Shown piece after piece: positions 1-64,000 of a stretch of 64,000 nt of DNA. Position 1 is the first letter of the stretch, and every line of letters begins with the position of its first letter. Origin of the DNA: an uncultured Clostridia bacterium (GTDB lineage: Bacteria; Bacillota; Clostridia; Christensenellales; UBA1242). A model generated the notes under the pieces. The model did no database searches. It had not been told where the DNA came from and saw nothing but the letters and a program-made list of their open reading frames with translations. The DNA is taken from positions 12,890-76,889 of the forward strand of contig CALWTF010000005.1 in assembly GCA_944384415.1 (NCBI GenBank), read 5' to 3'. Made by a program: the position numbers and the translations under genes.

Positions 1-1545
1 GGTGTTCTTTTAGTTGTTGATGCTTATGAAGGACCTATGCCACAAACAAGATTTGTTTTACAAAAAGCTTTATCATTGAATTTGAAAGTTATTGTAGTAA
101 TAAACAAAATTGATAGACCTGATTCAAGAATTAAAGAAGTACAAGATGAGGTTTTAGAATTACTTATGGATTTGGATGCTACTGATGAGCAGTTAGAATC
201 TCCTTTTGTATATTGTTCTGCACGAAATGGAACTTCAAGCTTAGATGTAAATAATGCAGGAACCGATATGAAGCCTTTATTTGATACAATTTTAAAACAT
301 ATTTCTGCACCATTTGGAGATGAAACTAAACCTTTTAAAATGCTTGTGTCAAGTGCTGAACACAATGATTATGTGGGAAGATTAGCAATTGGGAAAATTG
401 AACAAGGTGAATGTAAGGTAGGAGATTCAATTATTGTTTGTAATTATCACGAAGAAAAAAATATTAGAGGAAAAATAGTTCAACTTTTTGAATATCAAGG
501 TTTAAAAAGAGTACCTTGTGAAAATGGAAAAATAGGGGATATAGTTTGTATTGCTGGTGTAGGAGAAGCCAAAATTGGCGATACATTATGTAATCCTAGT
601 GATGTTACACCTATTGAATTTGTAAAAATTGAAAAACCAAGTGTCGAAATGACTTTTATGGTTAATAGTAGTCCATTTGCAGGAAAAGAAGGAAAATTTG
701 TTACAAGTCGTCATTTGCGTGATAGGCTTTATAAAGAAGCAATAAAAGATTTATCATTGGAAGTTTATGATACAGAAAGTGCAGATGCTTTTAGGGTGTG
801 TGGTCGTGGCGAAATGCACCTTTCAATTTTAATTGAAAATATGCGCCGTGATGGTTATGAATTTCAAGTAAGTATGCCTAAGGTTATGTTCCGTGAAATC
901 AATGGTAAAAAATGTGAACCAATTGACAAACTTATAGTAGATGTTCCTGAGGATTGTATGGGAACAGTTATGGGTAAAATGGGGCAAAGAAAGGGTGAAC
1001 TAGTTCAAATGACAACACATAATTCACGAACGAAAATGGAATTTTTAATACCAACACGAGGTTTATTTGGTTTTAAATCTGAATTTTTAACTGATACTCG
1101 AGGTGAAGGTGTTTTAAATAGCGTGTTTTATGAATATCAACCATACAAAGGTGATATTGAACACCGTGAATTTGGTTCTTTAATATCTTTTGAAAATGGT
1201 GAATCTACTTCATATGGTTTATATTATGCTCAAGAACGCGGTGATTTGTTTATTGGACCTAATACTCCTGTTTATGGTGGAATGGTTGTTGGTCAAAATC
1301 CAAAGGGTAATGATTTGGTGATTAATGTATGCAAAACTAAACATTTAACTAATTGCAGAAGTTCTGGTGCCGATGATGCATTAAGATTAGTTCCACCTAA
1401 AATTTTAAGTTTAGAAGATTGTATTGAGTTTTTAAATGATGATGAGTACCTAGAAGTTACTCCAAAAAGTATTCGTATTAGAAAATCAATATTAGACCAC
1501 CGTTTACGAGCAAAAGCAGGTTATCGTTCTGAAGAACAAGCTTAA
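1..1545 (+). CDS. typA: GTP-binding translation factor TypA/BipA (5' end cut by window edge)
   Basis: Frame 1 is open from nt 1 (GVLLVVDAYEGPMPQTRFVL...), so the ORF-track Met at 37 is internal. It has the G4 motif VVINKIDRP, a translational-GTPase domain layout, and the C-terminal ...YLEVTPKSIRIRK typical of BipA. Confidence 0.93.
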   Translation, partial: GVLLVVDAYEGPMPQTRFVLQKALSLNLKVIVVINKIDRPDSRIKEVQDEVLELLMDLDATDEQLESPFVYCSARNGTSSLDVNNAGTDMKPLFDTILKHISAPFGDETKPFKMLVSSAEHNDYVGRLAIGKIEQGECKVGDSIIVCNYHEEKNIRGKIVQLFEYQGLKRVPCENGKIGDIVCIAGVGEAKIGDTLCNPSDVTPIEFVKIEKPSVEMTFMVNSSPFAGKEGKFVTSRHLRDRLYKEAIKDLSLEVYDTESADAFRVCGRGEMHLSILIENMRRDGYEFQVSMPKVMFREINGKKCEPIDKLIVDVPEDCMGTVMGKMGQRKGELVQMTTHNSRTKMEFLIPTRGLFGFKSEFLTDTRGEGVLNSVFYEYQPYKGDIEHREFGSLISFENGESTSYGLYYAQERGDLFIGPNTPVYGGMVVGQNPKGNDLVINVCKTKHLTNCRSSGADDALRLVPPKILSLEDCIEFLNDDEYLEVTPKSIRIRKSILDHRLRAKAGYRSEEQA

Positions 1546-1571
1546 AATATCCCTTGTGGGATATTTTTTTT
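1545..1571 (+). terminator. Rho-independent terminator after typA
   Basis: Hairpin aaatatccc-ttgt-gggatattt followed by a T-run. Confidence 0.75.
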
Positions 1572-1629
1572 ATTAAAAACTTTGATTTTTATTTTAAATT
1601 TTATATAATTGTTAAACAAGGGGTAAAAT

Positions 1630-2127
1630 ATGAAAAATAAAAATCAAGAAGAAATTGAAAAAATTTCAGTAAAAATTTCAAAAATTGAACAAGCATATTC
1701 TAATTATTCATATCAAGATAAAAAAATATTAAATTCTAAACTTGCTGATTATATAAACGAAAGTGAAAAGGGTATAAAAAGTAAAAAATTAGAATTAGAT
1801 ATAAAATTTGATAATAAAATTACAGAAGATGAAAAAATAGAATTTGCAAATACAATTAGAAGTTATTATTCAAATCAATATCAAGAAATTAACAAAACCA
1901 TATTGATGTATGATTTAGTGTCAATTTTTCTTATATTAGTTGGTATGTTATTTTTGGTTTTGCATATTTTTAGCAGTGAATATATATTTTTAGAAAAGAT
2001 GTTAGAAATAGCAGCTTGGGTTTTTGTTTGGGAATTTATTCATATAACAGTGTTTAAAAGAACTTTGAAAGTTATTGATAGGAAAAAAATAAAAAAAATT
2101 TTAGATGCTAAAATAGACTTTAAGTAA
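1630..2127 (+). CDS. Hypothetical membrane protein (165 aa)
   Basis: GGGG-type RBS (aaggggtaaaatATG). K/E-rich N-terminal half, then two hydrophobic segments (LVSIFLILVGMLFLVLHIF; IAAWVFVWEFIHITVF). No family recognised. Confidence 0.6.
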   Translation: MKNKNQEEIEKISVKISKIEQAYSNYSYQDKKILNSKLADYINESEKGIKSKKLELDIKFDNKITEDEKIEFANTIRSYYSNQYQEINKTILMYDLVSIFLILVGMLFLVLHIFSSEYIFLEKMLEIAAWVFVWEFIHITVFKRTLKVIDRKKIKKILDAKIDFK

Positions 2128-2132
2128 CCATA

Positions 2133-2161
2133 TTGACACTTGTTTAAATTGATGATAATAT
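2133..2161 (+). promoter_or_regulatory. Sigma-A-type promoter for tRNA-Leu
   Basis: TTGACA (2133-2138), 17-nt spacer, TAATAT (2156-2161) preceded by TGa (extended -10). It lies about 30 nt upstream of the tRNA. Confidence 0.55.
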
Positions 2162-2189
2162 ATTAAAAGGCAAGTTAAATGTCTTTTAT

Positions 2190-2276
2190 GTCGGAGTGGC
2201 GGAATTGGCAGACGCGTCAGGTTCAGGTCCTGATGAACGCAAGTTCGTGGGGGTTCAAATCCCTTCTTCGACACCA
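2190..2276 (+). tRNA. tRNA-Leu (anticodon CAG), CCA encoded
   Basis: Acceptor stem GTCGGAG/CTTCGAC (one G-U pair). Anticodon arm tcagg-TT[CAG]GT-cctga. Long variable arm gaac-gcaa-gttc (class II). T-loop TTCAAAT and 3' ACCA. Confidence 0.92.
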
Positions 2277-2298
2277 TTTATTCTGTTAATGAAAAGGT

Positions 2299-2336
2299 AA
2301 AATGAACTTTAATTAGTAAAGTTCATTTTTATTTTA
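2299..2336 (+). terminator. Rho-independent terminator after tRNA-Leu
   Basis: Perfect 13-bp stem aaaatgaacttta / taaagttcatttt with a 5-nt loop and a T-rich tail. Confidence 0.8.
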
Positions 2337-2481
2337 ATTTTGTTTTTAATAAAAATTTATTTACTTAATTAATTGCTATATCATTGAAATTTGGAAATTT
2401 TTAAATTTATAAAAAGTAATAATATTAACACTATTTATAATAATTGCATATTTTACTTAAAATGTTTTTGGAGAGTAAAAT

Positions 2482-3549
2482 ATGGCTTATAACTTTGCTG
2501 GTAATTATTTAATAGCGGGAAATGATGAACACGGTATTAATCCGCCAACATTAGGCAAAAGAACGCCTGTTATGCCTTATATTGAGCGTTCTATATACGA
2601 AAATGAATTTAATTTTGCTGCTAAAAATTATTTTTTGGCAGATTGTTTGAGAATAGGTTTTTATATACTTGATGTAAAACCAAACAGGCAAGATATTTCT
2701 GTATCAGCTAGGGTTGCAATTGTAAATCGTTCTTCACCATCTGCTTTGGTTACATTTGCTTACAATGCATATGGTAACGGTGAAGAGTTTAATAGTGCAA
2801 ATGGATTAGAAGTTTTTTATTCACCTTTAAATTATAAACCTGCAGAAAGTCAAACTTTAGCATATGATGTGTATGATAATGTGTTAGCAGCAACAGGTTC
2901 TAGGGGTAGAGGGGTTAAAACTTTGGATGTGGCAATGTTAAGTTCGGTAAGGACAGTAGCTTGTTTAATTGAAGCTGGATTTATGACAAATTTTGAAGAA
3001 GCAAAAAATATGCTTAATCCAGATTTTCAAAAAAAAGTTGGCACTGCTAGTTGTAAAGGAGTTTGTGAATATTTTAATGTTCGTTATGTACCAATAGAAG
3101 AAATGACTTTTCCTTTATTAAGAAAAGGCTCAACAGGTTCTTTTGTTAGATATCTACAATTTGTTTTACAAGTAAATGGATATAATCCGGGTAGTTATGA
3201 TGGAATTTTTGGCAATTTAACACAAAATGCAGTTTTATCTTTTCAACAAGCCAATGGTTTGGTTGCTGATGGTATTGTAGGACCAAAAACTTGGGAAAAA
3301 ATAAATAACTTAAATCCAGAAAATCGAGTTTTAAAATTAGGAAGTTATGGAGTAGAAGTAAAATACCTGCAACAAAAACTTTTAAGTAAACTATATAATG
3401 TTGGAAATATAGATGGAATTTTTGGTAAACAAACACAAGATGCTGTCAAAGCATTTCAAATGGAAAATGGTTTAATTCCAGATGGTATAGTTGGAGTAAA
3501 CACTTGGAAGGCTTTATTAAATGATAATAACTCAAGGCCTTTACCTTAA
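2482..3549 (+). CDS. Amidase_3-like N-acetylmuramoyl-L-alanine amidase with two C-terminal PG_binding_1 repeats
   Basis: N-terminal half shows an Amidase_3-like pattern (DEHG...YENEF...GLEVFYSP...LIEAGFMTN). C-terminal half has two peptidoglycan-binding repeats (YLQFVLQVNGYNPGSYDGIFGNLTQNAVLSFQQANGLVADGIVGPKTW; YLQQKLL...IDGIFGKQTQDAVKAFQMENGLIPDGIVGVNTW). No signal peptide seen. Confidence 0.75.
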   Translation: MAYNFAGNYLIAGNDEHGINPPTLGKRTPVMPYIERSIYENEFNFAAKNYFLADCLRIGFYILDVKPNRQDISVSARVAIVNRSSPSALVTFAYNAYGNGEEFNSANGLEVFYSPLNYKPAESQTLAYDVYDNVLAATGSRGRGVKTLDVAMLSSVRTVACLIEAGFMTNFEEAKNMLNPDFQKKVGTASCKGVCEYFNVRYVPIEEMTFPLLRKGSTGSFVRYLQFVLQVNGYNPGSYDGIFGNLTQNAVLSFQQANGLVADGIVGPKTWEKINNLNPENRVLKLGSYGVEVKYLQQKLLSKLYNVGNIDGIFGKQTQDAVKAFQMENGLIPDGIVGVNTWKALLNDNNSRPLP

Positions 3550-3571
3550 AAATTGATTTTGGTTTAAAAAT

Positions 3572-3610
3572 AAAAAAGGAACTTGCATAAAAGTGAAAGT
3601 TCCTTTTTTT
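3572..3610. terminator. Bidirectional terminator between convergent amidase and pepF
   Basis: aaaaaggaactt-(12 nt)-aagttccttttt, flanked by an A-run and a T-run. Confidence 0.75.
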
Positions 3611-3617
3611 ATTAATT

Positions 3618-5390
3618 TTAACTTTTTATAAGCTTTGATAGTGAAATAAAATTGTCTTTTATCACATTAAAATTTTTAAATCCTTGTTCATAAAAAGATT
3701 TATTTAAAATATCAATTCCTAATCTTTTTAAAAACTCTGTTGGATATTCGGTTTTACTTCCAGATAAAAATTCAAAATAATTTTGTATTTGTGATTTATC
3801 TTTATTTATTTTTTCTAAAAAATCATAACTAATTAAATACGCTAAGCTATATTGCCAAACATAGTAACTTAAATTATAAAAGTGATAAATATTTTCCCAA
3901 CCTAAAAGCCCCATTGAATCCATATTAGCAAATTTTGTATAAGGTTTTATTCTAACTTCATTCCATTTATCTTGTAAAATTTCTTTACTAAGTATTCCGC
4001 CTTGTTCTATGGTTTTATAACAAAAATCTTCAAATTGAGAAAATTCTATTTGTCGGAACATTGTTGCAACTATATCATTTAAAATTTTATCAATAATTGT
4101 TAATTTTTCAAAGTTATTTTTTGAATTGTTAATTAAATAATTTGTTAATAACAATTCATTAAAAGTACTTGAAACTTCTAATAAAAATATTGGAAAATCT
4201 GAATTTTGCTTTTCTTGTTTGCTGTGCATAATATAAAAATGAATTGCGTGACCAAGTTCGTGTGCAAGTGTATATACTGAATCTAAATTGTTTGTCCAAT
4301 TCATTAGTATAACATAACTTTTACCATAGTTTCCCGAACAATATCCACCAGCTCTTTTATTTGGTTTAGGATAAACATCTATCCAGCGTTCGTTCACAGC
4401 TTTATCAATTAATGAAATATAATCTTTACCTAAAACACTTAGGGCTTTCTTTATTAAGTCTACACCTTCTTCAAAAGTATATGATTTTTGTTTTTTATCA
4501 AGCTCTACAAAAAGGTCATAGTTATATAATGTTTCATATCCAAGCAATAATTTTTTAGTTTTATAATAATCTTCTAAAAAATCTTTATTTTTTATTGTTT
4601 CTTCTATAATATAATCATATATTTTTTTATCTAGTTTATAGTTAGAGAAATAAACATCTTGAACTGAATTATATTTTTTTATCTTAGCTAATGTTACTTG
4701 ACTTTTAATATAATAAATAAAGTTTTGAGCCATAGAATTTCCATATTTTTCTTTTGCACTTTTTATTGCATTTGAAACATTTTTTCTTAAAACCCTATCG
4801 GGGTTTGTGCTAAAACTGCTTGCATTGCCTGCAGTAATTTTGTGCGGTTTATTGTTACTATCTAAGGCTTCTCCATAATCTATATCTGAATTAAAACAAC
4901 TTTTTTGTATGCTATTAAAACCTGTAGTTACATTATTAAATTGTGCAATAATATTCTCTTCATTTTCACTTAATGTGTGGTCATTAGTTAATATATAATT
5001 ATCTAAAGTTTTTTGCCAATCATCAAACATAGATAGCTTTTTTAAACTTAACAAATATTCATTACCCAGTGCTTTTATTTCTGGTTGTGCAAAACTAATT
5101 GTTGTTTCAAATTCAGTATCTAAATTATAAACTTTTTGTAAAAGTTCTTGAAAAGTTTTTGATGAAACATTTACATCTAAATTTCCATTAGCAAATATAT
5201 AACAGTATGAAATTTCATTTTCAATTTGAGATTTTGTTTTTAAATAATTTAAAAAATTTTGTGGTTCATTAAGTGTTCCTTTCATTTTTGAAAGGGAGGT
5301 TAAACTTTGTTGTATTTCTGTTATTTTTTTTTCGCAAGATTCAACATCTTTATGAAATTTAGTTAAGTCCCAATTATATTTTTGTTCCAT
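3618..5390 (-). CDS. pepF: Oligoendopeptidase F (M3B metallopeptidase)
   Basis: 590 aa with zinc motif HELGHAIH followed by ...EVSSTFNE. Length and layout are typical of PepF. Confidence 0.88.
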   Translation of the reverse strand: MEQKYNWDLTKFHKDVESCEKKITEIQQSLTSLSKMKGTLNEPQNFLNYLKTKSQIENEISYCYIFANGNLDVNVSSKTFQELLQKVYNLDTEFETTISFAQPEIKALGNEYLLSLKKLSMFDDWQKTLDNYILTNDHTLSENEENIIAQFNNVTTGFNSIQKSCFNSDIDYGEALDSNNKPHKITAGNASSFSTNPDRVLRKNVSNAIKSAKEKYGNSMAQNFIYYIKSQVTLAKIKKYNSVQDVYFSNYKLDKKIYDYIIEETIKNKDFLEDYYKTKKLLLGYETLYNYDLFVELDKKQKSYTFEEGVDLIKKALSVLGKDYISLIDKAVNERWIDVYPKPNKRAGGYCSGNYGKSYVILMNWTNNLDSVYTLAHELGHAIHFYIMHSKQEKQNSDFPIFLLEVSSTFNELLLTNYLINNSKNNFEKLTIIDKILNDIVATMFRQIEFSQFEDFCYKTIEQGGILSKEILQDKWNEVRIKPYTKFANMDSMGLLGWENIYHFYNLSYYVWQYSLAYLISYDFLEKINKDKSQIQNYFEFLSGSKTEYPTEFLKRLGIDILNKSFYEQGFKNFNVIKDNFISLSKLIKS

Positions 5391-5426
5391 TTTACACCTT
5401 TATTATATTTTTAATACTATATAAAT

Positions 5427-5493
5427 AAAATAGTAAACAAATTGATTTTTAAAAGATAATTATGCGCAAAATTTATAATTTGTTTACTATTTT
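5427..5493 (-). terminator. Long inverted repeat (17-bp perfect stem, 33-nt loop), probable terminator of the upstream minus-strand gene
   Basis: aaaatagtaaacaaatt (5427-5443) is the exact reverse complement of aatttgtttactatttt (5477-5493). It lies between the stop at 5527 and the pepF start at 5390. Confidence 0.45.
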
Positions 5494-5526
5494 TAGTGCT
5501 ATGCAAGTAGCATAACAATTCAAAAT

Positions 5527-6366
5527 TTAATTTAAAATTTTTGCAATTTTTCGTGCGGTATTTGCTGCGTGTTTTAAAAACTTTTCTGCATCTTCTCTAA
5601 GTTCTGGATTACTAACTATGTGGTTTCCTTCTTCATCAATATAGTTCATATTTTTAAGTTCAAGCGTTACCGGAACTTTTGGGCATTTTTTTAATTTTCC
5701 TAAAACAACAGACCAATCTATATTTCCTTCAAAAGGTAACAAATGTTCATCAGCTTTTCCATTATTATCGTGCAGGTGAACACAAAAAAGCCTTTTTCCA
5801 AATCTATCTAAAATATCTTTTTCATTGTCAGAGTAAAAGTAATTTTCGTGTCCACTATCATAACATAAACCAACATTAGGACTAATAATATTTTCTAGAA
5901 TATATGTGTCTAAAACATAATTTTCTGTATTTTCAATTGCTAATTTTACATTAAATTTTTCACAGGCTCTTGCTAATCTTTGAAATCTAGGTAAAGCATA
6001 TGGTGTTGGTTCAGTAGGTGATATTGACTTTTTATAGTGAGTGTGTAAAACAAAGGTTTTTACACCAAGCAAAGTACATTGAGCAATTAATCCTATTAAG
6101 TAATCACAATATATATCTCCAGCATTGCCATCTTCCCATAATGTGTTAATTTCTTTTAAATTAGGTAAGTGAATAAATTGAACTTCAATATCATTAGCTC
6201 TACAAAGTTCAATACCTAAACAAATATCTTCAAAAAAAGCTAATCTTTTGCCATATCTTCGCATTGATAAAAAAACTTGGTCAAAACCACATTGTTTGGC
6301 AAGATTTACTCGTTGTACAAATCTTGCTGTGTAACCATAACCAGCTAGGATACAAATTTTTCTCAT
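5527..6366 (-). CDS. Sugar-phosphate isomerase/epimerase (xylose-isomerase-like TIM barrel, AP_endonuc_2 fold)
   Basis: Motifs ...LAIENTE..., CYDSGHEN, VHLHDNNGKADEHLLPFEGNIDW. The preferred start is MRKICILAGYG at 6366 (RBS GGAG; the ATG overlaps the upstream TAA as TAATG) rather than the ORF-track start at 6390. Confidence 0.75.
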   Translation of the reverse strand: MRKICILAGYGYTARFVQRVNLAKQCGFDQVFLSMRRYGKRLAFFEDICLGIELCRANDIEVQFIHLPNLKEINTLWEDGNAGDIYCDYLIGLIAQCTLLGVKTFVLHTHYKKSISPTEPTPYALPRFQRLARACEKFNVKLAIENTENYVLDTYILENIISPNVGLCYDSGHENYFYSDNEKDILDRFGKRLFCVHLHDNNGKADEHLLPFEGNIDWSVVLGKLKKCPKVPVTLELKNMNYIDEEGNHIVSNPELREDAEKFLKHAANTARKIAKILN

Positions 6367-7496
6367 TATTTTAACTCCTTTACATAGCATCTTCTGCGTC
6401 GTAGGTCTTTGGTTTCATATATTTTTTTAAACAATGCTTGAACTTTATAATTGTTTTCAAGTTGAGCATTGCTTTCTGCGTATTTTATACCTCTGTCTAT
6501 AAATCTTTGAAGCATATTGTGAAATATAATTGAAGTTGCTCCTGTCGCTGCATATTTATCTCGAACACATATTAAAGCTAAATCAACAGTATCATTGTGT
6601 TTTAATGCGTGCAAAAGATGAATAAATCCAAATGGGAATAATTTACCTTTTCCTTTTTGAACAGCTTTCGAAAGTGAAGGTAAGGCAAGCCCAAAACCAC
6701 CAACATTATCATCTTTATCTATTAAAACCGAAATAAAATCTGTGTCTAAAATAAGTTTAAATTCTTCAATTATACCTTCTCTTGCATATTTTGATAAAGG
6801 AACAGTTCCATAAAGTTTTCCATATGCTTCATCAACACAATCAAGAATTTGTTCTGCGTATCTTTTGATAAGCTCTTTTTTTGATAAACCTCTAACTTCT
6901 TTTAAACCAGTTCTTCTTTGAACTGCTTCATTTAATCTTGTGTTTCTTTCATCAAGTTTTTCTGGAATTTTTATAACATATTCAATCCAGTCAGCTTCTT
7001 TTTGATATCCATTATTTTCAATTAGTTTTTGATAATATGGATAATTGTATTGCATTTCAAAAGTTGATACATAATCAAAGCCTTCAATTTGTAAACCTTG
7101 TCTTTCCAAATCGTTAAATCCTAAAGGACCGTGGATAGTATCCATTCCTTTTTCTTTTGCCCAATTTTCAATAGCTGTTATAAGTGCAGTTGCAACCTCT
7201 TGGTCATCAATAAAATCAAGACGACTAAATCTTGCTCGTTTGCAATTATGTTTTTTATTGTATTGATGTTGAATAATTCCAGCACCACGACCAACTAATT
7301 TACCATCTTTATAAGCTAAAAAGCACTGTAAATCCGCATCTTCAACTAAATAAGGACTTTTTCCTGGTGTTAAAATATTTATTTCATCACACAAAAGTGG
7401 TGGAACATAATATTTATTTCCTTTATAAAGTTGTGGTTGAAAATTTACAAATGCTTTTATATCTTTTTTTGTTATTGCTTTTTTTATTTCTACCAT
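6366..7496 (-). CDS. GNAT-related N-acetyltransferase-like protein of unknown substrate (376 aa)
   Basis: The N-terminal pattern F..F...LYK......VPPL..D......K.P...........FLA.KDGK.VGR and ...HGPLGFNDLERQGLQIEGFD... matches, from memory, a conserved bacterial family usually annotated as GNAT family N-acetyltransferase. Confidence 0.55.
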   Translation of the reverse strand: MVEIKKAITKKDIKAFVNFQPQLYKGNKYYVPPLLCDEINILTPGKSPYLVEDADLQCFLAYKDGKLVGRGAGIIQHQYNKKHNCKRARFSRLDFIDDQEVATALITAIENWAKEKGMDTIHGPLGFNDLERQGLQIEGFDYVSTFEMQYNYPYYQKLIENNGYQKEADWIEYVIKIPEKLDERNTRLNEAVQRRTGLKEVRGLSKKELIKRYAEQILDCVDEAYGKLYGTVPLSKYAREGIIEEFKLILDTDFISVLIDKDDNVGGFGLALPSLSKAVQKGKGKLFPFGFIHLLHALKHNDTVDLALICVRDKYAATGATSIIFHNMLQRFIDRGIKYAESNAQLENNYKVQALFKKIYETKDLRRRRCYVKELK

Positions 7497-7614
7497 AAAG
7501 AACCTTCTTTTGTCATTATATGTTACTCATTTATATGTATAAAGAACACTCTTTTAGTATATTATAAAAAAAAATTATTTACAAGCAATTTTTATTATGT
7601 GTGATAATAAAAAA

Positions 7615-8100
7615 TTATTTTTTAGTTCTTTCTAAATATGGTACTAACAAGTTTATACATTCTTCTTCTAGCGATTTTGTGTCTCGGGCAAGTTGAAGAA
7701 TTTCAGGTTTTGCTTTGCTACAATCTGCTAATGCTTTTATTAAATCTATTGTTCCAAAAAAATTTCCCATAATCATAAGTTCTGCAAATCTTTGGCTATC
7801 ATCAACACCAAAACTGGCAAATTTTATGTTTAACCACATTTTTAAATTTGTTAAACAACTGTTTTCTTTTATTTCTAATTTGAATTTTTCACTTAAAGTT
7901 TTGCATTTATCTTCCAATTGTTTAAATTTGGTTTTTTGTTCACTTATAAGTGATATAAAATCTGTACTAACAGCTTCTGGAATAAGGTAGTCAATTGAAT
8001 TTATGCCTGTTTGAATGTTTGAATAACAACTTTGCAATAAATCAGTATCAGGTCTTTTTTCATTTTGAATTTCATTTTCTTTTTCATTCATATATTTCAC
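7615..8100 (-). CDS. Hypothetical protein (161 aa), predicted all-helical
   Basis: ORF preceded by an RBS (gaggtgaaatatATG on the minus strand). No motif recognised. Confidence 0.5.
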   Translation of the reverse strand: MKYMNEKENEIQNEKRPDTDLLQSCYSNIQTGINSIDYLIPEAVSTDFISLISEQKTKFKQLEDKCKTLSEKFKLEIKENSCLTNLKMWLNIKFASFGVDDSQRFAELMIMGNFFGTIDLIKALADCSKAKPEILQLARDTKSLEEECINLLVPYLERTKK

Positions 8101-8175
8101 CTCTTAATTTTTTGTTGTAATTAGTATGTGAAAAAAAATTTATTTTATGTAAAATTAGTGTTTTTTAAAAACCCG

Positions 8176-8204
8176 TTGACAAAATACATAAAATGTGATA
8201 ACAT
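8176..8204 (+). promoter_or_regulatory. Sigma-A-type promoter of the rplU operon
   Basis: TTGACA (8176-8181), 17-nt spacer, TAACAT (8199-8204) preceded by TGa (extended -10). Confidence 0.6.
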
Positions 8205-8295
8205 CAAATTGTTATCCGCATGAATTTGGTTTTTAAAATTTGGTTTACCAAATACCTTTATTCAGCGAGGTTGGAAAGAGGAGGGAATTTGTATA
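8205..8295 (+). promoter_or_regulatory. 5' leader of rplU, candidate ribosomal protein L21 leader element
   Basis: About 90-nt untranslated leader between the promoter and the strong RBS (GAGGAGGG). It contains hairpin atttgg-ttta-ccaaat and a duplicated aatttggttt. Firmicutes carry a described L21 leader at this position, but I did not verify the consensus structure. Confidence 0.35.
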
Positions 8296-8610
8296 ATGTA
8301 TGCTATTATTAATGCAGGTGGTAAACAATACAAAGTTAAAGAAGGCGACATTGTTGCAGTTGAAAAATTGGAATTAAATGTTGGCGACAAAATAACTTAT
8401 GAACCATTGTTAATTAGTGATGAAAAAAACAGTAAAATTGGAAATCCAAATGTTGCTGGTGCAAGTGTTGAAGCCGAAATTGTAGAGCATGGAAAAGGCG
8501 ACAAAATTAGAATTGCTGTTTATAAAAAAATGAATGGTCACCACCACGCACAAGGACATCGTCAACCTTACACAAAAATAAAAATTATAAAAATAAATGC
8601 AAATTTATAA
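8296..8610 (+). CDS. rplU: 50S ribosomal protein L21
   Basis: MYAIINAGGKQYKVKEGD... is the canonical L21 N-terminus; 104 aa. Confidence 0.97.
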   Translation: MYAIINAGGKQYKVKEGDIVAVEKLELNVGDKITYEPLLISDEKNSKIGNPNVAGASVEAEIVEHGKGDKIRIAVYKKMNGHHHAQGHRQPYTKIKIIKINANL

Positions 8611-8961
8611 TTGAGGTTGAATTTGACTAAAATTTTAGTTTTTAAAAATAATAACGCTTTTACAAGAATTATTTGCGAAGGTCACACGGGTTATGGTGTA
8701 GAAGGGGAAGATATAGTTTGTGCTGCTTTATCAAGTATAGTACAAACAGCTGCTCTTGGTATGTTAACTGTGGCTTGTGCAAATATCAGTTTAGTTCGAG
8801 ATGAAAAAAAGGGTTATATGGAAATAGTTATTCCTGATGATTTGTCAGAACAAGTTGCGCATGATGTTCAAGTTATATTTAAAACAATGATGTGCGGTGT
8901 ATCTGACCTTTATGAGGAATATAGTGATTTTATTGAATTGGAGGTTAGAGATGTTTATTAA
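8611..8961 (+). CDS. prp: Ribosomal-processing cysteine protease Prp (YsxB family)
   Basis: GHTGYG...[16 protein letters not shown] motif and a position between rplU and rpmA. The real start is probably the TTG at 8623 (GAGG RBS at 8613) rather than the TTG at 8611. Confidence 0.88.
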
Positions 8962-9226
8962 TATTCAACTGTTTGCTCACAAGAAAGGGCAAGGTAGCAG
9001 TAAGAATGGAAGAGACAGTGAAGCTAAACGCTTAGGTGTTAAGCGTGGCGATGGTTGTACCGTTCGTGCAGGTGAAATTTTAATTCGTCAGCGTGGAACT
9101 GCTTATCATCCAGGTGCAAATGTTGGGCTTGGTCGCGATTACACTTTGTATGCATTGATTGATGGTGTAGTTAAGTTTGAACGCACTGTTAAAAATGTTC
9201 GCCGTGTAAGTGTATATGCAAAATAA
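8951..9226 (+). CDS. rpmA: 50S ribosomal protein L27 with N-terminal propeptide
   Basis: MFINIQLF|[23 protein letters not shown]... has the Firmicutes-type N-terminal extension cleaved by Prp before AHKKG. ATG at 8951 follows a GGAGGT RBS; the ORF-track start at 8897 is upstream read-through of the frame. Confidence 0.95.
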
Positions 9227-9228
9227 GT

Positions 9229-9255
9229 AAAGGGTTAGTCCCTTTATTTTTTTTA
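9229..9255 (+). terminator. Rho-independent terminator of the rplU operon
   Basis: aaaggg-ttagt-cccttt followed by a T-run. Confidence 0.75.
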
Positions 9256-9310
9256 TTTACAAAATTGACTTATAAAAAATTTAATGTTAAAATCAATTTA
9301 AGGTATTAAT

Positions 9311-10159
9311 ATGAATGTAGAAATAAAAGAAGATTCCATAATAGTTGATAATTCAAATTGTTTTGAACCACAACAAATTTTAGAAAGTGGACAAATGTTT
9401 AGGTTTGAACAAAAAAATGGGGGTTGGCTGCTTAAAACTGAGGGTGAGTGTGCAAAAATTGTTAATTTAGGTGCAAAAAAGTGGAAAATTGAGTGCAAAA
9501 ACCCAAAATACTTTGTAAAATATTTTGACTTTGAGACAAACTATGATATAATACAAAACGAACTTAAAAAGTTTGAAGTTTGTAAAAAAGCTGTTGAATA
9601 TTCTTGGGGTGTCCGTATTTTAAAACAATCCGCATTTGAAACTTTGGTTTGTTTTATAATTTCCGCAAATAATAACATTACAAGAATAAAGAAAAGTGTT
9701 GAAAAAATTTGTGAAAAGTTTGGTTCAAAAACAAATTTTGGTTTTGCTTTTCCAACTTTACAACAACTTTTAAAAGCCACTGAAAGTGATTTTGTTGAAG
9801 CTGGCTTGGGTTACCGTGCTAAATATTTAGTGCAAACTTTACAGTCATTAAAAAATGGTTTTGATTTAGAAAAACTAAAAGAGTTACCTACAGATATTGC
9901 AAGAAAAAAACTTGAAAGTTTAGCTGGTATTGGTCCTAAAGTTGCTGATTGTATTTTGTTGTTTGGAATTGGAAAGAAAGATGTTTTTCCAGTTGATACT
10001 TGGATTGCAAAAGTTTGGCAAGACCAGTTTGGTGGACAAATAAAAAACCGTAGAAAAATTTCGCAAGAACTAGTTAAAAAGTTTGGAGATTTGTCTGGTA
10101 TTTGTCAACAGTATATGTTTTATTATAAACGGCAAACTAAAATAAAAGTGGAGGAATAA
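9311..10159 (+). CDS. ogg: 8-oxoguanine DNA glycosylase / HhH-GPD family base-excision glycosylase
   Basis: HhH-GPD signature LAGIGPKVADCILLFGIGKKDVFPVDTWI, with an OGG-like N-terminal domain. Confidence 0.8.
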   Translation: MNVEIKEDSIIVDNSNCFEPQQILESGQMFRFEQKNGGWLLKTEGECAKIVNLGAKKWKIECKNPKYFVKYFDFETNYDIIQNELKKFEVCKKAVEYSWGVRILKQSAFETLVCFIISANNNITRIKKSVEKICEKFGSKTNFGFAFPTLQQLLKATESDFVEAGLGYRAKYLVQTLQSLKNGFDLEKLKELPTDIARKKLESLAGIGPKVADCILLFGIGKKDVFPVDTWIAKVWQDQFGGQIKNRRKISQELVKKFGDLSGICQQYMFYYKRQTKIKVEE

Positions 10160-10161
10160 TT

Positions 10162-10824
10162 ATGAATATCGCTTTGTTTATTGACATTGACAACGCAAAA
10201 GTATCGTTACCTGTTTTTAATGACATAGTTCAACAACTTCGCAATAGAGGAAAGTTAAGCTATGTAAAAGTTTATGGTTTTAATGAAAGAAAACATATCC
10301 GCTTTGGTGAAGTGATAGAAGAAAATGGTTTTGAAACAGCTCCTACTATGCGTTTTAAGAAAAGGGCTAAGTCGCAACTTGACACTAGAATTTTTATTGA
10401 TGCAGTAAAACTTTTTTATACAAGTAAACACATAGATGAATACTGTTTTGTAACTGGTGTTGGTGATTTGGTTCCATTATTAAGTTTTTTACGCGCTGGT
10501 GGTAAAAATTTATTAACTGTTGCCAGTGAAACACCTGATGGTAATGACCATATGTATGATGCCAAATTGGTACTTGATGTTAACTATACAAAACCTACAA
10601 AAATGACTAAAAGCCAATTGAATGAAAAAGTTGCTGCAATTAGTAAGCGTTCACAAGAGATAATGAATAGTGAAGATGAAGATGATGATAAAATTCAAAG
10701 TCAAAGAAATGCATTAGTAAAAGAAATTGAAGAATTACTTGAAGATAAACCAGAGGATTTAGATGAACAAGAAGAGGAAATGTTTTCATCTTTAGAAAGC
10801 TTGTTAGAAATATTAAAAATATAA
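10162..10824 (+). CDS. NYN/LabA-like domain protein with acidic C-terminal tail
   Basis: N-terminus IALFIDIDNAKV...VKVYG...CFVTGVGDLVPLLSFLRAGGKN resembles NYN (LabA-like) nuclease domains. The C-terminal 60 aa are D/E-rich. The start is 2 nt after the ogg stop. Confidence 0.55.
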   Translation: MNIALFIDIDNAKVSLPVFNDIVQQLRNRGKLSYVKVYGFNERKHIRFGEVIEENGFETAPTMRFKKRAKSQLDTRIFIDAVKLFYTSKHIDEYCFVTGVGDLVPLLSFLRAGGKNLLTVASETPDGNDHMYDAKLVLDVNYTKPTKMTKSQLNEKVAAISKRSQEIMNSEDEDDDKIQSQRNALVKEIEELLEDKPEDLDEQEEEMFSSLESLLEILKI

Positions 10825-10852
10825 AAAACCGAGTTAAACAACTCGGTTTTTT
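10823..10852. terminator. Bidirectional terminator
   Basis: aaaaaaccgagtt-aaac-aactcggtttttt, a perfect 13-bp stem between convergent genes. Confidence 0.85.
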
Positions 10853-10863
10853 ATATGGATTAA

Positions 10864-11670
10864 TTAACGATGCTTTAGTACAATTTTTTCTAACAATGAA
10901 ACTAATAAATACATTATAGAAGCAAGAACGCAAAGTAAAATTGTGCTTGCCATAACCAAATCAAGTTTAAATACCTGGCTTCCATAAACTATTAGGTAAC
11001 CTAGTCCTGCGGAACTTACTAGATATTCACCAATAATAGTTCCAACCCAACTCATTCCAACATTAATTTTTAACACTGAAATGAAGCCAGGAATGGCTGA
11101 TGGTAAAATCAACTTAAACAAAATTTGAAATTTATTAGCACCCATCGAACGCATTAAAAGAATTTTTTCTTTATCACATTCTAAAAAATTATTAAGCATA
11201 GAGATTATTGTTATAATAATCAAAATTAAAACACAAATGGCAATTATACTTTGCATTCCAGCACCAATCCAAATTATAATCAGTGGACCAAGTGCAATCT
11301 TTGGTAAACTGTTTAAAACTACGATATATGGGTCAAGAATTTTTCGCAGTGTTTCGCTCCACCAAAGGATAATGGCAATAAAAGTTCCTAAGATTGTGGC
11401 TATTAAAAAACCTAAAATTGTTTCTAATAATGTTATACCAATATGATAAAACAATACACCACTTTCATATAAATTATAAATAGAGGCTAATACTCGAGAT
11501 GGAGTGCTGGTAATAAAGGTGTTTATCCAACCTAGACTGCCTGCAATTTCCCAAAGGGCAATAAAAATTATAAGAATTGCAAATTGACAAATTGTAACAC
11601 TTATTTTTTTATTTCTTCTTTTATTTAGCCATTTTTTGTGTTCAATAGAATAATCAATGGACTTCTTCAT
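10864..11670 (-). CDS. ABC transporter permease (NitT/TauT-SsuC type)
   Basis: Six predicted TM segments and the BPD_transp_1-like loop MRSMGANKFQILFKLILPSAIP. It overlaps the upstream ATPase gene by 17 nt. Confidence 0.85.
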   Translation of the reverse strand: MKKSIDYSIEHKKWLNKRRNKKISVTICQFAILIIFIALWEIAGSLGWINTFITSTPSRVLASIYNLYESGVLFYHIGITLLETILGFLIATILGTFIAIILWWSETLRKILDPYIVVLNSLPKIALGPLIIIWIGAGMQSIIAICVLILIIITIISMLNNFLECDKEKILLMRSMGANKFQILFKLILPSAIPGFISVLKINVGMSWVGTIIGEYLVSSAGLGYLIVYGSQVFKLDLVMASTILLCVLASIMYLLVSLLEKIVLKHR

Positions 11671-12424
11671 TATTGTTTAACTCCTTCCAAATTTCATTTT
11701 TTAATTTTGTAAAATTTGGATTTTTCTTTTTCTGTGAAGGATTACCTTGTTTAGAAAAAGGAATTTTGAATATTTTTTTTATGGTGGCTGGTCTTTTTGT
11801 TAGAACCACAACTGTGTCAGCCATACTTATTGCTTCTTCTAAATCGTGTGTTACCAAAATTGAAGTTTTATTTTCATTTTTGATAATCGTTGCGACATCA
11901 TCAACAACCGATTGGCGAGTTTGATAGTCTAAAGCACTGAATGGTTCATCTAATAAAAGTAGGTTAGGTTTTGTAACTAAAGTTCTTATTAGTGCCACTC
12001 TTTGACGCATACCACCGCTTAATTCGTGTGGATATTTGTTTTTAAAATCAGTAAGGCCATATTTATCTATTAAACTATTTAAATAATCTTTGCTTTCTTG
12101 TGTTTTATCTTTGGTTATTTCTAAACCAAGCTTTACATTTTGTAATATGCTTCTCCAAGAAAAAAGTTGGTCTCGTTGAAACATATAACCAATGCTTCGT
12201 GGATTTGACACTGTTTCACCATTTAATAAAACTTTTCCGCTTGATGGTTTTAGTATACCAGAAATTAAAGATAAAATTGTTGTTTTACCACAACCAGATG
12301 GTCCAACAATTGCTACAAATTCACCTTTGTCAATACAAAGAGAAATGTTTTGTAAAGCAACAGTTTCGCCTGATGTTGAATGGTAATTAAAAAAAACTTT
12401 ATCAAATTCTAATATGGGTTCCAT
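11654..12424 (-). CDS. ABC transporter ATP-binding protein (NitT/TauT-SsuB type)
   Basis: Walker A GPSGCGKTT, signature LSGGMRQRVAL, Walker B LLLLDEPFSALD. Confidence 0.92.
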   Translation of the reverse strand: MEPILEFDKVFFNYHSTSGETVALQNISLCIDKGEFVAIVGPSGCGKTTILSLISGILKPSSGKVLLNGETVSNPRSIGYMFQRDQLFSWRSILQNVKLGLEITKDKTQESKDYLNSLIDKYGLTDFKNKYPHELSGGMRQRVALIRTLVTKPNLLLLDEPFSALDYQTRQSVVDDVATIIKNENKTSILVTHDLEEAISMADTVVVLTKRPATIKKIFKIPFSKQGNPSQKKKNPNFTKLKNEIWKELNNNEEVH

Positions 12425-12517
12425 AATATCTCCTGTAACTAATCCACATTGTCAGTATATTAACTGTGCAAAAAAAATGTTAAAAAAACGGAATAATTTC
12501 CGTTTTTTTATTGTTTT

Positions 12518-13513
12518 TTATTTTAAATTAAGTTCTTTTTCAATCTTTAATGCTATAGTATTATCTACAACTTTATCAAAATCTACACTTCCTTCAAGTT
12601 CTCCTGCAAATCTAACAATATTTTGTAGATGATTATAATCGGTGGTATTTAAAACAGGTGTAGTTGCCCAAGCATTTATTGCTTTATAACTTATTACGCT
12701 TTTTTCAATATCTTCTCTGCTTGTATCAGGAAAACTTGGTAATAAAGCATCAATTATATCATTCATACTAGCTGTGTATAAAAATTGATATCCTTTAAAA
12801 ACTGCTTTTAAAAATTTTTCTGCTTTTTCACTATTTTCGCTTAAAAATTTTTCAGTTGCTAAAAATCCTGTATAAGGAACATTTCCACCAAGTTCACCTA
12901 TACTTGCTACAATATATCCGTTTCCTGTTGCTTGGTAAGCACTTGCAGTTGGTTCAAACATTGTACAATAATCACCAAGCCCGCCTTCGAAAGCTCCAAC
13001 CATATTAGCAAAGCTAATATCTAAATTTAATGTGTAATCTATATCGGCTTCAAGACCAGCTAAGTGTAAAGCATATTGTAGTGTCATTGCAGGCATACCA
13101 CCTTGTCTACCTGCTAAAATTTCTTTACCTCGTAAATCGGTTAATTCAAATTCGGTTTCCTCATTTCTTGAAAGCAAGAAAGAACCATCACAAGATGTTA
13201 ATTGAGCAAACACTTTTGGTGTATTAGCACCTTGTCTTGCTGCATATATAGCTGTTTCTGGTCCAGCTAAACCAATATCGGCTTGATTTGCTAGTACCGA
13301 TGTCATAACTTTATCTGAACCATTAACATTATTAAGTTCAATTTCTAGTCCTTCGTCGTTAAAAAAGCCTTCATTGATTGCTACATAAAGTGGGGCATAA
13401 AATATGCTATGAGTAACTTCGCTTACTCTAATTTTATTTCCGCCATCACCACAGCCAACAAAGCACATAACGCTTGCCATAATACAGGCAAACATAAAAG
13501 CAAACTTTTTCAT
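12518..13513 (-). CDS. ABC transporter substrate-binding lipoprotein (NMT1/THI5-SsuA-like)
   Basis: The preferred start is MKKFAFMFACIMASVMCFVGC|GDGG (lipobox FVGC, RBS GGAGGA) at 13513, not the ORF-track start at 13558. Periplasmic-binding fold pattern ...IGLAGPETAIYA.... Confidence 0.8.
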   Translation of the reverse strand: MKKFAFMFACIMASVMCFVGCGDGGNKIRVSEVTHSIFYAPLYVAINEGFFNDEGLEIELNNVNGSDKVMTSVLANQADIGLAGPETAIYAARQGANTPKVFAQLTSCDGSFLLSRNEETEFELTDLRGKEILAGRQGGMPAMTLQYALHLAGLEADIDYTLNLDISFANMVGAFEGGLGDYCTMFEPTASAYQATGNGYIVASIGELGGNVPYTGFLATEKFLSENSEKAEKFLKAVFKGYQFLYTASMNDIIDALLPSFPDTSREDIEKSVISYKAINAWATTPVLNTTDYNHLQNIVRFAGELEGSVDFDKVVDNTIALKIEKELNLK

Positions 13514-13636
13514 TTTAATCCTCCATAATATTTTGGTTATTTTATTCATAAAGCACAATATTTGTTAATTTACTTGATTAATACTTAAAAAAAGTGTATA
13601 ATACAATAATTACTAATTTATTTACAAGTTGGGGTA

Positions 13637-14242
13637 GTGATGCAAGAAAAATTTGAAAAAGGAAAAGTTTTTACAGTTCCAAACATACTTTCAATATTTA
13701 GAATTCTTTTGGTTCCTTTATTTATGATTGCATTTTTTTGTTGGAGTCAATCACAAAACTATATTGTGGCAATGATTATATTTCTTGTTGCAAGCTTTAC
13801 CGATTTATTAGATGGAATTATTGCTCGTGAAACAAATCAAATTTCAAGTTTAGGAATGGTTCTTGACCCACTTGCTGATAAGCTTTTAAAAATGGGTGCT
13901 TTAATTTGTTTTACTGTTGTAAATATAATTCCTGTGTGGTTTACTGTTGTTTTAATAGTGCTTGATTTTGCAATGATTGTTACAGGTTTAATTTTATATG
14001 AGTTCAAAATATCTATTCCTAGCAATATATTTGGTAAAATGGGTACTTTTACAATGTTTGTTGGCTTTTTATTGTGTTTCTTTAATGAAACAGTTTATCC
14101 GTGGAATATGTGTGTTTTGTATGCAGGGCTTATAATTATAATTATAAGCATTATAGTATATATAGTTGTTAACAAAGACAAAGTTTTTTCAAAGAGAAAA
14201 ATTGGCAGAAAAAAAGTTAGTATTGACAAAAATGATAATTAA
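13637..14242 (+). CDS. pgsA: CDP-diacylglycerol--glycerol-3-phosphate 3-phosphatidyltransferase
   Basis: CDP-alcohol phosphatidyltransferase motif D-LL-DG-II-AR-x8-G-x3-D-x3-D (FTDLLDGIIARETNQISSLGMVLDPLADK). The start is the GTG at 13637 or the ATG at 13640. Confidence 0.88.
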   Translation: MMQEKFEKGKVFTVPNILSIFRILLVPLFMIAFFCWSQSQNYIVAMIIFLVASFTDLLDGIIARETNQISSLGMVLDPLADKLLKMGALICFTVVNIIPVWFTVVLIVLDFAMIVTGLILYEFKISIPSNIFGKMGTFTMFVGFLLCFFNETVYPWNMCVLYAGLIIIIISIIVYIVVNKDKVFSKRKIGRKKVSIDKNDN

Positions 14243-14277
14243 TGTTATAATACAATAGAGTTAAAGGGGTAATAAGT

Positions 14278-14556
14278 ATGAGTATTAATTTATTAGCTGA
14301 GGGTAGTTTGACTGAGTTTTTATCAAATTGGGTTATAATTGTAGCAATTATTTTACTTATTTTAGGAATAGCACTGTCTATGATTACTGGTAAAATAGTG
14401 AAAGTTATCGAAAATAATAATAATTTAAGTCGTGAACAGAAAAAGCAAAAATCTGAATATGTTAGTAAAATTTTAAAACTAATTTCAGTTTTGTTAATTT
14501 TGGTAGGTTTTGTATTTTTTGTTGTTGGTGCTGCTGTAATGGGTGGTATTTTTTAG
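14278..14556 (+). CDS. Small two-TM membrane protein (92 aa)
   Basis: RBS aaaggggt. Two hydrophobic helices flank a K/E/Q-rich loop. Confidence 0.5.
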   Translation: MSINLLAEGSLTEFLSNWVIIVAIILLILGIALSMITGKIVKVIENNNNLSREQKKQKSEYVSKILKLISVLLILVGFVFFVVGAAVMGGIF

Positions 14557-14562
14557 AAATAT

Positions 14563-14599
14563 AAAAGTCAGTTTGGTGTAACTGACTTTTTATTTTTTT
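14563..14599 (+). terminator. Rho-independent terminator
   Basis: aaaagtcagt-ttggtgta-actgactttt followed by tattttttt. Confidence 0.75.
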
Positions 14600-14625
14600 G
14601 ACAAAACAAGTGTAAAATAAACATA

Positions 14626-14670
14626 AAGCGAGTAAACACTTGCTTTTTATTTTTTTAATTTTTATTTTTT
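14626..14670 (+). terminator. Second terminator-like hairpin upstream of spoIIGA
   Basis: 8-bp stem aagcgagt/acttgctt (one G-U pair), loop aaac, then a long T-rich tail. It lies only about 30 nt after the previous terminator. Confidence 0.4.
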
Positions 14671-14713
14671 TTGTTTTACAATAAAAACATAAGCAAAATT
14701 GTAGAGGTTTGCT

Positions 14714-15535
14714 ATGGTTGTTTTTGTTGAGGCTGTTTTATTGGATAATCTGGTTATTGATGCTGTTTTGTTGTGGTTGGTTTTATTAACATTAAGGTTG
14801 AAAGTTAATGTAACCGGATTAATTTTAGCAAGCATTTTTGGTGCTGGCTTTGCTTTAACTTCACCTTTATTAAGTTTTGGTGGAATTTTGGGTTTTTTAA
14901 TTAAAATAGTAGTAGCAATTATTATGTGTGTAATGCTTTGTTTAAATTTTAAAAAAATTTTTTATAAAAGCGTTTTGTTTGTTATTTATACCTTTGCGTT
15001 TGGTGGTTTATTAATTGCTGTGTTTAATTTTTTAAGTGTACCTACAGTATCAGGTTTAAATGTAGGATATGTTTCAAATTATCCACTGGGAGCAATTTTT
15101 GCACTTTTGCTGTTATTTGTTGTATTAATGTTTCTGATGATAAAAAAGCATCATAAAGCAAAAAAATTTGATTCATTGTGTAAAAATGTTTTATTAAAAA
15201 TTAACAACAAATCAAACTTGGTTCAAGGATTTTGCGATAGTGGTAATGTTTTAGAATCAAGCAATGGCAGACCTGTTCTGGTTTTAAATCCAAATTCGCT
15301 AAATAGGTGGTTTAATGCACAAGATGAACTTAAGCTATTTTTAAACAAGCCATTCGATTCATTGAGTAATTGTGAAACTATAACTATAAATTCTGCTTGT
15401 GGAAGTGAAAAAATGTTATTGTTTGAGGCTCAAAGTTGTATAATAGATGGTATTGATTATGAGGTTATGATAGGTGTTTCAAAAAAGCAAATTGGAAATT
15501 TTGATTTAATTTTAAATTCTAAATTGGTGGTGTAA
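14714..15535 (+). CDS. spoIIGA: Sigma-E processing peptidase SpoIIGA
   Basis: Five N-terminal TM segments plus the aspartic-protease motif GFCDSGNVL. It sits immediately upstream of sigE with a 1-nt gap. Confidence 0.88.
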   Translation: MVVFVEAVLLDNLVIDAVLLWLVLLTLRLKVNVTGLILASIFGAGFALTSPLLSFGGILGFLIKIVVAIIMCVMLCLNFKKIFYKSVLFVIYTFAFGGLLIAVFNFLSVPTVSGLNVGYVSNYPLGAIFALLLLFVVLMFLMIKKHHKAKKFDSLCKNVLLKINNKSNLVQGFCDSGNVLESSNGRPVLVLNPNSLNRWFNAQDELKLFLNKPFDSLSNCETITINSACGSEKMLLFEAQSCIIDGIDYEVMIGVSKKQIGNFDLILNSKLVV

Positions 15536-15536
15536 A

Positions 15537-16253
15537 ATGTTTGAAAAAATGTTTAAAAAGTTATTTAAAAGATTGTTTGTGAATTATGATTTTACAGATG
15601 AACAACTTTTACTTTTTTTATGCAATAATGAAAGTTTACCAAATCCATTAACGGCGGAAGAAGAGAAAGAGTATATTATTAGATTGAAAAATGGAGATGT
15701 GGAAGCAAAAAACATTTTGATTGAAAGAAATTTAAGATTAGTAGTATATATTGCTAAAAAGTTTGAAAATACAGGCGTTGAGTTAGATGATTTAATTTCA
15801 GTTGGTTCAATAGGGCTTATAAAGGCAGTAAACACTTATAATTTGGGAAAAAATATAAAACTAGCAACATATGCTAGTAGATGTGTTGAAAATGAAATTT
15901 TAATGTATTTAAGAAAATCTTCTAAACAAAAAAAAGAAACTTCACTTGATAAACCGCTATCTTTAGATGGTGATGGTAATGAGCTTTTGTTAGGAGATAT
16001 AATTGGTGTTGAAGCTGATGAGATTTTTTCAGGAATGGAAACATCAATAGAAAAAGAAGCTGTTTGGAAAGTGGTTTCTGGTTTAAATGAAAGGGAACGG
16101 GAAATTATAAAAATGCGTTTTGGCCTTTTGAATGAAGAGGAAAAAACTCAAAAAGAGGTAGCTGATATGTTACATATTTCTCAAAGTTATATATCAAGAA
16201 TTGAAAAGAAAATTTTAAATAAAATGAAGAAGAATATAAATAAACACTTATAA
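15537..16253 (+). CDS. sigE: Sporulation sigma factor E (pro-sigma-E)
   Basis: N-terminal pro-sequence MFEKMFKKLFKRLF... followed by ...ESLPNPLTAEEEKEYIIRLKNGD. Sigma-70 regions 2 (NLRLVVYIAKKF) and 4 (TQKEVADMLHISQSYISRIEKK) are present. Confidence 0.92.
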   Translation: MFEKMFKKLFKRLFVNYDFTDEQLLLFLCNNESLPNPLTAEEEKEYIIRLKNGDVEAKNILIERNLRLVVYIAKKFENTGVELDDLISVGSIGLIKAVNTYNLGKNIKLATYASRCVENEILMYLRKSSKQKKETSLDKPLSLDGDGNELLLGDIIGVEADEIFSGMETSIEKEAVWKVVSGLNEREREIIKMRFGLLNEEEKTQKEVADMLHISQSYISRIEKKILNKMKKNINKHL

Positions 16254-16278
16254 ATAAAAATAAAAAAGCACACAGGTG

Positions 16279-17055
16279 CTATAATAAAAATTTTTCAACA
16301 ACTTTTAATGCGTTTTTTTCCAAACGACTAACTTGTGCTTGGCTGATTCCAATTTCGTTACTAACTTCAACCTGTGTTTTGCCTACATAATATCTTAGTA
16401 ATAAAATCTTTTTTTCTCGTTCAGATAATGTTGTAATTGCATCATTAATTGCAACATTATTTAACCATTTTTCATCAGTGCTTTGTTCATCTTTTATGTG
16501 GTCAACTAAAAGTGATGCTTCTAGGTCATTATTATATAACGGTTCTTCTAACGACATTGGGTCACTAATTGCATCTAGTGCACTTATCACTTGATGATAT
16601 GGTACTTGCATATCATTAGCTATTTCTTCAAGTGTAGCTTCTCTTTGTAAATTATTTTCTAATTTTTCTCGTGATTGTAATGCTCTGTATGCAATGTCTC
16701 GTAAACTACGACTTACTCTTACTGGATTATTGTCACGCATAAATCTACGAATTTCACCAATAATCATTGGTACAGCATATGTTGAAAATCTTACATTTAA
16801 AGAGATATCAAAATTGTCAATTGCTTTAATTAGACCTACACAACCAACTTGAAATAAATCATCTTGGAAATTTGGTTTTCTCATAATAAATCTTTGTATA
16901 ACAGAAAGTACTAATCTTAAATTAGCATATATAAATTTTTGTTTGCTATCTTCATCTCCTTGTTTTATTGCTAACATTAATTCATTCATTTCTTTTGGTG
17001 ATAAAGTAGGTAAATCATTTGTATTTATACCACATATTACAACCTTATTTGACAT
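16279..17055 (-). CDS. sigG: Sporulation sigma factor G
   Basis: NKVVICGINTNDLPTLSPKEMNELM..., NLRLVLSVIQRF, DDLFQVGCVGLIKAIDNFD and NNPVRVSRSLRDIAYRALQ closely follow B. subtilis SigG as I recall it, and match it better than SigF. Confidence 0.9.
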   Translation of the reverse strand: MSNKVVICGINTNDLPTLSPKEMNELMLAIKQGDEDSKQKFIYANLRLVLSVIQRFIMRKPNFQDDLFQVGCVGLIKAIDNFDISLNVRFSTYAVPMIIGEIRRFMRDNNPVRVSRSLRDIAYRALQSREKLENNLQREATLEEIANDMQVPYHQVISALDAISDPMSLEEPLYNNDLEASLLVDHIKDEQSTDEKWLNNVAINDAITTLSEREKKILLLRYYVGKTQVEVSNEIGISQAQVSRLEKNALKVVEKFLL

Positions 17056-17328
17056 ATTTATTATCCTTTTAAATTATATCAAAATTAGGTTTGACTAATA
17101 ACTATAAAAATATGCAACAAAAATCAAAATGATTATAAAATAAGTTTTTAATTTGCAAAAAAAAATGCAAAAAATCTTTAAAAATGGCACATTTTCGATT
17201 ATTTTCTACAAAATTTTAATAAAAAACGACAATAAATTTAAAAAATATTTTAAATTATCATAGATTTTTTGCTTGTTTATCATTTATTATGTATTCTTGT
17301 TTTATATAAAAAAAAGGATAAAATTATT

Positions 17329-18093
17329 ATGATAAACTTTATATTAATTTCACCAAATGAAATGTTGAAAAATAAATTTAAATTGGTGTGTAAAAATTTA
17401 GAAAATGTTAATTTTTTAAATTCATTTTTTGATGATAAAAGTGCATATGTTTGGATGCAGAATTTTGATGTTGATTTTGTGTTTTTGGATTTATTTTTAT
17501 TTGATGCAGATGCTATAAGTTTTTCTGAAAAAATTGTTAGAGAATTTTCTGGAATTAATGTTATTTTAGTAAGTGATTTTTTATCAAAAGAAATTATAGA
17601 ATGTGCAAAACAAATAGGAATAAAAAATATTATTACTACAAATATATCTGAAAATATTTTGTGTGAAATATTTTCTATACAACACGATAAATTCATTAAC
17701 AATAATTTAAATGCTAATAATGTACAAATTGGTTGTAATACATTTAAGTTGATGGAAGAAAAAATAGCATTGATATGCTTAAAAGCTGGCATTTCTCCTA
17801 GAAATTTAGGGTATTCTTATTTTAAAGAAGCCATAAAGATTACAGTTTACAATCCTGATGTTATGGGGAAAATAACTAAAGAACTTTATCCTATGGTTGC
17901 TAAAAAATTTGATACAACTGCTAGTAGGGTAGAACGAGCATTGCGTCATGCTATTGATGTGGCAAGTTTAAGTGATGGATTTAAAAAATTGGATGAAATT
18001 TTAGGTTGTAGTTTGGTTGCATCAAATCGAAGATTAACGAGCAGTGAATTTATAGCTTTAGTAGCAGATAAAATATCACTAGAAATATTATAA
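17329..18093 (+). CDS. spo0A: Spo0A-like regulator: conserved Spo0A C-terminal DNA-binding domain, degenerate receiver domain
   Basis: The C-terminus ITKELYPMVAKKFDTTASRVERALRHAIDVA...TSSEFIALVADKISLE is the Spo0A_C signature. The preferred start is MINFILIS at 17329 (RBS aaaagga), not the ORF-track start at 17269. The receiver lacks the DD pair and the conserved Lys (see findings). Confidence 0.85.
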   Translation: MINFILISPNEMLKNKFKLVCKNLENVNFLNSFFDDKSAYVWMQNFDVDFVFLDLFLFDADAISFSEKIVREFSGINVILVSDFLSKEIIECAKQIGIKNIITTNISENILCEIFSIQHDKFINNNLNANNVQIGCNTFKLMEEKIALICLKAGISPRNLGYSYFKEAIKITVYNPDVMGKITKELYPMVAKKFDTTASRVERALRHAIDVASLSDGFKKLDEILGCSLVASNRRLTSSEFIALVADKISLEIL

Positions 18094-18115
18094 TTTTTTA
18101 AATTAAATTTATATT

Positions 18116-18158
18116 AAAAATCAAGTAAATTTTTGTAAGAAATGCTTGATTTTTTTTA
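18116..18158 (+). terminator. Probable terminator after the spo0A-like gene
   Basis: aaaaatcaag-(18-nt loop)-cttgatttttttt. The stem is short and the loop large. Confidence 0.4.
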
Positions 18159-18223
18159 ATTAATTATATTTATATTTTTTTGTTATAATATATATAATTT
18201 TATTAAAAATTGTCAATAAACAT

Positions 18224-18253
18224 TTGACAGTTGGGAATGCTAAAAGGTAATAT
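18224..18253 (+). promoter_or_regulatory. Sigma-A-type promoter for tRNA-Arg (possibly reading on into the giant operon)
   Basis: TTGACA (18224-18229), 18-nt spacer, TAATAT (18248-18253). Confidence 0.5.
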
Positions 18254-18299
18254 TAATTTAGTTACAAATTTATGTTGTTTGCTTGATTTGATTAAACTT

Positions 18300-18376
18300 G
18301 CTTCCGTAGCTCAGATGGATAGAGCAGTGCCCTCCTAAGGCAAAGGTCAGCCGTTCGACTCGGCTCGGGAGCACCA
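18300..18376 (+). tRNA. tRNA-Arg (anticodon CCU), CCA encoded
   Basis: Acceptor GCTTCCG/CGGGAGC (one U-G pair). D-arm gctc-agatggat-agagc. Anticodon loop CT[CCT]AA. T-arm agccg-ttcgact-cggct. 3' ACCA. Confidence 0.9.
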
Positions 18377-18475
18377 TTTTGTCTGAATAATCAATTTTAA
18401 TCTTTAAATTAAAAAATGTGGGTTTTTGGTTATTTTTTTAAAATAGACAAATGATAAAAATAGGGAGTTTGATTT

Positions 18476-21400
18476 ATGAGTTTTGGTTTAAGTATAAAAA
18501 TAAAAAGAATCCTAATGATTATTTGTTTGTGTGTTTTTGCAGGTGCTTTTTTGGTTGCCTGTGGTGAAGATGATGATACAATCCATGTTGATGGTGTTAC
18601 ATTGAATTATGAAACATACAAAGTAGTCGTAGGTTCGAAGTTTCAGTTAGTAGCAAATGTTATTCCTGATGAAGCTACAAATAAAAAACTTTATTTTAGA
18701 AGTGGTAATACAGGTGTAGCTTTTGTTGATAGTAATGGATTGGTTACTGGTGTTAAAACGGGAACAACACAAATATTTGCTACATCAGATGATGGGAAAT
18801 TTGAAGCTAACTGTATTGTTGAAGTTGTTGATGCTAAAGTAAAATTGGGTACTCCTCAAAATTTAAGATATGATTCCAATTCAAATGCTTTAGTTTGGGA
18901 CGCTATAACAGATAATGTAAATGGTTATTCAGCTAAGTATAAAGTTAGGGTTATATCTGATGGTGTGACAAACGAATATGAAACATTAACAAACTCATTT
19001 ACTGAAATTGGTGTTAATAAAGCTATTGAGCCAGGCAAATTATGTTCTGTTAGTATTAAAACAATTGGAAATGAATCTTATTACAACGACTCAGATTATA
19101 CCAATTCATATCAATTTGAAATTCTACCAACTCCATCAGGTAATCCAACCGTTGTAAATGTTGGAGAAAAGAATTTTATTACTGTAAATGCAGTTAATGG
19201 ACAAGAAGTTTCTAGTTATCAGTTGGTTATAACAAGATATATAAATGGTGTTGAGCAAGCTTTATCTGAAAAAGATGAAAATTTATTTAAAACCGATGAA
19301 TATTTGACTAATAATCCACAATTAATAGAAAACTCTCAAGTTCGTTGGGAGATTCCAGAAGATTTATCTGAAGGTACTTACATATATAAAGTCTGCTTAA
19401 AAGGTGATAGTTCAAACAATATTTTTGATTCAAAATTTGTAAGTGGATTATCTAACCTTATTAAATTAGGTGCTCCTACAAGTCTTGCTTTATCTGGTAC
19501 AATTGTTTCGTGGACACCAGTGAATAATGCTTCGGGTTATAGAATTTATATTTATAGTAATAATGAATTAAAGTGGTACAGTCAAACTCCAATAAGTGCT
19601 TATGCTACTTCGTATGATGTAAAAAGTAACATTTCAAACTTGGAAAACTATTTAGTTTATATGAAATCAGTTGGAAATGGGTTTAATATTGTTGATAGTG
19701 CATTAAGTGCAGAATGTGCAACACAAACTTTGGACACCCCTTCAAATTTAATAATGACAAAAGGTGAGGGGGATAGATATACATTAACTTGGGACGCTGT
19801 ATCAAATGCTGATGGTTATAAAATTTATGTAAACAATTATGAATACACTATTGGTGGAGATGTTGCTGAATATGTTTTCTATTCAACAAACTTTAAAATT
19901 GGTGGGAACAGTGTTCAGGTTATGGCTACTTCATCAGCTTTAAATTTAAAAGATAGTAGTAAAAGTGCTACTTATACAGTAACCAAACTTGCTTCTCCAA
20001 CTCTTTATACTAGTGGAGGAAATGTTATTTGGACAGCGGTTGCTGGTGCAACTGAATATGAGATAGTTATCAACAGTGTGTCTACAAGTGCATCAAATTC
20101 TTTAACTTATGATAGTTCGATAAACAGTTTTGAATTAGGTGAGGAGTTTAGCCCTGGTGATTATAATATAAATATTTATGCAAAGGGGAATGGCTCAAAT
20201 ATAATAGATAGTATTGTTTCGGAAGATGTAACCTATACAAAATTGGGTAGTCCAACAAATTTAAGAATAACTTCTGAAAATGGTACAGATTATTTAAGAT
20301 GGGCTTATGTAGATGGCGCTACTAATTATCAAATTGAAATTCATAAATCATCAACTAATGAAACTAATTATGTAACAACTCAAGGTCTCTCATATGCTAT
20401 ATCAAATTATATGTCAACTTTTGCATATGGTGAATATACTTTTAGAATAAGAACTTATGGTTCTAGCAGTGCATCAATTTATTATTTAAATTCTGGTTTT
20501 ACTGATTCAATAAATGCTTTCAGACTTGGCACACCAGATGGCTTGGGTATTGAAAATGGTATAATTACTTGGAATGCATTGAATTATGCTTCTATGGGTA
20601 TTGATTCAAGTTTGTTTAATTATGAAGTAAAAATTGATAATACAAAGAGAACTGTTGAAACAAATTCGTATGATACAAATGTTGGTTCAGTAAGTGCAGG
20701 TACTAAAGCTGTAAGTATTCGTGCTGTTATTGTAAATGAGGGAAAAGTTAATGATAATCTTTATTTATTATCATCAGGTTATTCATCTGTTGTAACAATG
20801 AATAAATTATCATCTCCTACCAATATTAGAATGACTGATACTGGTGCTTTGGTGTGGGATAGCGTAATTTCACAAGATAGTACTGAAATTGGTAATTACA
20901 CTGTAATATTTACTTATTCAAACGCGACTGAATTTAGTTATCAAGCTACAAGTAATGAATGTCCAAACAGTATAGTATCTGATGTTAAATCGTTTGGAAA
21001 AGTTAATGTTCGTATAATTGCTAACGGGGGAAATGGTTATTTAAATTCGCAAAGATCAACTTTAGTAACTTATACTAAATTAGCTACTCCAACATTAACC
21101 GTTAATAATGGTGCTTTAAGTTGGGATTATGTAAACGATGGTGATGGTCGTTCGGTTTTGAATTATAAAGTTTTTGTTAAAGAAGAAGGAGCAACGGTTG
21201 AAACCCCTTATGATATTAGTGGTGCTAATATTTGGGATATGGCTTCAATTACTGGCGGAAAAAGATATGAAGTTTCCATAATGGCAGTTGGAAGTGGAAG
21301 TTATGTGTTGAACAGTGCAAAAAGTGGTTCAATTCAAGTTACAAAACTTATTGCTCCAGATGCAAGCACTATTCGTGCTACTAATGATTTAGAGGGTATT

Positions 21401-24400
21401 CAGTGGAGTGTTACACAGACTGACCAATCATTTACTTATGATGTTGTGATAAATTACATAACAGCTACAAATGAAGTGAAAAATATGGGTACTATAAACA
21501 CTGCTCAAAATGCATACTTTAATTTCCCTGATAACACTGAATGGGCTGGTGGTACTTATCAAGTAAAAGTTAGAACAAAAGCTCCTGCTGGTTCTCGAAC
21601 AATAAACAGTAATTATTCTGAAGTTGTTGAAGTTATAAGATTATCAACTCCTACTGGTTTAACTGTAAGCAATAGTATTCTGACATGGAATGAAGTTGCA
21701 AATGCAACAAACTATGATGCTAAATTAAAGTTGGGTACTAATGATTATGTTAATTATCGTGATTTGGTTAATCAATCTACAAGACAGTTACAATTGGCGA
21801 ACAACACAGATGAGGAATACAAAGAAATAGCTGAATTCGTTGGGTCAATCACTATGTGTATTAAGGCGTTAGCTTCAACATCAACAAGTTCAGGAAGTAT
21901 TATTATTAATTCTGCAACAAGTTTAACAAAATCTATTGAAAGATATGCGGACCCTACTATAACAGTTAATGATGATAATGAAATAGCTTGGTCATCAGAA
22001 TTGGATAGTGTTAATGGTCACATTTTATACTTTACACCTACAAGTGGTGGTGCTACTATTAATGTAAATTTGGCTAGTGGAATAAACACTTTTGATATGA
22101 ATACATCTGTTGAATATAACGGAAGTTATTTGCAAATAAATACACCTTACTATGTATCTATTCAAGCACTAGGAGATGGAATCTCTACTTTAAGTTCACC
22201 GATATCAGAAGCTTATACATATCCAGTTATAAAATTGATTGCACCTGACCAAAAAATTGGTGAAGATAATAATGTTGTAAATGGAAATTGGCGTGTTGAA
22301 AATGGTGTTCTTGTTTGGGATTTAATAACTGGTGCAACTAGTTATATTGTTGAAGGTTATGATGAATCTGGAAATTATTATAATTCTGGAAATATAGAAT
22401 CAATTAGTGGTTCAGATGTTGCAGAATGTTTACCAACTTATCCAGAAATTGGTGGTAGATTAACTTTTACAATAACTTCAGTTGGTGGTTTAACAGAAGA
22501 TTATCATTATATAAATTCTGAGCCTTCAGTTTCTTCAACAATAAACAAATTAGCAACTCCAAGTGATTTGCGTGTTGAAAATGGTGAAATTGAATGGGAA
22601 AGAAGAAAGACTGGTGATGGAACTAGAGATGTTGTTTCTGAAATAACAGATGAAAGTAGTAATAAATATACTATTTTATCTGACTATGCTGTTAGTTATA
22701 ATAATACAATTATTTTGATGTCTGACTATATAACAACTTATGTTGCAGATGGAACAAAGGCAATAGATGCAATATTTAAAGTTAGTGATTTCTTTGAAAA
22801 TGAAGCAACAGTTTCTGTTAGTGTAAGTGCTATTGGAACAGTTGATTCAACTAATGTTCCACTTGAAAATGTTTATTTAAGCAGTAATTCAACAGATACA
22901 ATAGATGTTTTAATTGGTGGACAACCAACAAATTTAAGAATTGAAAATGGTGTTTTGGTTTGGACTGATATAAGTTCAGTAAAAGATTTTGAATTAGTGC
23001 TTGAAGGACAAGATAGAACTGTTGTGTATACAACTAATTCTTATTCTGACTTACAAGGATATTCTAGCAAATTATATGATTCAGTTTATGTTAGACACGC
23101 TGGTACATTATCGGGATATTCAGGTTCATCTGTAAATTCTAGAACTTCAAATGTGTTAACTAACATACAAAAATTGCCTTCTATATCATCATATGGGATT
23201 GATGAAGATGGTGACTTTATTTGGGAATATTCAGCAGACTATGTTAGTGAAGATATGAAGAGAGGATTAGTTTTATCCGTTGATAATGATGATGAAAATT
23301 CTGTTAACATAAATCAATTTAAGTACACTTTAAATGTTAACTCAGATGACATTCAAGATGTGAGAACATATTTAATTAGCGGTTATGTTCCTGGTTCAAC
23401 TGAAGTTAATGATAGCGGTACAAGTTATTTAAAATCTGATACCTTCTCGTTCAATACATATAAGTTTGCAAGTCCTTTAAGCGTAGGGTTTTTAAACGGT
23501 TTGGTATTTACATGGAATGTAAATGATTTAATCATAAGTGTTGATGGTGAAGATAATGTTCGCAATAATAAATTTATTGTACAATATCAATTTAAAGAAT
23601 TTGGAACAGCTGATGGTGCTTGGGGTGAATGGCAAGAATTTGTTTTTGAAGATGTAAATAAAATGAGTATGTCAGATTTGGGTGAATATAATATTCGAGT
23701 ATGTGTTGCAAGTTCTGATGTTAATATTTTAAGAAGTGAACCAACAAGTTACGATGGTAAATTTTCATTCAACAAATTTGAAAGTGGAAATGGTTCACCT
23801 GAAAATCCATTTGTTATAAGCTCAACAACTGCAACTGCTTCAACAGAACTTTCAACTGCAGAAGAAAAGTTGGCATATATTTATGTTTTAAACGATAAAT
23901 ACTTTAGGTTAGCTGAAGATATTGATTTGCATTTAAGTGTATCTGCAAATGAAACTACAAATAACGGTGCTACCATATTTGAAGGTAACATAAATATTCC
24001 ACATTATGAAGATGGTTCTTTTGATAACACATTTACAGGTGGTTTAGATGGTGATGGACATTCTATTAATAATTTCCGTTGTACTAATGTGACAAGAACT
24101 GCTTTATTTAAGTCAATTTTGGGTAGATACAGAACTAACAGTGAAGGTGTTCAATATAACGCATCAACTTGTTTAAGTGACCCAACAGGTTTTTACGGAA
24201 GAAGTGGAATTATAATTGATTTGACATTAAATGCCTTAACTCCAACAGCTTCAGTTGATGATGAAGACCAAGATGTATTATTGTTCTATGGTACTACAGC
24301 TGAAGATGGAATTGCTTTTGTAAGCCACTACAGTTATGGTGGTTGGTTAGTAAATACTAATGTTACATATAAAGATACAAGCTTAAGATATACAGAACTT

Positions 24401-25336
24401 GATTTAACTAATGCAACAAACTATTATGGTGGTCTTGTATGCTATATGTATAGCTTTGTAGATGATAGTTCATACGAGTATTTAGATGCTAGAATTATTG
24501 GTTGTACAGTAGATGTAGATTTACAATTTTATACTCAAAATGCTGGTGTTAATTTATATGTTGGTGGGTTAGTTGGTGTTAACCAAGGTGGAAGTATTAT
24601 TGCATCAATAAATAAAGGTAACTTAATGGCTAGTGGTATTGGTGGAATAGTATATCAAAATGAAGTTGCTTCAAGGTCTGCAAGTAATCTTTATTATTAT
24701 GGAACTGTAAGTGGTTGTGAAAATTCAGCAAGTTTACGGGGATTACCTTCAACAGGCAACTACGGAAGAGTTGGTGGAATTTGTGCTTTGAATTCTTCAT
24801 TTGTATTGTCAAGTAAAAATTCTGGACAACTTTCAGTAACAAATTATCACGAATTAATGGCAAAAGATGAAACAGTTTCTATTCCACAAGTTTCTGCATA
24901 TGTTGGTGGAATAGTAGCTTGGAATGCTTCTGGTAACTATTATGTGGCAAACTGTTTGAATGTAGGAGCATTAAACATAAGAATTAGTGAAAATATTGCT
25001 GTTGGTTATGTTGGTGGAATAGTTGGTGAAAATGGAAACAATAATGCTACTAATATTGTAGGTTGTTTATTTGATAATTCATTAACATTCAACAACGAGT
25101 CTCAACCATGGGCGGTAATTGGTAATCAACCAACTCAAGCAACTAATGCATCTTGTGATACAGTAACATTAAAAAGTACAGAAAACTTTACAGAAAATCA
25201 AACAATTGTACAATATCTAAATACTATAACAATTACATTGCCAGAAAATTTATATAATACTTTAGGCATAAGTAGTGTATTTACACAAGAAGAAGGTTTT
25301 TATCCTGTACTTGAAAGAAAGTATGGTTTAAATTAA
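18476..25336 (+). CDS. Giant surface lipoprotein (2,286 aa): Big_2-like domain, about 17 FN3-like modules, C-terminal GLUG-type repeat region
   Basis: Uninterrupted 6.9-kb ORF with RBS AGGGAG. Lipoprotein signal ...GAFLVAC|GEDDD. Ig-like Big_2 pattern at aa 36-118. Modules of about 85-100 aa open with L-[GAS]-[ST]-P and carry W..V..A..Y (aa 124, 331, 419, 505, 590 and onward). From about aa 1766, GNGSPENPFVISS... is followed by repeated GG[IL]VG motifs. Confidence 0.9.
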   Translation: MSFGLSIKIKRILMIICLCVFAGAFLVACGEDDDTIHVDGVTLNYETYKVVVGSKFQLVANVIPDEATNKKLYFRSGNTGVAFVDSNGLVTGVKTGTTQIFATSDDGKFEANCIVEVVDAKVKLGTPQNLRYDSNSNALVWDAITDNVNGYSAKYKVRVISDGVTNEYETLTNSFTEIGVNKAIEPGKLCSVSIKTIGNESYYNDSDYTNSYQFEILPTPSGNPTVVNVGEKNFITVNAVNGQEVSSYQLVITRYINGVEQALSEKDENLFKTDEYLTNNPQLIENSQVRWEIPEDLSEGTYIYKVCLKGDSSNNIFDSKFVSGLSNLIKLGAPTSLALSGTIVSWTPVNNASGYRIYIYSNNELKWYSQTPISAYATSYDVKSNISNLENYLVYMKSVGNGFNIVDSALSAECATQTLDTPSNLIMTKGEGDRYTLTWDAVSNADGYKIYVNNYEYTIGGDVAEYVFYSTNFKIGGNSVQVMATSSALNLKDSSKSATYTVTKLASPTLYTSGGNVIWTAVAGATEYEIVINSVSTSASNSLTYDSSINSFELGEEFSPGDYNINIYAKGNGSNIIDSIVSEDVTYTKLGSPTNLRITSENGTDYLRWAYVDGATNYQIEIHKSSTNETNYVTTQGLSYAISNYMSTFAYGEYTFRIRTYGSSSASIYYLNSGFTDSINAFRLGTPDGLGIENGIITWNALNYASMGIDSSLFNYEVKIDNTKRTVETNSYDTNVGSVSAGTKAVSIRAVIVNEGKVNDNLYLLSSGYSSVVTMNKLSSPTNIRMTDTGALVWDSVISQDSTEIGNYTVIFTYSNATEFSYQATSNECPNSIVSDVKSFGKVNVRIIANGGNGYLNSQRSTLVTYTKLATPTLTVNNGALSWDYVNDGDGRSVLNYKVFVKEEGATVETPYDISGANIWDMASITGGKRYEVSIMAVGSGSYVLNSAKSGSIQVTKLIAPDASTIRATNDLEGIQWSVTQTDQSFTYDVVINYITATNEVKNMGTINTAQNAYFNFPDNTEWAGGTYQVKVRTKAPAGSRTINSNYSEVVEVIRLSTPTGLTVSNSILTWNEVANATNYDAKLKLGTNDYVNYRDLVNQSTRQLQLANNTDEEYKEIAEFVGSITMCIKALASTSTSSGSIIINSATSLTKSIERYADPTITVNDDNEIAWSSELDSVNGHILYFTPTSGGATINVNLASGINTFDMNTSVEYNGSYLQINTPYYVSIQALGDGISTLSSPISEAYTYPVIKLIAPDQKIGEDNNVVNGNWRVENGVLVWDLITGATSYIVEGYDESGNYYNSGNIESISGSDVAECLPTYPEIGGRLTFTITSVGGLTEDYHYINSEPSVSSTINKLATPSDLRVENGEIEWERRKTGDGTRDVVSEITDESSNKYTILSDYAVSYNNTIILMSDYITTYVADGTKAIDAIFKVSDFFENEATVSVSVSAIGTVDSTNVPLENVYLSSNSTDTIDVLIGGQPTNLRIENGVLVWTDISSVKDFELVLEGQDRTVVYTTNSYSDLQGYSSKLYDSVYVRHAGTLSGYSGSSVNSRTSNVLTNIQKLPSISSYGIDEDGDFIWEYSADYVSEDMKRGLVLSVDNDDENSVNINQFKYTLNVNSDDIQDVRTYLISGYVPGSTEVNDSGTSYLKSDTFSFNTYKFASPLSVGFLNGLVFTWNVNDLIISVDGEDNVRNNKFIVQYQFKEFGTADGAWGEWQEFVFEDVNKMSMSDLGEYNIRVCVASSDVNILRSEPTSYDGKFSFNKFESGNGSPENPFVISSTTATASTELSTAEEKLAYIYVLNDKYFRLAEDIDLHLSVSANETTNNGATIFEGNINIPHYEDGSFDNTFTGGLDGDGHSINNFRCTNVTRTALFKSILGRYRTNSEGVQYNASTCLSDPTGFYGRSGIIIDLTLNALTPTASVDDEDQDVLLFYGTTAEDGIAFVSHYSYGGWLVNTNVTYKDTSLRYTELDLTNATNYYGGLVCYMYSFVDDSSYEYLDARIIGCTVDVDLQFYTQNAGVNLYVGGLVGVNQGGSIIASINKGNLMASGIGGIVYQNEVASRSASNLYYYGTVSGCENSASLRGLPSTGNYGRVGGICALNSSFVLSSKNSGQLSVTNYHELMAKDETVSIPQVSAYVGGIVAWNASGNYYVANCLNVGALNIRISENIAVGYVGGIVGENGNNNATNIVGCLFDNSLTFNNESQPWAVIGNQPTQATNASCDTVTLKSTENFTENQTIVQYLNTITITLPENLYNTLGISSVFTQEEGFYPVLERKYGLN
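18581..18830 (+). other. Big_2-like bacterial Ig domain within the 2,286-aa protein
   Basis: IHVDGVTLNYETYKVVVGSKFQLVANVIPDEATNKKLYFRSGNTGVAFVDSNGLVTGVKTGTTQIFATSDDGKFEANCIVEVV matches the classical Big_2 pattern (V.G....L.A.V.P..A.N..v.W.S.n..vA.Vd..G.vtg...G.a.I.a...dg....). Confidence 0.75.
23770..25336 (+). other. C-terminal GLUG-motif region (about 520 aa) of the 2,286-aa protein
   Basis: Entry motif G-x-G-S-P-E-N-P-F-x-I followed by ...YFRLAEDIDL, then YVGGLVGVNQGGSII, GIGGIVYQNE, RVGGICALNS, YVGGIVAWNASGN and YVGGIVGENGNN. This pattern matches GLUG repeat regions of large Firmicutes surface proteins as I recall them. Confidence 0.6.
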
Positions 25337-25368
25337 AAAACTTCTGACAAATATTTTGGAGGATTAAA

Positions 25369-28300
25369 ATGAGCAAATATAAACCTAGGGGAAGAGGAAG
25401 AAAGAATTCTTTACCTACAATTGGTGCTATTATACTTGTTATTCTTTTAGTGGGAATAATATGTCTTTTTGGTTTAATTTTTAGACCATCTTCTGAATCA
25501 TCAAGTGGGCCTTTAAATACCCCTGAAAATATTCAGGTTTATAAAACAGGCTCAGATGAAGAAGGTTGGAAATATTTTGTTTCTTATGATGAAGTAAAAG
25601 GTTCAGATAAATATGTTATTCATATTGATGATATGTTTACAACATCAAGCTCGGCAACTGTTACTGATATAACAAAATTTATAACTGATGCAAAAGTTTA
25701 TTCTATCGGTGTACAGGCAGTGAATAACAAAATATCATCTTATAGTTCTTCAATAGTTTATACAGAATATTCAAACGCAATGCAATTAGCAACACCACAA
25801 GTTACAAGACAAAATGAAACTTTTTTGTGGGGTTCAATTAACAATGCAACAAGCTATACTCTTGAAGTAAGTTATGGTTCAACTGTTGATGAATATTCGG
25901 TAACTACTCCAAACTTTGATTTAAGCCCAATTTTAAATGCAACAAAAGATGACCCAACAGCAACTAAGTTTACAGTTAAAGTTAAGGCTTCATATTCAGG
26001 TGATTTATTATGGTTAGAAAGTAATTATAGTAATAGTGTTGAATATGTTATAACTAAAACATTAGCAAATCCTATTTTGACATATTTTACTGATAGTGTT
26101 GTTGAGGAAGAAGAGGTTAAAATTTTACATAAAATTTCGTGGAATGAAGTTAATGGTGCTGATAGTTATGAAATTTATTTACAAAAATTAGGCTCTTCAT
26201 ACGAATTAATACAAACTCTTATACACCCTATTGAATTAGAGTTTGATTTAACTAATTATGTTAGTGAAGTGGGTAATTATTCGGTTTACATAAAAGCAAT
26301 AAGTGACCAAGAATATACAATATCTAGTTCAAGTTCAACTCAACAATTTATTATTACCCATAAATTAGCTACACCTATGATAACCGAAGCAATTGCAGAA
26401 GGTGAGTATATGAAAGTAAGTTGGGTTCCAGGTGATGACCTAAACTTACAAACTCATTACTATTTGGAATTATACAATGCAAATACCAATGCTATCGTAT
26501 TAGGTGTTGATGTTTATGGAACAAATTATAGTTTTCTTTTAAGTACTATTCCTGAAGGTGCTTATCGTATGGTTGTTACAGCTAAACATAATACACAACC
26601 AAATTTATATATCGACAGTGAACCTAGTACATCTGTTGACCGTAATATAGAGCCAAAAATAACTAGTCCATCTCAAATAATTTATGTTCAAGAAAAACCA
26701 AGTTCAACCGCATCTTTAAGTTGGAATAAAATTAATAACGCATCAAGTTATCGTGTTTATTTATATCAAATTGTTGGTGAACAAGAAGTTCCTTTTGGAA
26801 ATGTGATAAACCAAACAGGAAATACATTAACATTACCATTTACAACAGCCGGTATTTATTATGTTAAAGTTATGGCTTTAGCAACAGAAAGTAGTTTTTA
26901 TCAGGATTCTGATTACAGTGAGGCAACCGAGTGTTTATTCCGTGAATATTTGGGAAAAACAACATCAATATCTATGAATGATGATAACACTATATTAAGC
27001 TGGGCACCAGTTGAAAATGCTTTAACATACAAAGTTTATATTAATGATGTTGAAATTGAAGCTACAATTCAAGATACAAGTGCAACAAATATGGGTGAAA
27101 TATTTAGTAATGTTGAACTTTATCCATCTAGTGAAACAGTGCCTTATAGAATTTCTGTTCGTGCAATTGGTGAAGATGGTGGAATTTATGCTGATGGGGA
27201 AGTTGAAACTATTTATTTCTACTTAATTAGAAAACTGGATATGCCAACTGGATTGTCTTATGAGCAAACACCTAATACAAATGAAGTTACATTAAGTTGG
27301 CTTCCAGTTGAAAATGCTTCAAATGGTTATATTGTTATGATTAATGGTGTGGCACCTGTTGAATTACAAAACATAACTGAAACAACTTGTTCAATTGGTT
27401 CTTACTTGTTACCAGGAACTAACAATATCTTAATTGGTGCAAATCAATGCACTAATTATGCAGCAAGTAATTATGCTTCATTTGAAACTAATCCAACATT
27501 TACTTATTATATGCAACCTTTATCAAACTTTAGTATAACTGCCGATGTTGTTGAAGGTTCTGTTACTTATTATGCTTCATTTACAACTCATAAATATGCC
27601 AATTTTTACTTGTTTAATTTCTATGCATCAACAGGTGATGTATATACAGGTCAATCAGCACAAAGAATATACTCTACATCAAATGAAATTGTAACATTTG
27701 TGGTAGATTATGAATGGATAAAAAGATATGATGATTGTATTACAACTGTTGAAATTTTAACAGCATATGATGAAAATTTGCAAGGTTCAACTGAAAGTAA
27801 TTTTAATCCAGCATATATAATAGGTGATGGAAAAAACACTTCGTATAGTCATTCAGTAACTACATATTATACATATACTAATGAATCTGTTTTAGTTATG
27901 ATTGATGGTAATAGTGTTGAAATTGAAGAGACCTCAATGACAAGTAGAAAAATTAGTTGGTTATATCCTACATCTTATATTGAAAATACAAGTATGTTTT
28001 ATATAACAATAACAAAAATTGATGCTGTAAATGGTAACTCTTCTTCAAACTATGTAGTTGTAGCAAGTTCTGGTGTAGAAAGTGATATAGAAGGATATCA
28101 AAAGTTTACTTGGTTATTTGAAAATCTTGATGTAGGTGAATATACTGTTAAATTGCAAGCTATAAGTAGTAATCCAAATATTGCAAATTCTGGTAGTACA
28201 TTTGCTAATTTTGTATTATCTATTCAACAACAAAAACCTGATGGTCTTAATATAAAATATGATGAAACAAGTGGTGATATAGTAGCGGTATGGAATATGA

Positions 28301-31300
28301 TTCCAACACATCAAAGTTTTACATCATATTATGTTCAATTATATGTAATTCCTAAAGATTCTTCTGAACCTATATTAGTTCAACAATGGAATTCAAGAAC
28401 AAGCACTGGTTCAACACAAAATATTATTCAAATTAATTTTAGCACTGAAATATCTGAGTCTAATAAAAACAAGACTATAGAAGAAAATATGGTTTCAGGA
28501 CAATATTATATTACAGTAAAAGCAAATGCTTACGGTGATTATTATCTTGAAAGTGAAACCGCAGAAATGACAGAATACTTTGAATACGATGCAGTTGTTG
28601 ATGCTCCTACCGTGTTAATCAATCAAGAAAATGAAACAGCATTAATCGAATATCAAAAAGATACAAACTATATGTTGTATTATATGGCTCCAAATACAGA
28701 ACAATATGTGCAAATGTCACCAACTAATTCATTACAAACTATAAATGATGTTAAATACCGCGTTTATAACTTATCATCTGTGTTTAATCAAAGTTCATTC
28801 TCAGTAGGAATTTATTTGATAAGTGCAGTTGCTGTTAAAGTTTTTGGTGAAACTGAAACAGTAAGCAGTGCTAATTCGGTACCTGTTGAATTTAAAGTTA
28901 TGAAAAATTTTGATAGTGCTAGTTTTGAAAATGTTGAGCTTGTTTATGAATATTTAAATGGTCAAGATGTATCAACTTTTGAAGCTTCTTGGATGCAAGT
29001 TACAGTTGAAGACGGCGCAGTAAATGCAACTGATTATGAAATTGATGTATATAGCGGAAGTTCAAATTATTTACGCAATATTAAGGTGCAACTTGAAAAC
29101 AATAACTATGTAGTATATATGTATAATGTACAAAGTGATACTTGGAATAAATATAGTCATACTAATATTAACTCTAGCTTGAATACTAAAACATATAATT
29201 ACATTGTAGATGGTAATTATAAATTTACTTTATCTGAGATTACAGAAGAATCTGGCATTAAAATGTTATTAAAAGTATACGATTTATCTGATTTCACTGT
29301 TGGAACAACATATAATGTTATTATCTATACTTTAGCTAGTGAAGAACATTATTATAAACAATCATTAACTTATGGTTATAAGTCGTTTAAATTTATGGCA
29401 AAATGGTTGCCACCTACTATTTCTTTTGTTGACAGTGCTACAAGTAGTAAGTTACCAGAAAAATATATTGAAGCAAACAGCACTACTATAAGCTTTGATA
29501 CAACAGCTAATGGAACAAGTAATGTAAAATATACATTTACAGTTTATATAACTAATTTATTAACTGGTATAGCATCTGAGTTTACAACATCAGGTTCAAC
29601 TATGGCTAATGTTGGTACAGTTTTTGTAATTGATGAAAGTATGCTTTCTGATGCTGGTTTGTATCGTATTGAAGCTAAAATAGTAAACACTACAAAAGTT
29701 GAAAGTCGTTGTAGTTCACCAATTTATATATATAATGCTTTAAATATGGAAAGTCCAGTGTTAACCAGAGTTACAAAAGCAGAAACTCAATCTTCTACAC
29801 CTTCACCACTAGGTGATGGAAGTTATGAAAAAGACATTAATTTAAATTGGACATTTAATGGTTATCAATTTGTTGCCGACTTAGATTCTGAAACTTATGC
29901 TGATTTCATTTCAGGGTTAGGTTTTATTTTAAATATTGTTGAAATTGATGAAAATGGAAATATCGTTCAAAACGGTTTAAGCGCTCAGATTCCAATTTCA
30001 AGTTCTATGTTTGAAACAACAGATTGGCAAAACTTTAATTTTACAGTTTTATTAGACAATTATCCAGCTTTAAGTAATTATTTTTGGTCAAAACAATGGG
30101 CTGATGGTGAATCAAAAACACATTATGCCTTCACTTTGCAAGCAATTTCTTATCCTACATATATAACAGGTATAGTACAAAATGAAGTAAGCAATGGTTA
30201 TATTGATGTCATAGAAAATTATATTCCTCATTTTCAAACAGGCGTTTTTGAAATTTCTGGTGATGATTATCTGTACTATTTCAATAAAAATTCTGATATT
30301 TATACACTTATAGTTCGTCGTGATAATGTTTTAAGTTTAACTTCAAATATAACATTAGAAAATAATGGTGATATAGTTACTATTACTTGGGATGTTGTAA
30401 CAGACCCAACTGGCACAACTGAAGTTGGTTATAAATTTGTTTATTATACAATTGGTTATGATAACACTTACATACTTTACTACTCAAAAGATGGTTCTAC
30501 AAATGAAAACAGTATGGTATCACAACAAGTTTATTATTACAATAATAATTTCTATACTGACCAAAACCACACTACTGTTATAACTTTTGATAACACTGGT
30601 GTTTTTATGGGAGAGAATACTTGGTTTGATGCACAAGATGTAAATGGTTTTTCTATTGTTAATCAAACACAACCATTAGTATACGGTGTTTGGGTTTATT
30701 GTTATCCGATGGCAGGTGAAAGTGCATCAATTGCAGCTTCAGGTGTTTATTATCAAACAGTTGTTCGTACCGTTCAATTTAATATGCCAACCAGCATCTC
30801 ATGGTCGGTATTTACTGATGACACTGGTACACAACACGAGTTATCTTTTGCAAATAATATTCAACAACAAATTAATAATGCAAATATAAATAACTATACT
30901 TCTTTATATACATTAACATTAGGTGGCTTTGTAATTGGTACAAATGATTGGTCAAATAAAACTCCAAGTTTGAATAATGGAAATTTTGTAGCATATATTA
31001 CAGAATTATATAACGCAAATAGTTTTGTTGAATATCAAGATGAAAATGGAATAACTCATAGCAGGTTGTATGATTGGCAACTTAACGCAAAAGATTATTC
31101 TTTAAGCGTTTATGACCCTAATGTTGAGGGCGGAATTGCAACACATATTTTATACTCATCTAACACAAGTTCAGGACAATGTTATCGTTCAATAGTTATT
31201 GAAAGGAATGTACCTGCAAATGATACAACAACATTCATTATTGAAAATGGTTCTTATTATGCGCAATGGAACGAAATTTCAGATGCAACAATTTATGAAA

Positions 31301-34300
31301 TGCAATTTGTGACTGCAAATGGTCAACCAATTGGAAATAATTTATCATATTTTACTAATGGAGAAATTCCAAGTGATTATGTTGAAAAGATAACAGTTTA
31401 TATTGATTATGACCGTCAATATGCTAGCTGGCAAATGGCTGGTAGAACATACGAGCAAGAAGTTCAATACATTTCTGGTTCTGGTAATAAAATTATAAAA
31501 GTTGATTTTACACCTTTATTAAACGGAAGGGTAGCAGGTCCTTATTATTTGGCAATTTATACTGTTGCTGACCCTGCAAAATTTATTACAACAAATGGTA
31601 ATGCAACCACAAGTTCTTTGCAATTTACCTACAACAAGGCATATTCACCGGTAGAAAACATTGAGTTTGGTTTTGATAATGAAGGTATTGTACAAACAAT
31701 TTCTTGGGATGGTGCTCTAGATGCTGATGGAAGTTGGGTACACGAATATGCTTATTTTGAATTGCAAGTTTGGAAAACGGTTGGCGAAGGTGAAAATCCA
31801 TTATTAATTTCATTAAGTGGTAATAACGATAAAAGTTTAAATTGTATTTTTGAAAATGTTGAAGGAATTCAAAGTGTTTCAAATCGTTTAACAAGTATAA
31901 CTTATGATGAAGATACTAACAGAATAACTGTTAATATAGGTTCAGTATTCAGACAATATTTAGTTGAAAATGGTATTAGAATTGGTGGAGATTATACTGT
32001 AGGAATTGTTGTTATACCAGCAAGTTCAAGTAAATCATCATTTAAAGAAAGTACTCAGGCGACTGCATCTTTTGCTCACAAAGTTAAACTAGAGTTTGAC
32101 CAAAGTGTAAGCTATACAAGTTTTTTAATTGATGATTGCTTAGATGAAAGTGCATCACAAAATAATCGTGAACCAAGTTATATTGAAGACAGTGTTAATA
32201 CTGCAAACATTTATTTGTCAAATCCTGATGTTAATGGCAATTTTAATATTAAATCTATTAATATACTTCAATGGTTACCAGCTGTTCAATCAACTTCTAT
32301 AAAGGTTTATGTTAAAAATAGTGCTGGTGAATGGGTTGAAACATTGCAGTTTGACAATATAAATATTCAAACTAATAACCTTGTATTGTTAAGTGGAGGA
32401 ACTGTTCAATTACAATCAGGTAAAAATGAATTAGCAATTCAAGCTGTAGGTATTAATAATTATTATGTGGCAAGTGAATTAAAAACTTTTACAGTTAATG
32501 TTTATTATAAACACGCAACACCTACATTAAGTTTTGATATCAATTCAGATATTGTTTATACTAATGCAAGTGAAACATTTAGTGGAACGGTTAGTTCTTT
32601 AACATTACATCTTGATGACACTTGGGCAGAAAAAGAATATGGTGTTGTTATTTATGCTTATAAAGTAGTTGATGGCGTATATGAACCATATTTAGCATGG
32701 CAAACATCTGATGCGAATGGTGATGATGAAAATAACAGATTGATTTGGAAAGTTTTAAACGGAACAGCTTGTTTTGTTTATCCAGATACATATAAAGATG
32801 TTAGTAAGCGTGGAAAAGTAGTTAACTTTATGGACTTCTTCTATGAAAACGCAAATCAAACATCTGGAACTAATAAAATGGTTTCTTTAGTGGGCGCATA
32901 CGATTATGTTTTCCGAGCAAAAATATTTGCAAAGAAATCTGATTCAAGCGAACAATATATGTTAAACAGTGAGTTTTCAAATATAACTAATATATTTAAC
33001 TATACATATCAAATGGAAACACCAACTCCTTATGTTTTTGATTATGAAGGAACAAAGGAAATACACGAAAATGTAATTCGTGATGGAAATAACAGTGCAA
33101 CAGCTGTTTATGTAAAGTGGCCAATTGACCAAACTAATTTTAAAAGTGTAATTCAATATACTATTACAGTTTGGGATGGACAAGATAAAATTGATGAACC
33201 ATTTGAACGAGGAAATGGAAACCCAAATAATGCTGGAAATACGGTTGAATATTCTGCTTATATTCAAATATATTATAACGAAAATGGTGTTGCAGAATAT
33301 AGCCTTTATGCAGTTACTATGAAGACATATAAAGGTTCAGCAACAACAATAAGCGAATCGCAATACGGAAGATATTTCCAAATACAAGATGGTTATGTAG
33401 TGTTTAATATGATGCCATTTATTGAATCTACACAAAGGGTAGATCAATATATTTCAGGTGTATATAGATATCACATTCAAGCCGTTCAGGGTAGTACTAT
33501 GATTGGAACATCTACATCTGTTGGTTTAAGAGTTAATAATTATATGAATATAAGTCAGTTTGCTGGAGAATATTTTAGCGGAACTGATGTTGAAAATTCA
33601 AATTTTGATTATTACTACGAGTATCAACACAAAGTTCCATATCCTGTAACATTTACAAATGCTGTTGTTGATAATTCTGGTAATTTGGCAATTACATTGC
33701 AAGACACATACGCAACTGCTGAAACGATAGTTGTTACAGTTAATGGCAAGCAAACCATTTATAGTATTGAAACTCCTACAAGTAGCAGTACAACATATTA
33801 TGTAAATATTTCAACTTTATTATTACCAGGCGATGCAAATTCAGTTAGCATTTATATTGGTGCAGTTGAATTTTATATGCAAGGTAATCCTTATGAAGTA
33901 ACCCTTGGTTTTGATGAGTGGTCAACCGAGTTAACAACCTTGCGTGATTTACAATGGACATATAATGCTGGTAGTCACGAGATTTCTTGGAATGTAAACT
34001 TTAACAGTAATTACACTGAAGACCCAAGGTTAGATAGTGGTGATGGCGTTTTAGATGCAGATTTATTACATTATAAATTAGAGGTATTATACTCACCAAA
34101 TTTAATTAGTAACACAGAAGATTTACCTGCTAATTCTATGTTTGATTATTTTGCTACACAACTTGGTGTTGAAAAATTAACAATAGAAAATTTACAAAAT
34201 GTAGAAGGGCAAACTATAATAAAATTTTCACCACAAACAAGAAATTATATGTTTAATTTGATTGATTGTGTAAAATTAATTGATAATAGTTGGCTTGAAG

Positions 34301-37300
34301 AAAATGCATTGCGTGGTGGTTGGTATATGTTAAGATTAACATTAACAGCTAAAGACACTAATGGTATTTCTCCAAGTGGAACCGAAAATTATTTAGATGC
34401 AGTAAGTTATATAACGCCAATGATTAAACAAGTTTTAGCACCTTGGAAAATGTCTACATCGGGTGATTTTTGGGCTGCACAATCAGATTATGTATTTAAA
34501 GATACCGATAATCCAACTTTATCTCAAAAAGCAAATTGGGCAGATAACCGTGATGTAAATTGGGGAATAAAATTTACAGTTCAACCAGTATCTGGAAATT
34601 ATCCAACAACTTATCGTGTGTTCTATTGGAGAGATGGTTCTACTACTCCATTTGAAAACTATTTTGAAGTTACAGGTGAAAATGTTACATTAAATGGTGG
34701 ATATGTTTATTTGAATTTGCGTTCAGGATTTGCTAGTGTAGTTCAAGCAGGTGTATATAACTTTGCTTGGCAAGCATTGGGCGTTGCTGATTGTGCTGAA
34801 GATTCAGAATATTCATACATTTTAAGTGCAACAGCTTATCAATCTATGGATGTTCCATTAAGTTTATCTGCTTATGGTGGTTTTGGTTTAGCAAATTATG
34901 TAAGGGTTTCAGTTCCAACTTTATCTGAAACATTGTCAAACCAAACTCAAAGAAGTTGTATGATTACTTGGACTTATATCAATAATACTGGTGAATCATC
35001 TATAGACCTTTCATTTAGTGCAAGCTTAATGAATTTTGTTGGAAATGATTTACAAGATGGTCAAACTTATCCAACTGGAGTAAACGGATATGGGCCAGTA
35101 ACTGCTACAAATGAAAGAAATTATAGTTACTTTAAAAATGGTGATACAACATTAAATATGATTGAAGGTGATAATTACATTTCAATTAAAGCTGTTGTAT
35201 CTGGAAGAAATGGATATTATCTTGATTCAAGTTGGAGTACATTAAAAAAATATACTTGGGAAGTTGTTTTAAGCGCTCCTGAAATTGATATTTATGGAAC
35301 ATCTTTGACTGCTTATGATGAAAACCAAGCATATACTTACAGAACAATTCCTGAAAATGAAGAAAGTATTACAACTGACACAGTTAATGCTGTTGACACA
35401 GTAGACCGTGGTGGTCGCCGTGAAACAGAAGATTATCAGTCAACATATACAAATATGTTAACTATGTCTGTAAAAGTAAGTAAAGAATCTGTTTTAGATA
35501 ATATTACTTTACTTGAAATTATGTCTTTTGACCCAGTTACTAACTCTTTATTCTCACAAAATAATGCATTATGTCACTACTTAGTAAAAGGTGATTTAAC
35601 AACTGGTTTATGTTATTTGTATCAGAAAAAGAACATTCAATATACCAATAATGCAATTAACAGTGAGGAATGGGTTGATGCCGATGGGCGAGAAATTGGT
35701 ACTTGTTCGTTAAATGCTGATGAATCTGTAACATTTATGATTAATGGTTTTAAAATTTACGAGTTGTTACCAACAGTTACATATGTAAATGTAAAAGTTA
35801 AAACTGAAACAGGTGAAGAAACAACATTTACAGGAACTAAAGATTTTGCCAATATTCCTCAAACATATCGTTTTATAATGCGTTCATACAGTGAACTTAC
35901 AAGTTCAGAAGATTCTGGATTTAACTATAATCATACTTTGCGTTTAATTGCTCCAGAAGTTACAGAAGTAAACTTTACAGGTTCAAGTATTGAAGTGTTA
36001 GATGGTCAAAAATTTATAAACAATGATTTGCAACAAAGTTATGAAATTGTTTTAAATATTGATAAGGTTTCAAGAAATGCTAAATGGCTTATGCTTTATG
36101 CCTATGTTGACCAAGAAAATGGAAATAACTATTACAATGTAGACACTGGTTATAATGCTGAATATTCTATGACAAATTATGATGATTTGCGTTCAAATTG
36201 TTTAATTTATGATATTCGTGGTTTAGTTAATTTTGAAAACAGCAAATCAACTTATGGAACGATAACTTTAACTATATTGAAAGATAGTAGTTTATGGGAA
36301 TTTATAAATGCAAATACTCCTAATGTGTTCTATTTCGCTGCACAGGCAGTAAGTGAATTAGGTTATGCTGAAGACCCAACGGTTTGGGAAGGTGATTGGT
36401 ATGATGATTATACATTAGACAAAGTTCAGCTTTCGCAAATGCAATTAAGATATTGTGAGTCATATATAGGTCAACCTATGAATTGCATTATTTATAGACA
36501 ATTTGAGGAAGCACAAATTAATTTAAAACTTGATTATGGTCAAGTTTCAACAAATGAACAACCAACAGCACTTACCGATTCAAATGTTAAACAAACTGTT
36601 AAATATAATAATTCTGATTTATCAACCAATCTTGCTATTGATAATTTAGCACTTGACCCATATTTAATTGTTGAAGAAAATGATTATGCAAACGCATTGT
36701 TGTCTCACGAATATGTTGAAGCACAAAAATATGCAGGTTATGAAATTACCGTTGGTTTACCAAGCGGTTTAGAAAAATCTAAAACTGTTTATTCAATGAT
36801 GAATGAAGAAGGTGCCCAAGGTTCAGGTTTAATGGATGCAACAACATTATTTGACCAACTTAACAGCACTAATCCTGCAAGATATTATTTTGAAGGAAAT
36901 AATTATGTTTGCGTAACTATGCTTGAGGACCCTTGTATTTATGATTTATTATTCTCGTTGTTTGCAGAAAACAAAACTGAGGCAACTATGACCGGCGGTG
37001 TTTGTTACATAAAAATAAGAATTATAAGAGAAACAAGAACAACAGTTAGTAAATCGAAAAATTTCTGGGTTTCACAAGATAATTCTGATTTAGATACATT
37101 AGATTTTGTGTTCTACTTAAGACCTGATGCTGTTAAGTTAACTTTAGGTAATGCAGTTTTTGATGCTTCTAATCCTTTAGTTGTGGATTGGGAAACAACA
37201 AATAATGAAAATGAGTTGTTATACCCAAACAATATTCCATTACAATGGACAGAAAGTTCAAAGTTTATGAGCACATATAAAATTTCAATTTTAAGAACAA

Positions 37301-39609
37301 CTGCAACTCAAGGTATGGGAATAAACTTTGTTTATAACTTTGACCAAGGCGCAGCAGCTTATGGCAAAACCTCGGTAAACTTAGCTGCTCCTTCAACTGG
37401 TTGGGGTGGAAATAAATCTATTTATGGTGAATTAACTGCTTCAACAAGATTTAATAATTGGGATGAAGACCAAGTACATCAAAGCAGACAACAGGCAACT
37501 GTTTATGAAATATTTATTGAAACTAATGCTATTGTAGATTCAACAGTAACTGCATCTAGCAAATGTATTGGAAAATCATATTTGTCTGGTGCTGCTGATG
37601 GTTACTTGAACACAGAAAATGTTACATATTATAACTTACAGTTAAAATATAATGTATATAATGATATAGTTTTAAAAAGTTCTGGAACTGAAAGTTCAAC
37701 AGTTGATTTAACTGGTGAAAGGGCTACAATGGGTAGTGTAAATAATGGCTACAGTGTTTCATTTAACACTAGAACCAATGGAAATGCTGGTGCAAGTATA
37801 TCTTTAAATTATGCAGGAACTTTTGATTATATGGCATATACTACTGTTGAAGCTACTGGTCCATTTACTTATAAAAACAATGGTGGAAGTTTTGTTGCAG
37901 TTCAAGCTACTAAGAATAAAACTGTTGAAGGTTTTAGTGCATTAATTTTGCGTGATGCAATAAATAATTTAATTGGTGAAAATGGTGGAGCTGGTGGTGT
38001 TTATACAATTAGCTATCATATAAGTTACACTCAATCTGGAACTTGGAATGAAACAACCCCATATTTAAGCAGTGAAGAAAGTAGAACATTTACTTATGAA
38101 TATTTCAGATTAGTTGATAATGCTCAAATGACAGTTATGCAATCAGGTGATGGTGTAAACTTTAGGTCTAGTTATCAAGCAACAGCAAATTCATTCTCTT
38201 ACACCTTCTATGGTCACTATTCAATTGATATGTATCAAGTTAATGCTAATACAAACTCAAAAGTGCAAACCAGAACTTATATAGGAGGGTTTGACCCATA
38301 TTCAGTTGTTGGTGGAAACGGTACATCTGGAAGTAATTCGTATTATTACAAAGCTTTTGATGATACCAAGTGTGATGCATTAAGTGACAGAGCTATTTCA
38401 AATGCTTCAAGTTTCACGAGTAATTGCTATACCTATTTCCCTGGTTATATTCAAGGTGGAAAAAATCAATTTATCTATACAATAACAGCTGGTGATACAA
38501 AATATAACTTAAAATATCAAGGTTTAGTAACATTAGATGAGTATATGATTTTAAGTTCATATGCTCAAATGGTGCAAGCAGAATATGGTTCAACACACAC
38601 TGCAACATTAGAAGATTATCACACTGAATATTCTGCAGAAGAATATTTGGTAGATTTTGATGGTTTATCTCATGCTTATGTAGTAACAAACAATAAAGTT
38701 AGTGCAAATCTTTCAGAGCTTATTTCAACAGTAACAATGATGTATGCTAACGCTTTCTCATACAGTTACAGTTTAAGTTATTCTTCCTATGCAACATCAA
38801 CACAAAGTGATTATAGTGGTGAATATCAGGTAATAACAAAAAACACAAGTTCGAAATCCGATTCAGGAAAAACCACTTATTCTAAAACAAAATCCGGTGT
38901 AACTGAAACTATTGCACTAGGGGATAATTGCTATAAGGTTACAGGTGCAACATTTAGTGTAAGTTGTAAGTCTGGTTTTGCAAGTGTTATTGAAGAAGGT
39001 GGAACTAGTACAATAACTTTGACAGATAAGTTAGTTAGTATATCTGCTGGCGCTTCAGAAACTCAAACTATATTGGAAACAAGAGTTAGTATTGTTCCTT
39101 CACCTTTGGTTTACGGCAGCGGAGTAGCTCAGGAGAGTTTTACAGCAAAAGCTGATATAGAAATTACAAAAAATGCATTAGCTTACTATAGAAGTGATTT
39201 TTCATTAGTTGTTAATTACTCAGAGTCAGGAAGCACAACCCATTATTGGACACACAGACACGAAAATAAAGTTACAGGTTTGTTTGGTTCAGAATGGCTT
39301 TGGACTATCAGTAGTGAAAGTTCCCCAGGCGGTTCGTTTAGTTGCAATGAAGTGATAACTTTAGATGCAAAGCAAAAAGAACAAAAAATTGTTAAATCAG
39401 TAACAACATTAGAAGAAACAAAGAAAAGACCTAATGATAGTAGTGGATTTTGGACTAAAGAAGTATATTATGATGAATATGTTGAATATACAAGGAATTA
39501 TACATTTAGTGCACAGTTGAATGCTACTAATAAGTCTAATCCTGAGGGTGGAACAACATATATACCTGCTCATCACTCGTCTTCTGGTCTTGCTGGTTTC
39601 TTAAATTAA
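25369..39609 (+). CDS. Giant membrane-anchored surface protein (4,746 aa) made of many diverged FN3-like modules
   Basis: Uninterrupted 14.2-kb ORF starting 32 nt after the previous stop, with RBS GGAGGA. The N-terminus is MSKYKPRGRGRKNS plus one TM helix (aa 17-38, nt 25417-25482). Then come modules such as ISWNEVNGADSYEIYLQ, LSWNKINNASSYRVYLYQ, LSWAPVENALTYKVYIND and LSWLPVENASNGYIVMING. No LPXTG, SLH or choline/cell-wall-binding repeats were recognised. Confidence 0.9.
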   Translation: MSKYKPRGRGRKNSLPTIGAIILVILLVGIICLFGLIFRPSSESSSGPLNTPENIQVYKTGSDEEGWKYFVSYDEVKGSDKYVIHIDDMFTTSSSATVTDITKFITDAKVYSIGVQAVNNKISSYSSSIVYTEYSNAMQLATPQVTRQNETFLWGSINNATSYTLEVSYGSTVDEYSVTTPNFDLSPILNATKDDPTATKFTVKVKASYSGDLLWLESNYSNSVEYVITKTLANPILTYFTDSVVEEEEVKILHKISWNEVNGADSYEIYLQKLGSSYELIQTLIHPIELEFDLTNYVSEVGNYSVYIKAISDQEYTISSSSSTQQFIITHKLATPMITEAIAEGEYMKVSWVPGDDLNLQTHYYLELYNANTNAIVLGVDVYGTNYSFLLSTIPEGAYRMVVTAKHNTQPNLYIDSEPSTSVDRNIEPKITSPSQIIYVQEKPSSTASLSWNKINNASSYRVYLYQIVGEQEVPFGNVINQTGNTLTLPFTTAGIYYVKVMALATESSFYQDSDYSEATECLFREYLGKTTSISMNDDNTILSWAPVENALTYKVYINDVEIEATIQDTSATNMGEIFSNVELYPSSETVPYRISVRAIGEDGGIYADGEVETIYFYLIRKLDMPTGLSYEQTPNTNEVTLSWLPVENASNGYIVMINGVAPVELQNITETTCSIGSYLLPGTNNILIGANQCTNYAASNYASFETNPTFTYYMQPLSNFSITADVVEGSVTYYASFTTHKYANFYLFNFYASTGDVYTGQSAQRIYSTSNEIVTFVVDYEWIKRYDDCITTVEILTAYDENLQGSTESNFNPAYIIGDGKNTSYSHSVTTYYTYTNESVLVMIDGNSVEIEETSMTSRKISWLYPTSYIENTSMFYITITKIDAVNGNSSSNYVVVASSGVESDIEGYQKFTWLFENLDVGEYTVKLQAISSNPNIANSGSTFANFVLSIQQQKPDGLNIKYDETSGDIVAVWNMIPTHQSFTSYYVQLYVIPKDSSEPILVQQWNSRTSTGSTQNIIQINFSTEISESNKNKTIEENMVSGQYYITVKANAYGDYYLESETAEMTEYFEYDAVVDAPTVLINQENETALIEYQKDTNYMLYYMAPNTEQYVQMSPTNSLQTINDVKYRVYNLSSVFNQSSFSVGIYLISAVAVKVFGETETVSSANSVPVEFKVMKNFDSASFENVELVYEYLNGQDVSTFEASWMQVTVEDGAVNATDYEIDVYSGSSNYLRNIKVQLENNNYVVYMYNVQSDTWNKYSHTNINSSLNTKTYNYIVDGNYKFTLSEITEESGIKMLLKVYDLSDFTVGTTYNVIIYTLASEEHYYKQSLTYGYKSFKFMAKWLPPTISFVDSATSSKLPEKYIEANSTTISFDTTANGTSNVKYTFTVYITNLLTGIASEFTTSGSTMANVGTVFVIDESMLSDAGLYRIEAKIVNTTKVESRCSSPIYIYNALNMESPVLTRVTKAETQSSTPSPLGDGSYEKDINLNWTFNGYQFVADLDSETYADFISGLGFILNIVEIDENGNIVQNGLSAQIPISSSMFETTDWQNFNFTVLLDNYPALSNYFWSKQWADGESKTHYAFTLQAISYPTYITGIVQNEVSNGYIDVIENYIPHFQTGVFEISGDDYLYYFNKNSDIYTLIVRRDNVLSLTSNITLENNGDIVTITWDVVTDPTGTTEVGYKFVYYTIGYDNTYILYYSKDGSTNENSMVSQQVYYYNNNFYTDQNHTTVITFDNTGVFMGENTWFDAQDVNGFSIVNQTQPLVYGVWVYCYPMAGESASIAASGVYYQTVVRTVQFNMPTSISWSVFTDDTGTQHELSFANNIQQQINNANINNYTSLYTLTLGGFVIGTNDWSNKTPSLNNGNFVAYITELYNANSFVEYQDENGITHSRLYDWQLNAKDYSLSVYDPNVEGGIATHILYSSNTSSGQCYRSIVIERNVPANDTTTFIIENGSYYAQWNEISDATIYEMQFVTANGQPIGNNLSYFTNGEIPSDYVEKITVYIDYDRQYASWQMAGRTYEQEVQYISGSGNKIIKVDFTPLLNGRVAGPYYLAIYTVADPAKFITTNGNATTSSLQFTYNKAYSPVENIEFGFDNEGIVQTISWDGALDADGSWVHEYAYFELQVWKTVGEGENPLLISLSGNNDKSLNCIFENVEGIQSVSNRLTSITYDEDTNRITVNIGSVFRQYLVENGIRIGGDYTVGIVVIPASSSKSSFKESTQATASFAHKVKLEFDQSVSYTSFLIDDCLDESASQNNREPSYIEDSVNTANIYLSNPDVNGNFNIKSINILQWLPAVQSTSIKVYVKNSAGEWVETLQFDNINIQTNNLVLLSGGTVQLQSGKNELAIQAVGINNYYVASELKTFTVNVYYKHATPTLSFDINSDIVYTNASETFSGTVSSLTLHLDDTWAEKEYGVVIYAYKVVDGVYEPYLAWQTSDANGDDENNRLIWKVLNGTACFVYPDTYKDVSKRGKVVNFMDFFYENANQTSGTNKMVSLVGAYDYVFRAKIFAKKSDSSEQYMLNSEFSNITNIFNYTYQMETPTPYVFDYEGTKEIHENVIRDGNNSATAVYVKWPIDQTNFKSVIQYTITVWDGQDKIDEPFERGNGNPNNAGNTVEYSAYIQIYYNENGVAEYSLYAVTMKTYKGSATTISESQYGRYFQIQDGYVVFNMMPFIESTQRVDQYISGVYRYHIQAVQGSTMIGTSTSVGLRVNNYMNISQFAGEYFSGTDVENSNFDYYYEYQHKVPYPVTFTNAVVDNSGNLAITLQDTYATAETIVVTVNGKQTIYSIETPTSSSTTYYVNISTLLLPGDANSVSIYIGAVEFYMQGNPYEVTLGFDEWSTELTTLRDLQWTYNAGSHEISWNVNFNSNYTEDPRLDSGDGVLDADLLHYKLEVLYSPNLISNTEDLPANSMFDYFATQLGVEKLTIENLQNVEGQTIIKFSPQTRNYMFNLIDCVKLIDNSWLEENALRGGWYMLRLTLTAKDTNGISPSGTENYLDAVSYITPMIKQVLAPWKMSTSGDFWAAQSDYVFKDTDNPTLSQKANWADNRDVNWGIKFTVQPVSGNYPTTYRVFYWRDGSTTPFENYFEVTGENVTLNGGYVYLNLRSGFASVVQAGVYNFAWQALGVADCAEDSEYSYILSATAYQSMDVPLSLSAYGGFGLANYVRVSVPTLSETLSNQTQRSCMITWTYINNTGESSIDLSFSASLMNFVGNDLQDGQTYPTGVNGYGPVTATNERNYSYFKNGDTTLNMIEGDNYISIKAVVSGRNGYYLDSSWSTLKKYTWEVVLSAPEIDIYGTSLTAYDENQAYTYRTIPENEESITTDTVNAVDTVDRGGRRETEDYQSTYTNMLTMSVKVSKESVLDNITLLEIMSFDPVTNSLFSQNNALCHYLVKGDLTTGLCYLYQKKNIQYTNNAINSEEWVDADGREIGTCSLNADESVTFMINGFKIYELLPTVTYVNVKVKTETGEETTFTGTKDFANIPQTYRFIMRSYSELTSSEDSGFNYNHTLRLIAPEVTEVNFTGSSIEVLDGQKFINNDLQQSYEIVLNIDKVSRNAKWLMLYAYVDQENGNNYYNVDTGYNAEYSMTNYDDLRSNCLIYDIRGLVNFENSKSTYGTITLTILKDSSLWEFINANTPNVFYFAAQAVSELGYAEDPTVWEGDWYDDYTLDKVQLSQMQLRYCESYIGQPMNCIIYRQFEEAQINLKLDYGQVSTNEQPTALTDSNVKQTVKYNNSDLSTNLAIDNLALDPYLIVEENDYANALLSHEYVEAQKYAGYEITVGLPSGLEKSKTVYSMMNEEGAQGSGLMDATTLFDQLNSTNPARYYFEGNNYVCVTMLEDPCIYDLLFSLFAENKTEATMTGGVCYIKIRIIRETRTTVSKSKNFWVSQDNSDLDTLDFVFYLRPDAVKLTLGNAVFDASNPLVVDWETTNNENELLYPNNIPLQWTESSKFMSTYKISILRTTATQGMGINFVYNFDQGAAAYGKTSVNLAAPSTGWGGNKSIYGELTASTRFNNWDEDQVHQSRQQATVYEIFIETNAIVDSTVTASSKCIGKSYLSGAADGYLNTENVTYYNLQLKYNVYNDIVLKSSGTESSTVDLTGERATMGSVNNGYSVSFNTRTNGNAGASISLNYAGTFDYMAYTTVEATGPFTYKNNGGSFVAVQATKNKTVEGFSALILRDAINNLIGENGGAGGVYTISYHISYTQSGTWNETTPYLSSEESRTFTYEYFRLVDNAQMTVMQSGDGVNFRSSYQATANSFSYTFYGHYSIDMYQVNANTNSKVQTRTYIGGFDPYSVVGGNGTSGSNSYYYKAFDDTKCDALSDRAISNASSFTSNCYTYFPGYIQGGKNQFIYTITAGDTKYNLKYQGLVTLDEYMILSSYAQMVQAEYGSTHTATLEDYHTEYSAEEYLVDFDGLSHAYVVTNNKVSANLSELISTVTMMYANAFSYSYSLSYSSYATSTQSDYSGEYQVITKNTSSKSDSGKTTYSKTKSGVTETIALGDNCYKVTGATFSVSCKSGFASVIEEGGTSTITLTDKLVSISAGASETQTILETRVSIVPSPLVYGSGVAQESFTAKADIEITKNALAYYRSDFSLVVNYSESGSTTHYWTHRHENKVTGLFGSEWLWTISSESSPGGSFSCNEVITLDAKQKEQKIVKSVTTLEETKKRPNDSSGFWTKEVYYDEYVEYTRNYTFSAQLNATNKSNPEGGTTYIPAHHSSSGLAGFLN

Positions 39610-39635
39610 AAGTTATTTTAACTTGTTTTTAAATA

Positions 39636-39672
39636 AAAAGAAGTATAAAGTTTAAGTTTATACTTCTTTTTT
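39636..39672 (+). terminator. Strong Rho-independent terminator of the giant operon
   Basis: Perfect 14-bp stem aaaagaagtataaa / tttatacttctttt with loop gtttaag and a T tail. Confidence 0.85.
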
Positions 39673-39720
39673 ATATATCTAAACAATTTTTAACATTAAG
39701 TAGCTAATAAAAATGGTAAC

Positions 39721-39749
39721 TTGTATTTTAATAAATTGTATGATATACT
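39721..39749 (+). promoter_or_regulatory. Candidate promoter of the AAA+ ATPase gene
   Basis: TTGTAT (39721-39726), 17-nt spacer, TATACT (39744-39749) preceded by TGa (extended -10). Confidence 0.45.
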
Positions 39750-39781
39750 ATATTTCATAATAAATTGTTGTGAGAAAATAA

Positions 39782-42127
39782 ATGAGAAATGTATTATCAA
39801 GAATAAAAGATATTGTAGAATCGGTTGAAGAGCCAGAATTAAAAGTAAAGGATTTATTAAATAAAGTTACAATTTCGGAAATTTTACAATCTTTAAATGC
39901 TTATGATTCTATATTTTTACCAACAGAAAAAATTTTATCAAGAACAAAAGTTAAACCATCAGATTATGCGATAATGAATGGAGCAATACCTATGCCAAAT
40001 TCTATTTGGGATAGATGGATTTTTTATGAGAGTTCAAAAGATAAAACCAATTTAAGTAATATTTATTATGATACAACAAAAAGTATAGCTCCTGTAATTG
40101 CTTTAGATACTAGTGTAGTAATTTCTTATATGAAAAAATCAATAGATTTTAAAATTGAACCAGATTTAGATAACAATTTTTCTAGTTCTCAAATTTCTAA
40201 AATGTCAGATTATACTATGGAATTAGGATATTTTCCACAAGATATAGCTTCAAATAGTGATGAATTAGAAAGATTATTTAAAAAGGGTTTAATTACTGCA
40301 ACTGGGAGAAGTTATGTTGGCTATCTTGATGATAAAAATACGATTGTTCAAAATTTAGAATACATTTATAAAGGTGTAAGATATGTAAGGGTTAGTTTAC
40401 CAACTAGTGTTTTGGATAATAAGCAATTTTATATTGATAAACCTAATTTTTATAATAAAAAAGAGTTGTGGGCAAAAGTTCAACCTATTAAGTGGTATAT
40501 TGTAAATTGGGATAATTTACCAAAAGAAATTAATCCGTATGGTAAAAATTATGATAAAATAATTTTGGCAATTTCTACAAGCTCATTAATTGGTGGAGTA
40601 CCTTATGTTGTTAAAAGCAATGTTACAAAAAACAAGGATTTAATTTGGCAAAATTGTTTGATTAGGGCTTTGTTGAATGGTTATAATATTTATGAAGAGC
40701 TAAGTAATGGCAATGGTAATTTTGATTATCGTGCTCAAATTAATTTTGATTTTAAAGGGAACGGTTTTTATGACCAAGTTTTTTTGGATAGTTTAAATAA
40801 AAGTGCTGATTTAACTAACCAAGAAGAAATTAATGAAAATGATGTAATTTATGATGATGGTGAGTTTTTAACAACTAAAACGCGACTTGAAAGGCTTAAT
40901 CCTGATAAAACTCCTAAATTACAACGACGCTTAATGACTGATACTGAAATTATAAAAAGTTGGATAGATTCAGGTGAATCGGTTTTATTGCGTGGTCCAT
41001 CAGGTATTGGAAAAACAGAAAGAATTAAAAAATGTTATCCAAATTTAATTTATATTAAACTAACAAATAATATGTTTCCTGAAAAGGTGGTGGGGTCTGT
41101 GAATTTACAAACAGGACAATTAATACCACCTGATTTTGCAAAAGAAGCAATTATGGCTTGTGCAAATGAAAAAGAAAAAAAACTTATTAAAGAAAACATA
41201 CAAAATTTATATGAATTTGCTGATATAATTTATGAGCGTTCTAAAAACAGAGATGATAAGATAGTAATTTTATTGGATGAATTATTAAATGTTAAACCAG
41301 CTGTGCAATCGCTTGTTTATTCTCTTGTTTTAAATAAAATGGTAGAGTCAGGAAAAGGTTTAAAATTACCTAATAATGTTGTAGTGGTAGCTACTGGTAA
41401 TCAAAAAAAATATTCCAGCGTTGCTGAAGATTTAGTAGAACCATTAGAGAAACGCTTTGACCACATTTTAGATATGGAGCCAAAAGTTAATGAATGGTTA
41501 GTAGAGTATGCTATACCTAATAAATTGCATTCCACAGTAATAGGATATATTCTAACTAAATATATTGAAAGTGGTAAAAGTGAAGATAGAAACAAAATAG
41601 GATATTTTTATGAAGAACCAGAAGTTGGAGAATTACATTTAGATAAAAATGGTTGTCGTGGTAGAACAAATGACCCTCGTGGCTGGGCTTCAATTTCAAA
41701 AATGCTTTATAATTTTGAAGAAGATTTAAAATCTGGCAAGTTTATTGGTAAAGATGTGGAATCTTTATTAGAAACTACAATTAATTCAAAATTAAGAACA
41801 GAATGGGCAGCTGAATTTTTGGATTATTATAACTGTCCAACAATTTCAATAGAAGATATAGTAAAAAAACAGTATAAAGCAACAGATTTACCAACTAATA
41901 TAAATGAAAAATTTGCAGTTTTAGCTGGTTTGCTTAATGCCAATGATAAAGAATTTAATGCTTGTAGGAAGTTTATTGAAGAATATTGTTCGCCAGAATA
42001 TGTAAAAATTTATGATATGTATTGGGCAGGTAATGATGAAAATCGTATTGAAAAAGTGGCTGAGTTGGAAGAAATGAGTATGTTTGACTCTATAACTAAA
42101 GGTAAAAACCAAGAAAAAGTTAAATAA
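39782..42127 (+). CDS. AAA+ ATPase (AAA_5 / MoxR-McrB-like core) with a 380-aa N-terminal domain of unknown function
   Basis: Walker A LLRGPSGIGKTE (nt 40994-41017 encodes GPSGIGKT), Walker B IVILLDELLN, sensor-1-like VVVVATGNQ. N-terminal motifs are ELGYFPQ, WAKVQPIKWYIV and LIWQNCLIRALLNGY. No signal peptide or TM helix. Confidence 0.8.
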   Translation: MRNVLSRIKDIVESVEEPELKVKDLLNKVTISEILQSLNAYDSIFLPTEKILSRTKVKPSDYAIMNGAIPMPNSIWDRWIFYESSKDKTNLSNIYYDTTKSIAPVIALDTSVVISYMKKSIDFKIEPDLDNNFSSSQISKMSDYTMELGYFPQDIASNSDELERLFKKGLITATGRSYVGYLDDKNTIVQNLEYIYKGVRYVRVSLPTSVLDNKQFYIDKPNFYNKKELWAKVQPIKWYIVNWDNLPKEINPYGKNYDKIILAISTSSLIGGVPYVVKSNVTKNKDLIWQNCLIRALLNGYNIYEELSNGNGNFDYRAQINFDFKGNGFYDQVFLDSLNKSADLTNQEEINENDVIYDDGEFLTTKTRLERLNPDKTPKLQRRLMTDTEIIKSWIDSGESVLLRGPSGIGKTERIKKCYPNLIYIKLTNNMFPEKVVGSVNLQTGQLIPPDFAKEAIMACANEKEKKLIKENIQNLYEFADIIYERSKNRDDKIVILLDELLNVKPAVQSLVYSLVLNKMVESGKGLKLPNNVVVVATGNQKKYSSVAEDLVEPLEKRFDHILDMEPKVNEWLVEYAIPNKLHSTVIGYILTKYIESGKSEDRNKIGYFYEEPEVGELHLDKNGCRGRTNDPRGWASISKMLYNFEEDLKSGKFIGKDVESLLETTINSKLRTEWAAEFLDYYNCPTISIEDIVKKQYKATDLPTNINEKFAVLAGLLNANDKEFNACRKFIEEYCSPEYVKIYDMYWAGNDENRIEKVAELEEMSMFDSITKGKNQEKVK

Positions 42128-42287
42128 GCGATTTATTAAGATATTATAAAAAATTACATTTTAAAGTATTAGTTTTTTATTAATAATTTAAAATTATGTT
42201 TAAGTTTTTTATTATTGTTAATTAAAAAAATTTACAAAAAAAATTAATTTAAATTTGTTTTATTTAATTTACATTTAGCGAGGTTTT

Positions 42288-44024
42288 ATGACAAAAATTA
42301 AAGGTACAAAAAATTTAAGAAAAATGATTCCTTATTTTAAGGGGTGTAAATTTTTAATATTTTTAACTTTTTTGTTACAATTAATATATTTAATTTTTAC
42401 AGCTTTTGAACCATTAATAATTTCGGAAATTATAATAAACCTTACAGAAGGTGTTTATAATAATGCACTATACTATGTTGCTATTTTTTTATGTGTTGCC
42501 ATAATAAAGTCGTTAATGCCAAGTTTTATGACATTAACTTCGAACAGATGGATAAAACAAGGCGCTTGTAATTTAAAAAATGATTTATTTTCAAAAGTTT
42601 TAAGTATTAATAATTTAAAATTAGACACTATTAGAAACAATGAAATAATTTCAAGGTTGGGGAAAAATTGCTACGAAGTTAGCTATACTTATAGAAAATT
42701 AATTACAAATTTAAACTCTTCAATTGCTGGTTGTATATATATTTTTATTGGTTTTTATTATAATTTTTGGATTTCTTTTTACATTTTAATAACTTGTTTA
42801 ATTATTTTAATGTTAAATGTTATTTTTGAAAAAATTAGAATTAAAAAAGATTTAGAATTTGATAACCTTAATGATGTTTATTCAAGCTTTAAAAATGAAG
42901 CAATACGAGGTGTTAAAGATGTAAAGATGCTTGGAATAAAATATAAAGTAATAGAAATGGTTGATAAAAATCAAAGAGATTATTATTCAAAGCAAATTGC
43001 ATTTTATGATAAACACACTTGGTTAATTTTTATTTTAAACTGTGTTTATGCTATTTCTTATGTTGGTTTTTTTGGTATATCTGCTTGGTTTATGATGAAT
43101 AATTGGCTTTCATTAGCAACTTTCGTTGTTTTATTTATGTATATTGGCAAAATAAGGTCATCAGTTTTAAGTTTAAAAGATATAAAAAACGATTTGCTTT
43201 CTGGAGAAAAAAATGCAATCAGAGCATTTGAATTTTTGAATGATTTGGAATATCCTAAGGAAAAATATGGAACTATTAATAAAAATTTAGTAGGTAAAAT
43301 TGAATTTAAAAAGGTATCTTTTTCCTATTCTGATGATAAAAAATTGATAGAAAATTTATCATTTAAAATAAATCCAAACAGTATGATAGCTTTTGTTGGT
43401 GTTAGTGGAATAGGAAAAAGTACTATTATTTCTCTTATTCAAAAAAGTGTTGTAGCAAATTCCGGTGAAATTTTATTAGACGATGTTAATATTAATGATT
43501 TGGATGAAAAATCTTTAGTTAATAGCATTGGTGTGGTTTCACAAACACCTTACATATTTAATTTAACTATAAAAGAAAATTTAAAACTAGTAAAACCCGA
43601 TGCTACAGATGAGGAAATAGAGAAAATATGTGAAAAAGTTCAATTATCTGAATATATAAAATCATTACCAGATGGTTATGATTCACTTTTGGGTGAAAAT
43701 GGAATATATTTATCCGGTGGACAAAAACAAAGATTGGCTATTGCAAGAGTTTTATTAAAAGATAGTAAAATTTTATTGTTTGATGAAGCTACTAGTGCTT
43801 TGGATAATGAAACCCAAGAAAAAATTAAACAAGTTTTAAATTCTTTAAGAGAAAATCATACCATTATTATTGTAGCTCACAGATTATCAACTATTGTTGA
43901 TTGTGATAAAATATTCTTTTTATCTGAAAATGGGGTAGAGGCCGAAGGTTCTCATAACGAATTATTACAAAAGTATAAGCCATATAAAAAATTATATAAA
44001 TTAGAAACAGAAAATGATAATTAA
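42288..44024 (+). CDS. ABC exporter, fused permease/ATPase (MsbA/type I exporter family)
   Basis: Six-TM ABC_membrane half followed by Walker A GVSGIGKST, signature LSGGQKQRLAIAR and Walker B ILLFDEATSALD. Confidence 0.88.
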   Translation: MTKIKGTKNLRKMIPYFKGCKFLIFLTFLLQLIYLIFTAFEPLIISEIIINLTEGVYNNALYYVAIFLCVAIIKSLMPSFMTLTSNRWIKQGACNLKNDLFSKVLSINNLKLDTIRNNEIISRLGKNCYEVSYTYRKLITNLNSSIAGCIYIFIGFYYNFWISFYILITCLIILMLNVIFEKIRIKKDLEFDNLNDVYSSFKNEAIRGVKDVKMLGIKYKVIEMVDKNQRDYYSKQIAFYDKHTWLIFILNCVYAISYVGFFGISAWFMMNNWLSLATFVVLFMYIGKIRSSVLSLKDIKNDLLSGEKNAIRAFEFLNDLEYPKEKYGTINKNLVGKIEFKKVSFSYSDDKKLIENLSFKINPNSMIAFVGVSGIGKSTIISLIQKSVVANSGEILLDDVNINDLDEKSLVNSIGVVSQTPYIFNLTIKENLKLVKPDATDEEIEKICEKVQLSEYIKSLPDGYDSLLGENGIYLSGGQKQRLAIARVLLKDSKILLFDEATSALDNETQEKIKQVLNSLRENHTIIIVAHRLSTIVDCDKIFFLSENGVEAEGSHNELLQKYKPYKKLYKLETENDN

Positions 44025-44053
44025 AAACACCACTTTATAATTTTTAAATTATT

Positions 44054-44083
44054 AAAAGGAACCTTATAATGTTCCTTTTTTTC
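44054..44083 (+). terminator. Rho-independent terminator after the ABC exporter
   Basis: aaaggaac-cttataat-gttccttt followed by a T-run. Confidence 0.7.
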
Positions 44084-44134
44084 TTTAATTAAAATGATAA
44101 AATTATTTTTATTTTTGTTTATTTTACTTTTTAC

Positions 44135-44163
44135 TTGAATTTTTATACAAAGTGGTTTATAAT
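44135..44163 (+). promoter_or_regulatory. Sigma-A-type promoter of the aspS operon
   Basis: TTGAAT (44135-44140), 17-nt spacer, TATAAT (44158-44163). Confidence 0.55.
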
Positions 44164-44204
44164 AACATTTATGTATATATTTCTAGATTTAAGGAGTCGG
44201 TATT

Positions 44205-45953
44205 ATGGAAAACAAATTTCGCACACAAATGTGCGGTCAGATTGATAAAACTTTTGTGGGAAAATCAATAAAATTAGCTGGTTGGGTTGATACAATTCGT
44301 GACCACGGTGGCATTACTTTTGTTGATTTGCGTGATCAAAACGGTTTAGTTCAATTGGTTGTTAACGATAAATTTTTAACAGGTGTATCTCGTGAAACTG
44401 TAATAACAGTTCAAGGTAAAGTTCGTTTGCGTGGAGAAGAAAATGTTAACCCAAAACTTGCAACAGGTGAAGTCGAAGTTGTTGTTGAAAATCTTGATGT
44501 ACTTGGACCTGTTCTTGCACCTTTACCTTTTGAAATTGGTGAAAGTAAAAAAATTCGTGAAGATGTAAGATTAAAATATAGATTTTTAGATTTAAGAAAT
44601 CCACAGGTTTATAACAATATTATTTTTAGAAGTAAGTTTAACAGTTTTTGTAGGAAAGAAATGGAAAAGTTGGGCTTTGTTGAAATAGCAACCCCAATTT
44701 TAACAGCTTCTTCTCCTGAAGGTGCTCGTGATTTTATTGTTCCAAGTCGTTTGCACCCTGGGAAATTTTACGCTTTACCGCAAGCTCCTCAAATATTTAA
44801 GCAGTTGTTAATGGTTGGTGGCTTTGATAAGTATTTCCAAATTGCGCCTTGTTTCCGTGATGAAGATGCTCGTGCAGATAGAACAGCAGGTGAATTTTAT
44901 CAACTTGATATGGAAATGAGTTTTGCAACACAAGATGATTTATTCGCTGTTGGGGAAGAAGTGTTTTATAATATTTTTACTAAATTTAGTAATAAAACTG
45001 TATCAAAAGCACCTTTTAAAAGAATACCATATACTGAAAGTTTGGAAAAATACGGAACTGATAAACCAGATTTGCGTAACCCTCTTATTATAAAAGATGT
45101 TACTGAAGTTTTCGCAAATACAAATTTCAATGCATTTAAAGGTAGTACAGTGAAAGCTGTTTGTGTTGATAATTTAGCAGGGCAACCTCGTTCTTTTTAT
45201 GATAATTTAACTAATTTTATGGTTGAAAACGGAAGTAAAGGTTTGGCCTGGATAAAAGTTGAACAAGATATGGTATTTAACAGTCCTATCGCTAAATTTT
45301 TAACAGAACAAGAACAAAAATCTTTAACAACTATTTTAGATGCTAAAGTTGGAAGTTCAATATTTATGCTTGCTGGTAAACCAGCTATAACAACTAAACT
45401 TGCAGGAATTTTGCGTAAAGAATTAGGTGAACGATTAAATCTTTGTGACCCTAATAAATTTGAACTTTGTTGGATTGTTGATTTCCCATTGTTTGAACTT
45501 GATAGTGAAAATAAATTAGATTTTGCACATAATCCATTTTCAATGCCAAGAGGTGGTTTAAAAGCGTTACAAGAAGAAGACCCTCTTTCAATTTATTGTA
45601 ATCAATTTGATTTGGTTGGTAATGGGGTTGAATTATTATCTGGTGCAGAAAGAAATAATGACCCAAACATTTTATTTAAAGTTTTTGATTTGGCGGGATA
45701 CCCTCACAGTGAAGTTGAAAAACGATTTCCTGCGCTTGCTACTGCATTTAAGTATGGAGCACCACCACACTGTGGAATGGCTTTAGGTATTGATAGAGTT
45801 ATTATGCTTTTGCTTGATGAACCTAATGTTCGTGAAGTTATTGCGTTTCCACTTAACAAGTCAGCATATGACCCACTTATGAATGCACCGAATGAAGTTA
45901 CAAATAAACAACTAGATGAAGTTCATATAAAAACGGTTATAGATGACGAGTAA
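44205..45953 (+). CDS. aspS: Aspartate--tRNA ligase
   Basis: 582 aa. Has an OB-fold N-terminus (GWVDTIRDHGGITFVDLRD), class II motifs (FRDEDARADR; GGMALGIDRVIML) and the bacterial insertion domain. Confidence 0.95.
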   Translation: MENKFRTQMCGQIDKTFVGKSIKLAGWVDTIRDHGGITFVDLRDQNGLVQLVVNDKFLTGVSRETVITVQGKVRLRGEENVNPKLATGEVEVVVENLDVLGPVLAPLPFEIGESKKIREDVRLKYRFLDLRNPQVYNNIIFRSKFNSFCRKEMEKLGFVEIATPILTASSPEGARDFIVPSRLHPGKFYALPQAPQIFKQLLMVGGFDKYFQIAPCFRDEDARADRTAGEFYQLDMEMSFATQDDLFAVGEEVFYNIFTKFSNKTVSKAPFKRIPYTESLEKYGTDKPDLRNPLIIKDVTEVFANTNFNAFKGSTVKAVCVDNLAGQPRSFYDNLTNFMVENGSKGLAWIKVEQDMVFNSPIAKFLTEQEQKSLTTILDAKVGSSIFMLAGKPAITTKLAGILRKELGERLNLCDPNKFELCWIVDFPLFELDSENKLDFAHNPFSMPRGGLKALQEEDPLSIYCNQFDLVGNGVELLSGAERNNDPNILFKVFDLAGYPHSEVEKRFPALATAFKYGAPPHCGMALGIDRVIMLLLDEPNVREVIAFPLNKSAYDPLMNAPNEVTNKQLDEVHIKTVIDDE

Positions 45954-45976
45954 TACATTAATTTAGGAGTGTTAAT

Positions 45977-47572
45977 ATGATTAACATAACAGGTTTAGAG
46001 TTATCCTTTGGTGGAACGGCTTTATTTAAAGATGTTAATTTAAAATTTACGCCAGGAAATTGTTATGGTGTTATAGGCGCAAATGGTGCAGGAAAGTCAA
46101 CTTTCCTGCGTCTTTTATCGGGAGAACTTGATGTATCCAAGGGATTTATAGAAATTCCACCTAAATTGCGTATGTCAGTTTTAAAACAAGACCACTTTCA
46201 GTTTGACCAATTTACTGTTATGGATACAGTAATAATGGGAAATAAAAAATTATATGAAATAATGAAAGAAAAAGAAGCCTTATATGCAAAACCAGATTTC
46301 AGCGAAGAAGATGGTATTAAGGCTGCCGATTTAGAAGCTGAGTTTGCAGAAATGAATGGTTGGGATGCCGAAATGGAAGCTGCTAAATTGTTGAACGGAT
46401 TGGAAATTGAAGATAAGTTTCACTATTCTTATATGAAAGATTTGAATGGTTCACAAAAGGTAAAAGTTATGCTTGCTCAGGCTTTGTTTGGAAATCCAGA
46501 TATTTTGTTATTAGATGAACCTACTAACCATATGGATGAAAAAAGCGTGGGCTGGTTAGAAGACTTTTTGCTTGATTATGCAGGAACTGTTATTGTTGTT
46601 TCACACGATAGACATTTTTTAAACACTGTTTGCACTCATATTGTTGATATTGATTATGGAAAAATAACAATGTGGGTTGGTAATTATGATTTTTGGTATG
46701 AAAGCAGTCAATTAATGCAACAATTAACAAAACAACAAAATAAAAAGAAAGAAGAAAAAATTGCTGAATTAAAAGAATTTATTCGAAGGTTTGGGGCTAA
46801 AAAAAGTTTAGCTAAACAAGCAACAAGTCGTAAAAAAATGTTGGAAAAAATTCAAATTGAAGAAATGCCTGCTTCAAACAGAAAATATCCTTATGTAAAT
46901 TTTAAGTTTGAAAAAGAATTAGGAAAAGAAATTTTACAAGTGGATAATTTAACAGTGGTTGAAGATGGGAAAATATTGCTTGATAATATTAGTTTTAGAC
47001 TTAATCGTGAAGATAAAGTTGCAATTTTGGGTGATAATGAATTATCTATAACTGCATTATTTAAAGTTTTAGCTGGCGAGTTATTACCACAATCTGGAGA
47101 AATAAAATGGGGGTTAAGTGTTATCCCAACATATCTACCAAAAGATAAAAGTGCATATTTTACAAACAATATGCGAATTGTAGATTGGTTAGCTCAGTAT
47201 AGCAAAGAAAAAGATAACACATATTTGCGTGGCTTTTTAGGAAGAATGTTGTTTTCAGGTGATGATGCAAATAAAGAAGTACGAGTACTTTCAGGTGGTG
47301 AAAAGGTTAGATGTATGTTATCTCGTATGATGGTGCAAGGTGGAAATGTTATTATGCTTGACCAACCAACAAATCATCTTGATTTGGAAAGTATTACTGC
47401 TGTAAATAATGGGTTATTAGATTTTAAAGGCGTGGTATTATTTTCATCACACGACCACGAATTATTACAATCTGTTTCAAATAGAATTTTTGAAATTAAA
47501 AATGGAAAGCTATTTGATAATATGATGACATATGATGAGTTTTTAGAAAAAAGAATAAAAAGCAATAATTAA
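45977..47572 (+). CDS. ABC-F family ATPase (two ABC cassettes, no TM domain)
   Basis: Two Walker A sites, one a degenerate variant (GANGAGKST; second cassette LGDNELSIT), two signatures (LNGSQKVKVMLA; LSGGEKVRCML) and a K/E-rich inter-domain linker. Confidence 0.88.
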   Translation: MINITGLELSFGGTALFKDVNLKFTPGNCYGVIGANGAGKSTFLRLLSGELDVSKGFIEIPPKLRMSVLKQDHFQFDQFTVMDTVIMGNKKLYEIMKEKEALYAKPDFSEEDGIKAADLEAEFAEMNGWDAEMEAAKLLNGLEIEDKFHYSYMKDLNGSQKVKVMLAQALFGNPDILLLDEPTNHMDEKSVGWLEDFLLDYAGTVIVVSHDRHFLNTVCTHIVDIDYGKITMWVGNYDFWYESSQLMQQLTKQQNKKKEEKIAELKEFIRRFGAKKSLAKQATSRKKMLEKIQIEEMPASNRKYPYVNFKFEKELGKEILQVDNLTVVEDGKILLDNISFRLNREDKVAILGDNELSITALFKVLAGELLPQSGEIKWGLSVIPTYLPKDKSAYFTNNMRIVDWLAQYSKEKDNTYLRGFLGRMLFSGDDANKEVRVLSGGEKVRCMLSRMMVQGGNVIMLDQPTNHLDLESITAVNNGLLDFKGVVLFSSHDHELLQSVSNRIFEIKNGKLFDNMMTYDEFLEKRIKSNN

Positions 47573-47617
47573 GTAGCATCAATTAATTTTATAACATATA
47601 GGTATTTAGGTGATATT

Positions 47618-49051
47618 ATGAAAATTTATAATACTTTAACACGACAAAAAGAAACTTTTGTACCAGTAAATGAGGGAAAAGTTAATATGTATGTTTGTGG
47701 AGTAACAGTTTATATGCCACTTCATATGGGGCATTTGCGGGCTTTTGTACCTTATGATATTATGGTTGAGTATTTTAAAAATTTTAAACATTACGAAGTT
47801 TTTTATGTACGCAATATAACTGATGTTGGTTCAGTTGTTGGTGATGCCGATGAGGGTGAGGATAAAATAGAATTAAAAGCTGCTGAAGAGCATTTGCACC
47901 CTCTTGAATTGGTTGACCGCAACATTAAGGGTATGTGGGAAGGTTTAGATGCGATAAGATGTGCTAGACCAAACATCAGTCCTAGGGCAACAGGGCATAT
48001 AGTTGAAATAATTGAAGCAGTTCAAAAAATGATAGAAAATGGTTTTGCTTATGAAGTTAATGGAGATGTTTTTTGCGATGTATCTAAAATAAAAAACTAT
48101 GGAATTTTAAGTGGAAATACGCTTGAAAAACTTGAAGCAGGTGCAAGACTACAGGTTGATGAAAGAAAACATAATCCAAATGATTTTGCAATTTGGAAAA
48201 AAGCAAAACCAAACAGTGTTTTAAAATGGAATAGCCCTTGGGGTGTTGGTTACCCTGGTTGGCATATTGAATGTTCTGTTATGAGCACTAAATATTTAGG
48301 AAAAACTTTTGATATTCATGGTGGTTCTCGTGAATTGCAATTTCCACATCATGAAAATGAAATAGCTCAAAGTTGTGGATTAGGCAATCCAAATCCAGTA
48401 AAATATTGGGTTCATTCGGGATTGTTAAACATTGATGGTGTTAAAATGAGTAAATCATTAAATAACTTTATTACGGCTGAAGATGCAATAAAAAAATGGG
48501 GTTCTCAATTGCTTCGTTGGGTATTTGTTAATATGCATTACAGTGCCACAGTTAATATTTCTGACGATTTAATTACATCGTCTGAATCAGGTTTAAAAAG
48601 AATTGAAAATTTCTTTTACAATTTGAATAAAAATATTGGAGATGGTTACAATTCTGATTTGTCAAATTTATTCAGTGAAATGTGTAAAAATTTTGAACAA
48701 GAAATGGATGATGATTTTAACACCCCTAATGCTATTACTTCTATTTACGAATTTATTAAACAAGCAAACTTAATTTTACCAACCAAATGTTATAACATTG
48801 ATAATGTAAATGAAATAACTAATTTTTTCAAAAAAATTGACACAGTTTTTAAATGTTTTGATTTTTTATATAATTCTGAACAAGAAGAGAATGGTATAAA
48901 ATGTAAAATAGAGGAACTAATGGCTGAGAGAAATAAATATCGTAAAGAAAAAAATTTTATAAAAGCTGATGAGTTAAAAGCTAAAATTATACAACTTGGC
49001 GCAGAAGTTTTTGACAATAAAGATGGTACAAGTACTTATAGAATAAAATAG
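47618..49051 (+). CDS. cysS: Cysteine--tRNA ligase
   Basis: YVCGVTVY..HMGHLR (HIGH variant), WHIECS, FPHHENE, KMSKS. The DxDEGEDK insertion is known from a CysRS subgroup. Confidence 0.93.
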   Translation: MKIYNTLTRQKETFVPVNEGKVNMYVCGVTVYMPLHMGHLRAFVPYDIMVEYFKNFKHYEVFYVRNITDVGSVVGDADEGEDKIELKAAEEHLHPLELVDRNIKGMWEGLDAIRCARPNISPRATGHIVEIIEAVQKMIENGFAYEVNGDVFCDVSKIKNYGILSGNTLEKLEAGARLQVDERKHNPNDFAIWKKAKPNSVLKWNSPWGVGYPGWHIECSVMSTKYLGKTFDIHGGSRELQFPHHENEIAQSCGLGNPNPVKYWVHSGLLNIDGVKMSKSLNNFITAEDAIKKWGSQLLRWVFVNMHYSATVNISDDLITSSESGLKRIENFFYNLNKNIGDGYNSDLSNLFSEMCKNFEQEMDDDFNTPNAITSIYEFIKQANLILPTKCYNIDNVNEITNFFKKIDTVFKCFDFLYNSEQEENGIKCKIEELMAERNKYRKEKNFIKADELKAKIIQLGAEVFDNKDGTSTYRIK

Positions 49052-49062
49052 TGAGGTTATGA

Positions 49063-49719
49063 ATGGAAAGAAGAAAAATAGTTTCGGTTATTGGATCTGC
49101 TGCTTGTTTTTATGAAGAATGTTCAGAAGAAGACCGCTTTAAATGGGAAAAGGCATATGAATTAGGTCGTGTTTTAGTTGACAATAATTTCCGTGTTATG
49201 ACTGGTGGTGGTCGTGGTGTTATGCGTGCGGTTATGGCAGGTGCTCATTCTAGCAAAAATTACAAGGAAGGTGATACAATTGCTATTATACCAAGTTATG
49301 ACCATAACGACAGTAATGATTTTGCTGATATTGTAATACCAACAGGAATAGATTTTTATCGTGATACTATTATAGCAAATAGTGAAATTGTTGTTGCAGT
49401 TGGGGGCGGAGCTGGAACCTTGAATGAATTGAGTGCTGCGTGGAAGTTTGGTAGATTGTGTATAGCATATGATAATGTTGGTGGTTGGAGTGAAAAACTT
49501 GCAGGATTAGCTTTAGATAGTAAACAAATTTATGAAGGAGTGGATAATAAAGTTTTTCCTGCAAAATGTGGACAAGATGTTATTGATTTAATCAATAAAT
49601 ATATATCTAAATTTAATAAATGTTTTAAATGCATTGGTTTTGATTCTCCTGTTTGGGTTGAAAAACAAAAAAGCCGATGGATAGGCCCTGTTATAACGGA
49701 TAAGGTTAACAGAATTTAA
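49063..49719 (+). CDS. TIGR00725/LOG-like Rossmann-fold protein
   Basis: TGGGRGVMRAVMAGA ... VAVGGGAGTLNELSAAW pattern of the LOG/SLOG (lysine-decarboxylase-like) superfamily. Confidence 0.65.
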   Translation: MERRKIVSVIGSAACFYEECSEEDRFKWEKAYELGRVLVDNNFRVMTGGGRGVMRAVMAGAHSSKNYKEGDTIAIIPSYDHNDSNDFADIVIPTGIDFYRDTIIANSEIVVAVGGGAGTLNELSAAWKFGRLCIAYDNVGGWSEKLAGLALDSKQIYEGVDNKVFPAKCGQDVIDLINKYISKFNKCFKCIGFDSPVWVEKQKSRWIGPVITDKVNRI

Positions 49720-49741
49720 AGAAGCGGAAGCTTCTTTTTTA
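49718..49741 (+). terminator. Rho-independent terminator of the aspS-cysS operon
   Basis: agaagc-ggaa-gcttct followed by tttttt. Confidence 0.65.
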
Positions 49742-49777
49742 TGTTTAAATAATATATTTTTGTTAACAATTTAATAT

Positions 49778-50242
49778 ATGAAGAAAATATTTTTAGTAAT
49801 TTTTTTGTCAATTTTATTATGTTTTAACATTCAAAATTCGCAATTAAATTTTTTTGCAACAAATTTTGAAGGCAAATATGTTTTTTATACATCTCAAATT
49901 TTAAATGATGAAAATGTTTCCGTTGAAAAAAGTGGAATGGGTTATGTTTTAACTTGTAGCACTAAATATGCAACTAAAATTAAAAGCAAATTAAACATTA
50001 ATTTAATAAAAGGTGAAAGTTTTTCATTTTTAGGTGTTAAAAGTGAAGTTGAAAACTTAATAAAACGATTTAATATAAAAGTTTTGAATAAAGAAGTTTT
50101 AGATGAAATTTTAGTTATTGATGGTTACAGTTCAAAATTTGGTGAATTTGTTTGTACAAGTTGTGGAAATGTAAATATACAAATAGCATTCAACAAAGGT
50201 ACAATAACTGTTGGTACTCCTTTGATTTTAGGAAGTTTTTAA
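49778..50242 (+). CDS. Secreted hypothetical protein (154 aa), possibly YwmB/DUF1779-like
   Basis: N-terminal signal-like segment MKKIFLVIFLSILLCF. The C-terminal NIQIAFNKGTITVGTPLILGSF is reminiscent of the YwmB family C-terminus, from memory only. Confidence 0.4.
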   Translation: MKKIFLVIFLSILLCFNIQNSQLNFFATNFEGKYVFYTSQILNDENVSVEKSGMGYVLTCSTKYATKIKSKLNINLIKGESFSFLGVKSEVENLIKRFNIKVLNKEVLDEILVIDGYSSKFGEFVCTSCGNVNIQIAFNKGTITVGTPLILGSF

Positions 50243-50305
50243 AAAAATTATTTTTTATGTTTAAAAATTTTTAAATTGTTAATGATTTAAACAAAGGAGG
50301 TTGCA

Positions 50306-50893
50306 ATGTCAGTAAAAAGTTCAAAATTTGTTACAGCGTTAAAAAAATATGGTTATTGGATAATTTTAGGTGTCACATTAGGTGTTTTATTTTTAGTAAT
50401 AGGTTTAACAAGTGCATTTGCTAGTGAGAAAACTCCTGCAAAAGATGATACTTCATTTGTAGTAAATGACCCAATAACTTTTGTAAACCCAGTTTTAACT
50501 GTTGATGTTTCAAAAAATTATTCAAATTCAGCTTTACAATATAGTGCAACATTAAAACAGTGGGAAGCGCATAAAGCAATTGATTTTTCTGCCGAGGAAG
50601 GAACTGATGTGTTTGCTGTTAAAGATGGAAAAATAATTGAAGTAAGTTACAATTATTTAATGGGTAATACTGTTAAACTTGATGTTGGAAATAATTTGAT
50701 AGTTGTTTATTCATCTTTGCAAAATGATGTTCCAGTTAAAGAAGGTGATGTTGTAAAACAAGGCGATGTTATAGGAAAAGTTGGAACAACCGCAAAAAGT
50801 GAAGCTAGTGATGGACCTCATCTTCATCTTGAAACTTGGTTAGATGGTGTAAATGTTGACCCAAACTTGTATTTAGATTTGGGCGAGAAATAG
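50306..50893 (+). CDS. Membrane-anchored M23 (LytM) peptidase, candidate SpoIIQ
   Basis: One N-terminal TM helix (YWIILGVTLGVLFLVIGLTSAF). M23 motifs HKAIDFSAEEGTDVFAVKDG and GPHLHLE are present, so the zinc ligands are intact. Size, topology and proximity to spoIIID fit clostridial SpoIIQ. Confidence 0.6.
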   Translation: MSVKSSKFVTALKKYGYWIILGVTLGVLFLVIGLTSAFASEKTPAKDDTSFVVNDPITFVNPVLTVDVSKNYSNSALQYSATLKQWEAHKAIDFSAEEGTDVFAVKDGKIIEVSYNYLMGNTVKLDVGNNLIVVYSSLQNDVPVKEGDVVKQGDVIGKVGTTAKSEASDGPHLHLETWLDGVNVDPNLYLDLGEK

Positions 50894-50923
50894 AAAAACT
50901 GCTTATTACAAGCAGTTTTTTTA
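50894..50923 (+). terminator. Rho-independent terminator
   Basis: aaaaactgctt-attac-aagcagttttt. Confidence 0.8.
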
Positions 50924-50995
50924 CAACAAAATTGCTTTACAAAAACACAAAAAGATGATAAAATAACTTTCGTCATTAATAAAGGAGAGTGTTTT

Positions 50996-51229
50996 ATGAT
51001 TTTTGAAAAAATACAAGAATTATTAGCTAGTCAAATGAACCTAGATAAATCTAAAATTACTATGGAAACAAATATTATAGAAGATTTAAAAGCAGATTCA
51101 CTTGATGTTGTTGAAATGTTGATTTCTTTGGAAGATGAATTTGGTATCAGTTTGCCTGATGAAGATGCAAAAAAACTTACAACAGTTGGTAAATTGGTTG
51201 AATATATTGAAGAAAAACAAAAAAAGTAA
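50996..51229 (+). CDS. acpP: Acyl carrier protein
   Basis: 77 aa with phosphopantetheine site LKADSLDVVEM and the typical four-helix ACP length. Confidence 0.88.
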   Translation: MIFEKIQELLASQMNLDKSKITMETNIIEDLKADSLDVVEMLISLEDEFGISLPDEDAKKLTTVGKLVEYIEEKQKK

Positions 51230-51235
51230 TAACTT

Positions 51236-51264
51236 AAAAAACAGTTCAGATGAACTGTTTTTTA
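51236..51264. terminator. Bidirectional terminator between acpP and spoIIID
   Basis: aaaaa-acagttc-agat-gaactgt-ttttt. It overlaps the spoIIID stop codon. Confidence 0.75.
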
Positions 51265-51518
51265 TTTGTTATTTTTTTTAATTTTAACCATCGTTCTTTA
51301 GTGCTTTTACCTCCGCGAATGTGTTTTAAATTTTTATTTAAGTCTAATAATTTTTGAACCTTGCTTCCAAGTTTTTTATTAATTTTAGGAAGTTTTTTAT
51401 GCAGATAATTATGAACAGTGCTTTTAGATATATTAAAATAAACTGCTGTTTTTCTAACAGTGCTTTTATTTTTTAAAAAATAATTAGCAATTTCTATACA
51501 TAAATTTTTATTTGACAT
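51246..51518 (-). CDS. spoIIID: Sporulation transcriptional regulator SpoIIID
   Basis: 90 aa. ...STVRKTAVYFNISKSTVHNYLHKKLPKIN...LKHIRGGKSTKERW follows the SpoIIID HTH and C-terminal basic region. Confidence 0.88.
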   Translation of the reverse strand: MSNKNLCIEIANYFLKNKSTVRKTAVYFNISKSTVHNYLHKKLPKINKKLGSKVQKLLDLNKNLKHIRGGKSTKERWLKLKKITNKKQFI

Positions 51519-51611
51519 AACCGCCCCTTTTGTCTTTTATGTTATATTTATTCAAAATAAAAACGAGTTATGTCGATAAAATAAAGAAATAAAAAAATCA
51601 AATAATCAATT

Positions 51612-52325
51612 TTATTCTTTATTTTTAAAAAGGTGATATCTTTCAGGTGATATAATTGCGTTTAAAATATTTTTTTGAAGTTTAGGAATTTGTTTTTCTA
51701 ATTCAAAAATTTTGTTTTTTATAAATTCTCTTTGTGTATTTTTATCAGCCGGACAAGGATTTTTTATAATTGGCAAGTTTTTGCTTTCATTAATTATATC
51801 TTTTTCCCAAACATAAATCATAGGTCTAATTGTGGTTATATCAGTTTTTGATAGGTAGGTGACAGGTGAAAAAGTTGATAATCTGCTTTCATAAAAAAGT
51901 GAAAGAAAAAATGTTTCAATCAAATCATTTGCGTGATGACCAAGAGCTACCTTGTTACAATTTAACTGTTTTGCATAGTTAAGAAGAGCACCTCTTCTTA
52001 TTTTTGCGCATAAACTACACGGATTTGACTCTTTTCTTATTTCAAACAATAATTCATACAAATTAGTTGGTTCAATAAAAAATTTAATTTCTAACTTATC
52101 ACACAACTTTTTTATTTCAGAAAAGTCAGTTTTTCCATCATACATATCAACTGCAATTGCACACAATGTAAATTTTTGAGGTAAATATCTTTGTAAATTT
52201 TTTAAATGTAATAAAAGAGTTAAGCTATCTTTTCCTCCGCTTAACCCAACAGCAATTTTATCACCGTTTTGTATCATATCATAATTATTTATTGCTTTTC
52301 TAATTAAACCTTCAATATTTTTCAT
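51612..52325 (-). CDS. ttcA: PP-loop ATPase, TtcA-like tRNA 2-thiocytidine synthetase family
   Basis: PP-loop VGLSGGKDS, the CSLCAKIRRG cysteine motif and the HHANDLIET motif. Confidence 0.75.
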   Translation of the reverse strand: MKNIEGLIRKAINNYDMIQNGDKIAVGLSGGKDSLTLLLHLKNLQRYLPQKFTLCAIAVDMYDGKTDFSEIKKLCDKLEIKFFIEPTNLYELLFEIRKESNPCSLCAKIRRGALLNYAKQLNCNKVALGHHANDLIETFFLSLFYESRLSTFSPVTYLSKTDITTIRPMIYVWEKDIINESKNLPIIKNPCPADKNTQREFIKNKIFELEKQIPKLQKNILNAIISPERYHLFKNKE

Positions 52326-52400
52326 ATGATATATTTTGACATAATATGAAGTAAAAGTAAAGAAAAAAGAGTTTAAATATAAACTCTAAAACTAAATATT

Positions 52401-53471
52401 TTATCTAGGTGTATGACATTGATTTTTATGGTTGCAACGGTAATTGGCTTGTTGTGATTTGTGATGTTTATGAAATTCTTTTACAATTTTTTCACTATTA
52501 TTTTCTATTTCTCTTTGGTGTTCTAATTCCATTTGAACAATAGATTTAATTATTTCTGTTGAATCAGGAGTAGTATTAGAATTATTATTTATAAATTCTT
52601 TTTCTACTTTTTCTATTAATTTTTCTATTGTTATATCAGTTTCTTGAAACATAGGTTTATTTTGAATTTTAAATAAGTTCATTAAATAAGCAATATTTTG
52701 TGAAATTGTATTATTTACACACTTATCAAGATGTACAGGCACTAACTTTTCTGGCTGTATACCAGGTTCATAGCTTGCATCAGCACGGTGTAGGTGAGGA
52801 TAGGCAATTGTTTTAAATTTATGTTCTTCACGCAAGTTTTTTGTAGGAGTTAAATTTTTCAAATTCATAATATCATCATTGGTTTTTAAAATTGGTTGTT
52901 CAGGTTTTATTATATGTTCATTTTTATTATTATTATCAAGTCTTGCTAAAAACAACCAACCATCAACACGACCACCAACAATTGCGTGCATACTTATACT
53001 ATAATGAACAGGGTCATCAACATATCGTGCTACACTCATTCTATAAATTATTGGTAAGTCTTCATTTATTGCTTGTGGAGAAATCATAAAAAAATAAGAC
53101 TTACTAACAAGTTCTCCATCAAATAAAAAGTTTTGATGGTATCTGTCAAATAAAATTTTAGGAGATGTTACCATTGTTTTTAAATCTTCTTGTGAATAGT
53201 TGAAATGATAACATTGCATTAATGATTTTTCAAGTTTTAGTGGTAAATTTGAAATTTTACAACCATTAGTAATACTCCAGCCGTGTATTGGTATGCATAT
53301 ATCTAGTGTGCTATCTAAGTCACTTTTTGCCAAGTCGTTTTTTGAAATCATTCTAGCACATTTGCCTAAATTTATATTTCTTTCATATGGTTCCTGTAAT
53401 CCTTGAATTTTTTTTGCTTCTGGAAAACTTTCTAAAAGCAAATCTAGGTACTCATTTTTTTTCATATTCAC
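52401..53471 (-). CDS. Hypothetical protein (356 aa) with His/Cys-rich C-terminal tail
   Basis: ORF with RBS (aaggggtttttgtgaatATG on the minus strand). No family recognised. The C-terminus is HKHHKSQQANYRCNHKNQCHTPR. Confidence 0.55.
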   Translation of the reverse strand: MNMKKNEYLDLLLESFPEAKKIQGLQEPYERNINLGKCARMISKNDLAKSDLDSTLDICIPIHGWSITNGCKISNLPLKLEKSLMQCYHFNYSQEDLKTMVTSPKILFDRYHQNFLFDGELVSKSYFFMISPQAINEDLPIIYRMSVARYVDDPVHYSISMHAIVGGRVDGWLFLARLDNNNKNEHIIKPEQPILKTNDDIMNLKNLTPTKNLREEHKFKTIAYPHLHRADASYEPGIQPEKLVPVHLDKCVNNTISQNIAYLMNLFKIQNKPMFQETDITIEKLIEKVEKEFINNNSNTTPDSTEIIKSIVQMELEHQREIENNSEKIVKEFHKHHKSQQANYRCNHKNQCHTPR

Positions 53472-53563
53472 AAAAACCCCTTATTGCTATACAAGGTTAT
53501 TTTATCATTTTTCGACAAAAAAGTCAATATACACCTTAACAAAAAAAGTTTATAAAATTTTGT

Positions 53564-54487
53564 TTAAATATGCTTTTTAAAAAATTCTACAACTCGCAAT
53601 AAGGCTTGTTTTGCTGCTAACATATTTATGTTTAAAAATGCGTGTCTACCATCTTTTCTTTCTTTTGAAAAAAATAAAATATCGGTTTCTACATTATTAT
53701 CTTTTAATATTTTGGCAAAATTTTTGCTATCATTATGTAGTTTATCAACTTCTCCGCTTGTGATAAAACAAGGTGGAAAATCAGAGGTGACAAAGTTAAT
53801 AGGTGACATTAAATAATAAAAGTTTTCTAACTCTTTTGGTGTTGTTTTAACTGAAACAAACATATTATGATAAGTTTGTAATAATTTAAAAGGATGATTG
53901 TAAAAATTTGTAAAATCATAAACTCCATAATAAAGTCCAAGCGCTTTAATATTGCAATTCAAATCAATAATTTTATTGTTTTTCCATCCAGCAAGCAGTG
54001 CTGAAATGTGTGCACCAGCACTATCACCCATAAAAAAAACATTTTCTTTATCAATCGCGTATTGTTGATAGTTTTGTAATGCAAATTTTATTGCCTTAAC
54101 ACAGTCATCAATAACAGTTTCCATTGTGTACTCTGGTATTAGTCGGTAATTAACATTAATAACATTAAAACCTCGTTCGGCAAGTTCTTTGCAATGATAT
54201 GTATATAAACTTTTATCAGCACTAGACCAACCACCACCGTGAAAATAAAATATAGTTGGACAAACTTCCATTTGATTGGTTTTTATACACATTTTAGGGC
54301 AATGCCAATCAAACCTTAACCAATTATCTCGTTTGTATCTAGTGTAGGGAATGTTTAAAACAGATTGTACATTAGGTGATTTTTTATCACTGTCTGCTAA
54401 TTGTGATATTAAAACTGTTCCAAATCTTAATGCTCGAAGTTTTAAACTTTCGGGCAAAGGCCAAGATGGAGATTCTTTTTTGGTCAA
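53564..54487 (-). CDS. Alpha/beta-hydrolase (esterase/lipase, HSL-like)
   Basis: Oxyanion motif FHGGGW and nucleophile elbow GDSAGA. Confidence 0.82.
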   Translation of the reverse strand: MTKKESPSWPLPESLKLRALRFGTVLISQLADSDKKSPNVQSVLNIPYTRYKRDNWLRFDWHCPKMCIKTNQMEVCPTIFYFHGGGWSSADKSLYTYHCKELAERGFNVINVNYRLIPEYTMETVIDDCVKAIKFALQNYQQYAIDKENVFFMGDSAGAHISALLAGWKNNKIIDLNCNIKALGLYYGVYDFTNFYNHPFKLLQTYHNMFVSVKTTPKELENFYYLMSPINFVTSDFPPCFITSGEVDKLHNDSKNFAKILKDNNVETDILFFSKERKDGRHAFLNINMLAAKQALLRVVEFFKKHI

Positions 54488-54573
54488 ATTACACCTCTTT
54501 TTAGAAAAAATATAGTTTTTTTATCGAATTTTATCAAAGAAAATATTTTATACTAAAATTTCATTATTTTATC

Positions 54574-54602
54574 TTGACAACATTTGTAATTTATGTTAAA
54601 AT
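54574..54602 (+). promoter_or_regulatory. Sigma-A-type promoter of rpoBC
   Basis: TTGACA (54574-54579), 17-nt spacer, TAAAAT (54597-54602). Confidence 0.6.
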
Positions 54603-54678
54603 CTAATAACTATTGTTTTCGGTTATATTGCATTTCAGGTGGTTTGGTGTTGTTAAATATTTAAAAAGTTTTAAATTA

Positions 54679-54770
54679 AGCCTTGTTTGTAAGGGAATAT
54701 ATGATTTATATAACTATCGTGGTAGCACGATTTTTCCTTACGCAAGGCTAATTTTGTAGCCTTTTTGTTT
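54679..54770 (+). promoter_or_regulatory. Structured element in the rpoB leader: long hairpin overlapping a terminator-like hairpin
   Basis: P1 pairs 54679-54685 with 54743-54749 and 54689-54697 with 54733-54741. Its apical hairpin is atcgtg-gtag-cacgat (54716-54731). The terminator-like stem is aaggcta (54744-54750) / tagcctt (54757-54763) followed by tttgtttattt. The two structures share nt 54744-54749. Confidence 0.45.
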
Positions 54771-54858
54771 ATTTATTACAAAAACTCATTGAACACAATA
54801 TAACACAAAAAAATAAATAGAGCAACTAAATATAAACAAAATGTAAGGAGAAATTTCA

Positions 54859-57800
54859 ATGTCAACTAGTAACACAAAACCTTTGTTTAAAAAGATAAAA
54901 TGTGGGAACACGGAAAGATTGAGTTTTTCTAAAATTGAAGAACCAATTGAAATGCCTTATTTAATCGGTATTCAAAAAGACACTTACAAAGAATTTTTAG
55001 AGAAGGGTATAGGTGAAACTATTGCAGAATTTTCACCTATTGAAGATTTTAGCGGAAAGGCTGAACTTCATTTTCTTGACTATTATGTTGATTATAAGGC
55101 GGTAAAATATCCAATAGCTGAGTGTCGTCGTCGTGGATTAACCTATTCTGCACCTATTCGTGTTCAAGTTAGGCTTGTAAATAAGGAAACCGGTGAAGCA
55201 ATTGACCAAGATGTATTACTTGGAGATGTTCCTTTAATGACTGAAGAAGGTTCTTTTCTTATTGGTGGTATAGACCGTGTAGTTGTAAGTCAAATTATTA
55301 AAAGCCCTGGTATTTATTATGAAGCAATTGATGATAAAAATACAGGTAAAACAACATATAAAAACACTGTAAGTCCAACAAGAGGAACTTGGTTAGAATT
55401 TGAACAAACACAACTTGACACAATTCGTGTAATAATTGATCGTAGTGTAAAAGTTTCAGTTGGGTTACTTCTTAAAAGTTTTTCTTTAGGAAATGATGAA
55501 GAAATAGCAAAATTGTTTGGAAACAACCCTTATATTGTTGACACATTAGACAAGGAAATCCAAAAAACAGAAGAAGAATGTTTAATAGAATTAAGCAAAA
55601 AATTAAAACCAAGCGAACTTCCTAGTGCTGAAGCTATAAAAGTTTATTTAAACAACTTGTTTTTTACTAAATTAAGATATGACACTGGTCGTGTTGGTAG
55701 ATATAAATTTGACAAGAAATTAAATCTTAGTAATCGTTTAGTTGGTTTAACTTTAGCTAAAAAGTTAACTTTATCTGATGGAACTGTTGTTTCTGCTGGT
55801 ACACAAGTAGATGCAGAAACTGCTTTAAATATTCAAAATAGTGGTATTAATGAAGTTTGGGTTAAACTTGAAGATGGTCGTGAGCATTTTATGCGTGGAA
55901 ATAATCGTGTTGATTTAGAGGCTGTTTTTAAATGTAACGCAAAAGAACTTGGAATAAATGAAAAAGTACACTTACCAACATTAAACGAAGTTTTAAAGAA
56001 TTGTAAAAACAAAGAAGCAAAAGAACAAGCTATTAAAGAAAATGCTAATGAATTACTTGGTAGACATATTATGATAGATGATATCTTAGCTTCTATTAGT
56101 TATTTACTTGATTTAATTGAGGGCATTGGTACAACAGATGTAATTGATCACTTGGCAAATCGAAGAGTTAGTTCTGTTGGTGAATTGATGAGCATAGCTA
56201 TGCATTCTGGAATGGCAAAATTAGCAACTTTAGCGCGTGAAACAATGCAAGGGCAAGACCTTACTCAAGCTAGTCCATCTTCTCTTATTAATGCTAGACC
56301 TATAAACAAAGCTTTTATGGACTTTATGAAAACTAGTCCATTGTCACAAATAATGGACCAAGTTAATCCACTTAGTGAATTAACTCAAAAAAGAAAAACA
56401 AGTGCGGTTGGACCTCGTGGTGTTAGAAAAGACCGTGCAACTGAAGAAGTTCGTGATATTCACTATACTCACTATGGAAGAATTTGTGCTATTGAAACAC
56501 CTGAAGGTCAATCAATTGGTTTGATTAACAGTTTGGCAACTTATTCAAAAATTAATGAATATGGATTTATTGAAGCACCTTATAAAAAAGTAAATAAAGA
56601 AACTGGTGTTGTAACAAACGAAGTTGAATATATGATGGCAGATGTAGAGGAAAAATATAAAATTGCTCAGGCAACTGAACCATTAACTGAAGATGGGAAA
56701 TTTGTAAATAAAACTGTAGTTTGTCGTTATAAAAATCGAATTATTGAAGTGTTAAACACTGAAGTTGATTATGTAGATGTTTCTCCTCGTCAATTTATTT
56801 CTGCTGCTACAGCTATGATACCATTTTTGGAAAATGATGATACTGCTCGTGCTTTGATGGGTTCTAACATGCAACGACAAGCTATGCCTTTACTTAGAAC
56901 AGAAGCTCCTATTGTTGCTACTGGTATGGAAGCAAAAATTGCTCGAGATAGTGGGGCATTAGTTATTGCTAAAGAAGATGGTGTAGTAAAATATGTTGAT
57001 GCTCAGCAAGTTGTAATTCAAGATGATAATGGGCAAACACATAAATATGAGTTGATTAAGTTTAATAAAACCACTGCTGACACTTGTTTAAATCAAAAAC
57101 CTATCGTAAATGAAGGCGATAAAATTAAAAAAGGCGATATTCTTGCCGATGGTTACGCAACAAAAGATGGTGAAGTTGCTCTTGGAAAAAATATGTTAGT
57201 TGCGTTTATGAACTGGGAAGGATATAACTATGAAGATGCTATTTTAATTAATGAGCGTTTGGTTCGTGAAGATGTGTTCACTTCAATTACATTGCAAGTT
57301 GAATACATAAAATGTCGTACAACAAAATTAGGTAATGAAGAAATTACTCGTGACATTCCAAATTTAAGTGAAGAAGCATTGAAAAATCTTGATGAAAATG
57401 GAATTATAAGAGTTGGTTCTGAAGTTCGACCTGGTGATATTTTGGTTGGAAAGGTTACACCAAAAGGAGAACAAGAATTAACACCTGAAGAAAGATTGCT
57501 TCGTGCTATATTTGGTGAAAAGGCAAGAGAAGTGCGTGATACTTCATTGCGTGTTCAACACGGCCGTGGTGGTATTGTTGTAGATGTCCAAGTATTTAGC
57601 AGAGCAAATAAAGATGAACTTGAAGCTGGTGTTAACCAAATGGTTAAAGTTTATGTTGCTCAAAAACGAAAAATTTCTATTGGTGATAAAATGTCTGGTC
57701 GACACGGAAACAAGGGTATTGTTTCAAGAATTTTACCAGCAGAAGATATGCCATTTATGAGCAATGGACAACCAGTTGATATTGTACTTAACCCACTTGG

Positions 57801-58566
57801 TGTTCCATCTCGTATGAATGTTGGTCAATTGCTTGAAGTGCATTTAGGGCGAGTTGCAAAAGCTTTGGGTTGGAAAGTTGCAACACCTGTTTTTGATGGT
57901 GCAACCGAAAAAATTATTCAACAATTATATAAAGAAAATGGTTTGCCAGAAGATGGAAAAATGGAATTGCGTGATGGTAGAACTGGTGAATTGTTTGAAA
58001 ATCGTGTAACTGTGGGATATATGTATATGTTAAAACTTCACCACTTAGTTGATGATAAAATGCATGCTAGAAGTATTGGACCATATGCTTTAGTAACTGC
58101 TCAACCTTTGGGTGGAAAAGCTATGTTTGGTGGTCAACGATTTAGTGAAATGGATGTTTGGGCATTAGAGGCTCACGGTGCAGCTAATGTGTTGCAAGAA
58201 ATGTTAACAATAAAATCAGATGATGTTTCTGGAAGAACAAAAGTTTATGAAAGTATTGTAAAAGGACAACCAATAGCAGAACCTGGTATACCTGAAAGTT
58301 TTAAGGTTTTAATTAAAGAATTGCAATCTTTAGGTTTAGATATGAAAATTTTAACTGAAGATAATGAAGAAGTTTCATTAAGTGAACTTTCAAATGATGA
58401 TGTTGTTCCAAACTTTACAAAAACAGAAAAGAAAGATGTTAGTGAAGTTGATTTAAACTTTGATGATATAGAAAATGAATCACTAGACATTGGCACACAA
58501 GAACAGTTTGACTCAGGCGATGATGATAGTGCGTTTAACACAGGCAATCTGTTTGATGATTTTTAA
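54859..58566 (+). CDS. rpoB: DNA-directed RNA polymerase subunit beta
   Basis: 1,235 aa with canonical RpoB blocks (GEL..., NMQRQA, GDKMSGRHGNKGIVSRI, MHARSIGPY) and an acidic C-terminal tail. Confidence 0.98.
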   Translation: MSTSNTKPLFKKIKCGNTERLSFSKIEEPIEMPYLIGIQKDTYKEFLEKGIGETIAEFSPIEDFSGKAELHFLDYYVDYKAVKYPIAECRRRGLTYSAPIRVQVRLVNKETGEAIDQDVLLGDVPLMTEEGSFLIGGIDRVVVSQIIKSPGIYYEAIDDKNTGKTTYKNTVSPTRGTWLEFEQTQLDTIRVIIDRSVKVSVGLLLKSFSLGNDEEIAKLFGNNPYIVDTLDKEIQKTEEECLIELSKKLKPSELPSAEAIKVYLNNLFFTKLRYDTGRVGRYKFDKKLNLSNRLVGLTLAKKLTLSDGTVVSAGTQVDAETALNIQNSGINEVWVKLEDGREHFMRGNNRVDLEAVFKCNAKELGINEKVHLPTLNEVLKNCKNKEAKEQAIKENANELLGRHIMIDDILASISYLLDLIEGIGTTDVIDHLANRRVSSVGELMSIAMHSGMAKLATLARETMQGQDLTQASPSSLINARPINKAFMDFMKTSPLSQIMDQVNPLSELTQKRKTSAVGPRGVRKDRATEEVRDIHYTHYGRICAIETPEGQSIGLINSLATYSKINEYGFIEAPYKKVNKETGVVTNEVEYMMADVEEKYKIAQATEPLTEDGKFVNKTVVCRYKNRIIEVLNTEVDYVDVSPRQFISAATAMIPFLENDDTARALMGSNMQRQAMPLLRTEAPIVATGMEAKIARDSGALVIAKEDGVVKYVDAQQVVIQDDNGQTHKYELIKFNKTTADTCLNQKPIVNEGDKIKKGDILADGYATKDGEVALGKNMLVAFMNWEGYNYEDAILINERLVREDVFTSITLQVEYIKCRTTKLGNEEITRDIPNLSEEALKNLDENGIIRVGSEVRPGDILVGKVTPKGEQELTPEERLLRAIFGEKAREVRDTSLRVQHGRGGIVVDVQVFSRANKDELEAGVNQMVKVYVAQKRKISIGDKMSGRHGNKGIVSRILPAEDMPFMSNGQPVDIVLNPLGVPSRMNVGQLLEVHLGRVAKALGWKVATPVFDGATEKIIQQLYKENGLPEDGKMELRDGRTGELFENRVTVGYMYMLKLHHLVDDKMHARSIGPYALVTAQPLGGKAMFGGQRFSEMDVWALEAHGAANVLQEMLTIKSDDVSGRTKVYESIVKGQPIAEPGIPESFKVLIKELQSLGLDMKILTEDNEEVSLSELSNDDVVPNFTKTEKKDVSEVDLNFDDIENESLDIGTQEQFDSGDDDSAFNTGNLFDDF

Positions 58567-58589
58567 TAGTTAGGGGAGAGTGTTGAATT

Positions 58590-61500
58590 ATGTTTGAATT
58601 AAAGAATTTTGATTCCATCCGCATTGGTATTGCTTCGCCAGAGAAAATTCGTGAATGGTCACACGGTGAAGTTACAAAACCTGAAACCATAAATTATCGT
58701 ACATTAAAGCCTGAAATGAATGGTTTGTTTTGTGAGAGAATTTTTGGTCCAAGAAAAGATTTTGAGTGTCATTGCGGAAAATATAAAAGAATAAGATACA
58801 AAGGACATCATTGCGAAAAATGTGGTGTTGAAATTACACGAAGCAAAGTTCGTCGTGAAAGAATGGGGCATATCGAACTTGCAACTCCAGTTTCTCATAT
58901 TTGGTTTGTTCGTGGTGTTCCATCAAGAATTGGTAGCATTTTAGATTTAACTGCAAAAAATTTGGAACAAGTATTATACTATGCAAGTTATATTGTTCTT
59001 GATCCAGGCACATCTGCATTTGCAAAAAAACAAATTATCACTGATAAAGAATATCGTGATGCCATTGATGAATTTGGTGCAAATTCATTTCGTGCAGGAA
59101 TGGGTGGAGAAGCAATTCGTGAATTGCTAGAAGAAGTTGATTTAGAAAAAGAATCTAAAGAACTTAAACAAATTATTTTAACAGCAAAAGGTCAAAAGAA
59201 ATTAAAAGCTGTTAAAAAGCTTGAAACTGTTGAAGCATTTTTAAAAAGCGGAAATAATCCTAGATGGATGATTCTAGATGTTTTGCCTGTTATTCCACCT
59301 GAGTTAAGACCAATGATTCAGCTTGATGCAGGTAGGTTTGCTTCAAGTGATTTAAACGATTTGTATCGTAGAGTAATTAATCGTAACAACAGATTGAAAA
59401 AATTAATTGAACTTGCCGCACCTGATGTTATTGTTAGAAACGAAAAGCGTATGTTACAAGAAGCTGTTGATGCTTTAATTGCAAACGGAAAACGCGGTAA
59501 ACCAGTTCAAGGTGCTAAACAACGCGAACTTAAAAGTTTGACCGCTATGATTAGTGGTAAACAAGGTCGTTTCCGTCAGAACTTACTTGGAAAGCGTGTT
59601 GATTATTCTGGTCGTTCAGTTATCGTTGTTGGTCCAGAACTTAAATTATACCAATGTGGTGTTCCAAAAGAAATGGCATTAGAGTTATTTAAACCTTTTG
59701 TTATGCATAAATTAGTTGAACTAAACTTTACACAAAATGTAAAAAGTGCAAAAAGAATGGTTGAACGCGAGCGACCAGAGGTTTGGGATATTTTGGAAGA
59801 TGTTATTAAAGACCACCCAGTAATTTTGGACCGTGCTCCTACATTGCACAAGTTAAGTTTGCTTGCATTTGAACCAGTTTTAGTTGAAGGTAGAGCAATA
59901 AAATTACATCCTTTAGTTTGTTCTGGTTATAACGCAGACTTCGATGGTGATACAATGGCTATACATGTTCCATTATCAATAGAAGCAAGAACAGAAGCAA
60001 GAACATTAATGTTAGCTTCAAATAACTTGTTAAAACCTGGAACTGGTGAACCAAGTGTTAAACCAAGTCAGGATATTATTTTAGGTTCTTATTATTTAAC
60101 TATATTAAAAGAAGATGGAATAGGTGCTGGTTCATGTTTCCGTGACATAGATGAAGCAAAAATGGCTTGGCAAAACAAAACCATTGAATTACAAGCTCCA
60201 ATTTTTGTTCGTCGTGAAGCAATGTGTGGTGAACAACAAGTTATTGGTCGTGTAAAAACTTCTATGGGAAGAATTATATTTAATGAAAATATTCCACAAT
60301 GTTTAGGTTATGTTGACCGAACAAAACCAGAAACTTGTTTACAATTTGAAGTTGATTTTGATGTTACAAAAAGTAAAATAGAAGAAATAATTTCAAAAGC
60401 ATATGCAATTTTAGGAACAACTGAAACTGGTAAAATGCTTGATAAAATAAAAGCAACTGGTTATAAGTATTCAACTTTGGGTGCTGTAACTATGAATGTG
60501 TTTGATATGTCATTACCAGAGGAAAAATATAAAATAATTGATGAACACAAAGATTTAGCTCAAAAGAATGAACAACTTTATGGTTTAGGTTTAATTACTC
60601 GTGATGAAAAAGTAAATAAAAATGTTGAAATTTGGAATGAAGCAACTGCAATGATTAAAAAGTGCGTCGTTTCAAATTTGGGTAAATTTAACCCTATAAA
60701 AATGATTGTTACATCAAAAGCTCGTGGAAATGATGACCAGGTTAATCAGCTTTGTGGTATTCGTGGTATTATTGCAAACTCTTCTGGTCAAAAGGTTGAT
60801 GTTCCGGTTTTAAAATGTTTCCGTGAAGGTTTAGGACCAATAGATTACTTTATGTCTGCTCGTGGTGGTCGTAAAGGTATGGCAGATACTGCATTAAAAA
60901 CAGCAGATGCTGGTTATTTAAGCCGTCGTTTGGTTGATATTGCTCACGGAGTTGTTGTTACTGAAGAAGACTGTTTTGAAAGTTTGGGTGAAAAACCAAA
61001 AGGAATGGTTGTAACTGAAATAAGAAGTGGTAATCAGATTATTGAATCTTTAGAACAACGAATTTCTGGTAGGGTTGCTGTTGAAGATGTTGTTGACCCT
61101 AAAACTGGTGAAATTTTAGCTAAGGGTGGCGAAATGATTTTGCCAGAACAAGCAAAAGCTATTGTTGATGCTGGTATCACAAAAGTTAATATACGAACTG
61201 TTTTAACTTGTAAATGTAAACACGGTGTATGTCGTAAGTGTTATGGAAAAGATATGGTTTCAACAGATTTAGTTGAAGTTGGTGAAGCAGTTGGTGTAAT
61301 TGCAGCACAATCAATTGGTGAACCTGGAACACAGTTAACCATGAGAACTTTCCACACTGGAGGTGTAGCTTCAGTTGCAGATATGACACAAGGTTTACCA
61401 AGAGTTGAAGAAATATTTGAAGCTCGTCGTCCTGCTGATGTAGCTGTTATGAGTGAAGTTGCAGGTAAGGTTACAGTTCGTGATGTTGATAAGCGTAAGG

Positions 61501-62201
61501 AAGTTATTGTAAAAACTAAAGAAGGTGATGTTTCTTATTTATTGCCAGCAAGGTCATTTATAAAAGTTAAAACTGGTGATGAAATAGAAAGTGGAACACC
61601 ACTTACTGAAGGAAGTTTATATCCATCAGATATTTTAAGAACTCGTGGTTTAAAAGATGTTCAAGAATATATGCTTGGTGAATTGTTGGGCGTTTATAAA
61701 TCACAAGGTGTTGATCTTGAATTGAAACATCTTGAAGTTATTATTCGACAGATGTTAAGAAAGGTTAAAATTGAAAGTTCTGGAGATACTGAATTTATTC
61801 CTGGTGATACAGTTGATATATTTGATTATGAAGACACAAACTTAAAAGCTCTTATGGCTGGTAAGCAACCGGCAACAGCTAAAAGAAATTTATTAGGTGT
61901 TACAAAAGCAAGTTTGGCTACAACAAGTTTTTTAAGTGCGGCATCATTCCAGCAATCAAGTCTTGTTCTTACTGAAGCTGCAATTAAAGGCAAGGTTGAC
62001 CATCTTTTAGGATTAAAAGAGAATGTTATTATTGGTAAACTTATTCCTGCAGGAACTGGTTTAAAACAATATAATTCTATAACACCATCTATATATGAAA
62101 AAGTAAATGATGAAGCTAAAGAGCAAATGAAACAAGAATTTCCTGATTTTGAACAAAATGATTTTGAAACTATAGATGATGTATTTGATGCAGAAGCATA
62201 G
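58590..62201 (+). CDS. rpoC: DNA-directed RNA polymerase subunit beta'
   Basis: 1,203 aa with the zinc finger [20 protein letters not shown], catalytic NADFDGD, and the G-loop/trigger-loop blocks. Confidence 0.98.
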
Positions 62202-62248
62202 TTTTAATTAGTGTTGAAATATAATTATATATTAATTTGCTTATAAGT

Positions 62249-62284
62249 AAAAAAGAGCCATAAAATTATGGCTCTTTTTTTTAT
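62249..62284 (+). terminator. Rho-independent terminator of rpoBC
   Basis: Perfect 14-bp stem aaaaaagagccata / tatggctctttttt with loop aaat. Confidence 0.88.
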
Positions 62285-62341
62285 TGTTTTAATGTTTTAC
62301 AAAAATATTTTTATTATAAAATTGTTATAATTATAGCGTTT

Positions 62342-63370
62342 TTATTTTTTATCTAAAACCATTTTTAAACTATCAACTTTATTATTGTAGTGTAATGTGT
62401 CATTTCTAAAGTTTCTTCTTACAGTATCTAATGATTTTTGAACGGAATTTTCAAACGAAATTAATAATTTTGTTTCATTATTAACTGAACAACTAGAGGT
62501 TTTTTTAGCACTTTGTTTTGTTTTATCTGATTCTTTTCTTTTTGATTGTGGTTTTAATAATGTTTTGAATTCTTTTATTTCATCAAATACTAAGTTTGAA
62601 TCTTTTCTCATTTTTTCATATGCAATGTTATATTGTGTCATAAATGATTTAGTTTCTGTTTGAAATTTAATAAAACTACCATCACATTCTGCTAATTTTT
62701 GTTGTATATTTGATTGTAAAGTTTTGTGAAAAGTTTTACAAACTTCTTCATCATTTTTTACTTGTTCTATAAGTTGTTCTAATTTAACAAATTTTATATC
62801 TGTAATTTTTTTGTTATATAATTCTTTGCATATATCACATTTTGCCAATGCTTTTTCGGTATCATCAGTTAGTGAGGTTATAATTTTTTCAAGGTGAAGC
62901 TTTATATTTTGAACATCAACTTCTTTTGGCATTTTTTCACCATTTTCATTTTTACTTTTTTCTAAATTTTCAACAAAACTTTTGTAGTTAGGGAAATTTT
63001 CGAAAAATGAGTTTGAATCATCTACAATATTATTGAATAAAGACATAACTTTATAGTCGCCAAAATCTTTATTTAAAACTTCAAAATATTCTTCTAACTC
63101 ATTTTTTTGTTTTAATATATCTTTTATTTCTTTTGTAAGAATTTCATCATATTTTTTTGCATCTGATTTAAAATCATCTTGTTTGGTATTTATAAAATCT
63201 ATAAATTCATCTGTTTTTTTGTTGCAAGAAGCTAAAGCATAAGCATAATCTTGTACAAAATTATCAATTCTATCTATTAATTTATCTAATGAAACTACTT
63301 TGTTAAAAACTTTAAAAGCAGCTACCGAACCTTTAACTTGATTTTGTTTTTCTTTTATATCATCTTTCAT
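62342..63370 (-). CDS. Hypothetical K/E/D-rich helical protein (342 aa)
   Basis: ORF with RBS GAGGAG and its own promoter. Composition suggests long helices or a coiled coil. No family recognised. Confidence 0.55.
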   Translation of the reverse strand: MKDDIKEKQNQVKGSVAAFKVFNKVVSLDKLIDRIDNFVQDYAYALASCNKKTDEFIDFINTKQDDFKSDAKKYDEILTKEIKDILKQKNELEEYFEVLNKDFGDYKVMSLFNNIVDDSNSFFENFPNYKSFVENLEKSKNENGEKMPKEVDVQNIKLHLEKIITSLTDDTEKALAKCDICKELYNKKITDIKFVKLEQLIEQVKNDEEVCKTFHKTLQSNIQQKLAECDGSFIKFQTETKSFMTQYNIAYEKMRKDSNLVFDEIKEFKTLLKPQSKRKESDKTKQSAKKTSSCSVNNETKLLISFENSVQKSLDTVRRNFRNDTLHYNNKVDSLKMVLDKK

Positions 63371-63398
63371 ATTTTTATCTCCTCAAATTAGCATATTT

Positions 63399-63427
63399 AG
63401 TATAATACAAAGTTTTGGTTTTGTCAA
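63399..63427 (-). promoter_or_regulatory. Candidate sigma-A-type promoter for the 342-aa gene
   Basis: On the minus strand: TTGACA (63427-63422), 17-nt spacer, TATACT (63404-63399). Confidence 0.5.
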
Positions 63428-63475
63428 TATTCATATTTTTCGCAAGTAACTAAATAATTTATTAAATTTTGATTT

Positions 63476-63515
63476 AATTAAAAAAGGTGGTTATCTTGAT
63501 AGGATAACCAACCTG
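63476..63515 (-). terminator. Terminator after prfA
   Basis: aggtggttatc-ttgatag-gataaccaacct (one bulge), flanked by an A-run on the plus strand, which is a T-run on the minus strand. Confidence 0.65.
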
Positions 63516-63563
63516 TTTTAATTTTTATATATAATTAATAAAAATAAGATTTAACATTTTTTA

Positions 63564-64000
63564 TTATAAATTATTTGTTTGACCTAGTTTAATTTCTTGG
63601 TCTGCTTTGTGTAAAGCGTCAAGCATTTCGTCTATTTCTCCAAGCATAAAATCATTTATATTGTGTAATGAAAAACTTATTCTGTGGTCTGTAACTCTTC
63701 CTTGTGGGAAATTGTAAGTTCTAATTCTTTCATTTCTGTTTCCAGTTCCAACTTGTAATTTTCTTTCTTGAGCGTGCTCTGCAATTGCTTTTTCTTCTGC
63801 CATATTTTGTAGTTTTGATGCTAATATTTTCATTGCTTTTTCACGGTTTTTAATTTGACTGCGTTCATCTTGGCAGGTTACAACTACACCACTTGGTAAA
63901 TGGGTTATTCTAATTGCACTGTCAGTTGTATTTACGCCTTGACCACCACAACCAGCGCTTCTAAAAGTATCTATTCTTAAATCTTTTTCAGAAATTTGAA
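63564..64000 (-). CDS. prfA: Peptide chain release factor 1 (N-terminal part lies beyond the window edge)
   Basis: The minus-strand frame is open to the window end and reads ...[47 protein letters not shown]...[17 protein letters not shown]. It has the GGQ motif, and [11 protein letters not shown] is RF1-type rather than RF2-type. Confidence 0.93.

Follow-up and report, generated by a model that had tools for sequence, protein, structure and literature searches.

A conserved gene pair in an uncultured gut Clostridia bacterium encodes giant proteins with predicted N-terminal membrane anchors and fibronectin type III-like arrays

Two adjacent genes of a low-GC gut Clostridia (~30% GC) carrying sporulation genes encode giant proteins of 2,286 and 4,746 aa, each with a predicted membrane anchor at its N-terminus followed by an array of diverged fibronectin type III (FN3) modules. 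One neighbouring gene has its nearest named relative in Ca. Caccovivens (57% protein identity), of the Christensenellales family UBA1242. Judged from sequence, they are probably co-expressed long-reach adhesins whose FN3 stalks would span the cell wall. The genes, called ORF1 and ORF2 here, lie within a window of 64,000 nucleotides, the whole stretch of DNA that was analysed, and are delimited by the following features.

18476-25336, + strand: ORF1 (2,286 aa), predicted giant surface lipoprotein
25358-25363, + strand: ribosome-binding site GGAGGA of ORF2, read from the sequence
25369-39609, + strand: ORF2 (4,746 aa), predicted giant surface protein, N-terminally anchored
39635-39677, + strand: AU-rich terminator hairpin with a 15-bp stem, then a U-run, from folding energy

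Both reading frames are uninterrupted, the spacing between them is 32 nt and a GGAGGA site precedes the second, all as set out in a preliminary description of this DNA; a GGGAG can also be read upstream of ORF1. The same description placed a single strong terminator after ORF2. The hairpin is present (39635-39671 with the U-run, -14.7 kcal/mol, z = -4.4) and its sequence is identical in loci L001 and L002, but "strong" is generous for a stem with just two G-C pairs, which was overlooked by a terminator scan based on G+C content.

Comparison of assemblies indicates that the genes are real and maintained. ORF1 is intact and of equal length in six other assemblies, the 4,746-aa product of ORF2 is called in four others, and at least six independent assemblies of the species contain the pair intact. 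Polymorphism in ORF1 comprises 18 synonymous and 15 nonsynonymous changes, with 78% of sites being nonsynonymous (pN/pS ~0.23), and the first 2.7 kb of ORF2 contains 7 synonymous and 0 nonsynonymous polymorphisms; these patterns indicate purifying selection. Beyond the species, at least six lineages have kept ORF1 and ORF2 as a pair. The ORF1 homologues P0002 and P0003 are accompanied by partners of 4,861 and 5,148 aa, P0006 and P0005 by partners of at least 6,440 and at least 3,134 aa, and these neighbouring genes are homologous to ORF2. Together with the purifying selection, this agrees with the earlier view of an old, maintained architecture rather than an artefact or a recent expansion.

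The age of the array can also be read from its modules. Three orthologues of ORF2 (4,861, 5,148 and 5,265 aa) are collinear with it at 37-49% identity, compared with ~20% between paralogous modules, and the array must therefore predate speciation. At the DNA level, TRF and a repeat search detected nothing beyond motif echoes of 25-35 nt, and the modules share 19-21% identity, in keeping with the lack of any nucleotide-level repeat reported before.

Homologues covering the full length of ORF1 were found at 22-48% identity, and its architecture is common in metagenomes, where it recurs in dozens of unnamed proteins. The preliminary description had overlooked this, and the novelty of ORF1 is reduced as a result. 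Among broader ORF1-like proteins some, for example P0017, have no ORF2-like partner. For ORF2, an exhaustive HMMER search of 1.84 billion representative proteins with the C-terminal 1,200 aa returned only the three orthologues named above, and scans of GTDB genomes with ORF2 and the ORF1 alignment gave no relative, just a Big_2 match. The ORF2 family is thus far known from about six lineages, its shortest proteins being 4,700 aa long and its longest at least 6,400 aa.

ORF1 can be divided into four parts.

18476-18562, + strand: lipoprotein signal peptide with lipobox LVAC (Cys29), from sequence
18587-18820, + strand: Big_2 Ig-like domain, aa 38-115, from Pfam PF02368
18845-23749, + strand: array of 15-17 diverged FN3 modules, aa 124-1758, from a self-built HMM
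23768-25333, + strand: C-terminal head, aa ~1765-2286, from PDB profile, Glug and motifs

The N-terminus (...AGAFLVAC29GEDDD) fits the lipobox [LVI][ASTVI][GAS]C, Cys29 is invariant in a nine-member alignment of homologues, and the signal peptide is the sole hydrophobic window in the protein. The lipobox thus classes ORF1 as a predicted lipoprotein, in line with the signal recognised earlier. The Big_2-like domain proposed to follow it scores above the gathering threshold of PF02368 (E = 4.4e-13, 49.4 bits, cut-off 22.8) and matches the PDB profile 7quz (E = 4.9e-16).

Within the array, the self-built HMM detected 15 modules (E = 2e-7 to 5e-22) with a mean identity of 21%, reproducing the previously listed starts at aa 124, 331, 419, 505, 590 and onward. 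Two gaps are big enough for two extra modules, so that from the earlier count of ~17 the HMM recovers 15, the remainder being represented by room in the gaps only. Several profile comparisons point to fibronectin type III as the module fold. The ORF1-family profile matched FN3 structures in the PDB (tenascin 1tdq, 4.9e-4; 3mpc, 7.8e-4; titin, 2.5e-3; fibronectin 1fnf, 7e-3), and Pfam fn3 was matched in three of nine homologues; the window copy alone reached E ~0.04-0.12 against PF00041. The modules also matched Pfam Tissue_fac at 31.1 bits (cut-off 27).

The head carries a G-x-G-S-x-x-x-P-F-x-I cap motif and six repeats of the GG[IL]V type, a motif that echoes also at the nucleotide level (family D2). 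The family profile matched the solenoid of 3N6Z (E = 1.5e-6) over ~125 positions at the start of the domain only. Pfam Glug was found in two of nine homologues (3.8e-7), the window copy lying below threshold at E = 0.14. At the level of the family, the head is therefore a predicted GLUG/3N6Z-like beta-solenoid.

ORF2 has a different anchor and a much longer outer region, with the following parts.

25369-25482, + strand: K/R-rich cytoplasmic tail and single transmembrane (TM) helix (aa 17-38), predicted from sequence and hydropathy
25513-27480, + strand: seven FN3-like modules in succession, aa 49-704, from self-HMM and hhalign
27925-28563, + strand: two additional FN3-like modules, aa 853-1065, from HMM and hhalign
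28564-39606, + strand: dark region, aa 1066-4746, from searches and beta-propensity
38416-39606, + strand: distal tip, aa ~4350-4746, from orthologue comparison

The hydrophobic segment at aa 17-38 is the only TM-like window in ORF2, and the combination of basic tail and helix noted previously is kept in its orthologues and in the distant partner genes of L016 and L017. This suggests that the N-terminus acts as a type II signal anchor. Beyond it, modules of the ORF1 type do continue, as had been proposed: the HMM built from ORF1 modules matched nine of them within aa 49-1065 (E = 4e-9 to 3e-20), and we take this part of ORF2 to be homologous to FN3 on the strength of those profiles. Against the module profile, hhalign probabilities were 95-98% for aa 49-704, which also gave internal repeat matches, and 83-94% for the two modules at aa 853-1065 (HMM E = 4e-9 and 2e-13). 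Matches to known families were weak (PDB 3mpc, E = 0.015; Pfam GH85_C, 29.5 bits).

The outer region of ORF2 is largely unreadable by these means. Isolated FN3-like matches occur in the dark region at aa ~1644-1827, 2283-2553 and 3191-3291. From aa 705 onward there was no Pfam match (tiles, E up to 5) and no NCBIfam match, Pfam found nothing beyond aa 704 in the orthologue P0207 either, and no internal repeat reached a probability of at least 60% in the dark region. A PDB profile search of ORF2 gave only weak FN3, cytochrome and DnaJ matches, and neither a ligand-binding nor a catalytic domain could be recognised with Pfam, NCBIfam or PDB profiles. Two echoes of the module signature had been pointed out here: hhalign gave a probability of 86-90% to that near nt 30375 (aa 1649-1690) and ~30% to the other, at nt 31261 (aa 1960-1982). 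In total ~15 modules of ORF2 are detectable at the profile level, nine confidently and about six more weakly, and about 3,000 aa are free of repeats and unmatched by Pfam, NCBIfam, PDB or any internal-repeat signal. The former estimate of 40 or more beta-sandwich modules in ORF2 is not supported by these profile matches.

Other measures are suggestive of further modules and give the dark region a beta-rich character. Its Chou-Fasman ratio and beta-moment are similar to those of the FN3 regions, and conserved W...Y-x-h-x-h units number nine over aa 705-4746, against 2.4 +/- 1.6 in column shuffles; a looser regular expression for the F strand matched 43 times with ~22 expected by chance, and is uninformative. 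AlphaFold2 gave a pLDDT of 31.5 for aa 530-1729 as a single sequence, where two control FN3 modules likewise failed, and 30.6 for aa 3547-4746 with an alignment of four orthologues. The distal tip is the most divergent part of ORF2, with identity dropping to 18-33%. In the three orthologues it bears Cys-rich CxxCxGxG insertions or extensions that the window copy does not have, and it shows a weak PDB match to the DnaJ zinc finger. A variable tip that gains and loses domains is what would be expected of a ligand-facing end.

Means of attachment other than the N-terminal ones were searched for and not found. A C-terminal LPXTG with a hydrophobic segment is absent from both proteins, LPXTG-like strings being internal only (LPSTG at aa 2090 of ORF1; aa 681 of ORF2). 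SLH, CWB2, LysM and choline-binding domains gave no Pfam match in 10 tiles even at E up to 5, and neither a sortase nor a glycosyltransferase was found among the scanned ORFs of the window or the annotated genes of same-species loci. These searches concur with the absences already noted in the preliminary description, and they support its proposal of N-terminal tethering, by lipid in one protein and a signal-anchor TM helix in the other, unlike classical Gram-positive adhesins. Four established classes were considered on this basis. Neither C-terminus is hydrophobic, which excludes a sortase-anchored LPXTG protein, and a non-covalently wall-anchored protein is excluded by the lack of the respective Pfam domains. 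Periscope-type proteins of variable repeat length do not fit a module identity of ~20% and lengths fixed in at least six strains. For a giant adhesin of the RTX/type I secretion kind, no HemolysinCabind or similar match was found; the downstream ABC protein is parted from ORF2 by the terminator and an ATPase gene.

Signals for expression lie 5' of ORF1.

18224-18253: promoter-like TTGACA-18-TAATAT, from sequence
18300-18376, + strand: tRNA-Arg(CCT), directly 5' of ORF1, from ARAGORN and Rfam
18428-18460, + strand: AT-rich conserved block in the tRNA-ORF1 spacer, from a three-species spacer alignment

In the three closest species (L011, L012 and L013) the ORF1 orthologue likewise has this tRNA-Arg on its 5' side. 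No terminator- or promoter-like site was found in the tRNA-ORF1 spacer, and the ORF1-ORF2 operon is probably transcribed together with the tRNA. The AT-rich block in this spacer (consensus G-TTATTTTT..AAA.T.G.CAAA..ATAAAAA) is kept among three species whose proteins share merely 39-48% identity, and may be a leader or operator. Two other explanations for the tRNA were rejected. It is not a supplier for AGG codons of the giant genes, as AGG is not enriched, and it does not mark a genomic island inserted at a tRNA, because the adjacency is kept across species and composition is uniform; no integrase was found among the window ORFs scanned. The pair is chromosomal, resembles its surroundings in composition and sits in a housekeeping neighbourhood. 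On the other side, the downstream ATPase, whose synteny with the pair had been suggested as a check, was rejected as a partner since its homologues are found in unrelated islands associated with tRNA and integrase genes; its PADLOC match (DolB, 1.2e-5) is partial and uninformative.

Taken together, these features suggest how a pair of long-reach adhesins might be built. Both proteins would be exported through Sec and stay tethered to the membrane at the N-terminus. In ORF1, a lipid at Cys29 and the Big_2 domain would be followed by a rod of 15-17 FN3 modules, with the GLUG/3N6Z-like solenoid head at the far end; ORF2 would comprise an uncleaved signal-anchor helix, nine FN3-like modules, ~3,700 aa of lineage-restricted, beta-rich, non-repetitive sequence with a few more FN3-like modules scattered through it, and a fast-evolving tip. 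The membrane-proximal FN3 arrays could serve as rigid stalks, which at ~3.5 nm per module would make the ORF1 rod ~60 nm long and the first nine modules of ORF2 ~30 nm. On stalks of this kind the chains would cross the peptidoglycan, in place of sortase or non-covalent wall anchoring, and the solenoid head and ORF2 tip would be able to bind, at long reach, host mucus or cells, other microbes or particles. The two proteins may cooperate. That both form a single joint fibrillar structure, as previously put forward, is a step that we do not follow, the sole indications being operon linkage and co-conservation.

The same architecture could in principle belong to machinery for processing polymers. 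Its FN3 arrays would be spacers, as they are in glycoside hydrolases and cellulosomal proteins, and glycans of the diet or the host would be cleaved or bound by the solenoid head and by domains of ORF2, whether as lyase, glycosidase, protease or carbohydrate-binding module. The right-handed beta-helix is a fold widespread among lyases and hydrolases, the weak module matches include enzyme-associated FN3 (GH85_C at 29.5 bits and the Fn3-like 3mpc of C. thermocellum), the best PDB match of the Big_2 domain is a beta-1,3-glucanase, and the solenoid matches the structure of a "putative IgA1 protease". However, Pfam, NCBIfam and PDB profiles identified no catalytic family in the 7,032 aa of the pair or in the orthologue P0207, and the pair has no consistent neighbours of the CAZyme, PUL-like or transporter kind. 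The structure in question, 3N6Z, is described as GLUG-related and has no demonstrated activity (PMC4021314). We consider an enzymatic role unlikely.

A structural layer of the envelope, in which the proteins would be constitutive spacers or a sheath forming an S-layer- or glycocalyx-like coat with no specific ligand, would suit the uniform conservation along most of ORF1 and ORF2, the ordinary chromosomal setting of the pair and the constitutive expression that would follow if the genes are co-transcribed from a strong tRNA promoter. Yet S-layer proteins usually use wall-binding domains such as SLH and CWB2, none of which is present, the ORF2 family is confined to few species, and a separate distal head together with an indel-prone variable tip better fits interaction with a ligand than a passive coat; such a coat seems to us quite improbable. 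The genes immediately 5', encoding SpoIIGA, sigma-E, a sigma-G-like factor and Spo0A, bring to mind proteins of the forespore or spore surface, for instance appendages or an exosporium-like nap. This neighbourhood is not conserved, being replaced by an NTP-transferase gene in L012 and by unrelated genes in L016 and L017, so that the tRNA-Arg is the only conserved upstream neighbour. Moreover, no consensus for a sporulation-sigma promoter was seen by eye in the tRNA-ORF1 spacer, and tethering by lipoprotein and signal anchor suits a vegetative membrane, leaving an association with sporulation very improbable indeed.

Several known systems resemble the proposed adhesin pair in part. ORF1 shares its architecture with giant lipoproteins of metagenomic Firmicutes (P0002-P0009, P0017, P0020, P0023, P0033, P0034, P0046 and P0052), which follow the plan of lipobox, Big_2, many FN3 modules and then GGxGSxxxPYxI with a GLUG-type solenoid. 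These uncharacterised proteins are 1,900-3,700 aa long, the closer ones are collinear with ORF1 at 22-48% identity, and only a subset has an ORF2-like partner downstream. Sortase-anchored repeat adhesins and periscope proteins (SasG/Aap, Rib, serine-rich repeat) have a C-terminal LPXTG anchor and near-identical repeats. Like them, the pair is predicted to use long beta-sandwich rods to project a functional distal region, but with the anchor at the N-terminus, ~20% module identity and fixed lengths. Giant RTX/LapA adhesins depend on type I secretion, C-terminal RTX repeats and retention at the outer membrane; the shared logic is that an anchor near the cell bears a long extender of Ig-like type, which ends in a region for binding ligands, whereas our locus lacks any such Pfam match and its export signals are of the Sec type and N-terminal. 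The head of ORF1 matches 3N6Z/GLUG, known from the Bacteroides "putative IgA1 protease" and the N-terminal domains of IgA1 proteases, with the protease domain absent.

The giant proteins described from Omnitrophota and some Clostridia exceed 30,000 aa and have many TM helices and SecA-like domains (10.1101/2023.11.21.568195). They too are huge, mostly unannotated and predicted to be extracellular, with an inferred role in attachment, but ORF2 contains a single TM helix and lacks a SecA-like domain. In Mycoplasma mobile, the gliding proteins Gli349 and Gli521 are likewise encoded in tandem, are anchored in the membrane at the cell surface and reach several thousand residues. We mention this likeness as a lead only; the host of ORF1 and ORF2 appears to be walled, judging by the amidase, peptidoglycan-binding and sporulation genes in the window.

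A bolder proposal, which we regard as doubtful, is that the ORF2 family represents an undescribed kind of surface organelle protein. Its unassignable residues would then be new folds, it would form with ORF1, in an apparently host-associated lineage, a dedicated apparatus for long-range contact, such as cell-cell or host attachment, and the swapped Cys-rich, zinc-finger-like modules of the tip would be determinants of specificity.

Giant surface proteins are likely the contact organs of uncultured gut bacteria, and most lack annotation. The locus described here provides a strain-verified example of predicted anchoring unlike the sortase paradigm, combining an N-terminal lipid or TM helix with a long FN3 stalk, and it joins the common architecture of ORF1 to an almost orphan partner of 4.7 kaa that domain and structure tools cannot read. 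Should the outer region of ORF2 merely consist of further diverged Ig-like rods, this would be a routine adhesin pair. If instead it holds novel folds or attaches by a new mechanism, the locus would define a family and may offer a clue to how these bacteria colonise their niche.

The locus comprises two genes separated by 32 nt, in a window of ~30% G+C whose composition is unbroken across ORF1 and ORF2:

18300-18376, tRNA-Arg(CCT), 5' of ORF1
18476-25336, ORF1, uninterrupted, 2,286 aa, with GGGAG ahead of the start
25369-39609, ORF2, uninterrupted, 4,746 aa, with GGAGGA (25358-25363) ahead of the start
39635-39677, hairpin 3' of ORF2, 15-bp AU-rich stem and U-run (-14.7 kcal/mol, z = -4.4)

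This confirms the layout in the preliminary description, namely uninterrupted ORFs, the 32-nt gap, the GGAGGA ribosome-binding site and a hairpin behind ORF2. The hairpin contains too few G-C pairs to be found by a simple terminator scan.

Same-species contigs (n=8, from ENA, Logan and one NCBI MAG, GCA_949289705.1) were retrieved by exact look-up of the Spo0A protein and share >99.7% nucleotide identity. The 2,286-aa ORF1 was present in six of the eight and the 4,746-aa ORF2 in four, the remaining contigs stopping inside ORF2. Polymorphic sites in ORF1 were synonymous in 18 cases and nonsynonymous in 15 which, with 78% of sites being nonsynonymous, gives a pN/pS of ~0.23; over its initial 2.7 kb, ORF2 held seven synonymous versus no nonsynonymous sites. 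Intact ORFs of the same length in independent contigs, together with the low pN/pS, exclude a pseudogene and also an assembly artefact, as had been argued from the window alone. In one assembly (L009, 9244-10470), ORF2 follows the window over 812 nt and continues as unrelated in-frame sequence, switching exactly at the conserved GADSYEIY motif; either the scaffold is chimeric or the allele is recombinant.

The ORF1 N-terminus closes with a lipobox (L-V-A-C29) whose Cys29 is kept without exception across nine full-length homologues, and Pfam places a Big_2 domain at aa 38-115 (E = 4e-13). An HMM seeded with six ORF1 modules converged on a set of 15 spanning aa 124-1758, leaving two gaps with room for two more. 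Pfam fn3 was weak on the window protein (E ~0.04-0.1), with Tissue_fac above its threshold; fn3 matched three of the nine homologues, and the family profile matched solved FN3 domains (tenascin, 3mpc, titin, neogenin and fibronectin). The final 520 aa open with F-E-S-G-N-G-S-P-E-N-P-F-V-I and include six GG[IL]V repeats. For the solenoid structure 3N6Z, described as GLUG-related in the ConSole paper, the family profile gave E = 1.5e-6, and Pfam Glug matched two homologues. Taken together, these features identify ORF1 as a lipoprotein of Big_2, 15-17 FN3 modules and a predicted beta-solenoid head, bearing out the lipoprotein signal, Big_2-like domain and ~17 modules first proposed.

Homologue searches returned collinear ORF1 relatives at 22-48% identity and, beyond these, a wider group of proteins (1,900-3,700 aa) that share its lipobox, Big_2, FN3 and GLUG layout; all are metagenomic and none is named. 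ORF1 is therefore less novel, as it joins a common class of uncharacterised proteins. Within this class, the 3,511-aa ORF1-like lipoprotein P0017 (locus L018) comes after a 1,633-aa protein (4876-9777) lacking a Pfam match and is not followed by an ORF2-like gene, and is a different pairing.

ORF2 begins with a tail rich in K/R that leads into a single hydrophobic helix (aa 17-38), its sole TM-like feature; this design, noted at the outset, is kept in all relatives. Seven FN3-like modules directly follow the helix (aa 49-704) and two more lie at aa 853-1065, all supported by HMM, hhalign (83-98%) and internal repeat detection. Past aa 1065, profile methods gave only isolated FN3-like stretches, at aa 1644-1827 (54-90%), 2283-2553 (~80%) and 3191-3291 (self-HMM E = 2e-13), and two downstream module echoes reported earlier fall in or near them. 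Conserved W...Y-x-h-x-h pairs with FN3 spacing numbered 9 in aa 705-4746, versus 2.4 +/- 1.6 in shuffles, and each tile of the domain-poor region resembled FN3 regions, unlike cytoplasmic control proteins, in beta propensity and beta hydrophobic moment. The nine modules and the isolated stretches argue for about 15 predicted modules in ORF2. The 40+ in the preliminary description remain an extrapolation. About 3,000 aa yielded no internal repeats and no signal in Pfam, NCBIfam or PDB searches. Two AlphaFold2 attempts each reached pLDDT ~31; because the first also failed on control FN3 modules, it is uninformative rather than negative.

When ORF2 aa 3547-4746 was searched exhaustively by HMMER against 1.84 billion representative proteins, three matched (4,861, 5,148 and 5,265 aa), each aligning collinearly with ORF2 from end to end at 37-49% identity. 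The chain is evenly conserved up to the last ~400 aa, where identity falls to 18-33%. The distal tips of these orthologues (P0207, P0208 and P0209), opposite window ORF2 aa ~4400-4746, carry inserted or appended Cys-rich CxxCxGxG (DnaJ zinc-finger-like) repeats, absent from the window tip in the alignment. ORF2 is a near-orphan giant partner, the bulk of which is unreadable with current tools.

Two of the three orthologue genes lie directly downstream of ORF1 orthologues. Beside distant ORF1 relatives (27% identity), two ORFs (at least 6,440 aa in one case, at least 3,134 aa in the other) begin 20-24 nt downstream; each opens as ORF2 does, with the tail, the TM helix and FN3 modules, and their remote collinear homology to ORF2 reaches into the region past aa 1065. 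Paralogous modules are ~20% identical versus 37-49% for orthologous ones, and no DNA repeats were found in either array. The arrays thus appear ancient and fixed, unlike those of periscope-type adhesins, in keeping with the old, maintained architecture first suggested.

In the three closest species the tRNA-Arg(CCT) again lies directly ahead of ORF1, and a 33-nt spacer block is kept with it. This AT-rich block (18428-18460), just 5' of the ORF1 ribosome-binding site, is nearly invariant in the spacers of the window, L011 and L012, three species with proteins just 39-48% identical. It may serve as a leader or operator; it lies too near the ribosome-binding site for a -10 element, and had no Rfam match. 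AGG codon enrichment was not found in the giant genes.

Housekeeping genes flank the pair on both sides. Upstream lie genes for a CDP-alcohol phosphatidyltransferase, SpoIIGA, sigma-E, a sigma-G-like factor and Spo0A; downstream are an AAA ATPase, an ABC exporter, AspRS, an ABC-F protein, CysRS and others, including two large ORFs (54859-62201) that, judged by size alone, fit RpoB and RpoC. The spoIIGA-sigE-sigG cluster is usually co-directional; here (14714-17055) spoIIGA and sigE share a direction and the adjoining sigma-G-like gene (16279-17055) runs the other way. The Spo0A homologue (17329-18093) has a good C-terminal Spo0A_C domain and a receiver domain that scores 25.6 bits, short of the Pfam threshold of 30.2; its N-terminus (MINFILISPNEM) apparently lacks the acidic pocket normally found there, suggesting that the phosphorelay input is degenerate. 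At 49063-50893, a SLOG/STALD-domain protein (weak ThsA-like PADLOC matches, E ~1e-5), which might be defence-related or nucleotide-sensing, precedes a DUF1779 protein and an M23 peptidase within the housekeeping stretch. As described before, no sortase or glycosyltransferase was found among the window ORFs scanned or those annotated in same-species loci.

Downstream of ORF2 lies a 781-aa AAA_5 ATPase (39782-42127), whose synteny with the pair the preliminary description had suggested surveying. Its 689 homologues (~50-57% identity) include one from Ca. Caccovivens faecavium, whose genus belongs to Christensenellales, family UBA1242. In other settings the homologues make up a unit with a 127-aa protein and a DUF2201 protein. 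At one locus (L015) this unit adjoins an integrase fragment accompanied by genes for MobL, a serine recombinase and CBASS-type functions; at another (L019) it adjoins an apparent tRNA gene. The window ATPase stands alone without these companions. We reject it as a partner of ORF1 and ORF2, because its homologues occur in unrelated units and a terminator intervenes. Strain contig L001 departs from the window upstream of the ATPase, exactly past the ORF2 stop codon; L002 ends there.

The original observation is confirmed and its interpretation, a long fibrillar surface structure, partly supported. Both proteins would be exported by Sec and tethered by their N-termini. Their membrane-proximal FN3 arrays would span a Gram-positive wall (~60 nm for ORF1, ~30 nm for ORF2's first nine modules), so placing the solenoid head, and the long distal part of ORF2 that ends in the variable tip, where they could act as binding surfaces. 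Surface-displayed polymer processing seems unlikely, a passive coat slightly more doubtful, and a role in sporulation very improbable. Adhesion is the best-supported and probable role of the pair, which overall falls within a kind already known, giant modular surface proteins.

Follow-up and report, generated by a model that had tools for sequence, protein, structure and literature searches.

Results

An ATPase gene downstream of two giant genes

In the 64-kb stretch of DNA analyzed here (the window), two giant proteins of 2286 aa and 4746 aa are encoded immediately upstream of an ATPase gene, which lies on the same strand about 170 nt after the gene for the 4746-aa protein. The features of this region are as follows.

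39635..39671, + strand: terminator-like hairpin downstream of the gene for the 4746-aa protein (15-bp stem, U run; dG -14.7 kcal/mol, z -4.4)
39721..39749, + strand: candidate promoter read in the sequence (TTGTAT, 17 nt, TGaTATACT)
39782..42127, + strand: ATPase open reading frame, ATG to stop, 781 aa; probable orphan of a family with a DUF6273-like module and a MoxR-like AAA+ core

A preliminary description of this DNA had placed a terminator about 110 nt upstream of the ATPase start codon, and the hairpin was found there; the pattern scanner missed it because its stem has fewer than three G-C pairs. The promoter proposed in the same description is readable and plausible, but it fails the scanner criteria and is no better than chance, as promoter-like matches in this AT-rich region occur at chance level (25 found, 22.4 expected). 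The next gene after the ATPase, at 42288, encodes an ABC exporter, and there is no terminator between them. The neighbors in the window are housekeeping genes (aspS, cysS, an ABC-F ATPase gene, and sporulation genes); none is a phage gene. The ATPase itself has neither a transmembrane segment nor a signal peptide, as first described for its N-terminal region: the Kyte-Doolittle mean over 19 residues does not exceed 1.54, and the N-terminus carries charges.

The AAA+ core is of the MoxR type

The C-terminal half of the protein contains the following elements.

40937..41479, + strand: AAA+ alpha/beta core of MoxR/AAA_5 type, aa 386-566 (Pfam, Foldseek, phrog_1297)
40994..41017, + strand: Walker A GPSGIGKT, aa 405-412 (translation; invariant in the family alignment)
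41264..41281, + strand: Walker B VILLDE, aa 495-500 (translation; family alignment)
41480..42124, + strand: helical lid and C-terminal region, aa 567-781, with very high conservation in the family

The core motifs quoted at the outset are all present in the translation (LLRGPSGIGKTE at aa 402-413, IVILLDELLN at aa 494-503, and VVVVATGNQ at aa 533-541). The acidic pair DE of Walker B (aa 499-500) and, downstream of it, the sensor-1 motif ATGN (aa 537-540) and EPLEKRF (aa 553-559) are invariant in the family alignment. The latter two resemble the MoxR signature ATxNP...LpEAqlDRF. Assignment to the MoxR/AAA_5 class was borne out by the Pfam AAA_5 profile (aa 401-559, E 3.4e-5), albeit by the small margin of 24.3 bits against a cut-off of 22. 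The ten best Foldseek matches in the PDB were all NorQ chains (E 7e-6 to 7e-5), with the NorQ hexamer 9qh4 as the best (E 7e-6); their TM scores normalized to the target were 0.46-0.53, and HslU and ORC scored lower. The profile phrog_1297 ('ATPase') matched aa 389-759 (E 5e-34), and BLASTP aligned aa 379-715 with phiTE_058 (E 5e-18), so the C-terminal region is common to the window family and phage 'MoxR' ATPases. Every family-invariant residue of the ATPase half is kept in the window copy.

The N-terminal region resembles a permuted DUF6273 module

The N-terminal region can be divided into two parts.

39899..40186, + strand: variable-region-bearing half of the DUF6273-like module, aa 40-135, decayed and AT-rich in the window
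40199..40801, + strand: beta-rich half of the module, aa 140-340, with GYFPQ, PIKWxIxNW, and WQN..R..LNGY

The N-terminal sequences quoted in the preliminary description were recovered (IFLPTEKIL at aa 44-52, KPSDYAIMNGA at aa 58-68, ELGYFPQ at aa 147-153, WAKVQPIKWYIV at aa 230-241, and LIWQNCLIRALLNGY at aa 287-301). Its suggestion of DUF6273 held for relatives of the protein but not directly for the protein itself. In the Pfam scan, aa 1-380 had no match at E<=1, and the DUF6273 profile did not match the window protein with the N-terminus either intact or permuted. The same profile, PF19789, matched homologues that are 55-57% identical (e.g., P0003 at aa 3-118, E 3e-8) and 15 of 51 relatives of the N-terminal region. 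Given an alignment of the window protein with these relatives at E 1e-50, homology to DUF6273 proteins holds, whereas formal Pfam membership of the window copy fails.

Pairwise BLAST to P0220, a canonical DUF6273 protein, showed a circular permutation of the module: aa 140-340 corresponds to the part that precedes the variable-region half in canonical proteins. When P0003 was permuted, the PF19789 match improved from E 3e-8 to 7e-10, and the matched profile positions were modestly extended, from 53-171 to 33-171. The N-terminal ~340 aa are best explained as a circularly permuted DUF6273 module. Foldseek with the N-terminal model found nothing significant in the PDB or BFVD; a lectin fold is assigned on the strength of the Pfam DUF6273 matches of homologues together with models published for other DUF6273 proteins.

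The two halves differ in their preservation. The family consensus of the aa 40-135 half reads FL.S..E / DYA..NGA / WLRS / VR / CPAL; in the window copy, the WLRS and G.CPAL motifs are gone, and the sequence reads WIFYES...APVIAL. The pLDDT of the model is low at aa 74-93 and is 85-98 in aa 140-340. The latter half keeps the invariant residues P152, T174, G175, E193, W230, V233, P235, N242, N251, G254, W289, R295, and N299, and nearly all near-invariant family columns are kept both there and in the ATPase half.

Homologues are encoded in a conserved operon with a DGR

The preliminary description had not seen such a module fused to an AAA+ core, but the fusion is carried by at least 689 protein clusters and 95 genome hits, mainly from gut Clostridia MAGs, and many of these homologues have precomputed PF19789 and PF07728 annotations. 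Neighborhood clustering of 76 genome loci gave the conserved gene order bAvd, template repeat, RT, ATPase, 127-aa protein, and DUF2201 metallopeptidase-vWA protein. The first partner matches bAvd and the phrog 'Avd protein of DGR' (E 1e-20), and the RT matches RVT_1 and the phrog RT (E 1e-101). The DUF2201 partner (500 aa) consists of a Zn-metallopeptidase and a vWA domain (DUF2201_N, E 3e-29, plus DUF2201) and is homologous to the phage vWA-peptidase phiTE_060 (E 2e-10). It was found at 54 of 57 loci, and RT at 26 of 53; the DGR link is thus frequent but not universal, as half of the loci whose upstream sequence extends far enough have no adjacent RT. The closest relatives of the window protein, P0073 and P0002, are also accompanied by the 127-aa and DUF2201 genes.

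Operon proteins of 127 aa and ~157 aa had no matches in Pfam or PHROGs. Their PDB profile matches at E<0.01 were to fused protein-A constructs only and were taken as spurious, because no matched stretch passes alone. The 127-aa family weakly matched the Walker B-sensor 1 segment (hhalign, 7.5% probability).

We compared template and variable sequences at 19 loci (22 ungapped TR/VR pairs). As many as 289 of 320 mismatches fell on template adenines, and this adenine-directed pattern identifies the N-terminal lectin-like domain of the ATPase in homologues as the variable region of the DGR. The rewritten stretch spans about 80-108 nt close to the 5' end of the ATPase gene. In the literature searched, we found no paper describing this architecture; supplementary tables of large DGR surveys may list it.

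These partners also bear on the nature of the ATPase. McrB proteins are likewise classed in AAA_5, and their N-terminal target-recognition domains are variable. Both traits would suit an McrB-like NTPase from a restriction-type system that lacks its McrC partner, as the preliminary description had considered for the N-terminal domain. However, McrB and McrC matches were absent from Pfam, NCBIfam, and PADLOC, and the top structural matches were NorQ, HslU, and ORC rather than McrB. The partner of the homologues is a vWA-metallopeptidase, a MoxR hallmark, and not a PD-(D/E)xK nuclease, and McrB/McrC genes adjoin neither the window copy nor its homologues. We regard an McrB-like identity as extremely improbable. 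PADLOC returned only a weak match to the AAA protein DolB (E 1e-5), and we accordingly claim no membership in a known defense system.

A phage origin was also considered. Phage 'MoxR' ATPases in 240 phage records are homologues of the core, and a role in virion assembly has been proposed for the phage pair (Iyer et al. 2021, PMC7824862), which would be consistent with a chaperone for virion assembly that derives from a phage (a MoxR-vWA pair like those of rV5-like and jumbo phages) and sits in a prophage remnant. This is scarcely credible, however, given the housekeeping neighborhood in the window and the identity of only ~23% to the phage proteins. Moreover, the IMG/VR search returned a single distant relative, which suggests that the family is not phage-borne.

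The giant genes are not conserved neighbors of the family

The preliminary description had suggested that the ATPase serves the two upstream giants as a dedicated cytoplasmic assembly, quality-control, or remodeling factor, while noting that the linkage was only positional. Adjacency on the same strand agrees with such a role, and the arrangement is kept on two other metagenome contigs, but at 99-100% identity these belong to the same species. Elsewhere, some giant proteins (P0147 and P0217) contain the N-terminal module, and, anecdotally, two loci with no DUF2201 nearby (L013 and L054) adjoin large surface-type genes. On the other side, the strong terminator-like hairpin separates the giant gene from the ATPase gene, and the ATPase N-terminal domain has no similarity to the two window giants. 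Homologues of the fusion are common, yet a non-family ORF of at least 1300 aa lies within 10 kb at only 3 of 76 loci, and none of these is homologous to the window giants; what is conserved next to the gene is the DGR cassette and the DUF2201 protein. The proposed link thus fails the refutation test set in the preliminary description. Furthermore, the translations of the giants begin with a membrane anchor, so that these proteins are presumably exported, unlike the cytoplasmic ATPase. These results indicate that the linkage is indeed solely positional and make a dedicated role for the giants very unlikely. The fallback of an unrelated NTPase-based defense-type module comes closer to the evidence, except that the family is a multi-gene system, of which only a single gene is left in the window.

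The window copy lacks the DGR and its partners

A tblastn search of the 64-kb window with family sequences found no RT, Avd, or other partner genes (best E 0.01). The window likewise holds no DUF2201/vWA gene and no template-like repeat of the N-terminal coding region. A GC-rich homing site is also missing: positions 39990-40140 are AT-rich with no GC hairpin, and among the 70 full-length members scored, only one has a lower maximum 24-nt GC content than this copy (0.50). The composition of the gene is fully ameliorated to that of the host.

P0001, which is 99% identical to the window protein, is found in two other metagenomes with the same neighbors. For this species, contigs of 40-108 kb are present in the ENA samples ERZ16268071 and ERZ17292905. 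The three metagenome copies share all of their C-terminal 416 aa (100% identity). Between the window copy and the other two there are four non-synonymous and no synonymous changes, all in the N-terminal half; this is compatible with relaxed constraint, though the number is far too small for a dN/dS test. Exact-sequence matches to the last gene of the window, from a walk towards partner genes, were contigs of 1.5-4 kb only.

Could the gene be a non-functional relic, left after deletion of the DGR/MoxR-vWA operon and now drifting? The disappearance of the partners and DGR cis-elements, the variable subdomain devoid of its WLRS and G.CPAL motifs and of a Pfam signal, and the placement of all four strain differences point in this direction. 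However, the 781-aa reading frame is intact, the invariant and nearly all near-invariant columns are kept in the ATPase half and in aa 140-340, and the C-terminal 416 aa do not vary among the three metagenomes. In addition, full amelioration implies long residence without inactivation. A relic is therefore unlikely. We conclude that the window gene is probably an orphaned derivative, fixed in sequence, of a DGR-diversified MoxR-vWA system, and that its position after the giant genes is incidental. This copy probably remains an active ATPase with a frozen head. Most likely, its vWA partner would be supplied from another place in the genome, or it would join a complete system as an additional subunit or as a decoy.

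Discussion

A proposed model for the family and a probable orphan

In the complete systems, the hypervariable lectin-like head of the ATPase would bind a ligand, upon which the MoxR ring would use ATP to act on the vWA partner, as in NorQ/NorD-type pairs. The vWA action would in turn activate or deliver the fused metallopeptidase, and the whole would amount to an intracellular, diversifiable sensor-effector of the conflict type. In the window, the homing site, TR, RT, Avd, vWA-peptidase gene, and 127-aa gene are gone, and the variable subdomain of the ATPase has drifted to the AT-rich composition of the genome. A bolder reading, which we consider unlikely, is that the family is an undescribed class of intracellular, DGR-rewritten sensors of gut Clostridia (permuted head, MoxR motor, and vWA-metallopeptidase) and that the window copy is a domesticated member, independent of a DGR, with a frozen head that now binds a fixed cellular ligand, conceivably the neighboring giant proteins or the ABC exporter gene.

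For the window, our analysis mostly serves as a correction, in that an annotation of the ATPase as partner of the giant surface-protein operon is not warranted. The family to which the gene led is of broader interest: cytoplasmic MoxR ATPases that carry the DGR target in their own lectin-like domain and are paired with a vWA-metallopeptidase occur in hundreds of gut-Clostridia genomes. With them, DGR-diversified NTPase conflict systems, for which multicellular cyanobacteria and proteobacteria have been the main hosts described, reach into gut Firmicutes. Copies without a DGR, like that of the window, act as natural 'DGR-off' controls that show the fate of the sensor once diversification stops.

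Comparison with known systems

DGR-diversified MoxR-vWA 'ternary' conflict systems have been described in cyanobacteria and gammaproteobacteria (Kaur et al. 2020, PMC7159879; Dore et al. 2024, PMC10907252), and their third component carries a VMAP domain (Kaur et al. 2020, PMC7159879). Like the window family, they encode a MoxR-type ATPase, a vWA partner, and a DGR (RT, Avd, TR) together, and the DGR hypermutates a ligand-binding domain of the C-type-lectin type in targets predicted to be cytoplasmic. However, their variable CLec/FGS domain is C-terminal and located on the vWA protein or a separate target, whereas in the window family it forms the N-terminal part of the ATPase itself. The vWA partner of the window family is of the DUF2201 type with an N-terminal Zn-metallopeptidase, no VMAP component was seen among the partners, and the hosts are gut Clostridia rather than multicellular bacteria. 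The window copy, unlike the ternary systems, has none of the partners.

A pair of MoxR and metallopeptidase-vWA (DUF2201_N + DUF2201) proteins was noted in jumbo phages (Iyer et al. 2021, PMC7824862). In the phiTE_058/phiTE_060 module, the ATPase is homologous to aa ~380-760 of the window protein and the vWA-peptidase to the family partner. The phage ATPases are ~410 aa long, with neither the N-terminal lectin-like module nor a DGR, and the window gene differs from this two-gene module in having no vWA-peptidase neighbor. The principle proposed for the window family, a MoxR ring that engages a vWA partner, is that of the chaperone pairs NorQ/NorD and CbbQ/CbbO, and NorQ is the best structural match, but sequence identity to the window ATPase is ~12%. 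These pairs insert or remodel the metal centers of specific enzymes, and their ATPase bears no sensor domain.

DUF6273 proteins of gut phages, namely tentaclins and Mtd-like proteins, are DGR targets in which DUF6273 was modeled as a C-type-lectin-like fold with the DGR variable region at the C-terminal end of the Pfam domain; targets that outlast the loss of the DGR have also been reported for these phages (PMC10743442, PMC11792537, bioRxiv 10.1101/2024.10.15.618418). In tentaclins, as in the window family, the module is at the protein N-terminus and the variable region is near the 5' end. The phage targets, which bear Ig or FN3 domains, are receptor-binding or decoration proteins outside the cell, whereas in the window family the module is circularly permuted and is fused to an intracellular AAA+ motor.

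The ATPase gene and its neighbours in the window

The ATPase gene stood straight after two very large ORFs and was followed by an ABC exporter gene and then aspS.

18476-25336: 2286-aa ORF; only Big_2 and a tissue-factor/FN3-like match in Pfam
25369-39609: 4746-aa ORF with an N-terminal membrane anchor; no Pfam match at E<=0.01
39635-39671: hairpin with a 15-bp stem and a U run (dG -14.7 kcal/mol, z -4.4)
39782-42127, + strand: ATPase ORF from ATG to stop, 781 aa, by ORF calling
42288-44024: ABC exporter gene (ABC_membrane and ABC_tran, 578 aa)

All peptide motifs given in the preliminary description were found in the 781-aa translation. Neither a transmembrane segment nor a signal peptide was apparent. 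The terminator that the description placed upstream of the gene agrees with the hairpin; its promoter is legible in the DNA, but promoter-like matches occur in this region only at chance frequency. Downstream of the ATPase gene, the interval up to the exporter gene (42128-42287) showed no terminator-like structure, so these two genes may be co-transcribed. Genes for Spo0A, a SpoIIT-like protein, and SpoIIID (17269-18093, 49778-50242, and 51246-51518) in a window of 29% GC identify the host as a low-GC, sporulating, Clostridia-type bacterium (translation table 11).

The ATPase carries a permuted DUF6273 module

Profile scanning of the protein recovered AAA_5 at aa 401-559 (E 3.4e-5, 24.3 bits against a cut-off of 22) and weaker generic AAA matches, but gave no family match in Pfam or NCBIfam for aa 1-380. 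In a set of 5.8 billion proteins, at least 689 clusters matched the window protein at E<=1e-3, so the earlier belief that fusion to an AAA+ core was unknown was mistaken. One cluster is the same protein (99% identity); the other full-length matches listed are ~50-60% identical to it, and most are 740-800 aa long. Across the family, identity to the window protein is ~55-80% in the C-terminal 416 aa and only 22-44% in the N-terminal 345 aa. At two homologous loci (L011, L016) and in the homologous protein P0002, the N-terminus is extended by up to ~350 aa. The long members are those of L011 (890-6034, 1714 aa), L016 (1455-6305, 1616 aa), P0002 (1254 aa), and L076 (992 aa); some carry additional sequence besides the extension, which roughly doubles their length.

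For many homologues, PF19789 and PF07728 are precomputed. On re-scan, PF19789 proved to be DUF6273, covering aa 3-118 of the homologue P0003 (E 3e-8, profile positions 53-171). With aa 1-380 as query, exhaustive HMMER searching yielded 300 representatives at E<=1e-3, and 15 of the 51 scanned representatives of these N-terminal relatives matched DUF6273. The domain had thus been named correctly, as judged from homologues. In the canonical surface protein P0220, DUF6273 occupies aa 229-397. P0003 aa 107-337 aligned with P0220 aa 22-274 (E 5e-28), and P0003 aa 23-119 with P0220 aa 304-398 (E 3e-4). Because the two halves align in the opposite order, these alignments indicate that the N-terminal module of the family (window 39899-40801) is a circular permutant of DUF6273 with its halves swapped.

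Homologues lie in an operon with a retroelement and a metallopeptidase

One genome per GTDB species was taken, giving 95 relatives, and 76 loci were retrieved with flanks of up to 10 kb, in which ORFs were called and clustered. Nearly all relatives come from gut MAGs labelled Clostridia, Christensenella-like, Caccovivens, Bacilli, or 'Tenericutes'. They form a conserved, co-oriented operon in the order ~193-aa gene, ~340-370-aa gene, ATPase, optional ~157-aa gene, ~127-aa gene, optional second ATPase copy, and ~500-aa gene. Three genes were identified by Pfam and PHROGs, listed first.

~193-aa gene: bAvd, accessory gene of a diversity-generating retroelement (DGR); phrog 'Avd protein of DGR', E 1e-20
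~340-370-aa gene: reverse transcriptase (RT); RVT_1 E 2e-17, phrog RT E 1e-101
~500-aa gene: metallopeptidase with vWA-like domain; DUF2201_N E 3e-29, plus DUF2201
L010 5020-5400 and 57 other loci: 127-aa family
L027 8995-9468: 157-aa family

Where at least 3 kb of downstream sequence was available, 54 of 57 loci had the DUF2201 gene; where at least 3 kb of upstream sequence was available, 26 of 53 had the RT gene. In the closest non-identical relatives of the window protein, P0073 and P0002, the ATPase gene is followed directly by the 127-aa and DUF2201 genes. Neither the 127-aa nor the 157-aa protein had a match in Pfam or PHROG; a weak hhalign alignment (probability 7.5%) of the 127-aa family with the Walker B-sensor 1 segment of the ATPase hints at a degenerate AAA+ fragment. 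A receiver-domain (response-regulator) protein of ~326 aa is encoded immediately upstream of avd at L026, L027 (3636-4616), L044, L047, and L071; its adjoining avd in several DGR cassettes suggests that the retroelement or the system may be regulated. Many operons hold two or three tandem ATPase paralogues (L024 5207-12163; L026, L027, L033, L041, L044, L047, L051, L069), and in L041 and L069 the first ~700 nt of the paralogues are 100% identical. Unrelated ABC exporters are also encoded close to the operon at L009 and L031.

The N-terminal module is diversified by the DGR

A segment of 80-108 nt between avd and the RT gene recurs within the ATPase gene, towards its 5' end.

L010 1267-1374 and 2944-3051: template/variable pair
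L027 5338-5418: template, paired with two ATPase paralogues
L003-L010 and L014 (e.g. L010 3076-3098): GC hairpin of the 772-aa subgroup

In 22 ungapped pairs from 19 loci, 289 of 320 mismatches fell on template adenines (19/19, 18/18, and 16/16 at single loci). Adenines make up ~34% of the template. This bias is the DGR signature, and the ATPase is the DGR target in this family. At L027, L044, and L047, one template repeat is common to two paralogues, giving one DGR with two variable regions. In the protein, the WLRS and G-x-CPAL motifs flank the stretch that the variable region encodes; this stretch is the C-terminal end of the DUF6273 profile. In phage DUF6273 targets, the variable region has been placed at the same position (PMC11792537; bioRxiv 10.1101/2024.10.15.618418). 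Members of the 772-aa subgroup can be aligned with the window copy along almost the whole N-terminal region, and just 3' of the variable region they have an in-frame hairpin within the coding sequence (CGCGC-GAA-GCGCG, translated as conserved SARSAS). The window equivalent (40118-40135) is AT-rich and reads SYMKKS.

AlphaFold modelled window aa 1-349 as one confident unit (pLDDT 84, pTM 0.84). Confidence is low only at the termini, in short linkers (~aa 31-40 and ~131-140), and at aa 71-100, which correspond to the variable region. When this model was searched against PDB and BFVD with Foldseek, no significant neighbour emerged, so the lectin-fold label rests on literature on other DUF6273 proteins (PMC10743442).

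The ATPase half is MoxR-like

The ten best PDB matches of the full-length model (pLDDT 73.8) were NorQ hexamer chains (Foldseek E 7e-6 to 7e-5), with HslU and ORC ranking lower. The profile phrog_1297 'ATPase' covered aa 389-759 (E 5e-34), and tblastn detected genes at ~23% identity in 240 phage genomes, including phiTE_058, annotated MoxR. Close to phiTE_058 lies phiTE_060, a homologue of the DUF2201 protein of the family. By these homologies, the ATPase and vWA-peptidase make up an old module of two genes, like the one that Iyer et al. noted in jumbo phages (PMC7824862).

The window copy is an orphan and is not tied to the giant proteins

Within 64 kb, the window copy is an orphan, a degenerate and partner-less family member. 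With every partner-family sequence as query, tblastn detected no partner gene in the window (best E 0.01), and the N-terminal coding region is not repeated there. Its variable-region equivalent reads WIFYESSKDKTNLSNIYYDTTKSIAPVIAL from AT-rich coding DNA, with no GC island or hairpin. Similarly low GC peaks were seen in other copies without a detected partner gene nearby, namely L022 and L025, which are from one MAG, and L054 and L056, whose downstream sequence is too short to exclude a partner. The main alternative to a functional protein is a drifting relic. The window protein keeps all invariant columns of the family alignment in the ATPase half and in aa 140-340, and does not differ among three metagenomes over its C-terminal 416 aa.

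The preliminary description had suggested that the ATPase may serve the giant proteins encoded upstream. The ATPase N-terminus has no similarity to them. ORFs of 1300 aa or more from outside the family lay within 10 kb at only 3 of the 76 loci (L043, L056, L074), and none is homologous to the giants; at L043, an IS200-type transposase gene and the 121-aa family gene separate the large ORF from the ATPase gene. Judged by the refuting condition that the preliminary description itself had set, the link is refuted. At two loci with no DUF2201 gene nearby, the ATPase copy is followed by a surface-type protein.

L013 3384-6524: 1046-aa transglutaminase and InlB-repeat protein
L054 12168-14303: 711-aa BspA-type LRR protein

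The lectin-like module is also present inside some giant proteins elsewhere. These residual observations are anecdotal, and the two loci are too small a sample for interpretation.

Possible mechanism and relation to known systems

By analogy with NorQ/NorD-type pairs and DGR-linked MoxR-vWA systems, the variable head may sense a cytoplasmic ligand. The ATPase ring would then act on the vWA domain, so that the fused metallopeptidase is switched on or delivered. On the same analogy, the window copy probably has ATPase activity and a head that no longer varies; it might rely on a partner encoded elsewhere or serve as an accessory or decoy subunit.

DGR-linked MoxR-vWA conflict systems have been put forward in two papers (Kaur et al. 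2020, PMC7159879; Dore et al. 2024, PMC10907252). In the searchable literature, we did not find a variable, permuted DUF6273 on the ATPase's own N-terminus in gut Clostridia. That combination is what is new in the family, of which the window holds just a degenerate, partner-less member; DGR-diversified MoxR-vWA systems are already known, as are MoxR/peptidase-vWA pairs and DUF6273 proteins that serve as DGR targets.
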